A stretch of DNA of 64,000 nucleotides from positions 1,102 to 65,101 of IMG/VR virus record IMGVR_UViG_3300023174_000163; one strand, given 5' to 3'. A program made the translations under genes and the position numbers. Below, piece by piece: positions 1 through 64,000 of this stretch. The notes under the pieces are model-generated. The model worked only from the letters and a program-made list of their open reading frames with translations, was not told the DNA's origin and did not search any database. Origin of the DNA: a virus (Duplodnaviria > Caudoviricetes). Each line of letters opens with the position of its first letter. The stretch's first letter is position 1.

Positions 1-1520
1 ACAAGTAGGGGTATTGCTGGTCCCCTTAGTCTTTCTTCCGCCACAACCATTGCCATATCATCATAATGTTTCTTGGCAACAGATAGAATTTCTGTATTTA
101 CTCCATATTGTTTTAGCTGCTGCATCATGTCGTGAGAGTTCCATCGGTCAAACGTGCACACCTTTATATTAAACCCTCTGGATCTAAGGGAAAGAATATA
201 ATCTTTTACTTCAGTAAAGTCAACAGATTTATCTTTTGTCGGTGTCCAATATCTTACTGCATCAACTTCAATAATAGGTGCTGCTTGAGAGTACGTATCT
301 GTTACCTTTACGTTAACCCATTTTTGCACATGAGACATGGCTACGGCACAGTGGTCATGTTTTTGTGCAAGGTCTACGTGAAGAAAATAAACCTTGTCTG
401 GGTCTGGAACAAACCATTCTTCAAGTCTTCCGAATCGATCTACTGCCTGTGCTCCAACATTAAATGCTTTCTCAACTTTTTCTCTTGATTTAAAAAATGC
501 ATCAATTGCTTCTGGTGGCATGCATGCAAATCTAGATAAGGCATCGGTTGGATTTGTATAGAATGATGTTTTGAAGTCATCAATTGTTCTTACTGGGTTA
601 ATTTCCCAGGTTGGTCTTTTAAGGGCATATACTTTAGGAATCTTATATGAAACTATATGGTCTTCTTCCCACTGAATTTCAAACTCATTGCCCTCTGTTC
701 CGTCTGGCAAATCTTCATACATCTTAAACTTATGTTCACGAATAATGGTTTCTTTTTCAGCAACCACCGCATCGTATCTTTGTTGAATATAATCGTTCTT
801 ATATCTTGGAAATGAAAGAAGAATCACCTTGCCAAAGTCTGGGAAACGTGAGTCAACTGAAGCTCTGTACATGTCATAAATTGCACTACCCGTTTTGGCC
901 TGCTCGTGACCAGTGGTATTTTCAATACTGAATCCTGAAATTTCGTCTAGGATAACTACAATAACGTTATATCCTTCCCATGCCTCACGTTCTGAGTGAC
1001 CAGAGTGAACTGTTATAGCCTTATCAAATTGAACTTCAGATGCCTTTGCATTGTATTTCCCAACAAACCAAGGTGACTTATCAATTCTTGTTTTAAATCC
1101 TTTGAAGAAAACATTGTTTGCCTGCTGAGAGTTAATAGCAATGTTAATAATATCAATGCTATCTCCAGGAGGTTTCCCATAATATGTGGCTGGATCTTTT
1201 AGGCATAGCAATAGATATACTATATATGCTACGGCAATTGTTGAGCAGTAGTCTTTTCCAGAACCTTTGCCTAGCTGAGCAACAACTTCATTTGCTGTCT
1301 GCTTAGATCTTATTCTTCCCTCTTCTTCCCCAAAAAGTTTGATGAGGGTTGCTTCCTTATAAATTTGAGAACTTTTTTCAATTAATGTGTACTGAAATTC
1401 AGATAGCAGTGGCAAGCCTAGGTACTCTGGGCTGTTCACAAATGTTCTTAAGTCGACAGGCTTTTCGTCAAATTCTTCTCCGTCAAGGATGTCAATTAAA
1501 TCTGAAAAATCAAACGACAT
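1..1520 (-). CDS. terL: Terminase large subunit (3' end runs off window)
   Basis: Not in ORF track; translated manually from ATG at 1520: MSFDFSDLIDILDG..., Walker A LGKGSGKD, Walker B VVILDE, nuclease motif YFLHVDLAQKHDHCAVAM. Confidence 0.9.
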   Translation of the reverse strand, partial: MSFDFSDLIDILDGEEFDEKPVDLRTFVNSPEYLGLPLLSEFQYTLIEKSSQIYKEATLIKLFGEEEGRIRSKQTANEVVAQLGKGSGKDYCSTIAVAYIVYLLLCLKDPATYYGKPPGDSIDIINIAINSQQANNVFFKGFKTRIDKSPWFVGKYNAKASEVQFDKAITVHSGHSEREAWEGYNVIVVILDEISGFSIENTTGHEQAKTGSAIYDMYRASVDSRFPDFGKVILLSFPRYKNDYIQQRYDAVVAEKETIIREHKFKMYEDLPDGTEGNEFEIQWEEDHIVSYKIPKVYALKRPTWEINPVRTIDDFKTSFYTNPTDALSRFACMPPEAIDAFFKSREKVEKAFNVGAQAVDRFGRLEEWFVPDPDKVYFLHVDLAQKHDHCAVAMSHVQKWVNVKVTDTYSQAAPIIEVDAVRYWTPTKDKSVDFTEVKDYILSLRSRGFNIKVCTFDRWNSHDMMQQLKQYGVNTEILSVAKKHYDDMAMVVAEERLRGPAIPLL

Positions 1521-2043
1521 CAGCATCCTCAATAACAACAGCCTCAACAATTCCAGTAATTTGTGAAAGTCTTTTAGCAACATTCATTTTACAGTTTGGG
1601 CATCCAGAAGTAACTTCTTTTAATATCTTTACGAGGATGTCTTGCTTACGTTCTGTGTCTGCAATTTGTCCAGCAAGCTCAGCGTTATCTAGTAATCCTA
1701 CCTGCTGAAGCATACCAATTCTTTTTGTTTCAATGTCTGATATAAGCTTTAGCGCATTGGCCTTAACATTTAGTTGACCAGATTGATCTGCGTCCTCTAC
1801 GGTCTTCCAGGCCTCTTTGATGAGCATTGCGTAGTGCTGGTCTGCCCCAGAGATTGCTTCTTTTGCACGTTCTCTTGAAGAGGTGTCGTTGTGTACAACA
1901 GATTTCCACTCGTCAATAAGCTCAACAACTTCTGCACGTTTAAATCCAGTAAGGTTTGCTATTGTTGTGGGATTATTACCCTTAAGGAGTTCTTCAACTA
2001 CCTTATTCATGCGATCATAATGATCTGCTAATTCAATTTCCAT
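1510..2043 (-). CDS. Putative terminase small subunit (N-terminal HTH, helical body)
   Basis: HTH-like N-terminus; overlaps terL start; position. Confidence 0.6.
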   Translation of the reverse strand: MEIELADHYDRMNKVVEELLKGNNPTTIANLTGFKRAEVVELIDEWKSVVHNDTSSRERAKEAISGADQHYAMLIKEAWKTVEDADQSGQLNVKANALKLISDIETKRIGMLQQVGLLDNAELAGQIADTERKQDILVKILKEVTSGCPNCKMNVAKRLSQITGIVEAVVIEDADVV

Positions 2044-2051
2044 ATAGTATT

Positions 2052-2080
2052 ATTATACTTCTAGTCAACTGAAATAGCAA
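2052..2080 (-). promoter_or_regulatory. sigma70/sigmaA-type promoter, near-leaderless
   Basis: TTGCTA-17 nt-TATAAT, 8 nt before ATG at 2043. Confidence 0.65.
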
Positions 2081-2405
2081 GTTTCTTAGCAATTTTAAGT
2101 AAGATTAGATAGCCAATCATGTCGTCAATATCATTATCTCCTGCAAATCCTGAACCATTTTTGATTCTATTAATCTTATCATCAATACGGATTTTAATTT
2201 GTTCTTGATTATCCGCCTGAGAAAATATGCGAATTGGACTCAATGCTGAGTCACCATATGAAATGTTTTTATTAATTAGCATCTCTGCAATATCAAGACA
2301 TTCTCTAATAATTTTATGTCCTGATGGAGCATCTGTTGCAATTAATTGTAAATCTGTTACCCATGCTTGATAGCTATCTTTATTTGGATAATCGGTGTCC
2401 GCCAT
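2061..2405 (-). CDS. DUF1599/Nmad1-like (nucleotide-modification-associated) protein
   Basis: KNISYGDS...RIDDKINRI...DDMIGYLIL pattern. Confidence 0.65.
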   Translation of the reverse strand: MADTDYPNKDSYQAWVTDLQLIATDAPSGHKIIRECLDIAEMLINKNISYGDSALSPIRIFSQADNQEQIKIRIDDKINRIKNGSGFAGDNDIDDMIGYLILLKIAKKLAISVD

Positions 2406-2414
2406 TTTTTCTCC

Positions 2415-3842
2415 CTATTGTATTTGTGATTCATATCTGGTATCTATCGATACTGGACTTTTAAAATGCGGAGGCAATGTGTATACATTAAATGCACCTT
2501 CATCACCACCTCTAAAAATAAACCAATCAGTAGGCCTGCTAATTCCGTGATCTTCAACATGTTTAATCAGCCTCCTTGCGCCTTCTTTAGAAACCACATA
2601 GCAAAGCGTAGACCAGTCTTGATATCCCTTTGATACATAATAACTAATTTCGTGGGTCTTGTCAAACCTATCATATTGATTAGGGTGTACAAATATACTT
2701 AATACATCATAATCTGAAGGAACATTGTCCATAGCCACATTATACTTTTCAATAAAATTATTCTCAATTAAAACATCATCTTCAAAGATAAGTATGTTAT
2801 CTAAATTGTTTTGTACCAAAAACTTCCAAGCCAAGTAATGGCTTCCAAAGTTTCCAATTTCTCCATTTTTAAATCCTGCCCATGTCAATTTAAAGTTTGG
2901 GTTTTCTTTAAAAAACTTTAATTTATTTTCTTCTTCTCTTGCATCAACACAATCTATCTCAAGTTTATTAGACATTAAAATTTCATCTACACGATCTCTA
3001 TTTGATCTTCTAGTCTCATCTATATGAATTATATGATAATTTATTTCTCTGTTATCTATAATTTTAAAGTCTGGCCCATAAAAAGAATCTATTGTTACTG
3101 ATCCATCTCTAGCCATTCTTTTGTAGCAGTCAGATTCAATTCGCATTGCAGTATCAACATCCATATTATTCTTTTTACAGAACTTATAGAAATTATCAAG
3201 CACTAATCTAGTTTCATGTGTTGCTTGTCCATGATCATAGCTGCTTCCTTTTGGATGCTCTATAATATGTTCTTTATCTCTAACGACTAATTTATTGCTT
3301 ATGACTGCAAGTGCTGACCAAACAATATCTATGCCCCATCCAGACACCATGCCATCCAGTTTTGTTTGCTCATATAGGTAATCAAAATACTCAAGCATTT
3401 GAATAACTATATCTTTATGAAGATAAATCATAATGCCATTAGTGTTTGTTGATACTAATAAATTTTTATCTGTTTTAAAGCTACCAAGACTAGTAGTTCC
3501 CTCAAACCACGGGTCGTAGGTAAAATGTGGGGCATAAACATGAATATTTTTATACCTTGACAAAACCCTATTTGCTCTATCTAGATGGCCTTGCCAGTTA
3601 TTGTAACTAACATCTCCACATATAAATATCATAAAGTCATTAGAAAAGTCAAATTCTTTTAACGCCTTATAGAATTGTTTAAAATATCTGATGTCTCCAA
3701 CATTATCCCAGTGATCCTGTTTTATTTCCCCAGAATTAATAACCTTATGTGGTTGACCACAATCAATAAATTGTTTTTCAATATTATTAACTACATTGCT
3801 GTTAACATCATCCCAACATACAATATAGGCAAATGACTTCAT
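2415..3842 (-). CDS. Two-domain glycosyltransferase (GT-A-like N-terminus + GT25-like C-terminus)
   Basis: C-terminal GEIGNFGSHYLAW, ILIFEDDV, YVVSKEGARRL, PTDW motifs typical of GT25; N-terminal SGWGID...H motif. Confidence 0.75.
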   Translation of the reverse strand: MKSFAYIVCWDDVNSNVVNNIEKQFIDCGQPHKVINSGEIKQDHWDNVGDIRYFKQFYKALKEFDFSNDFMIFICGDVSYNNWQGHLDRANRVLSRYKNIHVYAPHFTYDPWFEGTTSLGSFKTDKNLLVSTNTNGIMIYLHKDIVIQMLEYFDYLYEQTKLDGMVSGWGIDIVWSALAVISNKLVVRDKEHIIEHPKGSSYDHGQATHETRLVLDNFYKFCKKNNMDVDTAMRIESDCYKRMARDGSVTIDSFYGPDFKIIDNREINYHIIHIDETRRSNRDRVDEILMSNKLEIDCVDAREEENKLKFFKENPNFKLTWAGFKNGEIGNFGSHYLAWKFLVQNNLDNILIFEDDVLIENNFIEKYNVAMDNVPSDYDVLSIFVHPNQYDRFDKTHEISYYVSKGYQDWSTLCYVVSKEGARRLIKHVEDHGISRPTDWFIFRGGDEGAFNVYTLPPHFKSPVSIDTRYESQIQ

Positions 3843-4264
3843 GACATCCTACTTCGTATTGCACTTGAGGAAATGGTCTTTGTGTAAGGAACATATACTA
3901 AACCAATTCCTCTTTCATCTAACCACTTTTGATCAAAGCTCATTTGAGAATAATAATCTTTTTCTGCCCAATCTGATCCAACAACTATATAGTTAGGCTG
4001 AACTTGGTCAATAGCTATTCTTGAGTCTGCCCCGCCAACATTCATAACAACACGGTCAACATATCTACAGGACAATAAAACTTCTGCTCTTTCATCTTCG
4101 CTGCATATAGGCTTTTTATTTTTAAACTGCCAGATAAAATCATCTGTGTTTAAAGAGGCCACCACTAAACCATCTGGACCAGCAATTTCTTTACATCTTT
4201 TTAATAAATTAACATGGCCAGAATGAAATAAATCAAATGTTCCTCCAGTATATACTACGGTCAT
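3839..4264 (-). CDS. Cytidylyltransferase, TagD/RfaE-like
   Basis: YTGGTFDLFHSGHVNLL (HxGH), VVGSDW, YTKTISSSAIR. Confidence 0.9.
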   Translation of the reverse strand: MTVVYTGGTFDLFHSGHVNLLKRCKEIAGPDGLVVASLNTDDFIWQFKNKKPICSEDERAEVLLSCRYVDRVVMNVGGADSRIAIDQVQPNYIVVGSDWAEKDYYSQMSFDQKWLDERGIGLVYVPYTKTISSSAIRSRMS

Positions 4265-4944
4265 GACAAACCCAACTTTCTATTTAAACTATTAAATGTA
4301 TCTTCCGATAAGAACCAGCCGTCCCATATAGATTCTTCTGGCAAAACATTTATGTATCCATTTTTTTTCATAATATCTTCTAATGGTCCACGATTAACTG
4401 TTTCATTATGCTCTATAGTCAAGACTTTAAATTTTCTAGAGAAGTCATAGTTTTGCAAAATAGAAAGCTCTGAGCCTTCTGTGTCAATAGACATATAATC
4501 AATTACATCTGGTGCATTATGCTTATTTAAAAGATCATTAAGTGATATTGTTTCAACATCATATGTCTGACCTATGCTTTTTCTGATCTCTGTATGTGCG
4601 TCAAAGTAAGCGTACTGCTCTATACCAGATAAACCCTGTAGGCCTGGAATTTCTAAAAAACTTACAGTATTTCCAGTTTTATCTGCTACGCATAGATCAT
4701 CTATTGCCACTGTTCTTTTTGTCTTTAAAATTTTATTATAGTGTTTGGAGGGCTCAACTAATAATCCATTCCATCCATAATAAGTTTCTAGTAAAAATGT
4801 ATTAGAAAGATATATTCCATCACATGCACCAAACTCTACAAAGTATCCTGGCTTTCTTCCTAAACAAAATAATACGAATAGGTCCTGCTTAATTTGAGAA
4901 TAGCTTTCTAGTTTATCGCAGAAATCATTAAACTCTTTAATCAT
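4261..4944 (-). CDS. FkbM-family SAM methyltransferase
   Basis: YSQIKQD, FVEFGACDG, SNT, WNGLLVEP, IDYMSIDTEGSE. Confidence 0.9.
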   Translation of the reverse strand: MIKEFNDFCDKLESYSQIKQDLFVLFCLGRKPGYFVEFGACDGIYLSNTFLLETYYGWNGLLVEPSKHYNKILKTKRTVAIDDLCVADKTGNTVSFLEIPGLQGLSGIEQYAYFDAHTEIRKSIGQTYDVETISLNDLLNKHNAPDVIDYMSIDTEGSELSILQNYDFSRKFKVLTIEHNETVNRGPLEDIMKKNGYINVLPEESIWDGWFLSEDTFNSLNRKLGLS

Positions 4945-5087
4945 CTTTTTTTAATTAATCCAAACTGGTCTAGGTATCTCTGTATGGTCATAGCAGAAAC
5001 ATTGCATTCTTTTGCTATCTCTGTAACTGTTTTCTTTTGGACAACATACCTTCTATGCAACCAATCTTTGCTTTGATATAACTTCAT
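4941..5087 (-). CDS. Small HTH DNA-binding protein (48 aa)
   Basis: Not in ORF track; MKLYQSKDWLHRRYVVQKKTVTEIAKECNVSAMTIQRYLDQFGLIKKR; ATGA overlaps on both sides. Confidence 0.8.
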   Translation of the reverse strand: MKLYQSKDWLHRRYVVQKKTVTEIAKECNVSAMTIQRYLDQFGLIKKR

Positions 5088-5653
5088 CGTTCCGTCAGCA
5101 CCTTATTTGCATAATGAGCAATTCCAAATGAATCTGCTACATCAAAGTCTTCTAAAGATAGTTTATACTTATTATTAAAGTAATCAACCGTTCTTTGCTT
5201 ACGCATATTCCTTAGTTGTGTCTTATACCATGAATCTGCATACCCTGGATTCTTTACTCTTACTGCCGACTTTTCATCCTTTGTTGGATTTTTGTTTCCA
5301 ATATAAGCTTGCCAAGCGGTAGGAGAAATAGTGATAACCTTAGCTCCAGTAGACATAAGCTCAGCAATAACAACGCCATATACATAAGATAATTTTATCA
5401 CAGCATCTGGGGATCTGACAAGTATGGCTCCCTCTACTACAATATAGTCAGACTTTAATTCATCTAACATCACGCCCATTTTACGTTTAGCATCATATAT
5501 TTTTTCATATATGTCATTGCCTGCTAGATTAATCTTGCCCCATTTTAATGGAACATCATTTTCCATTAGGCAAAAAGCTATTGAATTAGTAGAAGCATCT
5601 ATTCCAAGAACTCTACTTGCCTGTGTCTTTTTTAGGCTAGCTAACGTCATCAA
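5084..5653 (-). CDS. ruvC: RuvC-like Holliday junction resolvase
   Basis: VLGIDAS, IVVEG, DVADSFGIA acidic motifs. Confidence 0.8.
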   Translation of the reverse strand: MMTLASLKKTQASRVLGIDASTNSIAFCLMENDVPLKWGKINLAGNDIYEKIYDAKRKMGVMLDELKSDYIVVEGAILVRSPDAVIKLSYVYGVVIAELMSTGAKVITISPTAWQAYIGNKNPTKDEKSAVRVKNPGYADSWYKTQLRNMRKQRTVDYFNNKYKLSLEDFDVADSFGIAHYANKVLTER

Positions 5654-5915
5654 TCATGCCAATCAATTTATTTTTATTAGAGAGGTTAATCTTTTTTTCA
5701 CATGCCGAACATATGTTAGACTGATTATATCTGCTCAACTGAATTTTACATTTAGAGCATGCCCTAAAAGCACCATTTCTAATTGCTTTTTTTTCATAAT
5801 ACTTTTCCATGATTCTTCTGTTTGTTGCAACTCTGCAACATTCATCAGAACAATATTTTTGATTATGTGTCTTTGCATCAAAATCTTTAGCACATTCTTT
5901 GTTTCCACAAATCAT
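5637..5915 (-). CDS. Cys-rich zinc-finger protein
   Basis: CxxxxC, YCSDEC and two CxxC pairs. Confidence 0.65.
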   Translation of the reverse strand: MICGNKECAKDFDAKTHNQKYCSDECCRVATNRRIMEKYYEKKAIRNGAFRACSKCKIQLSRYNQSNICSACEKKINLSNKNKLIGMIDDVS

Positions 5916-6703
5916 AACTTTGGAACCTCAAACTTTTCTATTTGCACTGTGCCTACTGGAGTTTCTTTAGAATAACATTCCTTTTTAATTGGGCAATACG
6001 TGCAAGGCATCTTTGATTTAGTTGCACCAATTGGACGCATAGGAAGATCTCCATCTTTAAAATTATCCCAAACTTCTTGCATCCATATAAATGTATCTTC
6101 AATTATCTTAGTATTCTTTTCGTTCATAGATACTGGAATAATTAAAATCTCTTGAGTATTTTTATTTTCATACAGGAAGAATCCTTCCTTTGCATTCTTA
6201 AGCTTCATATATGTAAGCAACTGTAACATATGGTTAGCAGATGACTTCATCTCAGCCTGTCTTGTATCCCATACTTCTTGCTTTGCCGTCTTAATTTCCC
6301 CAATAACGGTCTCGCCATCATACTCCATAATTAAGTCAATGAAGCCACGAATAGGCGGATACTCATTGATGATCTCTTCTTCTTCCGCTCTCCACTCTGG
6401 CATTGTCTTAATTAAATTCTGTAGTCTTTCATGAGCCTGAGTTCCCTGAGCCATATTAGCAACAGCGACAGCATCGTTATCATCAATAAACATTGCTCCG
6501 CTAAAAGCCATGTACCAATATCTTGGGCATGTTCCATGTCCGTAACCCAAGGAGCTTGGACTAAATGACTTTTTTGTCATCTGGCCATCTGCACGTTTTG
6601 TGTTTCTATATGATTCATCAAGCAAGTTTGCAAAAAGCTCTGGGTCAAAAAACTTACCCGTATGTTTCTTAAACTTAAGATTCTTTACTATATCTCGACC
6701 CAC
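5912..6703 (-). CDS. Cas4-like/RecB-type PD-(D/E)XK exonuclease with 4-Cys Fe-S motif
   Basis: CPRYW, H, GFID, GEIKT, QLLTY, CTYCPIKKEC. Confidence 0.8.
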   Translation of the reverse strand: MGRDIVKNLKFKKHTGKFFDPELFANLLDESYRNTKRADGQMTKKSFSPSSLGYGHGTCPRYWYMAFSGAMFIDDNDAVAVANMAQGTQAHERLQNLIKTMPEWRAEEEEIINEYPPIRGFIDLIMEYDGETVIGEIKTAKQEVWDTRQAEMKSSANHMLQLLTYMKLKNAKEGFFLYENKNTQEILIIPVSMNEKNTKIIEDTFIWMQEVWDNFKDGDLPMRPIGATKSKMPCTYCPIKKECYSKETPVGTVQIEKFEVPKL

Positions 6704-7041
6704 TATGAATTATACCTAACAACATACTTAAGTGCATCTACAAGTTTGTCTATGGACTCCTTTACTGAGTAATATACGTTCTTCTTATTATTATTTACGG
6801 TTCCCGCTTTATCTTTAGCAATTGTGGAGTAAACTGACGACATGACAGCAAACTTAGTTGACATTGCTTGGAGCTCCATAATAAGCATAGGTGCTTTTGC
6901 GGAAGGAACATCTGGATTCATTAATAATTTTACAACAATTGCTAACGCTTTATCTAGGTGTTCGTCTTTCATAAACTCATGCAGGTCGTTAAACTCTGTA
7001 ATATCGCTTATTAGCTCTAATGTGTTTTTATCTTGTGTCAT
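6703..7041 (-). CDS. Hypothetical helical protein
   Basis: ORF; start placed at ATG 7041, which overlaps the upstream stop (ATGA). Confidence 0.6.
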   Translation of the reverse strand: MTQDKNTLELISDITEFNDLHEFMKDEHLDKALAIVVKLLMNPDVPSAKAPMLIMELQAMSTKFAVMSSVYSTIAKDKAGTVNNNKKNVYYSVKESIDKLVDALKYVVRYNS

Positions 7042-7199
7042 GAAAAGATCCTTTGAACTAAACCATAACCCATCCACAAACCAAATATTCCCATAAGTCC
7101 AGCAAATACTGGTGGGGCTGGTACTGGAAGCTTGAATATACTAAACACTGCTCCAACACCCATACCTGTTAGTGTTGTTAAAAATACTTCTTTAATCAT
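7038..7199 (-). CDS. XapX/DUF1427-like small membrane protein (53 aa)
   Basis: Not in ORF track; MIKEVFLTTLTGMGVGAVFSIFKLPVPAPPVFAGLMGIFGLWMGYGLVQRIFS; LPxPAPP between two hydrophobic helices. Confidence 0.75.
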   Translation of the reverse strand: MIKEVFLTTLTGMGVGAVFSIFKLPVPAPPVFAGLMGIFGLWMGYGLVQRIFS

Positions 7200-7497
7200 G
7201 GTTGTCCTCCCAAAATTGGATCAGTTCCTCTAGAACCGCCCATTCAATAATTCCAAGACGAACCTTGGATTCCTTGCCAATAATAACTTTTAGTGCTGGA
7301 TGCATATCTCTATTTACTTTAAATGTATCTGTGCATATCTTTGCCCAGTTATCTTTATTTAAAGCAAAAGATTTGCCCGTTTCTTTATAATCAACAAGGA
7401 AATGTTTCCATTGTGCGTCACCCTTTTGATAATCTCCACGCCCACTATTCTTTTGAGCCTTTGCGCCATCACGCTTTACTTCAGATCTTTCTGACAT
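7192..7497 (-). CDS. Small PD-(D/E)XK nuclease, Hjc-like resolvase
   Basis: E...SGRG..KGD....LVDYKET. Confidence 0.6.
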   Translation of the reverse strand: MSERSEVKRDGAKAQKNSGRGDYQKGDAQWKHFLVDYKETGKSFALNKDNWAKICTDTFKVNRDMHPALKVIIGKESKVRLGIIEWAVLEELIQFWEDNHD

Positions 7498-7688
7498 TAT
7501 CCAACCTTAAATATTGTTTCATGACCCTTTGAACATCTCCAAGACATTACCATATCAAGTGGGTCCCAAAAAGCACCTTCAACATCTTCATCACATTTTG
7601 AACATGGTCTTTTACCGCCAAGTTTTTCTAGATTGTATGGATCTAATTTTTCAGTTGGCTTATTAAAAAATTCATTAAGATCTGGCAT
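7497..7688 (-). CDS. Small zinc-ribbon protein
   Basis: CSKC...CSKGH. Confidence 0.55.
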   Translation of the reverse strand: MPDLNEFFNKPTEKLDPYNLEKLGGKRPCSKCDEDVEGAFWDPLDMVMSWRCSKGHETIFKVG

Positions 7689-8679
7689 TTATTTCTCCTT
7701 GTAAGTTGTCTACAACATCTTGATTTTCCTTCAAATATGCTACAGCTTTTGCACGTCCTTGAAAACGTTCTCCATTTACTGTATACCATGCTCCACCCTT
7801 TTCTACTATCCCGCACATTTCTGCAACGTCAAGTGTTTCTCCTACTCTATCTACACCAAGAGTTTCCCCTTGGTAGTAAAAGTCGTACTGTCCCGATAAA
7901 TTTGGGGGACCGAGTTTGTTGTAATCAATAATCCAATTAACTGGTCGCCCAACTCTTTGTTCAATGATTTTGTCGCCAACTTTAATCCCAGCTTTAATAG
8001 CATTCGCCTCAGCTTCAGACGACCAGAGTTTAATGACAGTGGAAGAAAAGAACTTGACTGCCATGCCACCTGTGGGGATGTGACTAGCATGCATAGATCC
8101 AAATTGATTTCGTTGCTGTGAGATAAGAACAAGTAATGTGTTTTTGTTTGCATAATTTAACATCTTGACTGCGTGGGTCATATCCTTTGCTTCTGCGCCG
8201 ATTTGCTTAGTGTCTTGCAAATCCTTCATTTCATTTCCGTCTTTTTCAAAATATATTCCTGGAAGCAATGCGGATATGGAGTCAACAACAATTACATCAA
8301 CACCAGCTTCCATTAACTTAACGCCAACATCTACCATATCATTAACAGTTTTAGCCTGAGAGTAAATAAGAGAAGATGAATCTACCCCCAACTGCTCTGC
8401 CCATTTTTGATCATATGATGCTTCAGCATCAATCCAAGCACATGTCTTTCCTTCTTGTTGAGCTAGCGCTATCATCTGTAAACAGAAAGAAGATTTCCCA
8501 GCAGACTTGTTGCCCCAAACTAGGACTTGTCTGCCATACCCTAAGCCGCCCTTTAATGCCATGTTTAATCCAATGCTGGGCGTTAATTGTTTTTCAACAA
8601 CAACGTTTTGTGCAGACTGGACTCTTGCTCTTGTTTTTGGATCTAGCTTTGCTAATATATTATCAATTATAATTGTCAT
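7675..8679 (-). CDS. recA: RecA recombinase
   Basis: GNKSAGKS Walker A, WIDAE, VIVVDSISAL, GGMAVKF, KGGAWY. Confidence 0.93.
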   Translation of the reverse strand: MTIIIDNILAKLDPKTRARVQSAQNVVVEKQLTPSIGLNMALKGGLGYGRQVLVWGNKSAGKSSFCLQMIALAQQEGKTCAWIDAEASYDQKWAEQLGVDSSSLIYSQAKTVNDMVDVGVKLMEAGVDVIVVDSISALLPGIYFEKDGNEMKDLQDTKQIGAEAKDMTHAVKMLNYANKNTLLVLISQQRNQFGSMHASHIPTGGMAVKFFSSTVIKLWSSEAEANAIKAGIKVGDKIIEQRVGRPVNWIIDYNKLGPPNLSGQYDFYYQGETLGVDRVGETLDVAEMCGIVEKGGAWYTVNGERFQGRAKAVAYLKENQDVVDNLQGEINARS

Positions 8680-8699
8680 TTAAACTCTTTCTTTCTCAT

Positions 8700-8708
8700 A
8701 GTATAGCA
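8700..8708 (-). promoter_or_regulatory. Extended -10 promoter for recA
   Basis: TGCTATACT about 20 nt upstream of recA start. Confidence 0.5.
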
Positions 8709-9056
8709 TTAAAATAAATTGCCGTGAAGTCTTGGGCGTTCTTTATTTATACTCATCTTATTATTTAAAACTTCATCAATTGAATGCTCTAACAAATTAG
8801 AACTCATCATTGCAGCATATAAATCTAGAAGCCTAATAATAACATCAGCCATTTCTTCTACAGTATTTTTACTACCTTTATTTTTTCTAACTGCTTCCAG
8901 CACTTCTGTTACTTCTGAATGGACTAAGGCAAGCTTGTTACCAATTACATTGTAATTTATTTCTTCGTCCCAAAATCCTTTTTCCTTTGCTGTCTCATGC
9001 AGCACAGCTGCCAAAGCATCCAGACCGTAGTCTGTTACCATATCAAACGCTTCCAT
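8709..9056 (-). CDS. MazG-like NTP pyrophosphohydrolase
   Basis: LVHSEVTEVLEA...EEMADVIIRLLD...KMSINKERP. Confidence 0.85.
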   Translation of the reverse strand: MEAFDMVTDYGLDALAAVLHETAKEKGFWDEEINYNVIGNKLALVHSEVTEVLEAVRKNKGSKNTVEEMADVIIRLLDLYAAMMSSNLLEHSIDEVLNNKMSINKERPRLHGNLF

Positions 9057-9240
9057 CTTCTATTTCCTTTAAGCTAAATGTAAATGAAGATTTTTCTTCA
9101 TTATAAAATACTGCAATTTCCCTACTATCTGATGCGGCATTTAAAAACGTTGCCGTCTTAACGTCCACAGTTTTAATTGTATCTAGTATGGCAATAAGTA
9201 ATTGCCCTAGATTTAAGTCTACTGGTAGCTCTTCTGTCAT
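9043..9240 (-). CDS. Hypothetical protein
   Basis: ORF tightly packed in operon. Confidence 0.55.
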   Translation of the reverse strand: MTEELPVDLNLGQLLIAILDTIKTVDVKTATFLNAASDSREIAVFYNEEKSSFTFSLKEIEDGSV

Positions 9241-9467
9241 TTATCCTCCACGAATATATCTATCTTGCCATTTGATTTAAGCCAATCAAACGTTGCCATT
9301 AGGTGCTCTCTTGTTTCACAAGTTTCGCAACCGTCATATAAGTCATAAGGCTCCCAATCTTCTGGAACCACATCATCATATAAATAGCTCATGCACATTG
9401 ATCTATGATCACCTATGAATCTTTCAAGTCTTTTTGCTTCTTCAGTTGTTAAGACGACCTCAATCAT
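9237..9467 (-). CDS. Hypothetical acidic protein with CxxC
   Basis: ORF with ATGA overlaps; GCETC. Confidence 0.55.
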   Translation of the reverse strand: MIEVVLTTEEAKRLERFIGDHRSMCMSYLYDDVVPEDWEPYDLYDGCETCETREHLMATFDWLKSNGKIDIFVEDK

Positions 9468-12400
9468 TTTATTTCCTTTACGTTTAATGTGCCATCATCA
9501 AGTTTAGCAAGCACAACCTTGCACTTCATTCCTTCTCTCATTTTAGCTAGAGACATCTTATAGAGTGTTGGGAAAACAATTGCTCTAGTTAATTCCTTTT
9601 GAGCATTTGATAATACAATGTGGCTCATCATCTTGCCAGCCTTAGTTTTATAGTTAGTAAAGTTGACTACAATGTATTCATCTTCTTGTAAATCATATTC
9701 TTTTCTATAAAGATAGTCAACAAATAAGTCGGCTGCATTGGGATCAATTTCTTTTACATTGACATATCTAGCAATACGGTTATCTCCAACTAATATAAAA
9801 TACATTTGATTGGGTTCTATTTGAGTGTCTTCATGATGAAATAAACCAATGGTTCCTGTCTCATCAACTAACTCTACTCTTGCCCACCCATTTCCACGCT
9901 TAATGCTTTTAACCATACCAAACATAACAAATGAGCCTAAGTCGTCGAAGTCGTCAATAGGTCTAGCCTGAGCTTTAATTCTAGGTGGTATGCCAGCCAA
10001 ATTAAATGTTGGTATGCCTAAATACTCATAGTAATTATCTTTTTCGTCACCAGTTCGTGCATTGTCTTCAAACGCTGCACCGCCGATAGAGTTTAAAGCT
10101 GCTATTGCTCTACTATTAATTCCGCTTCCTTTTTTAGAAGCCTTGTCAATAAAATCGGCATAGTCAGCAAACGGCCTCTTATCCATAATCTTATTGGCAA
10201 TACTGTCTGATATAAACTTTACTTCAGCCAAACCAAATCTAATTCCATCATCCTGTAATGAAAAGTATATGTCTGATTCGTTAATGTGTGGAAGCATAAT
10301 ACGCAAGCCTAGGCGCTTAGCTTCAATTAAATATTCTGTTCTTGCGTCCTTGTCATTTTCGTTTTTAAGAATTGAAAACATGAACTCAAGAGGATAATAG
10401 GACTTAAGCCAAGCAGTATAATAACTAAGCATAGAGTAAGCAACAGCATGGGAGCGGTTGAAAGAATAACCAGCATGAGCCTCAAAGTCATGCCAAAGTT
10501 GCTCTGCTTTTTTCGGAGTAATTTGTTTTGAAGCCCCAGCAATAAACTGATCTTTGAATTGGTCAAATTCTTTTGCATCTTTTTTCTTTCCAATAATCTT
10601 GCGGACCTTATCAGCCTCTGACCAAGACATGCCTCCTAGGTGTACGCATGCTTGCATAACCTGCTCTTGATATATAATAACACCATATGTATTCTCAGTA
10701 AACTGCTTCATTATTTTATGCGTGTAATCAACGGCTTCTCTGCCATGCTTACGATTAATATACGCAGCACCTACTGTATTCATTGCTCCTGGACGTACCA
10801 ATGCATTAGAAGCAACTAAGTCTTCAAATTTATCCACACCCATTTTCATTAATAGGTTTGTATATGGTGTAGCTTCAGCTTGAAATACACCTTTCGTATA
10901 CCCCTCGCTTAACATCTGATAAACTTTTGGGTCATCCATTGTAAGAGAGGAAAGATTAATTTCTTTTTTATGCCTGCTCTTAATTGACTCTAATGTATCT
11001 GATATAACCGAAAGAGTCTTTAACCCCAAAGCATCAAGCTTAATTAGACCAATGTCTGCTACGGTATCCATATCGTATGCGACAACTGGGATTCGGCCAG
11101 ATACCTTGTCCTGTGCGTCTTCTCTTGATTCAACTGGAGCATACTTTCTTAAATCGTCCTTGGCTACAACAACACCAGCAGCATGTACACCAACTGATCT
11201 GATGCGTCCACGTAACCTTTCTGCCAGCCAGACAACTTCTGGATACCTTAATCTAAATTCTTTTGTATTTGGAGATTCCATAAAATCTTCAAAGGTGTCT
11301 ACTGGTTTTAATGCACGATTTACTTCTTGCAGCGGAACCATAAATACACGAGAAGCATCACGAACTACACCCTTATCTTTGAAATAAGTGTAGGTGGAAA
11401 TAGAAGCAACATGCTTAAATTTCTTTTTTAAATACTCTTTAACTTCCTTGCGTCTGCGGTCTTCAAAGTCTGTATCAATATCTGGAAAATCATTTCTTTC
11501 TGGATTAATAAATCGGAAGAAAAGCAGGTCATATTTAATTGGATCAACATCTGTAATGCCAAGAGCGTAGCAGACAAGTGAGCCTGCTGCCGAACCACGT
11601 CCAGGACCTACACGTATACCAGTGACCTTTGCCCAATTAATCATATCTCCAACAACCAAGAAATATGATGCAAAATTCTTTGAGGCAATTACGGAAAGCT
11701 CTTCCTCCATACGTGCCATATAAATATCATCTGAAGCCTTCCCAAGGCTCTCTAAGCCCTTTACAGCCAGCTCTCTTAGTCTTTCATCAGCATCGGTCTT
11801 AGGGACGGGCAGAAGGTCTAAGCCCTGATAGAAATTATAATCTGATACCTTATTAGCAATCTCCATAGTATTATCAAATATGTCTGTTCGATTAATTAAA
11901 GCCTTTTTAAAATCAACCTCAATTTCTTCACGGCTTTGAATAAATAAATTATAATTCTGGAATGAAATTCTACGGTCTGGATAAAGATAATTAAATCTAT
12001 CTAACATGTTCTTCATGTTGCGAGACATGTCAAAATCCATTTCTTTGTCAGCCTTTGGAGATGTAGATAATATGAGTAAGGCTTCTTCTAGGATTCTATC
12101 TTCTTCTTTAGCAAAGTGTGCATCACCTGTTGCCACCGCTTTAATTTTGAGTTTGTCTGCTAATTCTAGAAGGGCGGAGTTGATCTCCATAGGGTTATGT
12201 GATTGCACTTCCACGTAAAAATCTTGTCCGAAAGTTTGTTTAAAGCCTTTGAGAAGAAGTTCTGCTTCCTCCATGTTACCTTTATCGATAGCCTTACTAA
12301 TGAGTCCATTAAGACATCCGCTGAGAACGATAATACCTTCGCTATAATCATTTAATACCTCTCTATCAATACGTGGCTTATGATAAAAGCCTTCGTTCCA

Positions 12401-12733
12401 AGCAAGTTCTTGTAAAATATTTATATTCTCAAGACCCTTCTTATTCTTTGCAAGAAGGATGATGTGGTTGTAAGCCTGAATTGATTTATCTGTTTTAGAT
12501 GAACGATCAAATCTATCAGTTGGGGATATGTAAGCCTCAACACCTAAAATTGGTTTAATACCTAATTCTTTTGCGGCAATTTGCATTTCACGATGTGAGG
12601 ACAATGTGCCGTGATCTGTGATTGCAATTGCAGTTTGACCAGCATCTAATGCAGCCTGACATAACTCTTTAGGTGAATTTAATCCATCCATTAATGAATA
12701 ATAGGAATGAACGTGTAAGTGTGTAAAGCTCAT
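9464..12733 (-). CDS. dnaE: DNA polymerase III alpha subunit (family C)
   Basis: PHP domain HLHVHSYYS/TDHG; GPGRGSAAGS; FPDIDTDF; KLDALGL; YSFNRSH; C-terminal OB fold; no intein seen. Confidence 0.97.
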   Translation of the reverse strand: MSFTHLHVHSYYSLMDGLNSPKELCQAALDAGQTAIAITDHGTLSSHREMQIAAKELGIKPILGVEAYISPTDRFDRSSKTDKSIQAYNHIILLAKNKKGLENINILQELAWNEGFYHKPRIDREVLNDYSEGIIVLSGCLNGLISKAIDKGNMEEAELLLKGFKQTFGQDFYVEVQSHNPMEINSALLELADKLKIKAVATGDAHFAKEEDRILEEALLILSTSPKADKEMDFDMSRNMKNMLDRFNYLYPDRRISFQNYNLFIQSREEIEVDFKKALINRTDIFDNTMEIANKVSDYNFYQGLDLLPVPKTDADERLRELAVKGLESLGKASDDIYMARMEEELSVIASKNFASYFLVVGDMINWAKVTGIRVGPGRGSAAGSLVCYALGITDVDPIKYDLLFFRFINPERNDFPDIDTDFEDRRRKEVKEYLKKKFKHVASISTYTYFKDKGVVRDASRVFMVPLQEVNRALKPVDTFEDFMESPNTKEFRLRYPEVVWLAERLRGRIRSVGVHAAGVVVAKDDLRKYAPVESREDAQDKVSGRIPVVAYDMDTVADIGLIKLDALGLKTLSVISDTLESIKSRHKKEINLSSLTMDDPKVYQMLSEGYTKGVFQAEATPYTNLLMKMGVDKFEDLVASNALVRPGAMNTVGAAYINRKHGREAVDYTHKIMKQFTENTYGVIIYQEQVMQACVHLGGMSWSEADKVRKIIGKKKDAKEFDQFKDQFIAGASKQITPKKAEQLWHDFEAHAGYSFNRSHAVAYSMLSYYTAWLKSYYPLEFMFSILKNENDKDARTEYLIEAKRLGLRIMLPHINESDIYFSLQDDGIRFGLAEVKFISDSIANKIMDKRPFADYADFIDKASKKGSGINSRAIAALNSIGGAAFEDNARTGDEKDNYYEYLGIPTFNLAGIPPRIKAQARPIDDFDDLGSFVMFGMVKSIKRGNGWARVELVDETGTIGLFHHEDTQIEPNQMYFILVGDNRIARYVNVKEIDPNAADLFVDYLYRKEYDLQEDEYIVVNFTNYKTKAGKMMSHIVLSNAQKELTRAIVFPTLYKMSLAKMREGMKCKVVLAKLDDGTLNVKEIK

Positions 12734-12757
12734 TTATTTCCGCCGTTTCTTTTCATG

Positions 12758-12830
12758 TACCAAAGGTGGGATTCGAACCCACGCTGTATAGATTTTAAGT
12801 CTACCGCCTCTACCGTTGGGCTACTCTGGC
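12758..12830 (-). tRNA. trnL: tRNA-Leu(UAA), short variable loop, CCA not encoded
   Basis: Acceptor GCCAGAG/CTTTGGT+A; anticodon arm GTAGA-CTTAAAA-TCTAT; variable loop ACAGC; T arm GTGGG-TTCGAAT-CCCAC. Confidence 0.88.
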
Positions 12831-12834
12831 GTAA

Positions 12835-12856
12835 GGGAGCAGATTACTCTGCTCCC
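12835..12856 (-). other. 9-bp hairpin with GNRA (GUAA) loop between ssb and tRNA
   Basis: GGGAGCAGA-GTAA-TCTGCTCCC; only TT follows, so not a classic intrinsic terminator. Confidence 0.7.
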
Positions 12857-12866
12857 CGCCAAAGAT

Positions 12867-13544
12867 TTACCAGTCTAAGCTGCTACTTGTAGCAGTTGAT
12901 GCCTGATTCTCTCCGCCTGAAGGTTCTCCTGAAAAGAATCCTTCTTGTTCTGTGTAAGGTAGGTCTCTTACAGCAGATGTTTCAAGTGCATACAATTCTA
13001 ATGATGAATAATCAAATGCTGCTTCATCTTTAGCTAATGGGATAATTGTATAACTTGTATCTGTTTTTGTACCACTTCGCTTAATGCGCCACATTAAATT
13101 TGTAATGCTTCCCATTTCGCCAGCATACTCAATTAATGTTGGAGTAACAGTCTTTCCGCTGCTACCCTGTGATAAAATTGCAACATAAGGATCTTCTTTG
13201 CCGTCGTCTACTAGAACGTTAATGTAGAGTCGTGAACGACCCTTCCAGCCAGCCTTAAAATCTTTACGATGTTGTTCGCAACCCCAGCACTTGCCCTGAT
13301 CTTCCATTGTGCAAAGTGCCTTGCGGCGATAATCTTTTGGATTTGTATGTTCAACGGCAATAAAACCTAAGCCGTTTTTTTCATTATAACTTGGCGAATC
13401 AGGATCGAGCTCCTGTAAAAATCTAATTTTAACGCTTTCGCCGTCTTCTAACTTTACCCAGCGACCCTTTGTAGAATCTGACTCGCTGTACGAAGGCTTA
13501 TCTAGTGCCTTATTTAAATCTTTTAGTCCTTTAACGATACCCAT
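12867..13544 (-). CDS. Single-stranded DNA-binding protein (gp32-like)
   Basis: GESVKIRFL, Zn ligands H/C/CWGC, GTKTDTSYTI, tail ending SLDW; lies between primase and polymerase. Confidence 0.7.
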   Translation of the reverse strand: MGIVKGLKDLNKALDKPSYSESDSTKGRWVKLEDGESVKIRFLQELDPDSPSYNEKNGLGFIAVEHTNPKDYRRKALCTMEDQGKCWGCEQHRKDFKAGWKGRSRLYINVLVDDGKEDPYVAILSQGSSGKTVTPTLIEYAGEMGSITNLMWRIKRSGTKTDTSYTIIPLAKDEAAFDYSSLELYALETSAVRDLPYTEQEGFFSGEPSGGENQASTATSSSLDW

Positions 13545-13589
13545 TTTATCTCCTTATGTAGTTGATGGTATAAATCCATCTGTATTACT

Positions 13590-13598
13590 ATTATATCA
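13590..13598 (-). promoter_or_regulatory. Extended -10 promoter for ssb-tRNA-dnaE
   Basis: TGATATAAT overlapping primase stop; SD AAGGAG before ssb. Confidence 0.55.
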
Positions 13599-14594
13599 TT
13601 TATTCCAAGATCTGTATTCTATATCGGATACAGCATTTTTAATACAGGTTTTAATTTCTTCATCAGTCATATCGCCTGCATCTTTTGCTTCATGTGGATA
13701 TATCTTACCATATCCATAAGAAGCCCACAAGATGTCTTTTGTTCTAAGTTTATTTGCTATGCTTAAACCTAATTCTCTTCCAGCTAAATCTGCATCTGTC
13801 ATTACAGTTATTCTATTAAAATATTTATTTAATATTTGTTGTTGATCTTTAGATAAGAACCCGCCCAATGTTGCAACAACATTAGGGAAACCTGCCTGGT
13901 GAATTCTAATAGCATCAAAACTGGACTCAACAACTATAACATGGTCGCCAATTTTTTTAGCATTATGAACATTGAACATTGTTTTGCTCTTTGGAAGGTT
14001 TGTGCTATTCTTAAATGATTTGCCCTTAATTGATCTTCCAACAATTCCTATAGGCATCCCGTCTGGACTATGCACTGGAACAGTGACCATGCCAGTATTT
14101 TTAGAATAGCCTAAATTAAAATCAATAATAGATTGATTAAAAATATTCCTAGAAGCAAAATAATCTTTGCCTTCTGGTGTTATAATCAATTCACCATGCA
14201 GTCTATCCAATGTCTCCTGTGAGAATTCTTCAAACGTCGGCTTGTCTTCCATTGCATCTGCTAGCAACTCATCAAAATTTTCTAATGATTCCGTTTCTTT
14301 TGCAGATATAAATCTCATAGCCTCAAAATCATTCTTATGAGTTACTCTTTTAATTAGTTCTAGTAGGGTGCCCGCCTCACCGCATGAAGGATTAAAACAA
14401 ATAAATGCGCCCTTCTCACGACTTACGCTAAAGCTTGATGTGTGTCTATTAGAATGGAATGGGCAATAGCATAAGTAATCATTTGAAGTTTCTCCAACTA
14501 TATTTAAACCAAGCTCCTTTAAGATTGATTTGATATGGGCTGGAGAATATTGCGTGGAATCAACTTCCCTTGTGTTATGCCCTCTGATTGCCAT
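13596..14594 (-). CDS. dnaG: DNA primase (DnaG-like, Zn finger + TOPRIM)
   Basis: CPFH...CFNPSC; VVESSFD; TDADLAG; KDAGD; start placed at ATG 14594. Confidence 0.9.
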   Translation of the reverse strand: MAIRGHNTREVDSTQYSPAHIKSILKELGLNIVGETSNDYLCYCPFHSNRHTSSFSVSREKGAFICFNPSCGEAGTLLELIKRVTHKNDFEAMRFISAKETESLENFDELLADAMEDKPTFEEFSQETLDRLHGELIITPEGKDYFASRNIFNQSIIDFNLGYSKNTGMVTVPVHSPDGMPIGIVGRSIKGKSFKNSTNLPKSKTMFNVHNAKKIGDHVIVVESSFDAIRIHQAGFPNVVATLGGFLSKDQQQILNKYFNRITVMTDADLAGRELGLSIANKLRTKDILWASYGYGKIYPHEAKDAGDMTDEEIKTCIKNAVSDIEYRSWNK

Positions 14595-14821
14595 GCCTTC
14601 TTCTTTCCTACATAAACGCCATGGAGGGTCATTAAGAACTTCCATGTCTCACCTGTGAATTCTATCGAAAATGCTGGGTCTATGTCAAGTACCTTCACAT
14701 ACCCTTTTGATCTCATGTCATGAGTTAATAGATTTTCGTACTGTGGTCTTAAACTAATTAGCTGTGCATTGTCATAAAAATCAACATTGATTTGAAATCT
14801 TTTAATTCTTCTGTGAGTCAT
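14519..14821 (-). CDS. Hypothetical protein overlapping helicase end and primase start
   Basis: ORF MTHRRIKRF... Confidence 0.55.
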   Translation of the reverse strand: MTHRRIKRFQINVDFYDNAQLISLRPQYENLLTHDMRSKGYVKVLDIDPAFSIEFTGETWKFLMTLHGVYVGKKKAWQSEGITQGKLIPRNILQPISNQS

Positions 14822-16046
14822 TTTGGAATGGATTCTCATAGATCTCTTTGACGATACCTCTATTGATATCCCAATCTAAATACAAACCAAACTCATGGCC
14901 GTGTCGATTCTTTCTTGAAACTATCTCAATCATATTTGTTCCTGGATATCTATGTACCGCCATAGCCATATCAGCATCATACTCAATAGCCTTTGACCAA
15001 GCAACTTGGCTCATCATTGGAGGATTATCTTGATCAGATATATCGTCTGCAGTAGCTGCGGTAATATCAATAATTGGAATACTATTTGATACTGCAAGCA
15101 ACTTGAACTCACGAGAAATATTACGGTTACGCTCTACTTCTGAATTACTTCTTTTATTATCATTAAATAGCTGGTGGTAATCAAGGATAACTAGGTCTGG
15201 TTTATGCTGATCTATCTTACCCTGAATGGTTGCGGGAGTTACTTCTGTGTTGCCCTCATTCGATACTAAAATAAAACTATTTTTGTTTTGAAACTTCTTT
15301 GTACTCCATGAACGAAAATCATCAATGTTAATATCGCCCTTAGAAAAGTCACTAGCCTTAAATAAACCAGAGCCAAGCATTGTGTAAATGCGATCACGCA
15401 TATTTTCTGGAGACATCTCAAGAGATACAATCATTGGCTTAAAACCTTGCTCCCAAGCCTTGCATGCTAAGTAAGATGTGAACCATGTTTTACCACGGCC
15501 TGGCCAACCGATTGCTACAATTAAATGTCCTGGTGCCATTCCTGTTGGATACGCTAAATCAATTGCTTCAAATCCAGTTTTAATTCCTGGAGAGCCACCC
15601 ATTTCATCAGAACGTGCTTTAAGTGCATCCATATGTCTAATCGCTGACTCTGCATCAGTAATATCTAAGTCACGAACATTGTTTGTAAACCTACTTAAGT
15701 TTGCTAGCTGGCTTTGCATTTCTGCAAGCACTCTTGAAGCAGCATCTTCCTTAAGCATTGATCCGCTTTTAATTAAAATATTTTTTAGTCTATTTGATAA
15801 AAACTCATTCTTTAGTTTATCAAGGTAGTACCCAGTCTCTGCTTTTACTTCTACTGGCTCAAAGTCTTTGAACTTCTCAATTAGCACTCCAGCTTCTGGG
15901 ACTGCTTTAAACTTATAGTAGTATGACTTGAGGCCTTCCCAGATATCTCTATGGGAAGTAAATAGTTCGTCTACGTTGTCTGCTAATAATGTGCTTATAT
16001 CTTTGTTCTTACATACGGCAGAAATTAATATTGCTTCTGTGTTCAT
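14802..16046 (-). CDS. dnaB: Replicative DnaB-like helicase
   Basis: GWPGRGKT, SLEM, ILDYHQL, IEYDAD, KNRHG. Confidence 0.93.
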   Translation of the reverse strand: MNTEAILISAVCKNKDISTLLADNVDELFTSHRDIWEGLKSYYYKFKAVPEAGVLIEKFKDFEPVEVKAETGYYLDKLKNEFLSNRLKNILIKSGSMLKEDAASRVLAEMQSQLANLSRFTNNVRDLDITDAESAIRHMDALKARSDEMGGSPGIKTGFEAIDLAYPTGMAPGHLIVAIGWPGRGKTWFTSYLACKAWEQGFKPMIVSLEMSPENMRDRIYTMLGSGLFKASDFSKGDINIDDFRSWSTKKFQNKNSFILVSNEGNTEVTPATIQGKIDQHKPDLVILDYHQLFNDNKRSNSEVERNRNISREFKLLAVSNSIPIIDITAATADDISDQDNPPMMSQVAWSKAIEYDADMAMAVHRYPGTNMIEIVSRKNRHGHEFGLYLDWDINRGIVKEIYENPFQNDSQKN

Positions 16047-16366
16047 TCTATTCCGCCATTCTCAACCATTTTTTTCGTTTCTTCTAGTAACAAACGACGT
16101 CTCTCTTTATCCTTTTGGGCTTCAACCTCAACGATATCCATTCTATCAAAGTTATAGAAAAAGAATTGAAGTGGGTGCCCACCCTTTGGCAATAAAAAAT
16201 AATATACTAAAAGTTCCTTTGCACGATCAAATCCTACACTATCTATTACATCTTGCATAGCCCACTTCTCACGAAATTTATTTATTTGTGGTGTGCGACC
16301 ATACTTTTCTTTGTATAAAGATTGGTATAGGCTGATCAGTACATAAGGTTCTTTTTTATTTTCCAC
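16043..16366 (-). CDS. Hypothetical protein (replication module)
   Basis: ORF coupled to dnaB. Confidence 0.6.
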   Translation of the reverse strand: MENKKEPYVLISLYQSLYKEKYGRTPQINKFREKWAMQDVIDSVGFDRAKELLVYYFLLPKGGHPLQFFFYNFDRMDIVEVEAQKDKERRRLLLEETKKMVENGGIE

Positions 16367-16559
16367 GCTTTAGTTCTTCCTCCACCTCACGAGTTTTTTC
16401 AATAAGTTTATCTTCTACAAACTTATAAACTCTTTCAGTGGCAGACTCAACATTTTCGCCAAGGCGCAAATCATCCTCTACTCCTATGCCTATCTTGATG
16501 CTTTCGTAGTTACCAAGATTTCTAGTAAAGGATAGGTCTACTTTTACTTTTGTTGTCAT
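16356..16559 (-). CDS. Hypothetical protein (TRNLGNYESIKI motif)
   Basis: ORF; start MTTKVK overlaps upstream stop. Confidence 0.6.
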   Translation of the reverse strand: MTTKVKVDLSFTRNLGNYESIKIGIGVEDDLRLGENVESATERVYKFVEDKLIEKTREVEEELKRGK

Positions 16560-17041
16560 TACTCCGCCTTCCATACAGGTACAAACTTTCCGTCTTCTGT
16601 CTTAGTATACAATATAGTATTGTGTTTGAGAATAGCCAGCAATTCAGTTTTTGAAGGCAATTTTGAAGAGTGCCCGTCGTCTAAAATAAATTGATGTAAT
16701 TCTAATATGTCTTTTTGATTAAACATATATTTAGACCATTTACTATCTGGATTTCCAATTGGATAAACTCTATGAGGTGCCCTAATCTTTCCTTCAAGTA
16801 TGTAGTCTTCAATAGTTACTTTGTGCTTTCCTAATATTTCCCCGACCTGCGCCGTTGTAAAAGCATTCTCCATGTACTTAACTGCTTGAGAATAAGAATA
16901 CATCACACGCTTTTTATCTGGATAGCACCAGGCAATAAGCTCGTCCCTAGATCTTGATGACTTTAATACCTTATGTATTTTATCATTTAAGAAGAAATAG
17001 AGAAACTTCTTCGGTGTTGGAGTTCTCTGTCGTCTAACCAT
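16559..17041 (-). CDS. MerR/excisionase-type HTH DNA-binding protein
   Basis: FTTAQVGEILGKHKVTIEDYILEGKI. Confidence 0.7.
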   Translation of the reverse strand: MVRRQRTPTPKKFLYFFLNDKIHKVLKSSRSRDELIAWCYPDKKRVMYSYSQAVKYMENAFTTAQVGEILGKHKVTIEDYILEGKIRAPHRVYPIGNPDSKWSKYMFNQKDILELHQFILDDGHSSKLPSKTELLAILKHNTILYTKTEDGKFVPVWKAE

Positions 17042-17172
17042 TTTGCAAGCGCATTCGTTTCCTTATTAATCATCCATCTTTTTCCACACATAACGCAGAA
17101 TAGCTCCATGTGTAGTTTCTGTGAGAATACCCTATCAATGAATACTCTGCCGTCACACTTCTTACATCTCAT
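16987..17172 (-). CDS. Small zinc-ribbon protein
   Basis: CKKC...CVMCG. Confidence 0.65.
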   Translation of the reverse strand: MRCKKCDGRVFIDRVFSQKLHMELFCVMCGKRWMINKETNALAKWLDDRELQHRRSFSISS

Positions 17173-17975
17173 TATAGACTAAACAACTTTCCATCAACCA
17201 AGCATGTATAATTTGGAGATACATGAATCATTTGAACGTGTGGATATTCTCCATTTTCAATGTGTGCAATAGCAAAACCTTTTTGCCAGTCATGGTGCTG
17301 GGTATATTTCATTCCTGGTCCCTTTTCATCACACATGTGACCAATCTCATAGCCACGCAAAGTTTCGCCTTCACCATTATTTCTAAGTTCATATGTTACC
17401 ATATGCGAAGCAATTCTGTGTGAGTGACCTCTAATTAATGAAACCTGCATATCTTCCATATCTTTTCTTACAGATCCTGTTGCTGAAATTGAAAGTCCGT
17501 GGTGAACGTGTATGTCTCCAAATCGTTTCTTTGGCAATTCGTTATAGTAGATATAGTCGTAGCCTAATGAATCTAAAGACCACAATGATTCTGGTGTAAC
17601 ATCATTTAAATAGTCTGGAAGCTTTGCATCAACATAGTTAAAAATTCTAACGTCGTGATTTCCTAAAGCAGAAAACAGTTGTGCGTCTGGCAACATTTCT
17701 CTTGTCTTAGCATAAAAATCTCTAGCGCCTTTTGCCTCATGTCTCATCATTGGAACAATTAAGTCACGGCTATCATCTTTATGCAATTGCATAAACTCAG
17801 CAGAACGTCCCTCTGTATACTTGCTGTAACAGGCCTGATCGTCTGTATCTCCAAGATAGTCTACTACGTCTGGTTTAAACCACTTCATTACTTTAAACCA
17901 AAGAGCAATCATCTTATCATCTTGGTACGGGAATTGCTGATCGGATGATAGCATCCATTTTAAATCGTTTGACAT
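17172..17975 (-). CDS. Calcineurin-like metallophosphoesterase
   Basis: SDQQ, LGDTDD, LGNHD, HHG, GHSHR. Confidence 0.88.
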   Translation of the reverse strand: MSNDLKWMLSSDQQFPYQDDKMIALWFKVMKWFKPDVVDYLGDTDDQACYSKYTEGRSAEFMQLHKDDSRDLIVPMMRHEAKGARDFYAKTREMLPDAQLFSALGNHDVRIFNYVDAKLPDYLNDVTPESLWSLDSLGYDYIYYNELPKKRFGDIHVHHGLSISATGSVRKDMEDMQVSLIRGHSHRIASHMVTYELRNNGEGETLRGYEIGHMCDEKGPGMKYTQHHDWQKGFAIAHIENGEYPHVQMIHVSPNYTCLVDGKLFSL

Positions 17976-17993
17976 TAAATTACCTTAATAATT

Positions 17994-18017
17994 AAAAAAG
18001 TCACGAATACGTGACTT
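17994..18017 (-). terminator. Intrinsic terminator
   Basis: AAGTCACG-TATT-CGTGACTT followed by T run. Confidence 0.7.
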
Positions 18018-18019
18018 AG

Positions 18020-18058
18020 ATGTTACAGTAATTGTAACATATGATTACTGATTGTCAA
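18020..18058 (-). promoter_or_regulatory. Consensus-like promoter with overlapping palindromic operator
   Basis: TTGACA-16 nt-(TGT)TACAAT; inverted repeat ATGTTACA-N5-TGTAACAT at 18020-18040. Confidence 0.65.
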
Positions 18059-18061
18059 TGC

Positions 18062-18487
18062 TTAAGACTGAACCATTTGTACTGCTATCCATGTCACATT
18101 AAATGTGCTTTTAGCTGAATTAACATTTGATACCCAAATCTTTGGTGATGCTGTAGCTGCTCCAGCAACTGAAAGGGTTACTGAATCTCCAGTACCCAGA
18201 CCGCCAGACAAAGAAACAACAATGCGTGGTGGGTTAGAAGAGACGTTACTAAAACCAGTACCTAGATCTAAATCAAATGACTTAGTTGTACCTTTTGATA
18301 CGCCTGTACATTCTACAGTCCCAGCATTTGTGATTGCTTTAAATGAAGATGTTTGTCCATCTAATGTTGAGTTAAATAGATTATTAGCAGTTGAATAGGT
18401 TGTTACAATGTTTTCCTGCAATTTATTTAATTTATTTGGGTCTAGTGGTTCACCCTCGTTAAATGTAATTGTTTCAAATGTTGCCAT
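18062..18487 (-). CDS. Putative virion/tail-associated protein
   Basis: FNEGEPLDPNKLN N-terminus; beta-rich C-terminus ending VTWIAV. Confidence 0.55.
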   Translation of the reverse strand: MATFETITFNEGEPLDPNKLNKLQENIVTTYSTANNLFNSTLDGQTSSFKAITNAGTVECTGVSKGTTKSFDLDLGTGFSNVSSNPPRIVVSLSGGLGTGDSVTLSVAGAATASPKIWVSNVNSAKSTFNVTWIAVQMVQS

Positions 18488-18876
18488 TATAGTTCTTCTC
18501 CTAATTCATGCATACTTATTTCAAAAGCACTTACTTCTATTACCTGTGCTCTATCCAAACCATACTTATTAAATGTATCTGGGTCAACAATATGTCTCTT
18601 TTTATTTTGTGATATTAAATATAGTTTACCATCTGCTATGTTTTTTATCAAGGTGCCGTCTCTAAATCCCAACTTTCCCGCCAGTTTCATTCCAACAATT
18701 GCGGACTCCGTGGCATCTACAGTTGTAAACATCCATGACTTTGCAGCCCTATCTGATATAAGCTTAAACCTCTTACCATCTTTAATCCAGTAGACTGCCT
18801 TATCTGTCTTTACTGCAATTCCTGATGGGAAAATAGTTGGACTACTTACTATCTTCTGTTGCTTCTTCTTGAACAT
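18487..18876 (-). CDS. Hypothetical protein with two tandem ~55-aa repeats
   Basis: FPSGIAVK..VYWIKDGKRF / FRDGTLIK...LYLISQNKKRH; start placed at MFKKK. Confidence 0.6.
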   Translation of the reverse strand: MFKKKQQKIVSSPTIFPSGIAVKTDKAVYWIKDGKRFKLISDRAAKSWMFTTVDATESAIVGMKLAGKLGFRDGTLIKNIADGKLYLISQNKKRHIVDPDTFNKYGLDRAQVIEVSAFEISMHELGEEL

Positions 18877-18997
18877 CTTTTTCCATAAGTTGAGTAAGCT
18901 CTGCCCGTAGTATTGCAATCTGAGTCTCATAATTTGCTACAATCTCTCCAATGCGCTGCTGAAGGGCGGTGATAATTAATTCTGCCTTTGTTGACAT
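18842..18997 (-). CDS. Small coiled-coil protein (51 aa)
   Basis: Not in ORF track; MSTKAELIITALQQRIGEIVANYETQIAILRAELTQLMEKDVQEEATEDSK. Confidence 0.7.
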   Translation of the reverse strand: MSTKAELIITALQQRIGEIVANYETQIAILRAELTQLMEKDVQEEATEDSK

Positions 18998-19030
18998 TAT
19001 TCTTCCAATCTATTAGTACTAAGGATAACA

Positions 19031-21331
19031 TTATCCTTCTAGGGCGTCAAGTCTTGCTGATAATTCTTGAATTGCTTTCACAATAGGGGATATAAATTCA
19101 TTATAAATTAGTGCTTGATTTGCATTTTCATCATCTAATCTATCTACTGCCCATAAAGCGGCTGTATCATAAACTCCATGTTGATCTAATACTTGTTTTA
19201 CTTCTTGAGCAATGAAACCATAGTGATCCCTTATGCCATGCTCACCTTCTTTATTTCTTTCTTTCCATTTAAATTTTACTGGTCGTAAATCATTTATAAA
19301 ACTTAATCCTAAAGGAGATTCTTGAATATTATCTTTTAGCCTATAATCAGAAGAAACATTTGGATTATTAATTAAATAAGCAGTTGTGTATCTTAAAGTT
19401 GACGGAGATATAACTCCAAGTGCTACATCGTTATTATAATATGGGTACCAAGATGAGACTGTTCCTGCTGTACTTTGAGAAATCATATTAATCGCATTAA
19501 CTGCAAGGGCTGGAACGGTTGTTCCTGTTCTTATAAAATTTGTTTTAAAGTAATAAGAATCAGTAGATGTACCAATTTCAATATTAGATCCAGATAATGT
19601 TCCTCCAGCCCCAATATTTGAAGCTGAAGAAAGAGATCCAGAAAATGTTCCAGTTGCTGCAGATAAAGCTCCAGCAAATGTTCCAGTTGCTGCAGATAAA
19701 GCTCCAGCAAATGTTCCAGTTGCGGCAGATAAAGAACCCGCAAAAGTTCCTGTTGCTCCAGACAAAGCTCCAGCAAAAGTTCCAGATGTTGCGGTAATTG
19801 TTCCAGATATATTTGCACCAGTTGCTATCAATTGACCAGCAGCAGTTACTTCAAATCCTCCTGCATTTACAATTCTTCCCGTATCATAAATTGTAAGATT
19901 TGTTGTAGTAATTGTTCCATTACTATTAAGAGTTAAATTACCTGAAGATATTGTTGATGTTCCTATTGTCCAACCAGAAATTGTGCTTGATGATAATCCA
20001 AGGGTAAACTTACCTGATGCGCTTGATCCCCCATCTGAACTATGATAAACACCAAGCGTAGGACTTATAATAACTGCATTGCCAGAAGAAGATCCAGCTC
20101 TAATTATTCCACTGCTGTCTAATTTAAATGTCCCGCCAGAATTTTGTATGCCATCTGCAGCAATTGTAATACCGCCAATACTTCCACCAGAGGCTGTAAT
20201 TGTTCCGCTAAATGATCCTGTTGCCGCAGACAAAGTTCCAGCAAATGTTCCAGATGCGGCAGATAAAGCTCCGCTAAATGTACCATCTCCAACAACTGTA
20301 AGTTTAGTTCCATTGTAACTAAGAACTGGATTTGAAACTCCACCACTTCCATAAATAATGAATGGATCTCCAGTTCCAGATAACTTAATATGTTTTCCTG
20401 AGGTTGATCCAACTGTTATTGTTGAGCCAGATGATAATGTGCCTGTAGCAATCTTATCTGCATTTATTGTAATTATATCTCCAGTAGTAACCTGTCCAAC
20501 TCTTACTGGATTGCCTGTTGCTGAAACTGCCGTAGAAGTATCTGTTCCATTTGTTGTTGCAATTTTAATATAGTAATCAGTTCCATAAGCCAATGCAACG
20601 CCATTTACAATAGTTCCAACGCCAATGTTTAAAGTGTTCTGTCCATTAGCAAAATTAAGCACGTCAACTTGATTTGATGAGGATGGAGTAAACCCAGCAG
20701 ATGTTCCTACATAAACTTTTGCTGCATTAAATCCATATGGTTGATCTCCGCCAGATGATGTTTTTCCATTCCATGATAATTGAATCGCTCCTAATACGGA
20801 AGAAACAGTTGGTGTTGAAGGAGTAACTGAAGATTCTGCTGCTGGTGCTGCAGATGTTACAGTTACGGTTCTTGCTGTGCTGTATAAAGATTCTGATCCA
20901 TTTACTGTTAATATTTTTAATTGAACAATATATACTCCAGCAACCGCTGCAAATGTTTGTGTGCCCGCCTGCTTAAAAAATCCAGCAGGCTTTGTTCCAT
21001 CTCCAAATGTGGTACCAGAAATATGTACATTTACTCTATCAAAGTTGGATGCTCCAGTTGATAAAGCATTATTGCCATCCCATGTTACTTTAATAAATCC
21101 TGCTCCGCCTACAACATCTCCAGAACCTAAATTAGGCTCTGATGGAATTGTTGCATATTCACTAGTAAATGTTTTTACAGAACTCCATGCACCCAATGTA
21201 CCATTTTTATTTTTCCATCTAAATTGAAGTGGATATGCAGTGCCTAAATCTAAATCTGTAATAGTAACTAGAAAATAATTACCATCATCTTTAGACTCTG
21301 ATGTATCTTTTAATAGGTCTTCATATGCCAT
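19031..21331 (-). CDS. Tail fibre/spike with FN3-like N-terminus and C-terminal S74 intramolecular chaperone
   Basis: SSDYRLKDNI...LRPVKFKWK...HYGFIAQEV...IVKAIQEL. Confidence 0.85.
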   Translation of the reverse strand: MAYEDLLKDTSESKDDGNYFLVTITDLDLGTAYPLQFRWKNKNGTLGAWSSVKTFTSEYATIPSEPNLGSGDVVGGAGFIKVTWDGNNALSTGASNFDRVNVHISGTTFGDGTKPAGFFKQAGTQTFAAVAGVYIVQLKILTVNGSESLYSTARTVTVTSAAPAAESSVTPSTPTVSSVLGAIQLSWNGKTSSGGDQPYGFNAAKVYVGTSAGFTPSSSNQVDVLNFANGQNTLNIGVGTIVNGVALAYGTDYYIKIATTNGTDTSTAVSATGNPVRVGQVTTGDIITINADKIATGTLSSGSTITVGSTSGKHIKLSGTGDPFIIYGSGGVSNPVLSYNGTKLTVVGDGTFSGALSAASGTFAGTLSAATGSFSGTITASGGSIGGITIAADGIQNSGGTFKLDSSGIIRAGSSSGNAVIISPTLGVYHSSDGGSSASGKFTLGLSSSTISGWTIGTSTISSGNLTLNSNGTITTTNLTIYDTGRIVNAGGFEVTAAGQLIATGANISGTITATSGTFAGALSGATGTFAGSLSAATGTFAGALSAATGTFAGALSAATGTFSGSLSSASNIGAGGTLSGSNIEIGTSTDSYYFKTNFIRTGTTVPALAVNAINMISQSTAGTVSSWYPYYNNDVALGVISPSTLRYTTAYLINNPNVSSDYRLKDNIQESPLGLSFINDLRPVKFKWKERNKEGEHGIRDHYGFIAQEVKQVLDQHGVYDTAALWAVDRLDDENANQALIYNEFISPIVKAIQELSARLDALEG
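19644..19800 (-). repeat. 33-nt tandem repeat encoding ATGTFAGALSA
   Basis: About 5 units, two nearly identical at DNA level; a second degenerate block lies near 20200-20285. Confidence 0.85.
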
Positions 21332-21332
21332 T

Positions 21333-22487
21333 CTAAAAACTCAAATCTAAAATGTATTCTACGTCTATTGGTCTTCCCTTTATTTTTTCTAATGGTGTAG
21401 CCAATGTTGATCTGCTAATAATGCCAAACGTAGGGTCAAAAGTATCCTCGTCATTTATTCTTAGTCCGTCCGCCCCAATTGAAGTTGAGTTTCCAGATGT
21501 TGGAGTAATAACAATACCAATCTTATTAATATTTGTTTTATCTGGTGAGTTAACTGCTCCAGCAAATACTGTGCTCATTAAAATATCTGGAACAATTTTA
21601 TATCCTAGTCCAGCTTGAGGTGTTATTGTTACTTCATAATATTTAGACGCTTCGCTATAAAATCTAATTTTAATGTTTAATACATCTGCCTCTGTTTTAT
21701 TATATGCAAAAGTTATTGAATCATTTACGCTGTAACCAGAAAAATCAATTGGATTAATGCTTTGTGTATATTCCATAGCTGAAGTGCCATTAGACTCTAA
21801 TACAAGTACGTTGTCACCAATTTTTTGTCCCGCCGTTAATACAGTTGGATGATTGCCACTCTGATCAGTCCAGTCAAATGCGTCATTAAAATCTGCAAGA
21901 TATTTGCTGTCAAAGTTATTTACCGAACTTCTTGCTGAAGGGTATAATCCAATTTCTGAAATAGTAGCCGATACGTCTTGTGGAAGAGTTGTTTTATATA
22001 CAACTGAATATGTTGTTGTTGCTCCAGATGTCTGTATGTCTGTGCTAGATAATTGAATAGGCAGTCTATAAAATTCAAATCCTAGTCTTGTATCTCCGTT
22101 TGTGGCTTTTTTAAATGCCCGCCCAGATGTTGATCCAGTAACAGCAGTTCCTGTTGCAGCATTGGTTACTGTAAATTGTGTTGTGCTGGCAGAGGCAACT
22201 GTAACGTTTGTTAGATTAAATGCAGATGTTGAAAGTCCGTAAATGCTTACTGTGTTTCCAGCAGTAAAATAATTATTTGCTGTATATGTAACCGTGCCTG
22301 CCGTGGCAGATGCGGCAGTTACAAGAGCTTCCTTGCGGTCTACTCCAAAAGCTAGGTCTTTGTTAGCATTAGCAATATTTCCTGCAATAAAATTAGTTAA
22401 AAATCTTTTGCCAAATTTAGTAATAACATTGGATGAACGACATATTTCTTTGCCATCCTGATAGAATACGTAAGTTCCTTTAATCAT
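21333..22487 (-). CDS. Minor tail protein
   Basis: NVITKFGKRFL N-terminus, ISEIGLY, Thr/Ala-rich insert; position. Confidence 0.65.
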   Translation of the reverse strand: MIKGTYVFYQDGKEICRSSNVITKFGKRFLTNFIAGNIANANKDLAFGVDRKEALVTAASATAGTVTYTANNYFTAGNTVSIYGLSTSAFNLTNVTVASASTTQFTVTNAATGTAVTGSTSGRAFKKATNGDTRLGFEFYRLPIQLSSTDIQTSGATTTYSVVYKTTLPQDVSATISEIGLYPSARSSVNNFDSKYLADFNDAFDWTDQSGNHPTVLTAGQKIGDNVLVLESNGTSAMEYTQSINPIDFSGYSVNDSITFAYNKTEADVLNIKIRFYSEASKYYEVTITPQAGLGYKIVPDILMSTVFAGAVNSPDKTNINKIGIVITPTSGNSTSIGADGLRINDEDTFDPTFGIISRSTLATPLEKIKGRPIDVEYILDLSF

Positions 22488-22900
22488 AGTTTTTCGGAAG
22501 GATTATAAACCCTTGCGTCTACCCCCTCAATGTTTGATTTATCTTTACTTGTATTTGTAATTTTAATTACAATTTTTGCCTTTTCTACTTTTGTTACTGG
22601 GTCATAATATTTTGTAGAGCTAAACAATTCAATATCTGTTAAATTTGGAACATCTGGAATTTCAATTTGTACAACTCCTGGTTTTGGTGTTGTGGCTCCT
22701 GGTGTATCTACATTACCAGATGAACTTGCAAATGGTGAGCCTGGGCTAAATTTAGTATACTGTATCTTTCCGCCGTCTTTAACTAAAAATTGTGATGGGT
22801 CATAAAAAGATATAAATTCATCATTTGTAGTTACAACAATAGGTGCTCCACGAACAATGGCCGCCTTGGGAACTCTAGATGAATTATCTTCTTTACTCAT
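22484..22900 (-). CDS. Hypothetical tail-region protein
   Basis: ORF with own leaderless promoter. Confidence 0.6.
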   Translation of the reverse strand: MSKEDNSSRVPKAAIVRGAPIVVTTNDEFISFYDPSQFLVKDGGKIQYTKFSPGSPFASSSGNVDTPGATTPKPGVVQIEIPDVPNLTDIELFSSTKYYDPVTKVEKAKIVIKITNTSKDKSNIEGVDARVYNPSEKL

Positions 22901-22906
22901 TTTTTT

Positions 22907-22915
22907 ATTATACCA
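22907..22915 (-). promoter_or_regulatory. Extended -10 leaderless promoter
   Basis: TGGTATAAT, 6 nt before ATG 22900. Confidence 0.65.
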
Positions 22916-22924
22916 TTTGGTCGA

Positions 22925-24649
22925 CTATAAAGTTCGGCAAGTGATAGAAGTCTCCAATCCTGCATTATATCTATGCGTAACGCTAGTTACAATTAATTTT
23001 TCTGTTCCTGCAAAACCTTGGTATGAATATTTTATAGTAACCAGATCTCCTACTGATATTAAAGGGTTTCCAAATATATCCATAGAAACTACTTTACCTC
23101 TATTTACAACAGTGTTTTTAATCCAGTCCGCCAATGACTTAACATCAGTTAAGTTTTGAAGCCATGTTGATTGAAATTGAATTGGTTCTTTAGATGTATA
23201 ATCAGATGTTTCTTCTGTTGTATATTCTAGATCTCCAGACATTCCCAGTGTATTTCCAAATATATAGAAGTAAGAATTTTCATTATCTGATAAAGGTATA
23301 GTTGTTGAAGTGTTATTTAGAACATATGCTTCTGCTGAAAAATTAGATACTTTAGAGGCTAAAATTTTTGCATATGGATTCCCGCCAGTTGTCCACATGA
23401 CTGGAAATGTTGGTCTACTGTCAAATTTAACTTTAGCAGTTGTAATTTCTCTAACCACTGTTCCAAATTCATCAACCATAGTTTTCTTTTTATCATACTC
23501 GTCTCCCTCAAGGGAGGCGTTATAAAGGGTTTCGCCGAATGCTACGTCTATCACATCATTAGAAAATTGGCCTTCATAAAAATTAGTTTTATAAGAAGAG
23601 TCATCATATCTTGCTGTGTCTATATCTGTTCCATAAACATAATCAAATGCGGCTGTGCCCTTTGTAGCCATAAGAGCAACACGTTTTGTTGGATGAATAA
23701 TTTCATCTAGCCCAGAGCCAGTTGTGGTATCTGTTGCTATAATCTTAAAACCATTAACATATACAACTATATCTACGGTTAAATTTTTTACTTTAACCTT
23801 TACATCAATTGAATACGACGTAGCCCCATAGACTCCACCAAATGTACTAGTTGTGCTTTTTTGAGAATCTGCTAAGATTTTCATCTTTGTGCCATTAGTT
23901 TTAATAATTCTAATTGATTTTCTGTCTTGAGAAGAAGCCAGACTAGTTGACTCAACAACAACAAAATATCCAGAAGTTGCCTCTGTATTTACAAAAAATC
24001 CCATGCCTGCTCCTGGTGTTGAATCTTTTACTGACTCCATAAACACAGTAGTTCCAAATGAAAAGTATGATTCAGAATTATTTTTCATGGCTTGATCTAC
24101 AGAGTAGGTTCCAGTTAATATTGCTGTAGTTTGTGTTGGAATTGTTATTGCTGGAAATTCTCTATTGGCTACAGCAAATTGGTCTTTAGTTTTTGTATTA
24201 TTTGATATTGTTAGATAAGACTTTCCCTGGCCAACATTTTTAGGATCCAAAACAGAACCTATTACTTTTCCATTAAATGAACTCGACGCTAATTGAATTT
24301 GTGTAGACAATAAATTTCCATAAGCTGCACTTCTTTTTGCCTGAACTGTAAACTTATATCTTCTTTCAGAAGTTAATCCACCAACTGTAAATAGCAATTC
24401 GCTTGAACTACTTGCAATAGTTTCTGTAGACAATGTTGATGAACCATCATTTGTGCCGTCAGCTAATAATTTTTGTGTAGTTATTTCAACTGTTGTTGGC
24501 TCTACGCTTGCCTGAAGTTTTGAAAAAGATATTTGTACTTCTGTTGTACTAGTTTGATTTACAACTAAGTCTGTTATTGTTAATGTTGTTGTAGCTCCAA
24601 TAGGCAGGACTGAGGTATCTTTATACTGATATTCTGAATCTAATGACAT
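22925..24649 (-). CDS. Minor tail protein (tail-tip hub C-terminal part)
   Basis: FN3-like region; C-terminal GNPLISVGDLVTI...VTSVTH. Confidence 0.7.
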   Translation of the reverse strand: MSLDSEYQYKDTSVLPIGATTTLTITDLVVNQTSTTEVQISFSKLQASVEPTTVEITTQKLLADGTNDGSSTLSTETIASSSSELLFTVGGLTSERRYKFTVQAKRSAAYGNLLSTQIQLASSSFNGKVIGSVLDPKNVGQGKSYLTISNNTKTKDQFAVANREFPAITIPTQTTAILTGTYSVDQAMKNNSESYFSFGTTVFMESVKDSTPGAGMGFFVNTEATSGYFVVVESTSLASSQDRKSIRIIKTNGTKMKILADSQKSTTSTFGGVYGATSYSIDVKVKVKNLTVDIVVYVNGFKIIATDTTTGSGLDEIIHPTKRVALMATKGTAAFDYVYGTDIDTARYDDSSYKTNFYEGQFSNDVIDVAFGETLYNASLEGDEYDKKKTMVDEFGTVVREITTAKVKFDSRPTFPVMWTTGGNPYAKILASKVSNFSAEAYVLNNTSTTIPLSDNENSYFYIFGNTLGMSGDLEYTTEETSDYTSKEPIQFQSTWLQNLTDVKSLADWIKNTVVNRGKVVSMDIFGNPLISVGDLVTIKYSYQGFAGTEKLIVTSVTHRYNAGLETSITCRTL

Positions 24650-26685
24650 TATTTAGATCCCCCCGTCGTCCATGTTATTGTTCTTCCAGTCCATTCACTT
24701 AAAGAATCTGAAGCCGTAGCGCTATGAAATGCTGCAGTCGTTCCAAGTGCCGCTCTTGATTTTACCCTAACTCTATTTGTTGGCTTAAAATATGCAGTCT
24801 CAGGTCTTGTTGGATCTTGATATCCTGGTTTTGATAAATATCTGTACTTACTTACATCTGATTGCGACTCTACCCAAACAGGTATCCATGTAGGGGTTGC
24901 ACTTGAATCATCTTTATCAACATACTGATATTGCAATGCATCAAATTCAAATATCTCTGAATCAATTAATAGGTGTCCGCTAAAATTAAATATTGATTGA
25001 TACTGACTATAATTATCAACGGTTTTTGTTTCAATTTGCAATCCTGGATATGTAGTAGCATTTGTTAAATTGTTTAAATCTGCAACTGTAGTAGCCTGTG
25101 CAATTGGATATTTTAATCCTCCTGCAGACAAGAATGTTGTTGGTGATTCCCAAAGTGGTCCTGAGCTTTGAACATAGTTAGACTTTAATGGTGTTTTCCA
25201 AATTATCTTAACCTGATTACCTGAAGCTGTTTCATCTTGACTAAAAGAAATTATATTTGGAAGAGCTGATCCTTCTACTTCGCTATAAAATGACCATGTA
25301 CTGGATCTTGTTGAATCATATATATAGTCTCTACTATAAAATTGTAATATACCCTCATCATCAAAAAATGCGTTCATTTGAATGTCTCTACACAATACTT
25401 GTATTGCTTCCCATACTGTTTGACTGTCTTCCGTCCACCAATAATTAATAAGCGGAATTGATGTATCTGGTGATTTTAAATTAAAATTGTAATCAGTAAA
25501 CCCAATTGAGTCCAGCAGTCTTCTTAAAATTGCAGTAACTGGGTAATCTTCGCATAGAATATCTGGGCAAAATGTTTCCATAAGATACTTTGCCCCATCT
25601 AATGCAACAACTCTGACATCGCCATATTCTGAAATAGACCAGTTGTCAACATAATAAATACCTTGCTCAACTTTATCATATTTATCTGATCCTGAAGTTA
25701 TTGCTCCATTTGAATGAAACACTTTAATGTATGGCTTTAATTCTGCATACTTAAACATATAAGTTTTATCTGTATCAAATGAGGCAGAAAGTCTATTGTA
25801 TGGCAAAGCTTGTAAAGCAGTTTGATTATACTTAGATAGATTTAAATCAATGCTGTTTGCTGTAACTATTCCAACTGGCAATATGTCTGAAGGGCTAGAT
25901 GAAGACTCTTTAGTAATATCTAATGAAACTATATCTGAAGATATATCTTTTATCCATCTAGCTGATACTTCAATGATTGCTATTACTTTTCCGCTTCCTG
26001 GATTTGTTGCTTGAACCCGAATTGATTTAATAGCCTGTGGTGTTGCATATGTAATTGGCTCTGTTGGTGCCGTCGCTGACCAAGATGAGCCACCATAATA
26101 AAGAGTTACTAAACCGCTTGCTGGTGTGCTTGTAGGGCCAACTACCTGTGTTGAGTTGTCAGACTTTGTAATAGTAATTGTATATGTTGTTGGAAGCTGA
26201 TTATATTTATCAAATTTAACTATAATTTTATTTGCTACGGCATTTTTATTTCCAGTTACTGGATTTGATGCTTGCTTATATGTTACTGTTAAATCTGCGG
26301 CGGCATCTTTAGGAGCTACCCAATATTTATATACTGTAGTAATTCCAGGATAATAAACTCTAGGCTGAGTATTTGGATATTGCAATGTTCTAAATGCAGA
26401 AAATGTTGTTGTGTCGTTTGGAAGAGCAATAAAATATTTAATACCAGGACCAGAAGGTCTAAATGGTTTAATTACAGAATCAATTGGAAAAAGTTTTTTA
26501 AATGGATTTAATCTAATAGTTGTTCCAGCGGCAGAAGTAATTCCAGATATATAGTTTGCATCAGTTGCACTTGTAGTTGCAGCAATTCCATCAATCATAG
26601 AATTCATATTATATTCAATAGTACACCCTACATCAGTTCTTACTGTTGTATTATTGTAAAATACATTTTCAAGATTTGTAGGCAA
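24649..26685 (-). CDS. Minor tail protein (tail tip/hub)
   Basis: GIYYVDNW, TVWEAIQVLC, FFDDEGILQF; follows distal tail gene; TTG start. Confidence 0.7.
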   Translation of the reverse strand: MPTNLENVFYNNTTVRTDVGCTIEYNMNSMIDGIAATTSATDANYISGITSAAGTTIRLNPFKKLFPIDSVIKPFRPSGPGIKYFIALPNDTTTFSAFRTLQYPNTQPRVYYPGITTVYKYWVAPKDAAADLTVTYKQASNPVTGNKNAVANKIIVKFDKYNQLPTTYTITITKSDNSTQVVGPTSTPASGLVTLYYGGSSWSATAPTEPITYATPQAIKSIRVQATNPGSGKVIAIIEVSARWIKDISSDIVSLDITKESSSSPSDILPVGIVTANSIDLNLSKYNQTALQALPYNRLSASFDTDKTYMFKYAELKPYIKVFHSNGAITSGSDKYDKVEQGIYYVDNWSISEYGDVRVVALDGAKYLMETFCPDILCEDYPVTAILRRLLDSIGFTDYNFNLKSPDTSIPLINYWWTEDSQTVWEAIQVLCRDIQMNAFFDDEGILQFYSRDYIYDSTRSSTWSFYSEVEGSALPNIISFSQDETASGNQVKIIWKTPLKSNYVQSSGPLWESPTTFLSAGGLKYPIAQATTVADLNNLTNATTYPGLQIETKTVDNYSQYQSIFNFSGHLLIDSEIFEFDALQYQYVDKDDSSATPTWIPVWVESQSDVSKYRYLSKPGYQDPTRPETAYFKPTNRVRVKSRAALGTTAAFHSATASDSLSEWTGRTITWTTGGSK

Positions 26686-26687
26686 GA

Positions 26688-27161
26688 TTAAACCTCTTCC
26701 ATAGAAAGAGATATATTCCAGTGTGCTTGAATGCCACGCTTGACTAGATCAAATGAGCAATCTGTAAATGAAACTGTAAAAGATTCATATCCAGAAGATA
26801 CTTGGCTTGATCCATTCTTTGCATAATTAATGCGTATGTCAAACGTACCTTGTCCAAGCGTACTGTTATAAAATGTTCTTAAGTCCTCAGCTCCCCAATA
26901 CCCGTCAACTGTTGCTGTTCTATATGATGGTACTAGATCCCATGAAATACTAAATGCTTTTTTATCTGCAACAAAAAATTTGCGTAAATTTCCATTTGCC
27001 ATTCTTTTTGATTGTTCAATTCTATTGTGGTTTAATGTAAATTGACCTCTATTATGATCGGTTACTGTGTTCCACTTTGTTGTTCCATCCCCGCCATTTG
27101 CGGATGCATCTACTCCGTATATTTGAAGGAGGGCACCTTTAGGTAATGTAATTGCTGCCAT
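26688..27161 (-). CDS. Distal tail-like protein
   Basis: RMANGNLRK, FSISW, WNISLSMEEV; immediately after tape measure. Confidence 0.65.
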   Translation of the reverse strand: MAAITLPKGALLQIYGVDASANGGDGTTKWNTVTDHNRGQFTLNHNRIEQSKRMANGNLRKFFVADKKAFSISWDLVPSYRTATVDGYWGAEDLRTFYNSTLGQGTFDIRINYAKNGSSQVSSGYESFTVSFTDCSFDLVKRGIQAHWNISLSMEEV

Positions 27162-30100
27162 TAGTTACTTCTCCCTCTTCCAATTGTTGCTTCACGTAAT
27201 TTCATCTTTCTTTCAATAGCATTCGCTACATCATCTGGAGATAAATCTGTTCCATTTAATGTAACGTTAATATTATACAATGAATTTGAAGAAGTTGCCA
27301 TGCCTCCACTATTATATTTTACTTTTCCGCCAATTGAATATGCTGGAACATTATAAACTGGTCCACCCATAGCCATTTTATTAATTCTATCTAACATAGG
27401 CATTCCTACAGCTTGCACAGATTTAGCTCTAACAACATATTCTCCATTTGAGAGCATTGCTGGAATTGAATCAGATGTACCATTTCCTGCTCCACTTATA
27501 TATCCGCCAGAAGCTTTTCCAAAATTTGGAAGTGTGATTCCTCCAACAGTTGTAGATCCTCTAGATGGTTTTACTGGAGGAGGTAAAGTAATTCCTCCAA
27601 CAGATGTTGATCCTACTTTACCTGTATTTATTTGAGATGTTTTTTCAACAGGAACTTTTTTACCAGTAAATGTTTCAACTGCTAATATAAAGCTTTTAAC
27701 TGCATCCGCAAATTCTTTATTTGATTCTGCTTTAGCAATTGTATCTTGGCTAAGTGCCTCAAACATTACATCGTATGTAGATTTTCTATTTGCAAGGTCC
27801 GATGGTCCAGGCGCTGAATTAAATGAAGGCCCAGTTGCTTTGTATTGGCCTTCCATTTCTTTTGCCGTTTTAACAAGCGATGGGTCTTTACTGGATTTAG
27901 CAGTATTAAATGCAACAGCTAATGCTTTTTGTGCATCTGGTGTATTTTTGCCGCCATACTTAGCAATAATTCTAACAATTTCTCCTTCAAAATCTTTTGC
28001 TGCCTGTGTATCTTCAGCGGCTTTTGCGGCGCCTGCCACTGATCCAGCTGCTGCTTTAGATTTAGCATCTTTTTGATTTTGAAGTTTTTCAATTTGTGTT
28101 TCAAGTGTTTTTCTTTCAGCATCAAACTTATCATTAATTGCTTTTCTTGCTAACTCTCTTTCTCTATCTCCTCTTAACTTTTGAATGTTAAGTTGTTCTT
28201 GAGCAGCTTGCGCCATATTCCCAGAAGCAAGTGCCTCTTGATATTTAATTTGAGCTTGTTTAATAGAAGTTTCAAAATTTTGTGATTGTTCTTGAATATC
28301 AAGAATTGCTAATCTCTTTTTTCTTTCTTCTTCTAGGGCATCAATTAATTTTTGATTTTTCTTTATAGCATTATCATAATAAGAACTATCTTGCTTAGAT
28401 GCTGCTTTTGCAATATTTTGTAATTTTGTTTGATTTGCAACTCTTGTAGCAACCAATTTTCCAATAGCGGTTTCAGAAACAATTGTGGTTGCTGCATCTT
28501 TTACCTTTTGATATCCAGCAGCAACAGATATAGCTTGATCTCCAGTCATTGCTCCAATATTCATAACATCGCTTAGACCAGCAGCAACTAATTGATATTT
28601 AGAAAATATACTTAATATAGATTCTGATTTTCCTAAAATAGAAGCCATTTCAAGATTTTGCATTTTATATGCTTCAAGGTTCTGGCTATTGATTGTTGAT
28701 GTTGCACCAGTTGTTCCTTTAATTTTTGCAATTGTCTCGGCTAATGCTTCTGACTCTGTTTTAATTTTTCCACTACTATCTTTAATTCCAACAAGTGAGT
28801 CCTTGTATGAGTTAAGACTATTGAGTGCAGCATCCATTCCAACATTAAATTCTTGTGCATTAAATGCCCTTGATCCTTGAATAACCTTGCCGAGCTTTTC
28901 TACCTGGCTTGTAGCAGCAGATGCCTTATCAATAATATCTTTAAATCCAGATGATGTAATTGCTCCCAATGCTTGTTTAGATTTATTTGAAGCGGCTACT
29001 AAAGTGTATATTGTATTTGTAGCTTCTTCTACACTCATACCCATAGCTACATATTGTGCCTTCATTGATGTTGCTAACTCATTAACTCTTGATTTATCTA
29101 CATTATTAAATAAAGCAACTGTCTCTTTTGCACTAGTTTTAGCTTTATCAATTCCATCTTTTAATTGTTGAATTGTAAGTGTTAGTCCAGGAATTCCACT
29201 CTTTGTAAATGAGTTATATGAAGATTCAATCTTAGCTTTATTTAACTCAAGCTGGGTGTTCATATCTTTAATTCTGTCAGATATAGATGTGTATTGTATT
29301 CCTACTTCTGCAAGTTGTTCTTTTGTCCCGCCAAACATTGCACGATTAACTTTACCAGCATTCTCTGCATCTTTTCTAAATTTATTAATAAGCATTACTG
29401 CTACTGTAAGGCCACCAATTACTGCACCAGGAATAGTTAATTTACCAAGAACTGAAGCTACTTTAGTTATAGAAGGAAGGGCTCCGCCAAATCCTTTAAG
29501 TGCTGTCATCATTGGAAGAATGTTTGATGCCATCATAATTGCAGTTCCAGCGTTTCCACCAACCATAGATCCTGCAATTCCACCTGCCATTCCAATGCCT
29601 AGTTGTGCGCCAAGCCCCATTGGTTTGCCTGACATTCCAGATACTAGTCCCTTGCCATAAGGATTTTTTAATCCTTCTTTATATGCTGCAACTCCGCCTG
29701 GAGTTCCATTTTCATAATATCTTGGCCCAGCTCCGCCAACCATCCCTCCAGTTGCAAAACCTCTACGAATTTTTGTATTCATTAAAACTTCTGCTAGAGT
29801 TCTGCCTATTCTTTTTGTATTCAAGCCTTTTCTCATCATTGGGTCTTGCATAATACCCTTTTTAAATAATTTGCTTCCAGAAGTTGTTATTGAGTGTTTA
29901 TTGCCAGAAGCATCTGTAACTATAACAGTTGTTTTTCCACTTTTGCCAGATGCTGATGTTGGGCTTGTATAAAAAAAGTTTTCTTTTCCTGATGCTGCCT
30001 TAGCTTCTGCAGCTGTCATTACTGGAAGATTGGATGTTCCAGCATAATCTTTAAAACTTTCTGGTCTGTATCCCTTTGGTACATTTGCCGCACTCATTAC

Positions 30101-33100
30101 ATCAACAAAATTAGCACGTAGTTCTGGAGATAATGTTCTAGCGGTATCTTGTTTTGCAAACTGATAAATTTTTGCTAATGCGTCATCATGATAAAGTCTT
30201 CCTTCTGGAAGCATTGTTGCAGCTTTTAAAAGATTTCTTTTAAATACTCTTTGTGAATCTTTATCTAAGCCAGGCAAATATTTAAATAATCTTTCGTTTC
30301 TAGCACTTAGGGCTCTTATTAATTCTGATCTTGTTAAACCCCTCATACCCTGTCTAAGCGCTTGATTTTCTTTATCGTATAGACCTAAAATATTTCTGTC
30401 AAAAACTTGAACAGGATGGTCTGGCATTGCTGATGCAAATGCTGTTGCGCCTTTAGGTAAATTTTCTCCATACATACCTGGTAGTTCATGAGCATAGGCT
30501 TTCATTGGAAGACTTGCATGTGCACCAACTGGTTTAGAACGTGAATCAATATTTAAATCTGGAAGAGCAGATTTGCCAGATTGATTTAATGTGTCTAATA
30601 AATCTGTTCCAAGTGCCTGTACTGCTTCTTTTCTTAAAACATATTCTCCTTGTGTTAACCATGCTGGAACTGTATCTGTTCCATTTGGTCCGCCGTCCTG
30701 CATATATACTGGTCCACCAAAAGCAAATCTTTTTGGTCTTGTAGTTTCCATTGAGTATGGTGCACCAAATGTTTTGACTCCAAGCACTCCAGCAATTTTA
30801 TTAATAAGACCTCTGTTTCTTGGTCTTGTAAGCTCTTTCATATTTGCCTTACCTGATACTGGATCAAAAGCTGGTTGATTTACCAATGGCAACTGTGTTA
30901 AATTAATTGTTCTTCCTTGTGCAGTTGCAATTCCCGTTGCTGCCTCGCCCATCATTGCCTCAATATTAGCATTAAGAGAAATAATTTTTGCTCTTGCTTG
31001 ATCAACTGTTATCTTGCTTGCCTCTAACTCTGAAACAATTGCTGCCGCATCTGCTGCTGCAAGTTGTGTTAAAGAATTCATTTCTGGAAGTAATGCTTGA
31101 TATGAATCAGAAAGTGACTGCGTAATTAATCCAGTAGCTGCAACTTCACGTTTTAGCAAAGCTATTTCTTGTTCTGATTGCATTGCTAATGCACCAGTCA
31201 TTGCATGCCATTTAGCAGCTTCTTCTGCAACAATTCCAGTGGATACTCCACGAACAGCGCTTCCTCCTGCAACCTTTGGCAAATCTTTAGACATATACAT
31301 TTGTGGATTATTGCTAATTTTTTGATTAACTAATGGTGCTCCAGGAACAACTCCAAATATTGTTTGTGCAGATTTTTGTTGTGCTGTCATTCCACTAACT
31401 GGATTTAAATGAGAGAATGATCTAGTATCTCTTTCGCTTATAAGAGGGTGATTTGGAACAACCTCTCTTCCACCGCCCATTAAAGTTGTTCCAGCAATTG
31501 TTGAAATTTGTGGCTGAACTGATATTGTTCCGTTTGTTGCTTTTGCTGATAATACAGAAAGTTCTGCATTTAAATTTGCTAATGCTTGTTCTAAAATATT
31601 TGCTGCTTTAGCATCACTATAGAATGTTGTCTCCATAAGATTTCCAGCTTTTTGAGCTGCTAAAATTTCAGGGGTTAATAACTTCCATCCTTCTCCACCT
31701 TTAAATAATGCTTTGAAATGTGCTACACCTTTAACAATATATCCAAAAAAGTTGGCAAGCACACCAGTTAACATAATTGCAGGTCCAGCTAATGCTGTTA
31801 ATCCGCCAATTAAAGTTAAAATCTTTTTAATTGGATCTGGTAGCTTATTATTGAATTGAATTACTTTATCAATTAAATTAACAAAAAATGTTTGAATGTT
31901 AAGGAATGACTCTCCAACACCAGCTAGATCTGCCTTTAATCCTTCTAAAGCTCTGCGATATTTACCAGATGCAGACTCTGTTACCTGTGACAATTCTCGA
32001 CCTGCAATATTTGCTAAATCTGTTGTACTTGCCTTCATTAAATCTAATACTTGTAAGGTTTGGCTTCCTTGTTTTCCTAAATTCTCAAATAACGCTGACA
32101 TTCTAGCAAATTGGAATTTACCAAATAACTGTTCAATTGCTTTTGATTTACTTAATGGGTCTAGTGTATCTAAAGCTTTTTGTAAACCTAATATTGTTGC
32201 TGTTAAATTTCCAGCATTGTTTGCAACAATTCCGCCTAAATCTATTCCCATTCCCGCGAACATTTCTCTAGCAACTTTTGTTGGATTAATAAGTGAAGCT
32301 AATGAAGATTTAATTGCATTTGCACCTTCTGATGCATTAATTCCGCCTTCTTTCATTGCTGTTAAATAGAGTGCTAAATCTTGTATGCTTCCGCCAAGAG
32401 CTTTTACAACTGGTCCCGCTTTTGGAATTGCTTCAATTAAATCATTTAGACTTGTTGAGGTTTGGTTTTCAACTGCGTTAAGGAAGTTAATTGATTCTGC
32501 TAATTGCTGAGTATTTTGTTTAAATCCACTCTGAATTGCAAGAGTCGCTTTCATTGCATCTTGTCTGCTAACTTCACCCAATATAGAAAGTCTTGTTGTT
32601 TCTCTTGTTGACTGAAGCAATTCATTACCTTGTTTACCAGTTGCTGCAATATCTGCTGCTAATGCAATTGTTTCATTATAAGATGCTCCATATGATTTTG
32701 ATAATTCATTTGCTGTAGCTGAAACTTCTCTTCTAATCTTGCCTAACTCAACTGCAGAAGTTTGTGCAACTCCACCATAAACTTTTGTAAGTCTAACTAA
32801 TTGTTCATCTGCAACTTTAAATGCATCTGCTGCTGCTTTTCCAAATGCGGCAATTGGTACGGTAAGTCCAACAGTTAACTGACGTCCAGCCCACTGAGTA
32901 TTTTTACCCCAATTAATTAACTGCACTCCGCCGTCTTGAATTACCTTATTCATGATTTGCATTTCTTGCTTAAGCAGTGCAGCTTTATTCTTAGTTGCGT
33001 CCAGTCCTCTTGGAACCTGTACGTTAAATTGCATTAACCCTTCAGCATTTCTGCCTAATGGTTGTAGTATTGCATTTTGTAATTGAACTTGTTGTTTTGC

Positions 33101-33433
33101 TAAATCTCTAATTAAACCGCCTGCGGTTTTTGAATGATTTTGCCATGTGCCATAATAATCTTTTAATTTAAGTTTTCCAGTATCTAAATTTTTACCAAAT
33201 TTTTCTACATCTGAGGAAAGGCTTACAAAGTGTGTTGAGAATTGTCCAGTACTTCTTAATGTTGATGCAAAGTTTTGCTGGATTTTTGCTGCCTGCAAAG
33301 CAAGGGCTTTATCTGTAGTTGTAAGAGTTTGTTTTAATTGGGCAAGATTAGTAGTAACCTTATTGACATTTGCAATAAGATCTGAAAAGTCAGCATTAGC
33401 GACTATATTCGTGACTATGTTTTCATCAGCCAT
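27161..33433 (-). CDS. Tape measure protein (2090 aa)
   Basis: Length, Ala-rich helices, TP901-like core (AGRQLTVGLTVPI..., INASEGANAIKS), position after chaperones. Confidence 0.92.
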   Translation of the reverse strand: MADENIVTNIVANADFSDLIANVNKVTTNLAQLKQTLTTTDKALALQAAKIQQNFASTLRSTGQFSTHFVSLSSDVEKFGKNLDTGKLKLKDYYGTWQNHSKTAGGLIRDLAKQQVQLQNAILQPLGRNAEGLMQFNVQVPRGLDATKNKAALLKQEMQIMNKVIQDGGVQLINWGKNTQWAGRQLTVGLTVPIAAFGKAAADAFKVADEQLVRLTKVYGGVAQTSAVELGKIRREVSATANELSKSYGASYNETIALAADIAATGKQGNELLQSTRETTRLSILGEVSRQDAMKATLAIQSGFKQNTQQLAESINFLNAVENQTSTSLNDLIEAIPKAGPVVKALGGSIQDLALYLTAMKEGGINASEGANAIKSSLASLINPTKVAREMFAGMGIDLGGIVANNAGNLTATILGLQKALDTLDPLSKSKAIEQLFGKFQFARMSALFENLGKQGSQTLQVLDLMKASTTDLANIAGRELSQVTESASGKYRRALEGLKADLAGVGESFLNIQTFFVNLIDKVIQFNNKLPDPIKKILTLIGGLTALAGPAIMLTGVLANFFGYIVKGVAHFKALFKGGEGWKLLTPEILAAQKAGNLMETTFYSDAKAANILEQALANLNAELSVLSAKATNGTISVQPQISTIAGTTLMGGGREVVPNHPLISERDTRSFSHLNPVSGMTAQQKSAQTIFGVVPGAPLVNQKISNNPQMYMSKDLPKVAGGSAVRGVSTGIVAEEAAKWHAMTGALAMQSEQEIALLKREVAATGLITQSLSDSYQALLPEMNSLTQLAAADAAAIVSELEASKITVDQARAKIISLNANIEAMMGEAATGIATAQGRTINLTQLPLVNQPAFDPVSGKANMKELTRPRNRGLINKIAGVLGVKTFGAPYSMETTRPKRFAFGGPVYMQDGGPNGTDTVPAWLTQGEYVLRKEAVQALGTDLLDTLNQSGKSALPDLNIDSRSKPVGAHASLPMKAYAHELPGMYGENLPKGATAFASAMPDHPVQVFDRNILGLYDKENQALRQGMRGLTRSELIRALSARNERLFKYLPGLDKDSQRVFKRNLLKAATMLPEGRLYHDDALAKIYQFAKQDTARTLSPELRANFVDVMSAANVPKGYRPESFKDYAGTSNLPVMTAAEAKAASGKENFFYTSPTSASGKSGKTTVIVTDASGNKHSITTSGSKLFKKGIMQDPMMRKGLNTKRIGRTLAEVLMNTKIRRGFATGGMVGGAGPRYYENGTPGGVAAYKEGLKNPYGKGLVSGMSGKPMGLGAQLGIGMAGGIAGSMVGGNAGTAIMMASNILPMMTALKGFGGALPSITKVASVLGKLTIPGAVIGGLTVAVMLINKFRKDAENAGKVNRAMFGGTKEQLAEVGIQYTSISDRIKDMNTQLELNKAKIESSYNSFTKSGIPGLTLTIQQLKDGIDKAKTSAKETVALFNNVDKSRVNELATSMKAQYVAMGMSVEEATNTIYTLVAASNKSKQALGAITSSGFKDIIDKASAATSQVEKLGKVIQGSRAFNAQEFNVGMDAALNSLNSYKDSLVGIKDSSGKIKTESEALAETIAKIKGTTGATSTINSQNLEAYKMQNLEMASILGKSESILSIFSKYQLVAAGLSDVMNIGAMTGDQAISVAAGYQKVKDAATTIVSETAIGKLVATRVANQTKLQNIAKAASKQDSSYYDNAIKKNQKLIDALEEERKKRLAILDIQEQSQNFETSIKQAQIKYQEALASGNMAQAAQEQLNIQKLRGDRERELARKAINDKFDAERKTLETQIEKLQNQKDAKSKAAAGSVAGAAKAAEDTQAAKDFEGEIVRIIAKYGGKNTPDAQKALAVAFNTAKSSKDPSLVKTAKEMEGQYKATGPSFNSAPGPSDLANRKSTYDVMFEALSQDTIAKAESNKEFADAVKSFILAVETFTGKKVPVEKTSQINTGKVGSTSVGGITLPPPVKPSRGSTTVGGITLPNFGKASGGYISGAGNGTSDSIPAMLSNGEYVVRAKSVQAVGMPMLDRINKMAMGGPVYNVPAYSIGGKVKYNSGGMATSSNSLYNINVTLNGTDLSPDDVANAIERKMKLREATIGRGRSN

Positions 33434-33442
33434 TTATATATG

Positions 33443-33694
33443 CTACCCCTTTTCGTATCCTAATCCCGCTCCAATTCCAAAGCCCGCACTTGATGCTAAT
33501 TGCCCTTGTAGTGAAACTATATCGTCACCACTAGCATTTATACCAAGTGCACGTCTTTGTACATCTTCGAAGGAAGGACCCTCTTGTTCTTCACCATCTT
33601 TTCCTAAGTCTACACCTTGGATAGATGCTAAAAATCTTCTTTTTTCTGATTCAACTTTTTGTATTGATTTTAAAGTTTGAATCAGTTCTGGCAT
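33443..33694 (-). CDS. Tail assembly chaperone, frameshifted C-terminal part (gpT-like)
   Basis: This frame is open upstream through the slippery site at 33808-33814. Confidence 0.75.
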   Translation of the reverse strand: MPELIQTLKSIQKVESEKRRFLASIQGVDLGKDGEEQEGPSFEDVQRRALGINASGDDIVSLQGQLASSAGFGIGAGLGYEKG

Positions 33695-33771
33695 TGAAAG
33701 ATTATCTTCTAGTTCTTCGTAATTCTTCCAGTGTCCTAAAAGAAAAACTTCACCCTCTAAAGCGGCTAAAT

Positions 33772-34104
33772 TTAGTTCTGACCAGCCAGAACCGCTGCCG
33801 CTAGAAGGTTTGGGTCGTCCATCTTAATCCCACCGCATACTTCAAGGATACGATTGATTGTGGGTACGTCTAATGCATCTTCTAATGCATCTCTATCTGC
33901 TACCAATTCTGGTAACTGCTTTTCTAGTGCAACTGCACATGCATCAATAAGGATATCTAATGTCTCATCTTCTGATTTTGTTTCTGCGGTTTTGCCAATT
34001 GCCGCCATAAACTTTCTTAGCTCTTTAATTGTAAGGGGCTTTAATTTTACCTTAGCCCCGTTTTGTAATTCAATTTCTTCTACGTCGTAGATTGTAGTAG
34101 CCAA
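33772..34104 (-). CDS. Tail assembly chaperone (gpG-like)
   Basis: Between tail tube and tape measure; LKPLTIKELRKF; TTG start with AGGAGG. Confidence 0.8.
   Translation of the reverse strand: MATTIYDVEEIELQNGAKVKLKPLTIKELRKFMAAIGKTAETKSEDETLDILIDACAVALEKQLPELVADRDALEDALDVPTINRILEVCGGIKMDDPNLLAAAVLAGQN
33808..33814 (-). other. Programmed -1 frameshift slippery heptamer C CCA AAC
   Basis: X XXY YYZ in correct phase; the -1 frame continues KPSSGSGSGWSELNLAALEGEVFLLGHWKNYEELEDNLSMPEL. Confidence 0.8.
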
Positions 34105-34130
34105 TTTATCCTCCTAGGATTGTCTTAATT

Positions 34131-34159
34131 ATTATAACAAAACACGCTTATTAATACAA
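34131..34159 (-). promoter_or_regulatory. sigma70-type promoter for chaperone/tape-measure operon
   Basis: TTGTAT-17-(TGT)TATAAT. Confidence 0.65.
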
Positions 34160-34162
34160 GCA

Positions 34163-34190
34163 GAAAACCCCCAAATTAATGGGGGTTTCC
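34163..34190 (-). terminator. Intrinsic terminator after major tail gene
   Basis: AAACCCCCA-TTAATT-TGGGGGTTTTC. Confidence 0.7.
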
Positions 34191-34213
34191 GACAATCTAA
34201 ATAAATTTAGATA

Positions 34214-34921
34214 TTATGAGTAAACTCGGTCAATAATCTTACCGTACTCTGAACCAGCGTATGCTGATTCTGGGAGTAGACGGAATGTTACTGGGAATGT
34301 TGTTGGAGTATTACGTGCCAACGAGAATTGTGACTGTTGTACAGAAAGAACACGACGTGCATAATATACACGCTCATTCTTTAAATAAGATGTCACTGCA
34401 TAATCTGGAGCTGGACCAACAGCTACGAGCTGACGCTCTACTGGTGCTGATAAAAGTGCTCCTGCTGCAAGACCTAATTGCTTAGGTGTTGTAGATGTTG
34501 GATCTGCAGACGTTAGTGTCTCATCTGCTGTTACTGTTGTTACTGATCCACCTGAAATTGTTCCTGGCTGTCCAAAAACTGCAAGTACGTTCTCAAGAAC
34601 GCCTTCTGCCATTTCTGTTGCAATCATAACTTCCATTGACTCCTTGAATAGCTTTGCGCTATCTAGAAGTTGATCTACTGTTACATTTCCATAAGTTGGG
34701 TTGTATGTAATCTGAAGACCGTTGTTTGTGTACCCGACATTCTTCCACTTAGTTGTTGCTGCATCTAAAGTTGTAGTATAAGATGCTGATGAAGAAAATG
34801 CTGCTTTATTTGAACCCACTGTTGGGTCTAAAGAAGAATCTCCTGTTGTAGCAACGCTAAGGAACAATGGTGATGCACCAACGATAATATTCTTTGCGTT
34901 ATTTGGCGCTGAAATTGCCAT
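34214..34921 (-). CDS. Major tail (tube) protein
   Basis: NIIVGA, VGYTNNGLQITY, VDQLLD, FPVTFRLLP; strong SD; position. Confidence 0.85.
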   Translation of the reverse strand: MAISAPNNAKNIIVGASPLFLSVATTGDSSLDPTVGSNKAAFSSSASYTTTLDAATTKWKNVGYTNNGLQITYNPTYGNVTVDQLLDSAKLFKESMEVMIATEMAEGVLENVLAVFGQPGTISGGSVTTVTADETLTSADPTSTTPKQLGLAAGALLSAPVERQLVAVGPAPDYAVTSYLKNERVYYARRVLSVQQSQFSLARNTPTTFPVTFRLLPESAYAGSEYGKIIDRVYS

Positions 34922-34998
34922 ATGTTTTACCTCCTGTTATTTCAAAATCATAAATAAATCTATCAAAAGCTGGCTAGGCTGTCTTTCCTCTTAGTACA

Positions 34999-35027
34999 AT
35001 AATAGGCCTTTTTGGGTAAAAAGGCAA
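34999..35027 (-). promoter_or_regulatory. sigma70-type promoter for major tail gene
   Basis: TTGCCT-17-TATTAT; same TTTGCCTTTTTA element as at about 40642-40653. Confidence 0.6.
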
Positions 35028-35028
35028 A

Positions 35029-35538
35029 CTAAATAAACCTGCCGTTTGCCCCTGCTGCTCTTGAGTATTTAATTTCTAAAACAATATCTGCTGAAAGGAA
35101 TCCTTCCATTTCTTCAGATGGCTCTGTTGGGGAAATGTCTGCTATAAAGATACTATAGAATTGAAATTTATCTGATAGGTCTACCCAGTTATTTACATCT
35201 CTAGCTGATTCATCTACTCTTCTAAATTCATCTGTCATAAAGTTTCTAATCTCATTTATCTCAGCAACGTCTGTTGAATATATAGTAAATAGGATTTGTT
35301 CACAGCATATGGCCCACAAATCCTCATATGACATACCTATCTTGTCATAAACAATATGTTTCTTCCCGCTCAAGAATTGATTGAGTTCCGCCACCTGTTG
35401 GACGGGAATAATAGGAACTGTAATATCTCCTATATTTTCACTATAGTAATCATCCTCATTAAATATCTCTGTATCCTTTAATCGCTTCCAAATATACTTG
35501 CGTAATTCTAGCATTGCGTCTAATTTATAATTAACCAT
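35029..35538 (-). CDS. Putative tail terminator/completion protein
   Basis: Position and size. Confidence 0.55.
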   Translation of the reverse strand: MVNYKLDAMLELRKYIWKRLKDTEIFNEDDYYSENIGDITVPIIPVQQVAELNQFLSGKKHIVYDKIGMSYEDLWAICCEQILFTIYSTDVAEINEIRNFMTDEFRRVDESARDVNNWVDLSDKFQFYSIFIADISPTEPSEEMEGFLSADIVLEIKYSRAAGANGRFI

Positions 35539-36317
35539 TATGCACCTCCAAATGCTGAAGTTAGAGCAAAGTTTGCTTGGGCTCTAACTGTATTTGCAGA
35601 AAATGAATATTTAACTCTTTTAATATCAATTGGAACTTTTAATGCTTTACTAATTGAACTATTAAACATTTTTTGAAATCCTGATTTTTTAATTGATAGG
35701 TTAACTAAATTGCCTGTAAAGAATTGTTTGTATGCCATCTTGAAGGAGTCTTTTACTCTAGTCCCTCCAGGCTTTGTAACGGTCACTACAGCCCCTTTGG
35801 GCATAAATACGGTATAACCATTAACCTCAAAAACAAGTCGCTCTGCGGACCTTGGGCGGATTACTATGGGTATACCAGATTCCATTACTGCAGCTTTATT
35901 TGCAAACACATGTCTATGCTTGCCTTTGCCTGTTGGAACTAATGATTTAGATAATTTAAAATCATATCCTATTTTAAATGATAGTCCATCCTGTGATAAC
36001 TTTTTTATTTGAAATAATCTTGATTCTGGATTTCCAGTCTTCTTCCATTCATAAACATGGTGAAATGCAACTGGAGCTGTTCTTGCCTTAGCATCTATAT
36101 ATGCGCCAAAGTCTTCATTAATTTGATTATATATCATTGTATTAAATTTAGTTTGAAAGTTTTTATTAGAAGTTAGTTTTGCCATAACTTGGGCTTGATA
36201 ATATACAGTAGCAGAAATTTGAGCAACAGTTGAGTCTTTTAGTATAGAGGTGTTTAATCCAGTCATTAGTGATTCTAATCCGCTGGCTACAGATACTAAT
36301 GCTGCACTAGATTCCAA
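35538..36317 (-). CDS. Putative neck protein
   Basis: Basic protein in head-tail joining block. Confidence 0.5.
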   Translation of the reverse strand: MESSAALVSVASGLESLMTGLNTSILKDSTVAQISATVYYQAQVMAKLTSNKNFQTKFNTMIYNQINEDFGAYIDAKARTAPVAFHHVYEWKKTGNPESRLFQIKKLSQDGLSFKIGYDFKLSKSLVPTGKGKHRHVFANKAAVMESGIPIVIRPRSAERLVFEVNGYTVFMPKGAVVTVTKPGGTRVKDSFKMAYKQFFTGNLVNLSIKKSGFQKMFNSSISKALKVPIDIKRVKYSFSANTVRAQANFALTSAFGGA

Positions 36318-36732
36318 TTACTTGGTTCTCCGATCTTTTAGCTGTTGTGCTATGTCCAATAACTGTTCCAAATGGATCAAGTATCGGCGTGACACCAATA
36401 ACCTCAAATACGGTTGGGGACTCGGAAGGATAGTTTAATTCTTTCCAGATATAGTTATTGTTCTTGTCTCTAATTGCTGTAATCTTATGTCTGATATTTA
36501 ACTTTTCTACAGTTCTAATTTGTATCATTTGTTCATTAGTATACTTATTAGTCATAACCTGTCTATCCCCGCCTCTTGATGTTGCAGAGTTGCTGATTAT
36601 TCCCTTAGCACTACAATTTAATGTAGTTCTATATTGAAATTCTTTTATCATAGCGCCAGTATCTGGATCTTGTGTGTCTGCTTGGACGTAAACATCCAGC
36701 AGCATTGGCAATACTGATGTTGCAATATCCAT
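36307..36732 (-). CDS. Putative head closure (stopper) protein
   Basis: QDPDTG..IKE, FEVIGVTP..DPFG; position. Confidence 0.6.
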   Translation of the reverse strand: MDIATSVLPMLLDVYVQADTQDPDTGAMIKEFQYRTTLNCSAKGIISNSATSRGGDRQVMTNKYTNEQMIQIRTVEKLNIRHKITAIRDKNNNYIWKELNYPSESPTVFEVIGVTPILDPFGTVIGHSTTAKRSENQVIGI

Positions 36733-36733
36733 T

Positions 36734-37720
36734 TTAGAATGCTACCATTCCATTAATTACATACGGTGTTAATAGCTGATCTGCGTAAAGATTTCCAGTT
36801 CCTCTGTGTGCATCTTCCATGTAGTCAAATTTCCAGTCAAATGTACTGATACTCTTTACATACTTGTTTCTCCAAGCAGTATCTTTTTCAAAAAACTGCT
36901 GAATTAAAATAATGCATGCTTCTTCTACGTTGTCTGGTACCGATGACCATCCAAATCGTCCAGCAACAGAATATCTAAAATCTTTTTTAAATGCTCCTGC
37001 AAATCCTCTATCATTAATTGACGGTGGGATTAAACCATTAGCTGTGTAAGTTACATTGTCCATCAGGTCTTGTCTATTTACTCTAATGCCAAAATTAGAT
37101 TCAGATATGACTGGATCATATACCCAGTTGCTAACATTATTAATATTATCTACTAAAAGAACATCATTCTCATACACTTCATGTATTTCATATATTCTAA
37201 ATGGAAGAGGAAGAATATCGGATCCATGTCCATAAATAATTTGAGTATCATCGTATAGATAGAAGAATTGTGCAGTAAATGATTCAATCAATTTACGGGC
37301 ATATTTTTCTGCCATCTGTAATTCATGATATGTTTTATAGTTTGGATCACTAACATCTGTACCTATATTTAAATCTTCAATTACTTCAGCTAGGTTTGCA
37401 TATGGAGTTACAACATCTGTATATGTGGTATGTGAACCAGCAGAACCAGAAACAGTATACGTCCAAACAATTTTAAACTTTCTATTTCTGCGGCAAAATG
37501 ATATTGGCAGAATAATTTGATACGTTCCAGCATCTGACTCTAGTTTTGTGGCAGTTATTGTTGTTTGCACTGTTCCTGGTGAAACAGTTGGATTGATTGT
37601 TGCATCTTCTGTAATATCATATAAAGTTGCAACTACGCTTCCATCGGCATCAACAATTTCACCTGCCCAAAAAATTTTAGTCTTAATTGGTGATGTTTGA
37701 TCTTTGTATATCTCTGCCAT
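36734..37720 (-). CDS. Head-tail adaptor protein
   Basis: YANLAEV, GRFGWSSVPDNVEEAC, TGNLYADQLLTPY. Confidence 0.7.
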   Translation of the reverse strand: MAEIYKDQTSPIKTKIFWAGEIVDADGSVVATLYDITEDATINPTVSPGTVQTTITATKLESDAGTYQIILPISFCRRNRKFKIVWTYTVSGSAGSHTTYTDVVTPYANLAEVIEDLNIGTDVSDPNYKTYHELQMAEKYARKLIESFTAQFFYLYDDTQIIYGHGSDILPLPFRIYEIHEVYENDVLLVDNINNVSNWVYDPVISESNFGIRVNRQDLMDNVTYTANGLIPPSINDRGFAGAFKKDFRYSVAGRFGWSSVPDNVEEACIILIQQFFEKDTAWRNKYVKSISTFDWKFDYMEDAHRGTGNLYADQLLTPYVINGMVAF

Positions 37721-37735
37721 TATTTACGTTCTAGA

Positions 37736-38131
37736 TTAGCTATAGAAGTCTTGTGCTTCCTTTGGTGTAGCTGGTCTAAAACCCTCCTCTTTATCAAAGA
37801 TCGCTTGTGCTTTGTCTGAAGACATTGCTACAAATGGGTGCTCTTTGGTGAATGTTTGTCCCATAATATCATAACGGAAGTTTGCTCTAGTCATTCTAAC
37901 AAGAACCATATCTTCTGTAAGTTTTTGATTCTTATCAAATCTAGGAAGAATTTCTATTTCTTCCGCCTCTTCTTCAATCTTCTTAATTGTTTGTTCGTAT
38001 ACTGCCCAAGTTACGCCTTCTTCTGATAGGGCTGCAATAATATCGTTTTTGTTTTTTAGGCTAGTTGTTTCAACTGCAAAGTCCTCTGCAATTTTCTTTA
38101 GTTCTGCTACCTTTAGGGTGTCAAATGACAT
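37736..38131 (-). CDS. Hypothetical protein with Rho-N/HeH-like N-terminus
   Basis: LKVAELKKIAE...KNKNDIIAAL. Confidence 0.6.
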   Translation of the reverse strand: MSFDTLKVAELKKIAEDFAVETTSLKNKNDIIAALSEEGVTWAVYEQTIKKIEEEAEEIEILPRFDKNQKLTEDMVLVRMTRANFRYDIMGQTFTKEHPFVAMSSDKAQAIFDKEEGFRPATPKEAQDFYS

Positions 38132-38160
38132 CTTATATTCTCCTTTTTCTAGGTCAATTA

Positions 38161-38169
38161 ATTATAGCA
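38161..38169 (-). promoter_or_regulatory. Extended -10 promoter
   Basis: TGCTATAAT directly after capsid terminator; SD AAGGAG downstream. Confidence 0.6.
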
Positions 38170-38185
38170 TTAGTAAATTAAAATG

Positions 38186-38211
38186 AAAAGCCCCCAAAAT
38201 TAATTGGGGGC
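38186..38211 (-). terminator. Intrinsic terminator after major capsid gene
   Basis: GCCCCCAA-TTAATT-TTGGGGGC-TTTTC. Confidence 0.72.
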
Positions 38212-38235
38212 CTCTCTTGCGGATTTAATCCTAAA

Positions 38236-39285
38236 TTATGAAGCGACCTTTACGTTCTTCACAACAACCCAAGCATCTGCTTGTTCGATCTGGACGCCAA
38301 CACGAGTATACATTGTGTACTCAATTGAGTCCTTACGTGGCCAGAAGAAACGGTAAACAGTTACATCACGCTTGATTCCAACAACAATGTTGTTAGGGAA
38401 TGTCAAGTGAATATCTCCGTGGTTACCTGTTTCTAGTGTGTAGTCTCCGTCTTGTGCTTCGTTAAGAAGTGGAACTTCAACAATTGGAATACCAAATGCA
38501 TAAGGTGCTACGTAACCTGCTGGTCCTGAGACTGGCTGTACATCTCCACGAATGATGCTTGAAGCAATATCCTGTGGAATTGTCTGGTTAGTACCAATGC
38601 TGTTTGCATATAGGAAATCTTGGATCAAGTTTGATCCAACTAAGAAGCGAAGATCAGCACGGCGCTGCTTGTACTTACGTGGGAGATTCTTTAGTGCATT
38701 GTTAAATGATGCACGAGTAATTGCTGCTCCACCGTTGTCAACAACGTGACCGTATGCCTTAGCCTTCTTTACAACACCATCAAATGCCTTGTATAGGTTA
38801 TCACCTGATAGAGATGTGTTACCGTTTAGTAGAACATCTTCAATGTCGTTTCCTGCTTGTGTTGCCATCATTCTGGCAATATGATCTTCTAGATCTGGAC
38901 CTTCAATGTTGTCTTCTAGAGACTCTGTTGAAAGTTCCCAATCCAAACGAAGCTTCTTTGTTGTCAAAGAAATCTTTGAGAAAGAGACTGCTGAGTTGCC
39001 ACCAGTTGTATCAGCTTCGGTTGCTAGAACCATAAGCTTTTCTCCTACTGACATGCGATCAATTTCTGTTGTATCTGCTTTCATTCTTACTGTACGGGCG
39101 ACTTTACCAATTACGGTTGCGTCGAACATATAGTCAAGGAAGCGAGCCGACTGCTCTGGGTTAAGGAGTCCACCTTCACCCTCAGAGCCGATGTGTACTC
39201 CGCTAGTAGCTACTGCGGAACCTGTCATGTTAGCTGTAACGTGTGTGTTAGATGCTACTGACTTTTCTAATAATTCATTGCTCAT
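38236..39285 (-). CDS. Major capsid protein (HK97 fold)
   Basis: GGLLNPEQSARF, LRLDWELSTESLEDNIEG, NLPRKY, GIPIVEVP. Confidence 0.92.
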   Translation of the reverse strand: MSNELLEKSVASNTHVTANMTGSAVATSGVHIGSEGEGGLLNPEQSARFLDYMFDATVIGKVARTVRMKADTTEIDRMSVGEKLMVLATEADTTGGNSAVSFSKISLTTKKLRLDWELSTESLEDNIEGPDLEDHIARMMATQAGNDIEDVLLNGNTSLSGDNLYKAFDGVVKKAKAYGHVVDNGGAAITRASFNNALKNLPRKYKQRRADLRFLVGSNLIQDFLYANSIGTNQTIPQDIASSIIRGDVQPVSGPAGYVAPYAFGIPIVEVPLLNEAQDGDYTLETGNHGDIHLTFPNNIVVGIKRDVTVYRFFWPRKDSIEYTMYTRVGVQIEQADAWVVVKNVKVAS

Positions 39286-39305
39286 ATATTTTCACCTACC
39301 TTTGT

Positions 39306-40616
39306 TTATCTAATTAATTCGTTTACGGAACCGAGGAAAGAACCGTTCCATTTTGATTTCTTTATTGTACTTACTTCCTGAGACCCGCCAAGGTCTGAGG
39401 ACTTCTTAATTGCAGTCTCACCTTCTACTGCATCGACACGCTTTTGTACGCCATCAATCGTGTTTCTGATATCTTCAACAGCCTTTGAAAGGACTGCGTG
39501 TTGTTCTGCTAACTCTGTGATTCGGCCATCAATGCTCTTGCTGAAAGTTTCAACTGTTTCTGTAACAGTCTTAACCTGCGCTGCATTTGCATCTGTAGCC
39601 TTGCTTAGAGTTTCTGAGAAAAAGCCTTTAAGATCGCCCAACATCTTTGCAAAATCAGGTTCATCAACCTCAACTTCTGATACGTCGGCTGCTTTTTCCA
39701 GAGTTTCAGCAGAAGCGTCTGCTACTGCATCTTCTGCAGGAGCTTCTTCAGCAGCTGGTGTTTCTTCAACAACAGGTGCTTCTTCAATAACAGTCTCTTC
39801 GACTGTAGTGTTTTCTGTATTTTCGGACACTTCATTACCTCCTTCTGCGTTTGCCTGTTTTGCAATTGTTTGTGTTTCAGGCAACGTGGATCTTGACTTA
39901 TATAAATCAAGAATTCTATCTATTTCTTTTGACTTGTTTACATCTGATGATTCTACCCAACCTATTAAAGTTGCTGGCTTACCAGAAATTGGTGAATCTA
40001 GTGTCTTGTCTGTTGATACAAAAACAGAATTGCTATCTTCACAATAGAAAATATTTTCTGTAACTATATCTGCCGCCATACCTTTAAATACCATTTGTCC
40101 ATTCATCTTCTCAACTGATAAGATGTTGCATAATTCATTTGCTGGTGAATCTACAATTGAAAGTTCAACTAATTCATAATCCTTAATGAAACGAACTGTC
40201 TCGCCATTTGATTTATTAACTTCATTGTCTGACTCTAAAATTTTTCCGCCGATTGAAAATCCTGTTAGGGTGCCATCTAAAACTTTTTCCCATGTATCTT
40301 GTGCGCCTTTTGAAATATATGATGTAACATATACACCGTTATAAAAAGACTTTGACATTGGGTCATAGAAAGTTTCTGGTTTAAAAGAAACAACTTTACC
40401 TACTGCGACTGGCTGATGCATCTCACGGAGATTACCACGGAATCTTTCAAATGCCTTCAGGCTAGCTTCTGATGTAACAACATCTCCAGTTTGATCAATG
40501 TTATCTAATGTTGCAAATCCTGAAACAGTTCTCTTCTCACGATTTACTTTTGTGAACGGAACTGCAAGATGGAGGTTATTTCCATTTGAAGACCAGTTAG
40601 ATTTTTCAATGTTCAT
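39306..40616 (-). CDS. Prohead protease fused to acidic/coiled-coil scaffold
   Basis: RTVSGFAT..IDQTGD, REMH, GFSIGG, ELSIVDSPAN; Glu-rich linker; start placed at MNIEK. Confidence 0.88.
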   Translation of the reverse strand: MNIEKSNWSSNGNNLHLAVPFTKVNREKRTVSGFATLDNIDQTGDVVTSEASLKAFERFRGNLREMHQPVAVGKVVSFKPETFYDPMSKSFYNGVYVTSYISKGAQDTWEKVLDGTLTGFSIGGKILESDNEVNKSNGETVRFIKDYELVELSIVDSPANELCNILSVEKMNGQMVFKGMAADIVTENIFYCEDSNSVFVSTDKTLDSPISGKPATLIGWVESSDVNKSKEIDRILDLYKSRSTLPETQTIAKQANAEGGNEVSENTENTTVEETVIEEAPVVEETPAAEEAPAEDAVADASAETLEKAADVSEVEVDEPDFAKMLGDLKGFFSETLSKATDANAAQVKTVTETVETFSKSIDGRITELAEQHAVLSKAVEDIRNTIDGVQKRVDAVEGETAIKKSSDLGGSQEVSTIKKSKWNGSFLGSVNELIR

Positions 40617-40623
40617 ATGCTTA

Positions 40624-40652
40624 ATTTTATCTATTTGTAGATAAAAAGGCAA
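40624..40652 (-). promoter_or_regulatory. Leaderless sigma70-type promoter
   Basis: TTGCCT-17-TAAAAT, 7 nt before ATG 40616. Confidence 0.65.
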
Positions 40653-40669
40653 ATAGTGGTTGAGTAAAC

Positions 40670-42253
40670 TTATTCAACCTGTCTGCCGTCTCCCTGAGCA
40701 TTTCTTCCTTCACCTGAAATGTCTGGTGAATTAGCCTGTCTTTGTTGATCTCTGAGACGAGTATTATTTGTTTGAGTTCTAATTTCAGCCTGTTGCTGTG
40801 GCTTTAATTGAACCATATCGTCTCCGCCGTCCAAAGGAATCATGCCCTTTCTAATGCGAACTTCATTGGGAGTAATTACTTGCATTCTTAAATATCTTTC
40901 ATCAATCTTAGATTGAGTATCCTCATCAGTAAGAGTTAATTCATTGAATTTAAGGAAAAGAGCATCTGTTTTTTCTTCAATAATTTTATTTATTTTCTTT
41001 TCTAATGTCATCTGTGCTGGACGACAAACTTGCTCTTTAAATGTCTTATCGGCATCTCTTGCCACCGCTAAATTTACACCTTCTGGAGTTCCAATTTTAT
41101 TAATTGGCACACGGTGAGCTAAAAGAATTTCATCTCTATTTGCCTTGCGATAAAGATTAAATGAAGATTCTTGTGTGCCAGCCTCAATTGGCTCCATCTT
41201 AAATTCAACCTTTTGATCTGGGCTATCTGCTGGAAGCGGTATATAAAGAGATCTATGATTCTTTCCTCTTAAGCCTACCTGGAAGAATTCAAGCAATTTT
41301 CTTTCTGATTCTGGTGAAAGCTTTGCTCCCTTTACAGTAATAATATATCTTGGGACCGCTTTATTTTCAAAGTAGTCTAGGTTATATTTACCTGCAAATT
41401 CATTTCCAGCCAATGCATTTTGTGCTGCAATAATGTCTGGGATTCCATAATAGTTATTTGTAGGGGTATATTTCTTTAAATGAATAACTTCGTTTGGTCT
41501 ATCTTCTCCGCCTGCAATTGGGCTCTCAGTATCTACATCTCCAAAGTTTCTAAAAAATACAGCCTTGCCATAAAGCAATTGAATAAACCCGTCACGTAAA
41601 CGGCGAACACGCATTGTCTTTGAGGGAATATGTCCAATGTATCCAATATTGCCTGCAGTTGTTCGGCTAATTTCAAGGTAGCCATTACCTGTTGCTTCTA
41701 AATCGGTATAAACTTTAATAAGGGTTTGGCTAAAAGTATCTTCATCATTTGTAGAGTCAAGCCAAATTTGTAGATCTTGCTTTAACTTATTAAGCTTTCT
41801 ACGTGCTCTTTCTAATTGCTTATCATCTGTAATAGAATCAAATGCATCATTAGTTTTTCTTGTCTCTGTAAAATCATAACCTAAGCCAACAATGTTTGCT
41901 ACCTTAGCATTAATTGCTGCATAGTTATAAGTTGAAATTTCATAAATTCTTGAAAGGTATTCTTGGTTATATGGTGGCTCAACAAGGTCAAACATTGCAT
42001 ATCCAGTTACCGCCTGCTGCAATAAGTTCTGTTGTGTTCCTGTACCTTCTCTACCTGCAAATGCTTTGGAGAATTCTCTTCCCATTTTGCGGCGGAAAGT
42101 AGAACTCAATCCAGAGATCTTTCTTAAATCATCTTCTTCAATCATGAACGGATCTGAGTGATCTTTTTCTTTCTTTAATTGAAATAAATCTGAGGCAGAA
42201 GAAATTTGAATTCTATCTGTTGACTCCGAATCGTTATCTTGAATAAACTCCAT
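40670..42253 (-). CDS. Portal protein
   Basis: DLEATGNGYLEI, EVIHLK, YYGIPD, ILLAHRVP, ITPNEVR. Confidence 0.92.
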   Translation of the reverse strand: MEFIQDNDSESTDRIQISSASDLFQLKKEKDHSDPFMIEEDDLRKISGLSSTFRRKMGREFSKAFAGREGTGTQQNLLQQAVTGYAMFDLVEPPYNQEYLSRIYEISTYNYAAINAKVANIVGLGYDFTETRKTNDAFDSITDDKQLERARRKLNKLKQDLQIWLDSTNDEDTFSQTLIKVYTDLEATGNGYLEISRTTAGNIGYIGHIPSKTMRVRRLRDGFIQLLYGKAVFFRNFGDVDTESPIAGGEDRPNEVIHLKKYTPTNNYYGIPDIIAAQNALAGNEFAGKYNLDYFENKAVPRYIITVKGAKLSPESERKLLEFFQVGLRGKNHRSLYIPLPADSPDQKVEFKMEPIEAGTQESSFNLYRKANRDEILLAHRVPINKIGTPEGVNLAVARDADKTFKEQVCRPAQMTLEKKINKIIEEKTDALFLKFNELTLTDEDTQSKIDERYLRMQVITPNEVRIRKGMIPLDGGDDMVQLKPQQQAEIRTQTNNTRLRDQQRQANSPDISGEGRNAQGDGRQVE

Positions 42254-42255
42254 AA

Positions 42256-42618
42256 TTATCTCCCTGGTCCACCTATTACTGCATTCTTTTTATTATAAGC
42301 CGCTAGCTCATCTTTATAATTTCCAATATCAAACGGGTCTGGAATTAAACCCTGATCAAGTCTTGCCTTCTGGTATTCAAACTGTTCATCATCAATCTTA
42401 CGTCTATTGGATAAAAATTTAGGCTGCCCAACATCAATTCCAAAAGAAGAAACCTCTGCTGCTAAAGCCGCAATGTTTGCCTTATTGCCTTTATGTGATG
42501 CTATTGATAAGTAATTACCCTCATCATCGCCAATCCATCTTCCGTCTGGCATTTCCCACACATAGATTCCAAGGGTGGTTTCCTCAATTACTGTCTGACT
42601 GACCTTTTTAATCTCCAT
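42256..42618 (-). CDS. Hypothetical protein upstream of portal
   Basis: ORF with promoter TGGACT-17-(TGG)TAAAAT 8 nt upstream. Confidence 0.65.
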   Translation of the reverse strand: MEIKKVSQTVIEETTLGIYVWEMPDGRWIGDDEGNYLSIASHKGNKANIAALAAEVSSFGIDVGQPKFLSNRRKIDDEQFEYQKARLDQGLIPDPFDIGNYKDELAAYNKKNAVIGGPGR

Positions 42619-42681
42619 AGTATTTTATTTTACCATTCTTTGGTATCAAAGTCCAGCTTTTTGTCATGCTATGTGACAAAA

Positions 42682-44556
42682 TTATGAGTTTTGTATTACC
42701 AGCCAGTCATTATCATAGTAGTCTACAGAGTTTTCTGTCAGGGTGATGGACGGAGAATTGTCATCTACCACTGTAGAAGTTGATCCATATATGTATAGAT
42801 GGTAATGCTCAGATGCTTTTGATGCTGTAAATTGGTCTGGGTATATAGCCAGGTTCTGGAATAAGCCTGGAACTGAACCAGAGGAAGAATGTGCAAATTT
42901 TATTTTTACGCTTACTGCGGCAGTAAAAACAATTACGACATGGTGCATTTGTCCTAATTTAAATATATTTGAGACATTTGTTTCTGCTGTCTTGTTTACA
43001 TCATTTACATATATTGCAGATATATTAGTTTTGCTTATTGTTCCACTACCGTTCCATGAATAATTTGAGGCAGCATATGATCCACTAGATGTTGTTGATA
43101 TCAATCCACTAACTGTCAATGCATACGGGGTATAGAAAAATTCTAATGTCTTAATTGAAGATGTTGTGTTAATGTAAAAGCCAGAACCCTGAATAGTTCT
43201 TATTCCATTTCTGGCATTTCTTGAAAGAATTGGATGCTTGTTATTTCCAATTGTTATATCATATACTGAGACTCCAGCAAGTCCCTCTAATGTAGAAATA
43301 TAGCTAGAGCTATTTGAAGCATATGCAATTTGATTATTATAAAATTTAATTTGAAGGGTAGATATCTTAGGCAAATACTTATTACTATCTGGTGTTGCTA
43401 AAGTTATCTTTAAATAAATTTGCTTATTGCCATTAAAACTTGCAATTGTAAATTGTGGAATTTTCTGTCCGTTTTGGCATGTTTGATATGTTGTACCATC
43501 TACTGAAACTTCTACTGTTATTCCACTTGTTCCGTCCCACTCAATTTTTGAAGAATCTAAAACTGCGGCATAAGGCAAAGAAATATAATCTGTCAATACA
43601 ACTGTTTTAGAACCAGTTGATTTTTTAATAGACAGGGATTGTTCTGCATCACTATAATATAAATCATCAGTAATAAAGTAATCCCATGATTTGTTTCCAG
43701 GGTATGAATAAATAAATTGTGTTGAAATATTTTCGTCATATAACTCAAATAGCTCACCGTTGTCTGGATCTACAATTTGAATTGGGGCAGGGCCTACATT
43801 TTGATTATAATGATTTTGAATCTGAGATTGAGATAGACTATATCTGTATACAGCAACGCTGTTTATAAGGAAGGAGTCTGCTGCATCTGTTGTTGGTCCA
43901 CTTGATAATTCAAGGGCGGTGTTGCTAAACTGAAAATTAGAAATTGTAGATGTATTTACTAAAACCCCATCTATGTAAAGAGATAGTAGTGTGGGGCTAT
44001 ATATGCCTACAATATGAATAACCTTATCTGCATAGGGCAAGGTATGTTCTACATATTCGGCCTGTACTTTAAAAACAATGTTTTCATTATCATAAAATAT
44101 GCCAATAGCTTCATCTGCATCTGCCAAAATGCTTGTTAATCCATTTGTAGTAAAGACTGGATGTATCCAGACTTCAAGTGTAAAGTCATTATCTGAAGAA
44201 TATATTGTTGCAAACTGGCTGGAAGTTGCAGAAGCTGTATAATCATTTAAAAATGAATATTGAATAGAGTTTTCACTACCTATTTTTGTTGCTCTTGAAT
44301 TACCAATTGTTATTGGAGTAATTTCTGTTACTGGGTCCCCCGCATATAATGCATCATTTTCACATCCAGAATGATCATATGCGGTATCTCCATAAATACT
44401 TGCGTAAGAAGTTATAAGAGTGTCATCTAAAATTGCTTGATATGTTGCATATGAGTTTTCAAGAGCTGTATAGTTTGCAACATCAACTGTTGTTAAATCA
44501 TCTAATGGATAATATCCAATAGGGTAATCTGAAAGAATAATTGATTTATATGACAT
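42682..44556 (-). CDS. LamG/concanavalin-A-like domain virion protein
   Basis: PIGYYPLDD, FTLEVWI, HIVGIY...LYIDG, VAVYRYSLS..IQNHY; second LamG-like unit at C-terminus. Confidence 0.75.
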   Translation of the reverse strand: MSYKSIILSDYPIGYYPLDDLTTVDVANYTALENSYATYQAILDDTLITSYASIYGDTAYDHSGCENDALYAGDPVTEITPITIGNSRATKIGSENSIQYSFLNDYTASATSSQFATIYSSDNDFTLEVWIHPVFTTNGLTSILADADEAIGIFYDNENIVFKVQAEYVEHTLPYADKVIHIVGIYSPTLLSLYIDGVLVNTSTISNFQFSNTALELSSGPTTDAADSFLINSVAVYRYSLSQSQIQNHYNQNVGPAPIQIVDPDNGELFELYDENISTQFIYSYPGNKSWDYFITDDLYYSDAEQSLSIKKSTGSKTVVLTDYISLPYAAVLDSSKIEWDGTSGITVEVSVDGTTYQTCQNGQKIPQFTIASFNGNKQIYLKITLATPDSNKYLPKISTLQIKFYNNQIAYASNSSSYISTLEGLAGVSVYDITIGNNKHPILSRNARNGIRTIQGSGFYINTTSSIKTLEFFYTPYALTVSGLISTTSSGSYAASNYSWNGSGTISKTNISAIYVNDVNKTAETNVSNIFKLGQMHHVVIVFTAAVSVKIKFAHSSSGSVPGLFQNLAIYPDQFTASKASEHYHLYIYGSTSTVVDDNSPSITLTENSVDYYDNDWLVIQNS

Positions 44557-45755
44557 TATCCACCTACCGCAGATTTAAGATATCTAACAATTACTATACC
44601 GTTACCGCCTGCACCAGAAGGGTTTCCATAAAATGCTACACCTGCTCCTCCAGAACCAGTGCCATTTGCTCCACCATTAGAAAGTCCAGCGTTGTAGGTA
44701 GTATTTCCTCCGCCCCCATAACCTCCTGAGGCATTATATGCAATCCCTGACATATATCCTCCAGAACCTGATCCTCCGCCAGCATACCATCCGTCTACGC
44801 CAGTAGATGTTGCTGTTGCCCAAGCAGAGTATGAAGATATTCCATTTCCTCCCCAACCAAGGAATCCTCCAGCTGGTCCGTCCTGGCCTACGTTAGAGTA
44901 TCCGCCTCCGCCTCCAGATCCAATACCCCCATTAACTGGAGCGGATGAGTCTCTATATCCTCTTCCTCCACCTTTACCTTGAGGTGAAGTACCAGAACCA
45001 CCACTACTGTAACCAGAATTGCTACTAGCTCCTCCACCACCGCCTGATCCACCTGCTTTTCCTCTTTCGGATGGTGTTGTTGTTGGACTTCCTCCTCCAC
45101 CTCCACCAGTTGTATTAACATTATTACCTAGAGAAGATGATCCGCCATTTTGCCCTTGATCATTAGAAGAAAGCGCTCCAGTTCCAACAGTAACTACTAA
45201 TGTTCCAAGAACTGAAGACTGTGATCCTGTTGCTACACCTCCAGCGCCACCTCCTCCACCAAATCCTGAACCACCACTACCTCCAGCTGCTATAACTAAA
45301 TATTCAATATCTACAGCAACAGATGAGACAACAAAGTTGCTACTGCTTGTAAATGTTCTATAGTAATATGTTGCATCTGAAGATAATGTTCCACCAGTTA
45401 CTGTAGCTGCAAGAAGCGGAGTTAATGAGCTTGATGAAGAGCTTGAATCACTTGTGCCAAATGCATTTGTTGAAGTCATTGTAAATGTATATGCCTGATT
45501 TGCTACAAAAGTACCAGTAACTGTTAGAGATCCATCTAAATCTGTATTTGTATAAGTAAGATCTATTGAAGGTGATGAAGTAATTGCAATTGTTGTTATT
45601 GGTGATCCATTAGCATTACCTAATGTGTAATTTAAAGTTATTGAAGTAGAATTTATTGTTGATACAGAAGTAATTGATGGAGCTAATGGTTTACTTGCTC
45701 CCACCTTTACTAAACCTCTTGCGGATAAATTAGCTAGCGATTGGAATAATGGCAT
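44556..45755 (-). CDS. Glycine-rich adhesin-like protein with FN3-like N-terminus
   Basis: YRTFTSS, EYLVIAAGGSGG, YAGGG, GGNGIVIVRY. Confidence 0.75.
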   Translation of the reverse strand: MPLFQSLANLSARGLVKVGASKPLAPSITSVSTINSTSITLNYTLGNANGSPITTIAITSSPSIDLTYTNTDLDGSLTVTGTFVANQAYTFTMTSTNAFGTSDSSSSSSSLTPLLAATVTGGTLSSDATYYYRTFTSSSNFVVSSVAVDIEYLVIAAGGSGGSGFGGGGGAGGVATGSQSSVLGTLVVTVGTGALSSNDQGQNGGSSSLGNNVNTTGGGGGGSPTTTPSERGKAGGSGGGGGASSNSGYSSGGSGTSPQGKGGGRGYRDSSAPVNGGIGSGGGGGYSNVGQDGPAGGFLGWGGNGISSYSAWATATSTGVDGWYAGGGSGSGGYMSGIAYNASGGYGGGGNTTYNAGLSNGGANGTGSGGAGVAFYGNPSGAGGNGIVIVRYLKSAVGG

Positions 45756-45769
45756 TTATTTTCCGCCCC

Positions 45770-47047
45770 CTATGCGTATTTAGTTTGTGATCCGAATACA
45801 GTATATGTTGCAGATGCTGTTTTAAGTATTGTGTAAATATAAGAATCTATTGATGAGGCATTGCCAACTGTTGGTGCCGTTCCATTTAACCACTTTATGC
45901 TACCTTGAGTAGATCCATCAATTTGAAATGTTGATGGATAGGATGCTGTTGATGCTCCAGTTGTATTTAAAAATGCAACGGTAATTGATTGTCCAGTAGA
46001 TAATAAAGAATTAAGAGTTGTTCCTGAGTTTCCTCTAACATTTAAAGTAAATGCACTTGTTGAGCCTGTTGTATAATACCAAACGCTTGAGGTAGTAACA
46101 TCCATATTTATTGTAGATGATGTTGCTGCTGCAACTACATTTGCTGTTTCAATTAATCCAATTACTGCTGAGTTTGTTTGTATTGTACCTTGGGTTCCCG
46201 TTGTGCCTTGGGTTCCAGTAGTACCCTGTGTTCCAGTTGAGCCTTGTGAACCAGTTGTACCTTGAGCACCTGTTGTACCTTGTGTTCCAGTTGTGCCAGT
46301 TGTACCCTGTGTTCCAGTTGCACCTTGTGTACCAGTTGTACCAGTAGTTCCTTGTGCACCAGTAGTTCCTTGTGCTCCAGTTGTTCCGTTTGTACCCTGT
46401 GTGCCTGTTGCACCCTGTGTTCCAGTTGCACCTTGTGTACCAGTTGTACCAGTAGTTCCTTGTGCACCAGTAGTTCCTTGTGAACCAGTTGTACCTTGTG
46501 AACCTTGAATTGGACCAACATTTGTCCATTCTGCTCCAGTCCAAACATATAAGTTACCAGAAATTGTATAAGCATCTCCAAGTGTTCCTGTTGGATGCGC
46601 TGTTTGTAATGCACCTAAATTTGCATACGTTCCAAGGATACTTACTCCAGTTCCAGCAATTCCTTGTACGCCCGTTGTACCTTGTGTACCTGTTGTACCT
46701 TGTGTACCAGTTGTGCCTTGTGTACCTGTTGTACCTTGTGAACCAGTTGTACCCTGAAGGCCCTGTGTACCTTGTGTTCCAGTCGTACCTTGTGTACCTT
46801 GTGCTCCAGTTGTTCCTTGAGAACCAGTAGTTCCCTGAGAACCTACTGCACCTTGTGTTCCAGTTGTACCTTGTAAACCCCGTGTTCCCTGAACGCCTTG
46901 TACACCTTGTGTTCCAGTAGTTCCTTGAGGTCCAGGGTTTGCTGTTAAATATGTGTCTACATTTTGTGCAAGTAGTTGAATGTCCGCAGGAATATCTGGC
47001 GGATCTGAATAAGCGGGAAAACTAAAACCCTTTGATGTTGAGCCCAT
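45770..47047 (-). CDS. Collagen-like fibre protein
   Basis: Two long Gly-X-Y runs (GTQ/GTT/GAQ/GSQ) split by a small domain; beta-rich C-terminal domain. Confidence 0.85.
   Translation of the reverse strand: MGSTSKGFSFPAYSDPPDIPADIQLLAQNVDTYLTANPGPQGTTGTQGVQGVQGTRGLQGTTGTQGAVGSQGTTGSQGTTGAQGTQGTTGTQGTQGLQGTTGSQGTTGTQGTTGTQGTTGTQGTTGVQGIAGTGVSILGTYANLGALQTAHPTGTLGDAYTISGNLYVWTGAEWTNVGPIQGSQGTTGSQGTTGAQGTTGTTGTQGATGTQGATGTQGTNGTTGAQGTTGAQGTTGTTGTQGATGTQGTTGTTGTQGTTGAQGTTGSQGSTGTQGTTGTQGTTGTQGTIQTNSAVIGLIETANVVAAATSSTINMDVTTSSVWYYTTGSTSAFTLNVRGNSGTTLNSLLSTGQSITVAFLNTTGASTASYPSTFQIDGSTQGSIKWLNGTAPTVGNASSIDSYIYTILKTASATYTVFGSQTKYA
46304..46482. repeat. ~70-nt direct duplication (108-nt period) in collagen gene
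   Basis: accctgtgttccagttgcaccttgtgtaccagttgtaccagtagttccttgtgcaccagtagttccttgtg at about 46304 and 46412. Confidence 0.8.
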
Positions 47048-47053
47048 TTTAAA

Positions 47054-47062
47054 ATTATACCA
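47054..47062 (-). promoter_or_regulatory. Extended -10 leaderless promoter
   Basis: TGGTATAAT, 6 nt before ATG 47047. Confidence 0.65.
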
Positions 47063-47093
47063 CCTTAAATGTTATGACAATCACCTATAAAAC

Positions 47094-48389
47094 TTACTGA
47101 ATATAGACCTTTTCTGAGACCCATAGACGATGCCCCATAAAAGTAATAAGTTCAATTCCAAATTCACTATCTTCTACAACCTTTAAGTACTTCTCATGAT
47201 AAGGGTATTTACAAAGGAACAGCTTATTATGACCTATAGCAAATGGCACCAAAGTAGGAAATGTTCGTAGATATTCTACAAGACCGTCCATTACCCCAAG
47301 CCAGTGGGGGTGGGTAATATCATCTAAAATTACTATGCCTGTATCGCTAACATATTTTTCTGCCAACTTTAGGTCATTAAGAGTATGTGTCTTTGTGTGT
47401 CCGCCATCTATAGAAAAATATCTAATAGATCCTGGCTTTATTAAAGAAGAAATTTCTGACTGTGTTTTGCCTGAAGTTGAATCTCCTTTAATTATATTAA
47501 CTTTCTTTCCTTTAAAATTATCGTAGTTCTTTAAATTTTCTTTAAATATATCAGTAGAACCTTGCCCACCATTACTATCACTATTGAGATGTTGATCTTC
47601 AAAGATATCTATAGCATATGAATTTTCTTCGGTATCAATCATATTTCTAAGAAGAAGGAAGAAGCGACCCATATAAACTCCAATTTCTGCTACCCCTCCT
47701 TCTTTATTCCAATCAACATTAAGTATTTTCATAAATTCTGGAAGTGTTCTTACAACCCATCCAGGAACTTTAGTAAAACCATCATTGAGATATTTATCGT
47801 AATCTGACTCAATGATATCTTTACCAATCCCCATAAAATCTAAGTTTGTTTTAACTGATGAAGAATACATTTTAGGCATTGCTATCTTAGAAAGTTTAGT
47901 AAACAATTCTTGGCTTTCATCTTGTCTTCCTACCCACCAAGCACATACAGCTTTTTGAAATGTTAAACAAAAATCTCCTGGGTAATCAACACCTACTGGA
48001 AGTGGTGCATGGTTTCCTGATAATTTATAAAGACCAACTTCTGCATAGGTATATGCTTGTTGCCAATTCTTATTTCGTTCACTATAACGAGAAAGTAAAA
48101 ACCATGCTTCTGGTCTTCCTGGTTGATATGCAACGGCTTTTAAGAAAAGATTTTCTACTGTAGCCTGTCTATTTTTTTGATTTTCAAAACAATTTGCTGA
48201 CTTTAATAATGATGCATATACATACTCTGGATGTGAATAGTAACCATATTCTGCCGCCCTTAAATAAAATGAAATAGCAGCAGCTGTTTGTCCTACAAGT
48301 TCATACTCTGTAGCAATGCTAAAACAAAGCTTTGGGTCAAAAGGGTCTTTGCTTAGTTTTTCAACTAATTCATTTATAACCTCAAACAT
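47094..48389 (-). CDS. TPR domain + class I SAM methyltransferase (Methyltransf_24-like) fusion
   Basis: TPR-like helices (QPGRPEAWFLL); VAEIGVYMG, AIDIF, KGDS, SIDGGH, VILDD. Confidence 0.8.
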   Translation of the reverse strand: MFEVINELVEKLSKDPFDPKLCFSIATEYELVGQTAAAISFYLRAAEYGYYSHPEYVYASLLKSANCFENQKNRQATVENLFLKAVAYQPGRPEAWFLLSRYSERNKNWQQAYTYAEVGLYKLSGNHAPLPVGVDYPGDFCLTFQKAVCAWWVGRQDESQELFTKLSKIAMPKMYSSSVKTNLDFMGIGKDIIESDYDKYLNDGFTKVPGWVVRTLPEFMKILNVDWNKEGGVAEIGVYMGRFFLLLRNMIDTEENSYAIDIFEDQHLNSDSNGGQGSTDIFKENLKNYDNFKGKKVNIIKGDSTSGKTQSEISSLIKPGSIRYFSIDGGHTKTHTLNDLKLAEKYVSDTGIVILDDITHPHWLGVMDGLVEYLRTFPTLVPFAIGHNKLFLCKYPYHEKYLKVVEDSEFGIELITFMGHRLWVSEKVYIQ

Positions 48390-49380
48390 TTATAGCCTCT
48401 GCAATCATACTATCTATTACATCTCCTGGAACCCTTAGAACAAAAGCTGCATTATCTACATACCCAAATGTGATGAGGAGGTCTTCTTGTAATTGTGCTG
48501 CCCCAGCACAGAATTCTATTTGTCCATCTAAAAATGACCAACATTCTGGAGAAATTCCTTTAAGCACAAATTTGTCATCCCATACACATAATCTATGTCT
48601 GTATGTAGCATTTTTCTGCTTCATATAATTTTTATATAAAACAACTTCATGTGTAATAGCGATGTATTTATCTTTCCATTTAATAACTTGGGATCCACCA
48701 CGCTGATCAAAATTAATAGCATTTACTTCTTCGTGAGACACTTGCTCACATTTGGCTTCTTTGGGATCAGCTTTAACTACCTCTGTAGGTGATGTCCATT
48801 TAATATATTGAAATTCTCTATCTAAAATTGGCATCCAGTTTTTTTCACAATAGGATGTTTCATCTATTGGTGCTGGAATTCTAATACGAGATATTTCTTT
48901 TGCCGTCCAATTGTCTTTATCAATTTTTAATTCTGATAATTCCATACGACCAACTCCGTTAGTTGTTGTATCTCTGCGAACTCCTGTTGCATAATATTTG
49001 CCATCCCATTTAACAAGTCTGGCATCTTCTAATCCAACAAATGTCCATATTGGGGCAACATCTAATTTAGTAGTGTCAATTAATGTCCAGTTAATTATAT
49101 TTAAATCTTTATCAAGTCGGCAAAGGTAGTTTGCAGTTATTAGTCTTTGATCTTCTTCTGGATGTAAATATGCTAATGGTCCCCATACGCTAGGAAATCT
49201 TTGATCATTTTCAGAGTGATATAAAGTATAGTTTATGTGTCTTAATATACATAGAATATCTCCATCATCATCTATAAAGATAGAGGGATTCATTAATCCT
49301 GTCCCGCCCGTTTCTTCGGCGGGAATAATAAGAGGAACTAATTTTCCCCCATTAGATATTGATTTTTGTACTAGATTCAT
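48382..49380 (-). CDS. Five-bladed beta-propeller glycosidase/phosphorylase-like protein (GH130/GH43 clan-like)
   Basis: MNPSI, GLEDARL, EKNWMP, RGGS, IEFCAG, ITFGYVD. Confidence 0.7.
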   Translation of the reverse strand: MNLVQKSISNGGKLVPLIIPAEETGGTGLMNPSIFIDDDGDILCILRHINYTLYHSENDQRFPSVWGPLAYLHPEEDQRLITANYLCRLDKDLNIINWTLIDTTKLDVAPIWTFVGLEDARLVKWDGKYYATGVRRDTTTNGVGRMELSELKIDKDNWTAKEISRIRIPAPIDETSYCEKNWMPILDREFQYIKWTSPTEVVKADPKEAKCEQVSHEEVNAINFDQRGGSQVIKWKDKYIAITHEVVLYKNYMKQKNATYRHRLCVWDDKFVLKGISPECWSFLDGQIEFCAGAAQLQEDLLITFGYVDNAAFVLRVPGDVIDSMIAEAINV

Positions 49381-49387
49381 AGTACCT

Positions 49388-49416
49388 ATTCTACTATTTT
49401 AAACAATTATTGTAAA
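49388..49416 (-). promoter_or_regulatory. Leaderless sigma70-type promoter
   Basis: TTTACA-17-TAGAAT, 7 nt before ATG 49380. Confidence 0.55.
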
Positions 49417-49419
49417 TGC

Positions 49420-51411
49420 TTATTTAACATAAACTAGAATCTGAGCACCACTGCCTGCACCACCATTAGTTCTAGTGGAATTACCAAATGAGACGTTATT
49501 ATTGTAGGTTACACCACCGCCACCACCACCGCCGCCGCCATATACATTTGCAGAAGAACCATTGCCTGCAGGACCCATAGTATTTTGAGAGTTCATACTG
49601 CCACCGACTCCTCCTGCTCCACCATCAGGGGTTCCTCCAATTCCGCCGCTTTTTTGAAAGGGACTACCAGCAGGTCCTGGAGCAACAGTATTAAAAGAAC
49701 CACCAAAACCGCCACCACCGCCGCCACCAGAACCTCCCTGTAAATAAGAAGATATGTTTGCATCGTTTGAATTTATAGTTAATTGTGCAGTTCCACTACC
49801 ACCATCGCTATATCCATAACTGCCAGTACCACCAGACTTACCAGAAGAAGACACATCTGCGGTTCCAGTGTTAAAACTTACATTTCCTCCAGAACCACCA
49901 AGTCGACCGCCGCTAGAAGCCGCACCACCACTTGCCCCATTCAAAGTAAGGATATTTCCAAAAGTAGTATTTCCACCAGTGTTACCGCCAGTGTTACCTG
50001 AACCACCGTTTCCTTGGCTACCAATAGTTATAGAATAGATATTTCCAGGAGTTACGGTAATTTCTCGTAAAATAACTACTCCACCACTACCGCCACCTCC
50101 GCCAGCGGAAATATCGGTTTCTTCTGCACCGCCAGTGCCACCTCCGCCTCCTGCACCAATGCCTACAATTGCCATTGATGTTTTACCAGCAGGTACGGTG
50201 TAGTTACCAGAAGCATTGAATGTCTGTGATAGCGCATAAGCAAGAATTGGGGTAATTGAGTTAGAGGCTACCGAAGCTGTTGATGCGCCATAAGCATTAT
50301 TTGCAACTATTGTAAAGCTATAAGATGTATTTGCTGCAAAAGCACCAGTTACTGATAATGGAGAAGAAGTACTAGAAGTAGACAAAGAAATAGAAGGGCT
50401 ACTTGTTACAGTATAACTTGTAATAGAAGATCCACCGTTATTTCCTGCAGTAAATGGTATAGAAATAGTTGTTGCGTTTGTCACTGTAGCAGTTCCAATT
50501 GTAGGTGCTTGAGGAACAGTTGCTGCTGTAACTGAATTTGATACAGATGTTGCTAATGAATCACCATTAGCATTTACAGATTTTAATCTAAAGTTATACA
50601 AAGTACCAGAAGCTAGTCCTGATACTGTTAAAGGGCTTGTAGTCTGTGATGGAGAAAAAGCTGTGTAGGTTGTACCATCTGTTGAATACTTATAATTGGA
50701 AATCGTCTTGCCACCAGTTGCTCCTGCTGTAAATGTTAAAGAAGCTGTTGGCGTTGAACCATAAGCAATACCTGTTGTTGCTGTAGCTGTTCCAATTGTT
50801 GGTGCTTGAGGCAAGGTTGTTGTTGTTGCTGAGTTTGATGCAGAAGATGCCAATGCGTTACCATAACCATTTGTTGCTGTAACTGTAAATGTAGTTGATG
50901 TACCAACTGGAATATCTGTAACAACAATTGGTGAAGATGACCCTGATGCAGAATATCCTCCAGATGTTGATGTTGCTGTATAACTTGATGCAAGGCCTCC
51001 ACCAGCATTTGGTGTAAATGTAACACTTACTGCGCCATTATTGTATGCACGATTTGTTCCAACATCTGTAGATGTTCCAATTGTTGCAGATAAAGGAATA
51101 ACTCCAAGTTGTGACCAACCTGCTGATGTGTAAACTTCAATATATCCAGTTTCAGTATTTGAATAAATGTCACCCAAAGACGGTGATCCTGGTCTACTTG
51201 CAGTATTACCTTTTGAATATCCATTTGGTAATGTAACCCAAGATGTTGTTGTTCCGTTAGTTTGTAAAACTTTATTAGCAGAAGATGTTTGTAATGGTAG
51301 TAAAGCATTTAAAGCATTATCGGCAGATGTTTGTCCTGTTCCGCCCTCTGTTAAAGGAAGGGGGGTACCAAGATCAAGACCTGACTTTACTTTAAAATCT
51401 TTATCTGCCAT
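49420..51411 (-). CDS. Fibre/adhesin: KDFKVK N-terminus, 3 FN3-like repeats, Gly-rich C-terminus
   Basis: PQAPTIGTAT repeats; poly-Gly; ends GAGSGAQILVYVK. Confidence 0.8.
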   Translation of the reverse strand: MADKDFKVKSGLDLGTPLPLTEGGTGQTSADNALNALLPLQTSSANKVLQTNGTTTSWVTLPNGYSKGNTASRPGSPSLGDIYSNTETGYIEVYTSAGWSQLGVIPLSATIGTSTDVGTNRAYNNGAVSVTFTPNAGGGLASSYTATSTSGGYSASGSSSPIVVTDIPVGTSTTFTVTATNGYGNALASSASNSATTTTLPQAPTIGTATATTGIAYGSTPTASLTFTAGATGGKTISNYKYSTDGTTYTAFSPSQTTSPLTVSGLASGTLYNFRLKSVNANGDSLATSVSNSVTAATVPQAPTIGTATVTNATTISIPFTAGNNGGSSITSYTVTSSPSISLSTSSTSSPLSVTGAFAANTSYSFTIVANNAYGASTASVASNSITPILAYALSQTFNASGNYTVPAGKTSMAIVGIGAGGGGGTGGAEETDISAGGGGGSGGVVILREITVTPGNIYSITIGSQGNGGSGNTGGNTGGNTTFGNILTLNGASGGAASSGGRLGGSGGNVSFNTGTADVSSSGKSGGTGSYGYSDGGSGTAQLTINSNDANISSYLQGGSGGGGGGGFGGSFNTVAPGPAGSPFQKSGGIGGTPDGGAGGVGGSMNSQNTMGPAGNGSSANVYGGGGGGGGGVTYNNNVSFGNSTRTNGGAGSGAQILVYVK

Positions 51412-51422
51412 TTTTTTCTCCT

Positions 51423-53021
51423 TTAGAATGTATAAATAATTACTCTACCAGCGCCACCAGCGCCACCATTACCAGTTGCTCCACCAGAACCTGGAACTTT
51501 ATTTCCTCCGCCGCCTCCGCCGCCTCCAGGTGCCTCTCCAGCTCCACCACTTTGACCAGCTGCTCCAACGAATGCATATCCTCCGCCACGTCCACCAGCG
51601 CCACCTCTTGGTGTTCCAGCGTCTCCGCCGTTGCCTCCGTTATTATAACCAGTTTGTCCTGTACCTCCGCCGCCTCCACCGCCAGATGCACTCCAATCTG
51701 TTATTTGTGCATTTGATAATGTTAAACTATTAGCAATAATTCCTCCAGGTCCACCTGCATAACCACTAGTTCCTCCGCCTCCTGCTCCAGTTTGCGTAAC
51801 TGCACCAGCAATATTTGAATTAGCGGCTCCAGCTGCGCCTCCTGCGGAAACTAAAAGCACTGAGTTTGGAGAAGTAAGTGTAGTTGTTCCACCAGAAGCA
51901 GCACCAACTGCTATATTATAAACCTGCCCACCTGTAACTGAATAATCTTTAAATCCAACCAAAGAACCTCCAGAGCCTCCACCTCCACCTGCACTACCAT
52001 CTCCGCCAGCTCCAAATAACCAAGCAGCTATTTTGGTTGTTCCTGATGGAATCGTGTAAGACCCACTTGTATTTATTGTAGACGCTAAAGTATAAACACT
52101 TGTTGTTGTAATAGAGTTAGATGCGCTAGTTGCAGCAGAGACTCCATTAGCATTTGTTGCGGTTACTGTAAACGTATAGGCTGTTCCAGGAGATAATGTA
52201 GTAAATGTTATTGTTCCGCTACCTGCTTGACTTACTGTAGCAGTAATATTTCCTGGAGAAGATGTTGCTGTATAAGTTGTAATTGTTGAACCACCATTAT
52301 TTACAGGTGCAGTAAATGTAACAGTGGCAGAAGAGTTTCCTGTTGCTGTTGCTGTACCAATAGTTGGAACAGACGGCTTTGTAGTAATATAACTAGTTAA
52401 TTTATGAACATTTGTAGTGGTTGGAGATGAAACGCCAGGATTTGATACCATAAAAGTATAAGGTGCATATAACTCTGGTAGGGTTGCTGGTCTTGTAACT
52501 GTTATTGATGTTGAAGAAGACCTTGAAACGCTTCCAGTACGATCTACGCTATCTGTTCCAGTAAATGTTGCAACAACATCTGTTGCAAAATTTGTTCCAG
52601 TAACTGTTGTTGTATTTCCTGCAGTAGGCATTGCTGATGCAGATAAAGATGTTATTGTTGGTGCAGCCCCAAAATCTGTTGTGCTTGCTGCGGATAATGC
52701 AGAAATATAGCTAAGAGTAAACGTTAATGTATCGTTATTTGTAGCTCCATATATAACAACTGTATTAAATGCCTTAGTTGCAGTGATACTTGCTGGAGAA
52801 GATACTGTATTAACTGAGCCAGCATTTGTGCCATCTGCTGCAATTAAATAAATATCCATTGTAGTATCAGATGTTGAAGATGCTATATTATAAGATCCTG
52901 CTGGAAATGTTGTTGCAATGGTTGCTTTTTTATATCCAGATGAACCAGTGGTAATTTGAAAAGATGTTGCGCTTGTCGTACTTGATCCGCCTCCAGATAT
53001 GCTTGTATAACTTAATGCCAT
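51423..53021 (-). CDS. Adhesin-like protein: IPT + FN3 + Gly-rich C-terminus
   Basis: APTITSLS..TVTGTNF, PSVPTIGTAT, ends GGAGRVIIYTF; start at TAATG overlap 53021. Confidence 0.78.
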   Translation of the reverse strand: MALSYTSISGGGSSTTSATSFQITTGSSGYKKATIATTFPAGSYNIASSTSDTTMDIYLIAADGTNAGSVNTVSSPASITATKAFNTVVIYGATNNDTLTFTLSYISALSAASTTDFGAAPTITSLSASAMPTAGNTTTVTGTNFATDVVATFTGTDSVDRTGSVSRSSSTSITVTRPATLPELYAPYTFMVSNPGVSSPTTTNVHKLTSYITTKPSVPTIGTATATGNSSATVTFTAPVNNGGSTITTYTATSSPGNITATVSQAGSGTITFTTLSPGTAYTFTVTATNANGVSAATSASNSITTTSVYTLASTINTSGSYTIPSGTTKIAAWLFGAGGDGSAGGGGGSGGSLVGFKDYSVTGGQVYNIAVGAASGGTTTLTSPNSVLLVSAGGAAGAANSNIAGAVTQTGAGGGGTSGYAGGPGGIIANSLTLSNAQITDWSASGGGGGGGTGQTGYNNGGNGGDAGTPRGGAGGRGGGYAFVGAAGQSGGAGEAPGGGGGGGGNKVPGSGGATGNGGAGGAGRVIIYTF

Positions 53022-53527
53022 TATGATACTCTCCATCCATAAGTTGATCCAGTATAAATTAATACAACTGCTGCATTATTTGCATCTATGTCTAAATCTT
53101 GAACTGATCCATTTATTTTATTTGAATTTGAACTTACTGTAATTTTATTTGTTGCTGCTGTTCCAGTTACATCAAAAATATGAATTTCATCTCCAGATGA
53201 TGGTGATGCTGGAAGAGTCAATGTTCTTACAGCAGATGTGTCAACCATATAATTATTCCATTTAGAAAGTGTTATATTTGAGCTTACTGATACTGCCGAC
53301 CAAAGAGGGACGGTGGTTGATAATGAAGTTGCAGCATATGTAGTTCCAGCAGATGAATATAAAAATTCTCCAGAGTTGGGAGATGTTGTTGTTCCTGTCC
53401 CGCCAAATTGTGTTGCAATTGAAGAAGTTGAGTCTACATTTCCAGAAGCGTCGGAAACAAGGGGGCCAGCAGAAGTAATACCTGCTACCTGCAGCTTATT
53501 TTTAACCTTAAAATCTTTGTTTGCCAA
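53021..53527 (-). CDS. Short fibre/adaptor: KDFKVK N-terminus + TLPASP...YGWR domain
   Basis: N-terminus shared with 49420 and 59540 ORFs, C-terminus with 56679 ORF; TTG start; promoter TGGTATAAT at 53561-53569. Confidence 0.72.
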   Translation of the reverse strand: MANKDFKVKNKLQVAGITSAGPLVSDASGNVDSTSSIATQFGGTGTTTSPNSGEFLYSSAGTTYAATSLSTTVPLWSAVSVSSNITLSKWNNYMVDTSAVRTLTLPASPSSGDEIHIFDVTGTAATNKITVSSNSNKINGSVQDLDIDANNAAVVLIYTGSTYGWRVS

Positions 53528-53577
53528 TTTGGTTCACTATCCCCTTATTGATATAGGATAATTATACCAGAATTGTT

Positions 53578-54300
53578 TTAACGGTATTCTTTTGTCTGTC
53601 TATATTGGGTTTTATATGAGTCAAAGAAGCGTGTTCTAAGCTTTGTTGTAACTTTATTTGACTCTATCACGTTTTCATTCTTGCCAATAGCCATTTGCCA
53701 GTCTTCTCTTTGGAAAGGAATAACTTGAGCTACTGCTGTTCCAGCTGGAATAATTCCTTCGAAATTAATATCGTTAAGAACGAACGGGAAATTTACGGGG
53801 GCAGAATATGTATCTGTATCTACAATCCCTGGCAAAATATTAAAATCTGATGGTCTATGAAATGGTTGTACAAATAAAACTGAATATCCTGGTGGAGTCT
53901 TAATTGCCCATGGATTAATCCATTTAGGATATGACTCTTGGTGACCATTTCTATTTGGATGATTTGGTGCTTGCTCTACTGGGTGAAATTGAATCAGCCC
54001 AAAATTTGCCCACTCATACCATGGTCTCTTACCCATCGAATCACCGTTTTCATCAAATGTTTCTTTTTGTGACACATATACATCTGCTGGAGTTTTAATG
54101 ATATATCCTGCATTCATTACATCAAATACTGGCATACAACGCTTAATTGTTCCTGTTGTATTTCCATCCCCAGTTGGTTTTTTTTCTCCGCCAATATAAG
54201 ATTCTATATCTTTATACCAATCTGGTATATTTTTAAAAGCGGGTTCTGGAGGAAATATTTCTTCAATCCCCATCATATTTGTAAAAATTATATCTGCCAT
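53578..54300 (-). CDS. DUF6065-like (dUTPase-fold-like) protein
   Basis: IPDWYK, KRCMP, KWINPW.IKTPPGYS, PGIVDTD, NFPF, GTAVAQVIPF. Confidence 0.6.
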   Translation of the reverse strand: MADIIFTNMMGIEEIFPPEPAFKNIPDWYKDIESYIGGEKKPTGDGNTTGTIKRCMPVFDVMNAGYIIKTPADVYVSQKETFDENGDSMGKRPWYEWANFGLIQFHPVEQAPNHPNRNGHQESYPKWINPWAIKTPPGYSVLFVQPFHRPSDFNILPGIVDTDTYSAPVNFPFVLNDINFEGIIPAGTAVAQVIPFQREDWQMAIGKNENVIESNKVTTKLRTRFFDSYKTQYRQTKEYR

Positions 54301-54395
54301 TTTATATCCTTAAAGTAGAGTTATTCAATACTACTATAATAGCATTTTATATACTAGAATGTCTAGCATATATGAGAGACAGCATTTAATTTATT

Positions 54396-54722
54396 TTATT
54401 CTATTGGCTCTGGAAAATCAAATTCATCCCATGAAACTGTTTCTTCATTCCATGTATAGAATTTACCTTCTGTGACTGGCATAGCAATAGGTGCTTCCCA
54501 ATCTCCTGCTTCATTTAAAATCCAAGAAGGGAACGGCTTAGGAAGAATAAATCTTGTTCCGTCCCAAGTTCCACCAATTGCTGTTTTTTCTGTTGCAAGT
54601 ATAATGTGATCTAAACCAAATTCTGTTTTGAATTGATTTAATAGCTCTTCTGTTGGTTCATCAAATACTGCAACATTTGTTACATTGCCGTCTTTAATAA
54701 ACGCATAATTTGTTTCAGCCAT
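54396..54722 (-). CDS. Small acidic Trp/Pro protein, possible fibre assembly chaperone
   Basis: YAFIKDGNVTN, IGGTWDG, PKPFPSW, WEAPIAMP, YTWNEETVSW; own promoter TGATACAAT and SD. Confidence 0.6.
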   Translation of the reverse strand: MAETNYAFIKDGNVTNVAVFDEPTEELLNQFKTEFGLDHIILATEKTAIGGTWDGTRFILPKPFPSWILNEAGDWEAPIAMPVTEGKFYTWNEETVSWDEFDFPEPIE

Positions 54723-54778
54723 TTTAATACCTCCTAAAGTATCATTGTATCATTTATTTTATTTTTAAACACTACTTA

Positions 54779-55762
54779 TTATGTAAATAGTAATATGTAA
54801 GCTATTCCGCCTGAGCCGCTTCCTGGTCCACCAGGAGAGTTTCCTCCTCCACCACCGCCACCTGCGCCGTAACCAGAACCGCTATTTGCGTTAGTTCCAC
54901 CATTGCCACCATTAGCGCCACTACCGCCAGAGCCTAAGTTTCCTCCACCGCCGCCTCCAGCTGATGTGCCTCCTGAACCTAAAGAGCCTCCACCGCCACC
55001 TGCACCAGTAGATATATTATTTGAAATAGCACTATTTGTTCCAACTGTTCCTACACCGCCAGCACCTGCACCATTTGCTCCTGATCCTACACCACCTGTA
55101 GCGCTACCTGTACCACCTGCACCACCGCTACTATAATCGCCACCAGAATTAGAACCTTTATTTCCACCTGCAGCACTTAATACATTTCCAACAGATGTTG
55201 TTCCTCCACCATTATTACCTGCAATTCCTCCTGTACCAATAGCAATAGAAACGCTACCATTAAATGCAGTAAGAGAGTTTAATTTTCCAAAAACGCCAGC
55301 GCCTCCACCGCCACCGCCAGAGTTGCTTCCATTACCTCCGCCTCCTCCTCCGCCAAGAGCTACCGCATAGCCAGATCCAACAGTATTGAATGTTTGACTA
55401 TTTGTAAATGTGTATAATGTTGCACCTGTTGTTGATACAACTTCACTAGTGACATCTAAGTAAGACAATACTGTAGGAGTTGTTCCTGCTGATGCGCTTA
55501 CCATAAAAAATGATGGCACTCCAGTTAAAGAAATAATTACTCTTCCTAAAGATGTTGTCCCACTTCCAATAGAAGTATTGCTTGAACTAAATACAGTAAT
55601 AGTAAATGTGTTTGATTCTGGACCAACAAAAAGAAGTTTAGTTACACCAGAAGAAGCAATTGTGGTCCCAAAGCTAACCTTATATGTATTAGCGTCTGGA
55701 AGACTAACCCAGCTTGCTATATCTGTTGTAGTTGCTGAAAGTGTTGAATATTTTATTGGCAT
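54779..55762 (-). CDS. Glycine-rich adhesin-like protein
   Basis: MPIKYST N-terminus; poly-Gly; ends GSGGIAYIL. Confidence 0.75.
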   Translation of the reverse strand: MPIKYSTLSATTTDIASWVSLPDANTYKVSFGTTIASSGVTKLLFVGPESNTFTITVFSSSNTSIGSGTTSLGRVIISLTGVPSFFMVSASAGTTPTVLSYLDVTSEVVSTTGATLYTFTNSQTFNTVGSGYAVALGGGGGGGNGSNSGGGGGGAGVFGKLNSLTAFNGSVSIAIGTGGIAGNNGGGTTSVGNVLSAAGGNKGSNSGGDYSSGGAGGTGSATGGVGSGANGAGAGGVGTVGTNSAISNNISTGAGGGGGSLGSGGTSAGGGGGGNLGSGGSGANGGNGGTNANSGSGYGAGGGGGGGNSPGGPGSGSGGIAYILLFT

Positions 55763-56679
55763 TATCCTGGAACCCTAAGTATATAAACTACTCCTTGAGA
55801 ACCGTTTCCACCAGTTTGATTATTTCCAGTTCCACCAGCACCACCGCCACCATAACCAGATGCAGATCCTCCATTTCCAGATCCACCAGAACCAATTCCT
55901 GATCCAGCGCCAGCTGCTTGCATTGTACCTCCACCTCCGCCACCAGTAGTTCCTGATTTTACAAATGCGTAGGGTGAAGCTGTAGATGCACTTGGCCCTC
56001 CCGAATATCCTCCTGATCCACCATTACCTCCACCTGGTGATCCTCCACCGCCGCCTCCACCTCCATTGTTATTTGAAAGGTTTCCTCCGCTTCCGCCATT
56101 TGATGTTGCTATTGTACCAAAAATTGTTGCGTTACCAGAATTGCCTCCAGTATTTGTTCCAGCATTTCCAGCTGATCCAATAGTAATAGTTTGTGCTGAA
56201 TTTAATATTGTAAATCCAGTAGAAACTCCTCCTGAACCTCCACCAGAACCATAATTTCCTCCACCGCCTCCTCCGCCGCCTCCAACAACTACATAAAAAG
56301 CTGGCCCTGTATAGTTATATGTTTGTGAAGCTGTTATTGTATCTAACGTTCCGCTGAATCCAGAAGCAGATGCTGCAACAGCAGTTAGGGTTAATGTAAT
56401 TACTACGTTAGAACCAGTATCTGTCCAAAATCTAATACTTGTTGCCGCTGTTCCTAAAGTATAGCTAATTGTTCCACTAGATGTAGTTGTAGCACCAATA
56501 TATGTTGTTCCTGTCCAAAATTGTACATTAGTTACAGTTGAAGATGTACAAGTTATAGTATATGTTCCAACTGCAAAAGCACTTGTTGCAGTATAGTATG
56601 TACCTGCAGTTGCGGCTGTAACAGACGTGGCATTTACGCCAGAACTTGAAGCAGTAACTGTAGAGTATTTAATTGGCAT
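55762..56679 (-). CDS. Glycine-rich adhesin-like protein (paralog of neighbour)
   Basis: MPIKYST start at TAATG overlap; ends GSQGVVYILR. Confidence 0.75.
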   Translation of the reverse strand: MPIKYSTVTASSSGVNATSVTAATAGTYYTATSAFAVGTYTITCTSSTVTNVQFWTGTTYIGATTTSSGTISYTLGTAATSIRFWTDTGSNVVITLTLTAVAASASGFSGTLDTITASQTYNYTGPAFYVVVGGGGGGGGGNYGSGGGSGGVSTGFTILNSAQTITIGSAGNAGTNTGGNSGNATIFGTIATSNGGSGGNLSNNNGGGGGGGGSPGGGNGGSGGYSGGPSASTASPYAFVKSGTTGGGGGGTMQAAGAGSGIGSGGSGNGGSASGYGGGGAGGTGNNQTGGNGSQGVVYILRVPG

Positions 56680-57350
56680 TAACCCATTCTCCATCCATAC
56701 GTAGCTCCAGTATACACAAATATTGCTGCCACTCCATTTACATCTAGTGTTGCATCTTGTGTAACACCGTTTATTTTCCCGCCACTTATTACTGTTATAT
56801 TGTATGTTGCTGCTGTTCCTGTTGCATCAAGAATTTCAATTGCATCTCCAACTGCAGGGGATGCGGGTAATGTTAAAGATCTTGCAGATGTTGTAGTAAC
56901 TAAATATCTATATCCTGATACAAGAGTTTGATCTGTTGAAATAGCGCTAGATGTTATAGATGCTGGGCCTGTAGCTCCAGTTGTACCTTGTGTTCCCGCC
57001 GTTCCTTGTGTGCCCTGAGAGCCAACAGTTCCCTGTGTGCCTTGAGAACCAACAGATCCTTGAACTCCCTGTGTACCATTTGTACCCTGAGTTCCTTGAG
57101 AACCTACTGTACCTTGAGAACCAACTGCTCCCTGTGAGCCTGTCGAACCCTGTGTGCCAAGCGTTCCTTGTGTGCCAGTTGCACCCTGTGCGCCAGTTGT
57201 ACCTTGTGCTCCAGTTGTGCCCTGTGCGCCTGTCGAACCCTGTGTGCCAAGCGTTCCCTGGGTTCCAGTAGTTCCTTGTGCGCCAACAGTTGAGGCGGTG
57301 CCAACAGTCTGCCAAGCACTTCCATCCCATACTTTAATTAATTTAGCCAT
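56679..57350 (-). CDS. Collagen-like short fibre with TLPASP...YGWR C-terminal domain
   Basis: Gly-X-Y run (GTQ/GAQ/GSQ); 29-nt duplication at about 57139 and 57229. Confidence 0.8.
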   Translation of the reverse strand: MAKLIKVWDGSAWQTVGTASTVGAQGTTGTQGTLGTQGSTGAQGTTGAQGTTGAQGATGTQGTLGTQGSTGSQGAVGSQGTVGSQGTQGTNGTQGVQGSVGSQGTQGTVGSQGTQGTAGTQGTTGATGPASITSSAISTDQTLVSGYRYLVTTTSARSLTLPASPAVGDAIEILDATGTAATYNITVISGGKINGVTQDATLDVNGVAAIFVYTGATYGWRMG

Positions 57351-57565
57351 TAGTTACCTCCTAGAAGTAGTTGGGCTTCTTCTGCTGTAATGCCTAGACG
57401 GGCAAGGAGTGCTGCTTTATCGGTGGCTGCTTTTGCTTCGGCAGCCTCAATCGCTTCTCGTTCTGCTACTTCTTTAGCAAGTTGTGTTAGCTCTGCCTCG
57501 TTCATATTGCGCATAGTTTCTTCGCCTGTTTCGGCATTGACTATTTTAACTTGTGGTGTTGTCAT
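57350..57565 (-). CDS. Small helical protein, possible fibre chaperone
   Basis: NAETGEE..R.M...E; KAALLARLGITAEEAQLL. Confidence 0.6.
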   Translation of the reverse strand: MTTPQVKIVNAETGEETMRNMNEAELTQLAKEVAEREAIEAAEAKAATDKAALLARLGITAEEAQLLLGGN

Positions 57566-58302
57566 TAGTTCACTCCATAAATCTTGACTGTTCCACCAGT
57601 AAAGTTACCGCCAGAGTCATTGTTTAACTCAAAACTTGAAATTGCGGCAGTTAGATTTGTTGCACCAAAATTTGATACTCCTAAAGGCTCTATTTGTGAA
57701 GCCATTTTGGCAATACCTACAAGATGAAATGGCTTGCGGGCTGCTGCATCGGTGTAATTATAAATTGTTAATGCATAATCATTAACTGCGCTACTTGCTG
57801 AGTGTCCTGCATAACCTGGACTAATATAATCAGGATTAGCACTTTCCGCTACTGCTCCTCTGAGACTTGTATAATTGTTAGCAGTAGAAGCATTAGGTTT
57901 TAATTTCAATGTGTATGTTCCCGTTGTAACTGTTAAACCAGTAATCAAAATATAGAGATTAGTATAACTTTGGGAAATGCTGGATATTGTAATAGTAGCA
58001 GCACCAGTTAAAGTTGTAGTGCTAAGTAAAGTCATACTGCCACTAGTAGGTGTTGTCCAAGCAGGCACACCACCAGCAACATTTAATACCTGACCAGTGC
58101 TTCCAATACCTAAACGAGCAGGTGTATTCGCACCTGATGCATAAATAATATCGCCAGTTGTAGTAGTAAGTGTTTTTTGAACATATTCAGTATGTGGATT
58201 AGATGCGGCGGAATGATTAGAAATAGCAGTAGCTACTTCAACATCTGTCCCCAAAACTGAAGATGCTGTTAATATACTTGCTAGATCTCTAACTCTAGAC
58301 AT
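57565..58302 (-). CDS. Fibre-like virion protein
   Basis: MSRVRDLA N-terminus; TTTGDIIYASGANTPARLGIG block; ends GTVKIYG. Confidence 0.7.
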   Translation of the reverse strand: MSRVRDLASILTASSVLGTDVEVATAISNHSAASNPHTEYVQKTLTTTTGDIIYASGANTPARLGIGSTGQVLNVAGGVPAWTTPTSGSMTLLSTTTLTGAATITISSISQSYTNLYILITGLTVTTGTYTLKLKPNASTANNYTSLRGAVAESANPDYISPGYAGHSASSAVNDYALTIYNYTDAAARKPFHLVGIAKMASQIEPLGVSNFGATNLTAAISSFELNNDSGGNFTGGTVKIYGVN

Positions 58303-58373
58303 TTATTCTCCTTTTTATTCCCGCATTTTTTTATTTAAATTGTTTTATAAGTCTTTTAGTCAAATGTTGAATT

Positions 58374-58619
58374 TTATAAACCTAGTGCTGTTTTTAATTC
58401 ATCAAGAGTTAAACCAGCAGCAGCCAATTTATCTGCCACGGTTGGCTCAACAAAAGGTGCAGGGATGTGCGCCGCAACAAGTGATAAAACTTCGGCCTCT
58501 GTTTTATCTGAATCAATAATTAAATCATTACCATTGACACGCACAGATAGGGCTCCAATTTCGGCCTGTAATTGGTCTCCGTTTAATTGCTCTGGTATTG
58601 GTAGTTTATATGTATTCAT
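58374..58619 (-). CDS. Small protein, possible fibre chaperone
   Basis: LNGDQLQAEI; PTVADKLAAAGLTLDELKTAL. Confidence 0.6.
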   Translation of the reverse strand: MNTYKLPIPEQLNGDQLQAEIGALSVRVNGNDLIIDSDKTEAEVLSLVAAHIPAPFVEPTVADKLAAAGLTLDELKTALGL

Positions 58620-58620
58620 C

Positions 58621-59238
58621 TTATGCTCCTAAGTAAGCCCAGGTACAATTTGAGTTTGTAACACCTGGATAATAAGCTCGTGATACGCCTGTATTCTGCC
58701 AAGCGTAAGTTTCGTAATAATCTCCTACTACAGCATCTACTATGCCAGCAAGCGTGAAACCATGACCTCCGCCAGTTGTGCCGTTAGCAAACTGCGAAGC
58801 GTATTTTAATTGTGATCCATTTTTGTAAATTGAAATGCGTGAATTAGCCCATCCGTTATAGCCTTCATAATCAAGAGTGATAGTAAATAAATATTTTCCA
58901 GCTTTCCCTGATGGTATTGTAAATCTTGTATTATTAGTGCTTGTGTCATGATAACTATTTGTATCCCATTCCTCTTGAGGATAAGGTATGGCGGTCCACG
59001 TATTGCTTGCTACGGTTACAGTGCCGTTATTTGATAATGATGCTCCTGAATAAGCTGAACCGCTTGAAGGCGTAGCCCAACTTGGCAATCCCGATGCTAC
59101 TGTCAAGACTTGTCCAGCAGTTCCTATACCTAGCCTAGCAGATGTATTGGCAGCAGAGGCATAAAGAGTATCACCTGTTGTTGTTAATTTTGTTTCTTGA
59201 ATACCTGAAAAAGGTACTGGATAAATACTTGAACTCAT
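58621..59238 (-). CDS. Fibre-like protein with C1q-like head
   Basis: TTTGDTLYASAANTSARLGIG block; EEWDT..YH, RFTIP..KAGKY, VGDYYE. Confidence 0.7.
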   Translation of the reverse strand: MSSSIYPVPFSGIQETKLTTTGDTLYASAANTSARLGIGTAGQVLTVASGLPSWATPSSGSAYSGASLSNNGTVTVASNTWTAIPYPQEEWDTNSYHDTSTNNTRFTIPSGKAGKYLFTITLDYEGYNGWANSRISIYKNGSQLKYASQFANGTTGGGHGFTLAGIVDAVVGDYYETYAWQNTGVSRAYYPGVTNSNCTWAYLGA

Positions 59239-59540
59239 TATGAAATCTCCAATCCACTAATATGAAATGAAACAGTGACTGCACTTGCAAATCCAGCAAT
59301 AATTTTAGTTGTTGTTAAAACTTGTTTCAGGCTAAAAGTTGCTGTTGAATTAGCAGCAATTGCCACTGTTTTTAATAAATCTACACCGTCAAGTGTAATT
59401 GTAAATGTTGCTGCTGATGCTGCAGAATTACATACTGCAATATCTGTTATGACAGTAGTTGTGCTTGACGGTACTGTATACAGTGTTGTAGATGATGTTG
59501 CTGCTGCTGTACGAGCCAGCGCTTTTGCTGTATTTGCCAT
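59238..59540 (-). CDS. Small beta-rich virion protein
   Basis: TTLYTVPSSTT, VCN, SFHISGLEI. Confidence 0.65.
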   Translation of the reverse strand: MANTAKALARTAAATSSTTLYTVPSSTTTVITDIAVCNSAASAATFTITLDGVDLLKTVAIAANSTATFSLKQVLTTTKIIAGFASAVTVSFHISGLEIS

Positions 59541-60169
59541 TAGTATGCCCCCATAATTAATGCTATATCTTGATTAGCATTTAAATTTGTTATTTCTGCC
59601 TGTGTATATGTATTTACTGAGTTTAAATTAGTTACTGTTACTACCTCTATTATATCATTAACCGCCGCCCCAGATGCTAGGGTAATTGTATTTGAATTAG
59701 AAGTTGTATAGTCGGTGGTGCGAAGTAAAAGCATTCCATTAAAGAATACCTGCTCATATCCATCTATAAATGAAACGTCAGTAGTAAATACTGTTTGTGC
59801 TGCAGTAGCAGTAAATGCCTGTCTGCGAATAATATTTGTATCAAATGCTACATCTGTAGAATCAGAGTCAATCCATACTTGTCCAGTAACTGGAGAAGAT
59901 GGTTCAGATGTTTGATAAGCTGTAGCTAAGACCTGATTCCATTGTGTAGTTGTGCCATTTGTCTGAAGGTAGTAATTTATGTTACCCGTTTGAAGCGGTA
60001 GCAGGGCATTTAAGGCATTTCCAGCGGTTGTCTGTCCTGTTCCACCCTCTGTAATTGCAAGGGTGGCAGAGGAGCTTATGACGCCAGATGAATCAGTTTT
60101 AACAATTCCCGCTGTAGACAGTGAGGGAACAACTAGTCCATTTTTTACCTTAAAGTCTTTATTAGACAT
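59540..60169 (-). CDS. Fibre/adaptor protein with KDFKVK N-terminus
   Basis: GGTGQTTAGNALNALLP; FTATAAQTVF..VFFNG..DYT..ITL domain. Confidence 0.7.
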   Translation of the reverse strand: MSNKDFKVKNGLVVPSLSTAGIVKTDSSGVISSSATLAITEGGTGQTTAGNALNALLPLQTGNINYYLQTNGTTTQWNQVLATAYQTSEPSSPVTGQVWIDSDSTDVAFDTNIIRRQAFTATAAQTVFTTDVSFIDGYEQVFFNGMLLLRTTDYTTSNSNTITLASGAAVNDIIEVVTVTNLNSVNTYTQAEITNLNANQDIALIMGAY

Positions 60170-60179
60170 TAATTACTCC

Positions 60180-63074
60180 TTAAAGTGCTATTTTACTGAA
60201 TTTTGCTGTTACGTTTGTGCTTGAAGCATCTGTTACAGTTACCTGTAATATTGCATTTGTTGAAGATACTGAAGCTGCTACAACTACACCTGTCATTGTT
60301 CCGCCAGTTTCTGTAATTGCAAACTCTGTCATATCTACAGATGTTCCGTCAGTTTGAACAAGGACCTTAGATGTTCTAATCTTTGATCCTTGTTTTAATG
60401 AAACCATATATTCAATTGATGTAAATGCTGATAATGCTGTAGTATCTACAGTAGTTGCAGTATTTGCTGAAATTGCTGAAGCTGTTGTAGTTGAAATTGG
60501 AACTACTAATGTTCCCCATGATGATGTTGTTCCATCTGTAGTTAAATATTTACCTGAATTTCCAGTTTGAGTTGGAACTACATATGCAGTTGAATCAGTT
60601 GCAACTAATGTTTTGGATGATGGAATTGTTGTTCCGTTTATGCTAGTAGCTGTTGCTACACCAAGAACTGGTGTTACAAGAGTAGGGGTAGTAGAAAATA
60701 CTAAGTTACCAGTACCTGTTTCATCAGTTACGGCAGAAATAAGGTTTGCACTAGATGGAGTTCCAAGGAATGTGGCAATTCCAGTTCCAAGTGAAGTAAT
60801 ACCAGTACCACCATTAGCTACTGGTAATGTACCAGTTACACCTGTTGTAAGTGGTAATCCAGTTGTATTTGTTAATACACCAGATGCTGGAGTTCCAAGA
60901 GCTGGGGTTACAAGAGTAGGAGATGTAGCAAATACTAGAGCTCCTGAACCTGTTTCATCAGATATGACTCCAGCTAATTCAGAAGAAGTTGTTGCTGCAT
61001 GTACTGATAATTTATCTGTAGTAACTACCAAAGTCTTGCTTGATGGAATAGTTGTTGAGTTAATTGTTAGTCCAGCAACATTTGAAACTGTAGAACCAGA
61101 TGCAATTGAAGTTGATCCAAGAGTTGGAGCTAAATATCCTGAAACAGTACCCCAAGAAAGGGCTCCTGCTCCATCTGTTGTAAGGTATTTCCCAGAGTTA
61201 GATGCTTGTGCTGGAAGTAATGCTGCCGCTGCAGTAGATGCAGTGGTTGCTCCAGTACCACCATTAGTAATTGGAAGGGTTCCAGAAACATCGCTAGCAA
61301 GTCTTACTGTTAAAGTATTATCTGCTCCATTAATTGTTTTATTTGTTAATGTTTGAGCAGTTGTCTTATCTACAGTTGTTGCTGTATCAATTGCAAGTGT
61401 TCCTGGTGATGTTTCTGTTAAGCCAGTTCCTGCAGCAATTGCCTTTGCAGCATTAAATGCTACATAAGTTACATTTGTTGTACCTATAGTAATTGCTGAT
61501 GTATTAGAACAAATATATCCATACCCAGCATTAATTGTACCTTCTATAACTAGACAGAAATCTCCGCCCTTTAATTCTCCATCAGGTGTATTATCAGCAT
61601 CTGCTGCACGAGACCATGCGCCTGATGCTGCTACATATAAACCATTTTCAGTCTGTGTTGTCTGATCTTTAACAAGAACACGGTCTCCAGCAATTACTGA
61701 AACTCCGTCAATTGTTTGTGCTCCGCTTAATGTAATGTTTGCTGTTGTAGCAACCCGTACTGGCTGGTGGAAGTTAAGTCCAGATACAACATTATCTACA
61801 TACAACTTAGTTGCTGCATGTAGATCAGATATTGGTGCTTGAGCCAATGTTACTGTACCAGTAAATGTAGGCGAAGCAATTGGAGCATATGTTGTTCCAG
61901 CAGTTGTAGATGCTAATTTAGCATCTATCTGAGTTTGAATTGCAGATGTTACTCCATCTAGATATCCAATTTCTGTATCTGTTACGCCTGTTACTCTTAA
62001 TTGAATATTTGTTGAATCTACAGTAATTGTATTTGATGCATCATTATATGTTAATCCTGTACCAAGAATTCCACCTATTGCGTCCTGTGCCGCCTCATTA
62101 AAATCTGAAATTGTTGATGCTGTTTGTGAACCTGTGTGATTTGCACGGGCGAGTGGGTCTGTTGCTAATTTAGATAAATCAATTGCTGCTGAAGAAGAAA
62201 TGTCAGCATTTGCAATTGTTCCGTCTAAAATCATTGCAGAAGTAACTGTGCCTGATGGCAATGTTACTGTACCAGTAAATGTTGGTGAAGCAAGAGGAGC
62301 AACTCCAGTTAAAGTATTTGAAGCAATACTAATAGTTTTATTTGTTAATGTTTCTGCGCCTGCAAGTGAGGCTATATCTGCATCGCTAACTGCAGTATTT
62401 AATTGAGCCAGGGTTGAAGTAATTGTATTTGAACCCAATGAAATTGATTTATTAGTAAGAGTATCTGTTGAGTCTTTTAAAACAATTGTTCCTGTTGCAT
62501 CTGGTACTGTAACTGTACGATCTGCTGTAGGTTCTCCTACTACAAGTGTTGTCTCATATGAATCTGCTACTGTGCCTTCAAAAACTATGCTTGCATCAGA
62601 TAAAGATAATCCAGAAACTGTTGGATTTGTTAAAGTTTTGTTTGTTAAAGTATTTGTTGAACTTTCCAATACTACTGTACCAGTAGCATCTGGGAAAGTA
62701 ATTGTTCTATCTGCTGTAGGATCTGTAAATACTACAGTTGTCTCAGATGCATTATCTGTTGTACCTTCAACAATAAATCCTGGACCTAGAATTAATGCAT
62801 TTCCGCTTGCATCCATTTCTACTAACCCGCCCTTGACTCCGACGTCTGTTGTTGGAACATAGTCTCCAAGTGAGCTTGCTAATCCTGCTGGGGTAACATT
62901 AGAATATGCTGAGATGCTGTTCCATGCTGTACCTACTGTGGGGGCAGTAACGGCAGGACCAATTTTAAATTTACCTGTGTCTGTCTCTATACCCATTTCA
63001 CCTGGGTAAAGTAGTGGATTGTTTGAGCTCCAGTTACCAGATGTATCTTTTCTTAATTGAATTCTAATTGCCAT
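60180..63074 (-). CDS. Long fibre protein with Mtd-N-like N-terminus
   Basis: [29 protein letters not shown]; TLTNKT repeats; [13 protein letters not shown]...GDRVLVKDQ...NGLY domain. Confidence 0.82.
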
Positions 63075-63075
63075 T

Positions 63076-63375
63076 TTATGCTGTTCCCCCATCTATTGAA
63101 TCATTAAATTCTGTTGTTGCTCCCCCGCCATTTATTGAAACTACATAGTCAGTATTTGTTGCGTAATTTCCATAATCAACGGTTCTAATTCCTCCATCTG
63201 TGTAGTGTGTATGGTCCAAAATTTCTTTTGGACCAGCCACATCATACCAAATTTCTCCGTTATATGCCTTAATAGTTCTTTCTTCTGTATTATAATACAT
63301 TTGCCCAGTTACTGGAGAGGCAGGCGCTGTGGCCATATTAACCAATACTATCGGAGTTAAGAACTTTTTAGCCAT
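63076..63375 (-). CDS. Small virion-associated protein
   Basis: [13 protein letters not shown] motif, IDGG end. Confidence 0.6.
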
Positions 63376-63379
63376 GTTA

Positions 63380-64000
63380 TTATGCCTGTACTACTACTCT
63401 GTATGTTTCTCCTGAAACAGGAGCTACTGCAAATCCAATTGTTACATCGGATGTAGTTATTCTTGTAATATCTGTCTCAACCTTAGCACCAGTTGCTACT
63501 TCATACACAGATACTTGAATGTCTAATGTTCCAAGACCGTGTGTGATTGCAAAGTCAGTTGTGGAATATGGTGACGATGGTGTGATAGTAGTTGCATACT
63601 TACGTACAACAACTGATGTATCAATTGCTACATCATCAGCATTTACTGTAATACCAGTTCCAGCTCCAACTGCAAATGTTGTTCCAGTTAGAGTAAGACC
63701 TGCGCCTCCAGCATATGTTCCAGCTCCTGAGAACTGTGTGAATGTCAGCGCTGTAGTACCTAGTGTTATTGCATCATCTGTTGTAAGAACCCAGCCAGTG
63801 TTTCCATTAGCTGTACCTTCTGATACGAAGGTGAATAGACCAGCGGTAACTTCTGCGCTTACATTTGCATCTGCTGCACGAGCAGGTGCTCCAGAAGAAG
63901 CAACTACGTAGATACCGTTTTCTGCGCCAGTTCCTTGATTCTTAACAAGAATTCTGTCTCCAGTAACAAGTGTTACTCCATCTACAACATCGCCATTTTC
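63380..64000 (-). CDS. Tail-fibre-like protein (5' part outside window)
   Basis: Not in ORF track; ...DGVTLVTGDRILVKNQGTGAENGIY...ITHGLGT...YRVVVQA*; shares domain with 60180 ORF. Confidence 0.8.
   Translation of the reverse strand, partial: ENGDVVDGVTLVTGDRILVKNQGTGAENGIYVVASSGAPARAADANVSAEVTAGLFTFVSEGTANGNTGWVLTTDDAITLGTTALTFTQFSGAGTYAGGAGLTLTGTTFAVGAGTGITVNADDVAIDTSVVVRKYATTITPSSPYSTTDFAITHGLGTLDIQVSVYEVATGAKVETDITRITTSDVTIGFAVAPVSGETYRVVVQA

Follow-up and report, generated by a model that had tools for sequence, protein, structure and literature searches.

The closest described relatives of the locus analysed here include phages in which receptor-binding proteins are mounted on one another. 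In the branched tailspike complex of CBA120 (Ackermannviridae; TSP1-4, with TSP4-N organised as AD-XD1-XD2-XD3) and in G7C (gp66 and gp63.1), as we propose for our locus, this mounting involves small N-terminal or adaptor domains; a passage of the TSP4 work (PMC8825819) states that XD1 does not bind partners. One section of the Pam3 report (PMC9608196) assigns the TNF-like/Gly-rich domain to receptor recognition and notes that it needs a separate chaperone. Isolated 'Ca. Nanopelagicales' phages are described, in the relevant part of PMC10202952, as carrying a 5-kb hypervariable island of tail fibre and collagen-like genes.

We analysed a window of 64,000 nucleotides (bases 1102-65101 of an IMG/VR linear record of 65,101 bp) from the contig of an uncultured freshwater siphophage. 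All genes of the window lie on the minus strand, and position 64000 is the contig end, so that the array described below is cut off there. The region is a hypervariable island of genes for fibres that are, by our inference, virion components, and it is most likely a multi-receptor host-recognition kit made of known parts in a new arrangement. We hold, with roughly even confidence, that these modular fibres serve host recognition, most likely as tail-borne receptor-binding side fibres.

Position and boundaries of the island

The 21-kb island of rapidly reshuffled fibre genes is bounded on one side by a glycosyltransferase/RNR block and on the other by the LamG-portal head genes. The portal gene (40670-42253; Pfam Phage_portal, E 2e-33) encodes a protein 57-60% identical to the portals of Streptomyces Stanwilliamsviridae phages, which are without the island and have at its site, between RNR and LamG, only an endolysin. 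The 624-amino-acid (aa) LamG-domain protein (42682..44556; Pfam Laminin_G_3) had been named as a candidate hub for the array; an array-specific role is unlikely because LamG is conserved in the Streptomyces relatives without the array (syntenic homologues in 86 Streptomyces phage records), and we place the gene, 50-93% identical among the compared contigs, in the conserved backbone bounding the island rather than in the variable array.

There are 22 open reading frames (ORFs) within 42682-64000. The first-pass annotation counted about 17 fibre-like or fibre-associated genes; fibre-type modules were confirmed in approximately 15, the others being four small accessory and three enzyme-like or unknown ORFs. 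The separation of the array from the tail module stands, in that 11 module HMMs match none of the 40 other proteins of the window; a separate Peptidase_S74 fibre (19031-21331) belongs to the tail module.

Several island genes encode no recognisable fibre. A TPR and class-I methyltransferase protein (47094..48389; Pfam Methyltransf_24, E 2e-13) adjoins a 332-aa conserved gene (48382..49380; orthologues 62-95% identical in 7 of 10 compared contigs), for which no Pfam, PHROG or NCBIfam match was found and which possibly encodes a GH130-like sugar-acting enzyme, a lead from an Atlas match (score 0.96) to a cluster with PF04041 in 32% of its members. A 240-aa conserved non-fibre gene (53578..54300) matches phrog_7084 (E 6e-57; Atlas lead DUF6065, in 23% of one cluster's members). 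The methyltransferase and the possible sugar-acting enzyme would suit a reading in which the island genes are no virion parts but, once expressed by the host, provide adhesins on its surface or modify that surface, superinfection exclusion being one conceivable purpose, as would a Gly_rich_2 domain in an apparently cellular protein with a prepilin N-terminal domain (278-kb contig), another Gly_rich_2 match named 'trimeric autotransporter adhesin' by its source, and the existence of long GGTG-repeat proteins with signal-peptide-like N-termini. We consider this reading very unlikely: no signal-peptide-like N-termini were seen in the window's array proteins, the array genes share strand and tight spacing with the head genes, and their XD1, Mtd_N, collagen and decoration-like modules are of virion type.

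Shared modules and N-terminal anchors

Blastp, HMM domains and N-terminus classes bear out the proposal that the array is made of recurring blocks: the four shared peptide blocks (BLAST E values of about 1e-10 to 5e-27) and the five Gly-rich C-termini are all present where first described. M-x-x-KDFKVK forms the N-termini of 49420-51411, 53021-53527 (TTG start) and 59540-60169; by blastp, 49420 and 59540 share 46% identity over 107 aa (E 1e-18), and 53021 matches 59540 with E 9e-11. The GGTG...LLPxQ...W block is present in 49420, 59540 and 60180, twice in the last (aa 600-649 and 800-861, HMM domains). Alignment identifies KDFKVK and GGTG as two halves of one N-terminal module, GGTG second, which we call the K-module and divide into subtypes a, b and c. 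Subtype a begins a single 663-aa protein with fn3 repeats and a Gly-rich tip (49420..51411; Pfam, blastp, hhalign), subtype b a 209-aa protein (59540..60169; ORF translation, blastp, alignment) and subtype c the adaptor at 53021-53527. The K-b gene is followed across a TAATG overlap by that of p100, a 100-aa small protein (59238..59540; phrog_1276) with 26 homologues in the related loci (HMM).

Those loci hold 71 distinct KDFKVK proteins of 95-1052 aa (motif at residue 4 in 69), the C-termini of which are unrelated; the peptide is constant, and its codons vary synonymously (86 distinct stretches). No K-module N-terminal homologue was found among 50,697 phage records, nor any K-module homologue in the PDB (best E 1.2). 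Judged from its sequence pattern, KDFKVK is plausibly a docking peptide.

In six fully covered arrays (the window and contigs A, B, C, J and E) each of K-a, K-b and K-c occurs exactly once, and M and D+F also have all three, allowing for one mis-called start and one coverage gap, so that each subtype is represented in all eight fully covered arrays. This one-of-each rule argues for three fixed positions and against spares. It thus bears on a reading that we judge improbable, in which the array is mainly a reservoir, with few fibres mounted per virion and the others kept as spare cassettes for recombination or alternative expression. Such a reservoir would fit the occurrence of several proteins with the same anchor class, which could compete for one site, the two tips described below that are each unique to a single contig, and an island length (LamG to K-b gene, locus coordinates) that varies from approximately 11 to 24 kb across loci. 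Against it, every ORF is intact, the spacing is tight and stop and start codons overlap at many junctions, the K genes are preceded by a purine-rich ribosome-binding stretch of their own, and a search for DGR-type or invertible repeats found none.

Besides K (KDFKVK+GGTG), the anchor classes are R (MSRxRDxA), W (KVWDGS), Q (Mtd_N) and C (MGSTSKGF). The R-type N-terminus, found in relatives on 31 Gly-rich and 16 other proteins, begins a 245-aa protein (57565..58302; MSRVRDLASILT; blastp, N-terminus class) that shares the TTTGD...RLGIG..GQVL block with a 205-aa protein (58621..59238; blastp, HMM) at 67% identity over 45 aa (E 1e-15, blastp). Two small proteins are encoded nearby, one of 81 aa (58374..58619; ORF only, 3 HMM matches in the loci) and one of 71 aa, helical-looking (57350..57565; 23 homologues in the loci). 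The C-type N-terminus begins a 425-aa collagen-like fibre (45770..47047; Pfam Collagen, E 5e-32) with a globular C-domain (phrog_5906) and is common to 28 relatives, all collagen proteins. The Q-type fibre (60180..63092, 970 aa; Pfam Mtd_N, E 1e-8) begins with Mtd_N, contains the first half of DecoC and, further inside, two GGTG units, and ends in a C-terminus that varies; its conservation in relatives is confined to the N-terminal part. It matches 9NX3 and the LME-1 tail fibre 9EFK orf22 (PMC12407071). The 99-aa protein p99 (63076..63375; phrog_8309; orthologues 81-94% identical in A, B, C, J and M) has the motif P..P..G..YYN...W, also found inside many fibre proteins, and its HMM matches 175 locus proteins.

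The first array gene (63380..64000, cut by the contig end) is represented by its C-terminal 206 aa, the DecoC domain; full-length orthologues (937-990 aa, 84% identity, in contigs A, B, C and J) combine 47-53 collagen triplets with DecoC. The domain matches PDB 9NX3, 'Capsid decoration protein' (residues 43-240, E 7.6e-15, whole domain length), and phrog_2647, 'head decoration' (E 7e-46), related actinophage genes are likewise annotated 'head decoration', and the Phrappuccino homologue lies among head genes, ahead of the tail sheath gene. These matches favour a second virion reading, possible though rather unlikely in our estimate: the same modular fibres would sit on the capsid or neck and not on the tail, their N-terminal peptides or decoration-like domain anchoring at quasi-equivalent capsid sites, and would mediate an initial, reversible adhesion to cells or particles. 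Gene order points the same way, in that the island adjoins the portal, protease and capsid genes, some 20 kb away from a tail module whose gene set is that of the Streptomyces relatives, with no extra hub gene. However, proteins annotated as tail fibres (Ralstonia RSA1 gpH, Melnitz) also contain the first DecoC sub-domain, and Mtd_N is a typical tail-fibre domain. Tail attachment, which we prefer, is also favoured by the match of 60180 to the LME-1 tail fibre and by the annotated PHROG matches of the array proteins, mostly in the 'tail' category.

Adaptors, tips and mosaic content

The TLPASP...YTG.TYGWR C-domain shared by 53021 and 56679 (52% identity over 88 aa, E 5e-27, blastp) is the XD1 beta-sandwich of CBA120 TSP4. 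The adaptor at 53021..53527 (model, phmmer, blastp) consists of K-module subtype c (aa 1-79) and XD1 (aa 80-167). Its model (pLDDT 85.7) matches TSP4 (7REJ) over XD1 with Z 16.3 and rmsd 1.2 over 93 aa at 26% identity (phmmer E 7e-8), the KP1 baseplate chain with Z 13.6 and the Solidus tailspike with Z 10.6. The W-type adaptor (56679..57350; N-terminus MAKLIKVWDGSAW) has 36 collagen triplets (Pfam Collagen, E 7e-18) and a C-terminal XD1 (XD1C HMM, E 1e-35). The capsid reading gains from the Pa223 capsid spike, which ends in an XD1-like knob (Z 10.9) and, according to a portion of 10.1101/2025.06.11.659172, is held on the capsid as a trimer by residues 2-41 only; the best XD1 matches, on the other hand, are tail or baseplate proteins.

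Proteins with an XD1 C-terminus all begin with an N-terminus of either the K type (23) or the W type (15), and XD1-ended adaptor genes almost always precede a Gly-rich tip gene via a TAATG overlap. After an XD1-ended protein the next ORF is Gly-rich in 53 of 61 distinct cases, compared with 182 among all 1127 ORFs, and stop and start codons overlap by 1 nt in 49 of 56 distinct cases, compared with 150 of the 887 remaining junctions; these counts are not independent events because the underlying sequences are related. It weighs against the favoured model that TAATG overlaps are common in this operon generally (8 junctions in the window's array). The downstream tip proteins have a short conserved N-terminus of their own, M-[AP]-x-x-x-[ST]-S.

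Five Gly-rich tips are present in the window. The W-type adaptor is followed by a tip whose N-terminus reads MPIKYS and which continues with a beta-rich N-domain and a TNF-like/Gly-rich domain (55762..56679; Gly_rich_2 25.0 bits, over cut-off), the true start of which is likely the ATG overlapping the adaptor's stop, and then by a TAATG-joined second tip with the same N-terminus and a Gly-rich C-terminus (54779..55762; 91% hhalign probability against Gly_rich_2 alignment A1); neither has a counterpart in the compared contigs (10 for 55762). The K-c adaptor is followed, again via TAATG, by a MALSYTS... tip with an N-domain, fn3 (Pfam E 5e-9) and a Gly-rich domain (51423..53021; 20.9 bits, under the cut-off of 24.3), and the Gly-rich C-terminus of 49420 was identified by hhalign (99.7% probability). 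The fifth tip, a 399-aa protein with fn3 and TNF-like/Gly-rich domains (44556..45755; Gly_rich_2 33.1 bits, over cut-off), was modelled with pLDDT 91.6; the model matches the Pam3 tail fibre gp24 (7YPX_A; Z 14.7, rmsd 2.8 over 180 aa, 28% identity) and the Bxb1 tail tip (9D93_Qa; Z 14.1), so that Gly-rich tips are predicted to fold like the receptor-binding domain of gp24. Both solved relatives are tail parts, which again argues against a capsid or neck location.

A 108-aa small protein (54396..54722; locus family counts) belongs to a family encoded directly after a Gly-rich gene in 45 of 56 distinct cases, in related loci. Its homologues in aquatic podo- and myophages are all annotated 'hypothetical', and it has no Tfa or Pfam match; its position makes it a candidate fibre chaperone.

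The suggestion that tips are exchangeable fits what is seen among relatives: across 10 contigs the identity table is mosaic rather than invariant although the portals of A, J, I and H are 95-97% identical, and array content differs even between phages with 97% identical portals. On the model we favour, this late-operon block would encode several different virion fibres from a limited module set. Each would start with a brief, conserved anchor, extend through a shaft made of collagen triplets, fn3 or GGTG units, and finish in either an XD1 beta-sandwich or a distal TNF-like and glycine-rich tip of the Pam3 gp24 kind. XD1-ended proteins would act as adaptors for the tip protein encoded by the next gene, which may plug onto the XD1 trimer in the way that gp38, the adhesin of T2-type and S16-type fibres, caps gp37, with the small genes after many tip genes supplying putative assembly chaperones. 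Recombination at module borders would exchange tips and adaptors among co-circulating phages, changing receptor specificity, and the anchors would stay constant.

Comparison with known systems

The array had been put forward as an undescribed system. That description is too strong, as the Gly-rich tip, XD1, collagen, fn3 and Mtd_N are all known kinds of fibre module, and similar cassettes of a tip and a small gene are present in the cultured marine myophage Melnitz. What is new is the recognition of KDFKVK and GGTG as a single N-terminal module with three subtypes in all eight fully covered arrays, the pairing of XD1 adaptor and Gly-rich tip genes across TAATG, the small conserved gene often 3' of tip genes, and mosaic content among phages with near-identical portals.

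Beyond the common XD1 beta-sandwich (Z 16.3, 26% identity), the island's 168-aa adaptor has the layout and length of TSP4 AD+XD1 from CBA120. XD1 is terminal in the short adaptors of the island and internal in TSP4, however, and the island has no XD2 or XD3 docking domains, its tips are Gly-rich rather than beta-helix depolymerases, and its phage is a siphophage with these genes outside the tail module. [quoted passage not shown] The Pa223 capsid spike gp52 (Pseudomonas; preprint 10.1101/2025.06.11.659172) is likewise a trimer, attached through a short peptide at its N-terminus and tipped by an XD1-like knob. It differs in being encoded by one gene, in its triple beta-helix shaft and in its proven position on the capsid; adaptor-tip pairing is absent, and its anchor has no sequence similarity to those of the island.

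Two marine T4-like myophages, Melnitz (OM43) and Mosig (SAR11), have comparable fibre cassettes. These include Gly-rich proteins followed by 54396-like small proteins, p100 homologues, an Mtd_N-like fibre with DecoC repeats and a TAATG junction ahead of a Gly-rich gene. In Melnitz the tip and small-gene cassettes adjoin annotated tail-fibre genes, in line with tail attachment; Mosig has XD1 in a 'putative tail fiber protein'. The cassettes differ in their myophage backbone, no KDFKVK module was found, and the XD1C HMM matched none of 14 Melnitz proteins tested; the cassettes are not analysed in the pertinent sections of the Melnitz paper (PMC9004378). The 'Ca. Nanopelagicales' phages, an unrelated lineage with 39-kb genomes according to the same part of PMC10202952, share with our phage a population-variable fibre/collagen block in an otherwise conserved genome; the island described here is four to five times larger and is set apart by its defined anchor classes and adaptor-tip pairs.

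Shared blocks and the K-module

Pairwise blastp comparison of the proteins encoded by the fibre array (44556-64000, minus strand; genes are named here by their lower coordinates) bore out, well above chance, the four recurring peptide blocks that the first-pass annotation had described: 49420 matches 59540 (46% over 107 aa, E 1e-18), 53021 matches 59540 (E 9e-11) and 56679 (52% over 88 aa, E 5e-27), 57565 matches 58621 (67% over 45 aa, E 1e-15) and 60180 matches 63380 (42% over 132 aa, E 5e-20). The KDFKVK and GGTG motifs had been listed as separate blocks; both are present, but they are the two halves of one N-terminal module, which we call the K-module (alignment A4, 34 sequences, with M1, K4, D5, F6, K9, G42, G43, G45 and G72 invariant). 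We found no homologue of this module in 50,697 phage records, its profile reached a best E value of 1.2 in the PDB (unrelated proteins), and the string KDFKVK did not occur in the literature searched. The monomer model of 53021 has a pLDDT of 64-85 over the module (aa 1-75), where no chain aligned in the wide structural search, a result that says little on whether the fold is new. The profile, run on 1.84 billion cluster representatives, retrieved 761 proteins at E <= 1e-3. Among the best 150 of these, 61 have a KDFKVK-like start, further ones start with KNF, KSF or KHF variants, and others inspected are long proteins with 2-23 GGTG units, indicating that GGTG is a fibre repeat of wide occurrence, with the K peptide as its N-terminal cap.

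The K genes fall into three subtypes, represented in the window by 49420 (K-a), 59540 (K-b) and 53021 (K-c). Scans of IMG/VR yielded 61 loci with the LamG gene that bounds the array and 56 with a K-b gene, and ORFs were mapped in 12 contigs; these are related sequences, so all locus counts are descriptive and not independent trials. In each of six fully covered arrays (the window and contigs A, B, C, J and E) the K-a, K-b and K-c genes occur once each. The same holds for contigs M and D+F, allowing for a mis-called start and a coverage gap, and contig H, whose upstream part is cut off, carries K-c three times. The peptide does not change over 86 distinct starts of K genes, but its codons do (Lys7 is AAA in 51 and AAG in 34; Val8 is GTA in 48, GTT in 23 and GTC in 11), which places the constraint at the level of protein and not of DNA. 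Translation of these genes starts at ATG in 44 cases, TTG in 32 and GTG in 10 (non-ATG in 42/86, including the start at 53527 in the window). Several K genes have a TATAAT-like hexamer 20-30 nt upstream, and internal promoters are possible; a promoter and terminator scan of 44001-64000 was uninformative, giving 47 promoter-like sites where 60.6 were expected and few terminator-like sites on the minus strand.

Recognizable domains elsewhere in the array include collagen triplets in 45770 and 56679 (Pfam) and an Mtd_N domain (PF18454, E 1.2e-8) at the N-terminus of the 60180-63092 product, residues 413-695 of which are similar to the Legionella phage LME-1 tail fibre (accessible text of PMC12407071). 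NCBIfam models gave only two sub-threshold chance matches on 10 array proteins, and Protein Atlas gave, as leads only, a GH130-like assignment for a 332-aa protein and DUF6065 for a 240-aa protein. Mtd_N raised the idea of a diversity-generating retroelement, which was rejected: there are no template/variable repeats and no reverse transcriptase family among the window ORFs scanned. Positions 42000-64000 contain no long near-identical direct repeats, the best non-low-complexity pair (123 nt, 73%) being a duplication of the C-terminal domain considered next.

XD1 C-termini and the Gly-rich proteins that follow them

The C-terminal domain marked by TLPASP...YTG.TYGWR is the XD1 beta-sandwich of tailspike TSP4 of phage CBA120. 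The XD1 part of 53021 matches residues 81-174 of 7REJ (phmmer E 7e-8), and the model of this 168-aa protein (pLDDT 85.7) has the nine-stranded beta-sandwich of XD1, aligning with TSP4 in 7REJ at Z 16.3 and rmsd 1.2 over 93 aa. The domain also aligns with a chain of the Klebsiella phage KP1 baseplate at Z 13.6, with the knob at the C-terminal end of the Pa223 capsid spike at Z 10.9 and with a Solidus phage tailspike at Z 10.6; CpaA and StcE matched too, through their glycan-binding modules. XD1 is internal in TSP4 and is stated not to bind trimeric partners, its two faces being occupied by linkers (PMC8825819, section 6), whereas in the array adaptors it forms the C-terminal end, so that its distal face is free. 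Matches of the adaptors to 7REJ are limited to residues 80-175; the proteins end 1-2 residues past XD1, and the XD2/XD3 jellyroll domains, which bind partner tailspikes in TSP4, are absent. In the position that the N-terminal triple beta-helix baseplate anchor (AD) takes in TSP4, 53021 has the K-module (aa 1-79), the part of the model that gave no aligned match.

We cross-classified the distinct ORFs of the loci by their N-terminal and C-terminal types. Proteins with the K anchor (KDFKVK) end in a Gly-rich domain in 19 cases, in XD1 in 23, in collagen in none and otherwise in 26; the corresponding counts are 31, 0, 0 and 16 for the R anchor (MSRxRDxA), 0, 15, 1 and 7 for the W anchor (KVWDGS), and 0, 0, 28 and 0 for the C anchor (MGSTSKGF). 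XD1 C-termini thus occur only behind K or W anchors. Genes that begin on the stop codon of an XD1 gene form a further class (Gly-rich 48, XD1 0, collagen 0, other 5). A Gly-rich ORF follows 53/61 distinct XD1-ended proteins, against a background of 182/1127, and in 75/83 occurrences the ATG after an XD1 gene overlaps the TAA stop by one base; counted as distinct junctions, this overlap is found at 49/56 after XD1 genes and at 150/887 elsewhere. The proteins downstream of XD1 genes have in common only an N-terminus of about 10 residues, M-[AP]-x-x-x-[ST]-S-[LI]-x-G, and then diverge. The window has two such adaptor-tip pairs (56679 to 55762, and 53021 to 51423), and a TAATG overlap likewise joins 54779, a second tip. 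Small proteins like that of 54396 come directly after a Gly-rich gene in 45/56 distinct cases.

Five Gly-rich C-termini had been noted in the window. They belong to one domain class, with support that is uneven between the five: against Pfam Gly_rich_2 (PF21722, cut-off 24.3 bits), 44556 (33.1 bits) and 55762 (25.0 bits) score above the cut-off and 51423 (20.9 bits) below it, and 49420 and 54779 are assigned by hhalign only (99.7% and 91% probability). The family is large, with at least 833 Gly_rich_2 relatives among 8000 scored candidates. The model of 44556 (pLDDT 91.6, from a 70-sequence alignment) consists of an fn3 domain (residues 27-97) followed by a beta-sandwich that extends into stacked glycine-rich loops. 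In a Foldseek-independent structural search of about 48,000 PDB representatives, this model ranked the fibre of cyanophage Pam3 first (7YPX_A, Z 14.7, rmsd 2.8 over 180 aa, 28% identity) and a tail-tip chain of mycobacteriophage Bxb1 second (9D93_Qa, Z 14.1; a literature search found no relevant paper for PDB 9D93), and its fold is of the Gly_rich_2/Pam3 gp24 type. According to the accessible text of the Pam3 paper, the tip domain is related to the S16 gp38 adhesin and to the glycine-rich domain of ALK, and the fibre gp24 depends on a separate Tfa-like chaperone, gp25 (PMC9608196). Pam3 gp24 docks to the baseplate through an N-terminal alpha-helical bundle, whereas the 44556 model has no N-terminal helices and has fn3 instead. 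The modelled homology of the tips points to a role in receptor binding. A predicted complex of XD1 C-domains (alignment A2, three copies) with tip N-termini (A3 residues 1-125, three copies) scored 0.02 against a mark of 0.32, a result that counts neither way.

Genomic setting and variation among relatives

Essentially all genes of the window lie on the minus strand. Taken in transcriptional order, they begin with the array (64000 to 44556), followed by the LamG gene (42682-44556), a small phrog_9394 protein and the portal (40670-42253), then by the prohead protease and major capsid protein, the connector genes and major tail protein, a 2090-aa tape measure, the tail-tip proteins, a Peptidase_S74 fibre (19031-21331) and the replication genes. 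Across 94-98% of its length the portal shares 57-60% identity with portals from Streptomyces phages (Stanwilliamsviridae), and the portal, protease, capsid, tape-measure and LamG genes are syntenic with these phages, giving a Stanwilliamsviridae-like backbone; megablast of 39001-64000 found no near-identical DNA in cultured phages. The window covers bases 1102-65101 of a linear IMG/VR record of 65,101 bp, whose completeness CheckV puts at about 60%; the contig therefore ends at position 64000, which cuts the array short.

In StarPlatinum and BillNye the gene order is glycosyltransferase, RNR, LysM endolysin, large hypothetical protein, small protein and portal; the large hypothetical protein is the LamG homologue, and homologues of it occur in 86 Streptomyces records. 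Upstream of the array in contigs B, C and M are proteins of 330-342 aa and 644-648 aa and three small genes, and in contig B the two larger proteins are a glycosyltransferase (phrog_2170) and an RNR (phrog_367). The array is therefore an insert in a conserved backbone slot, 11-24 kb long as measured from the locus coordinates in two IMG/VR scans. LamG is a backbone gene and not part of the array; the first-pass annotation had named it as a candidate hub, and the idea of an array-specific hub was dropped, since Streptomyces relatives that have no array keep it.

The array itself proved variable, not invariant, among relatives, as expected if its parts are exchangeable. A front block (collagen/DecoC protein, p99, Mtd_N fibre, K-b, p100 and a protein with the TTTGD..RLGIG..GQVL block, p99 and p100 being small proteins) and a rear block (332-aa protein, TPR-methyltransferase, collagen fibre, Gly-rich protein and LamG) recur, and the middle differs even at 95-97% portal identity (contigs A, J, I and H). 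For example, 53021 is 98% identical in contig J and only 57% identical, over half its length, in contig A; its first 70 residues are fused to long Gly-rich proteins in contigs A and I (86-87% identity). No homologue of 55762 or 54779 was found in the 10 contigs compared. Contig K (104.8 kb, portal 79% identical) has a DecoC-domain protein and an fn3 protein in the approximately 10 kb upstream of LamG, and no K-module, XD1 or Gly-rich gene in that interval, so that the content of the island changes class at greater distance.

Several other features of the window are recorded here. Its low G+C (32-43%), together with the Streptomyces-phage-like portal, may point to a low-GC, possibly freshwater actinobacterial host. 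Two adjacent tail genes (22925-26685, minus strand; 678 aa and 574 aa) match positions 46-483 and 635-1077 of phrog_10359, and their positional counterpart in StarPlatinum is a single 1065-aa minor tail protein, a split or fusion difference. Replication and recombination genes encode PD-(D/E)XK/Cas4-like nuclease (5912-6703), RecA (7675-8679) and MazG-like (8709-9056) proteins, all on the minus strand, and a RuvC-like protein (5084-5653). A second sugar-related cluster (2415-4944, minus strand), far from the island, comprises Glyco_transf_25 (2415-3842), a cytidylyltransferase (3839-4264) and an FkbM methyltransferase (4261-4944); together with the methyltransferase and the GH130-like lead inside the island, and with the glycosyltransferase that precedes the island in relatives, this cluster may mean that virion proteins are glycosylated.

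Attachment of the fibres and relation to known systems

The most economical reading is that the array would encode virion fibres composed of an anchor, a shaft and either a socket with a plug-in tip or a fused tip, and that recombination at module borders would diversify them. Tight translational coupling of adaptor and tip would fit a stoichiometric complex, by analogy with gp37/gp38 of T2-type and S16-type fibres (an analogy based in part on the discussion in the Pam3 paper). The small gene that follows many of the tip genes occupies the position of a fibre chaperone and is a candidate for that role; it matches no Pfam, NCBIfam or annotated PHROG family and has no detectable Tfa homology.

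Whether such fibres are mounted on the tail is, in our estimate, an even question. The two relatives of the tip with solved structures both come from tails, the best XD1 matches are tail or baseplate proteins, and the Mtd_N domain and the similarity to the LME-1 fibre point the same way. In Melnitz, a cultured T4-like myophage, homologous cassettes adjoin annotated tail-fibre genes: 54396-like genes come after Gly-rich ones, p100-like genes are present, a junction is TAATG, and an Mtd_N-like fibre contains DecoC repeats; the accessible text of the Melnitz paper (PMC9004378) does not analyse these cassettes. In the record of this marine phage (Methylophilales phage Melnitz-2, 96740-109890) the cassettes are repeated and consist of fibre, Gly-rich and 54396-like genes, with p100-like genes besides; most are annotated 'hypothetical protein', and the TAATG junction is that of gp170 and gp171.

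Attachment to the capsid or neck seems to us rather unlikely, and several observations speak for it. The product of the first array gene (63380-64000) aligns through aa 5-204 with residues 43-240 of the 'Capsid decoration protein' of PDB 9NX3 (E 7.6e-15; no paper was found for this entry), a whole-length homology, and matches phrog_2647 at E 7e-46; actinophage homologues of its C-domain (DecoC) are annotated 'head decoration' or 'virion protein', and in Phrappuccino the homologue lies among head genes. The first DecoC sub-domain, however, also occurs in annotated tail fibres (Ralstonia phage RSA1 gpH and Melnitz). Pa223 provides a precedent for a capsid fibre, its trimeric spike with an XD1-like end knob being anchored by residues 2-41 alone (accessible text of 10.1101/2025.06.11.659172). 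The island also adjoins the head genes, the tail module corresponds gene for gene to that of the Streptomyces relatives with no extra hub gene, and 11 HMMs of array modules match 0/40 of the other window proteins. Minor rivals share the remaining probability.

We regard as improbable, on present evidence, a more specific proposal for the one-each occurrence of K-a, K-b and K-c, namely that they make up a fixed three-branch junction: either a heterotrimeric tripod held by the N-terminal modules or three sockets of one hub, with arms whose distal parts are exchangeable, XD1 arms that take a plug-in tip, and a location possibly on the capsid or neck. If true, this would be a natural plug-and-play multi-receptor apparatus whose anchor has no counterpart in the cultured phages or solved structures searched.

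Phages with multiple receptors, and receptor-binding proteins that can be swapped, matter centrally for understanding host range and for phage engineering, and the well-studied cases are enterobacterial myo- and podophages. The same logic appears here in an abundant uncultured freshwater siphophage lineage (61 LamG loci and 56 K-b loci in IMG/VR), with rules that are legible directly in the sequence: the anchor classes are fixed, XD1 'sockets' precede tips that are translationally coupled to them, and a tip and a small gene form cassettes. Should these rules hold biochemically, they would supply a parts list for predicting the host-specificity module of metagenomic phages, and the K-module would be a conserved anchor on which foreign tips could be mounted in laboratory phage-host systems. 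Hypervariable host-recognition islands with multiple adaptor-mounted receptor-binding proteins are already known, as are most of the modules. What is new is the K-module and the rule of one each of its three subtypes; the use of XD1 as a putative C-terminal socket with coupled Gly-rich tips; and, for this uncultured freshwater lineage with kinship to the Stanwilliamsviridae, how large the island is and that it lies apart from the tail module. Two solved folds, the tip of Pam3 gp24 and the XD1 of TSP4, are also extended to a large environmental protein family.
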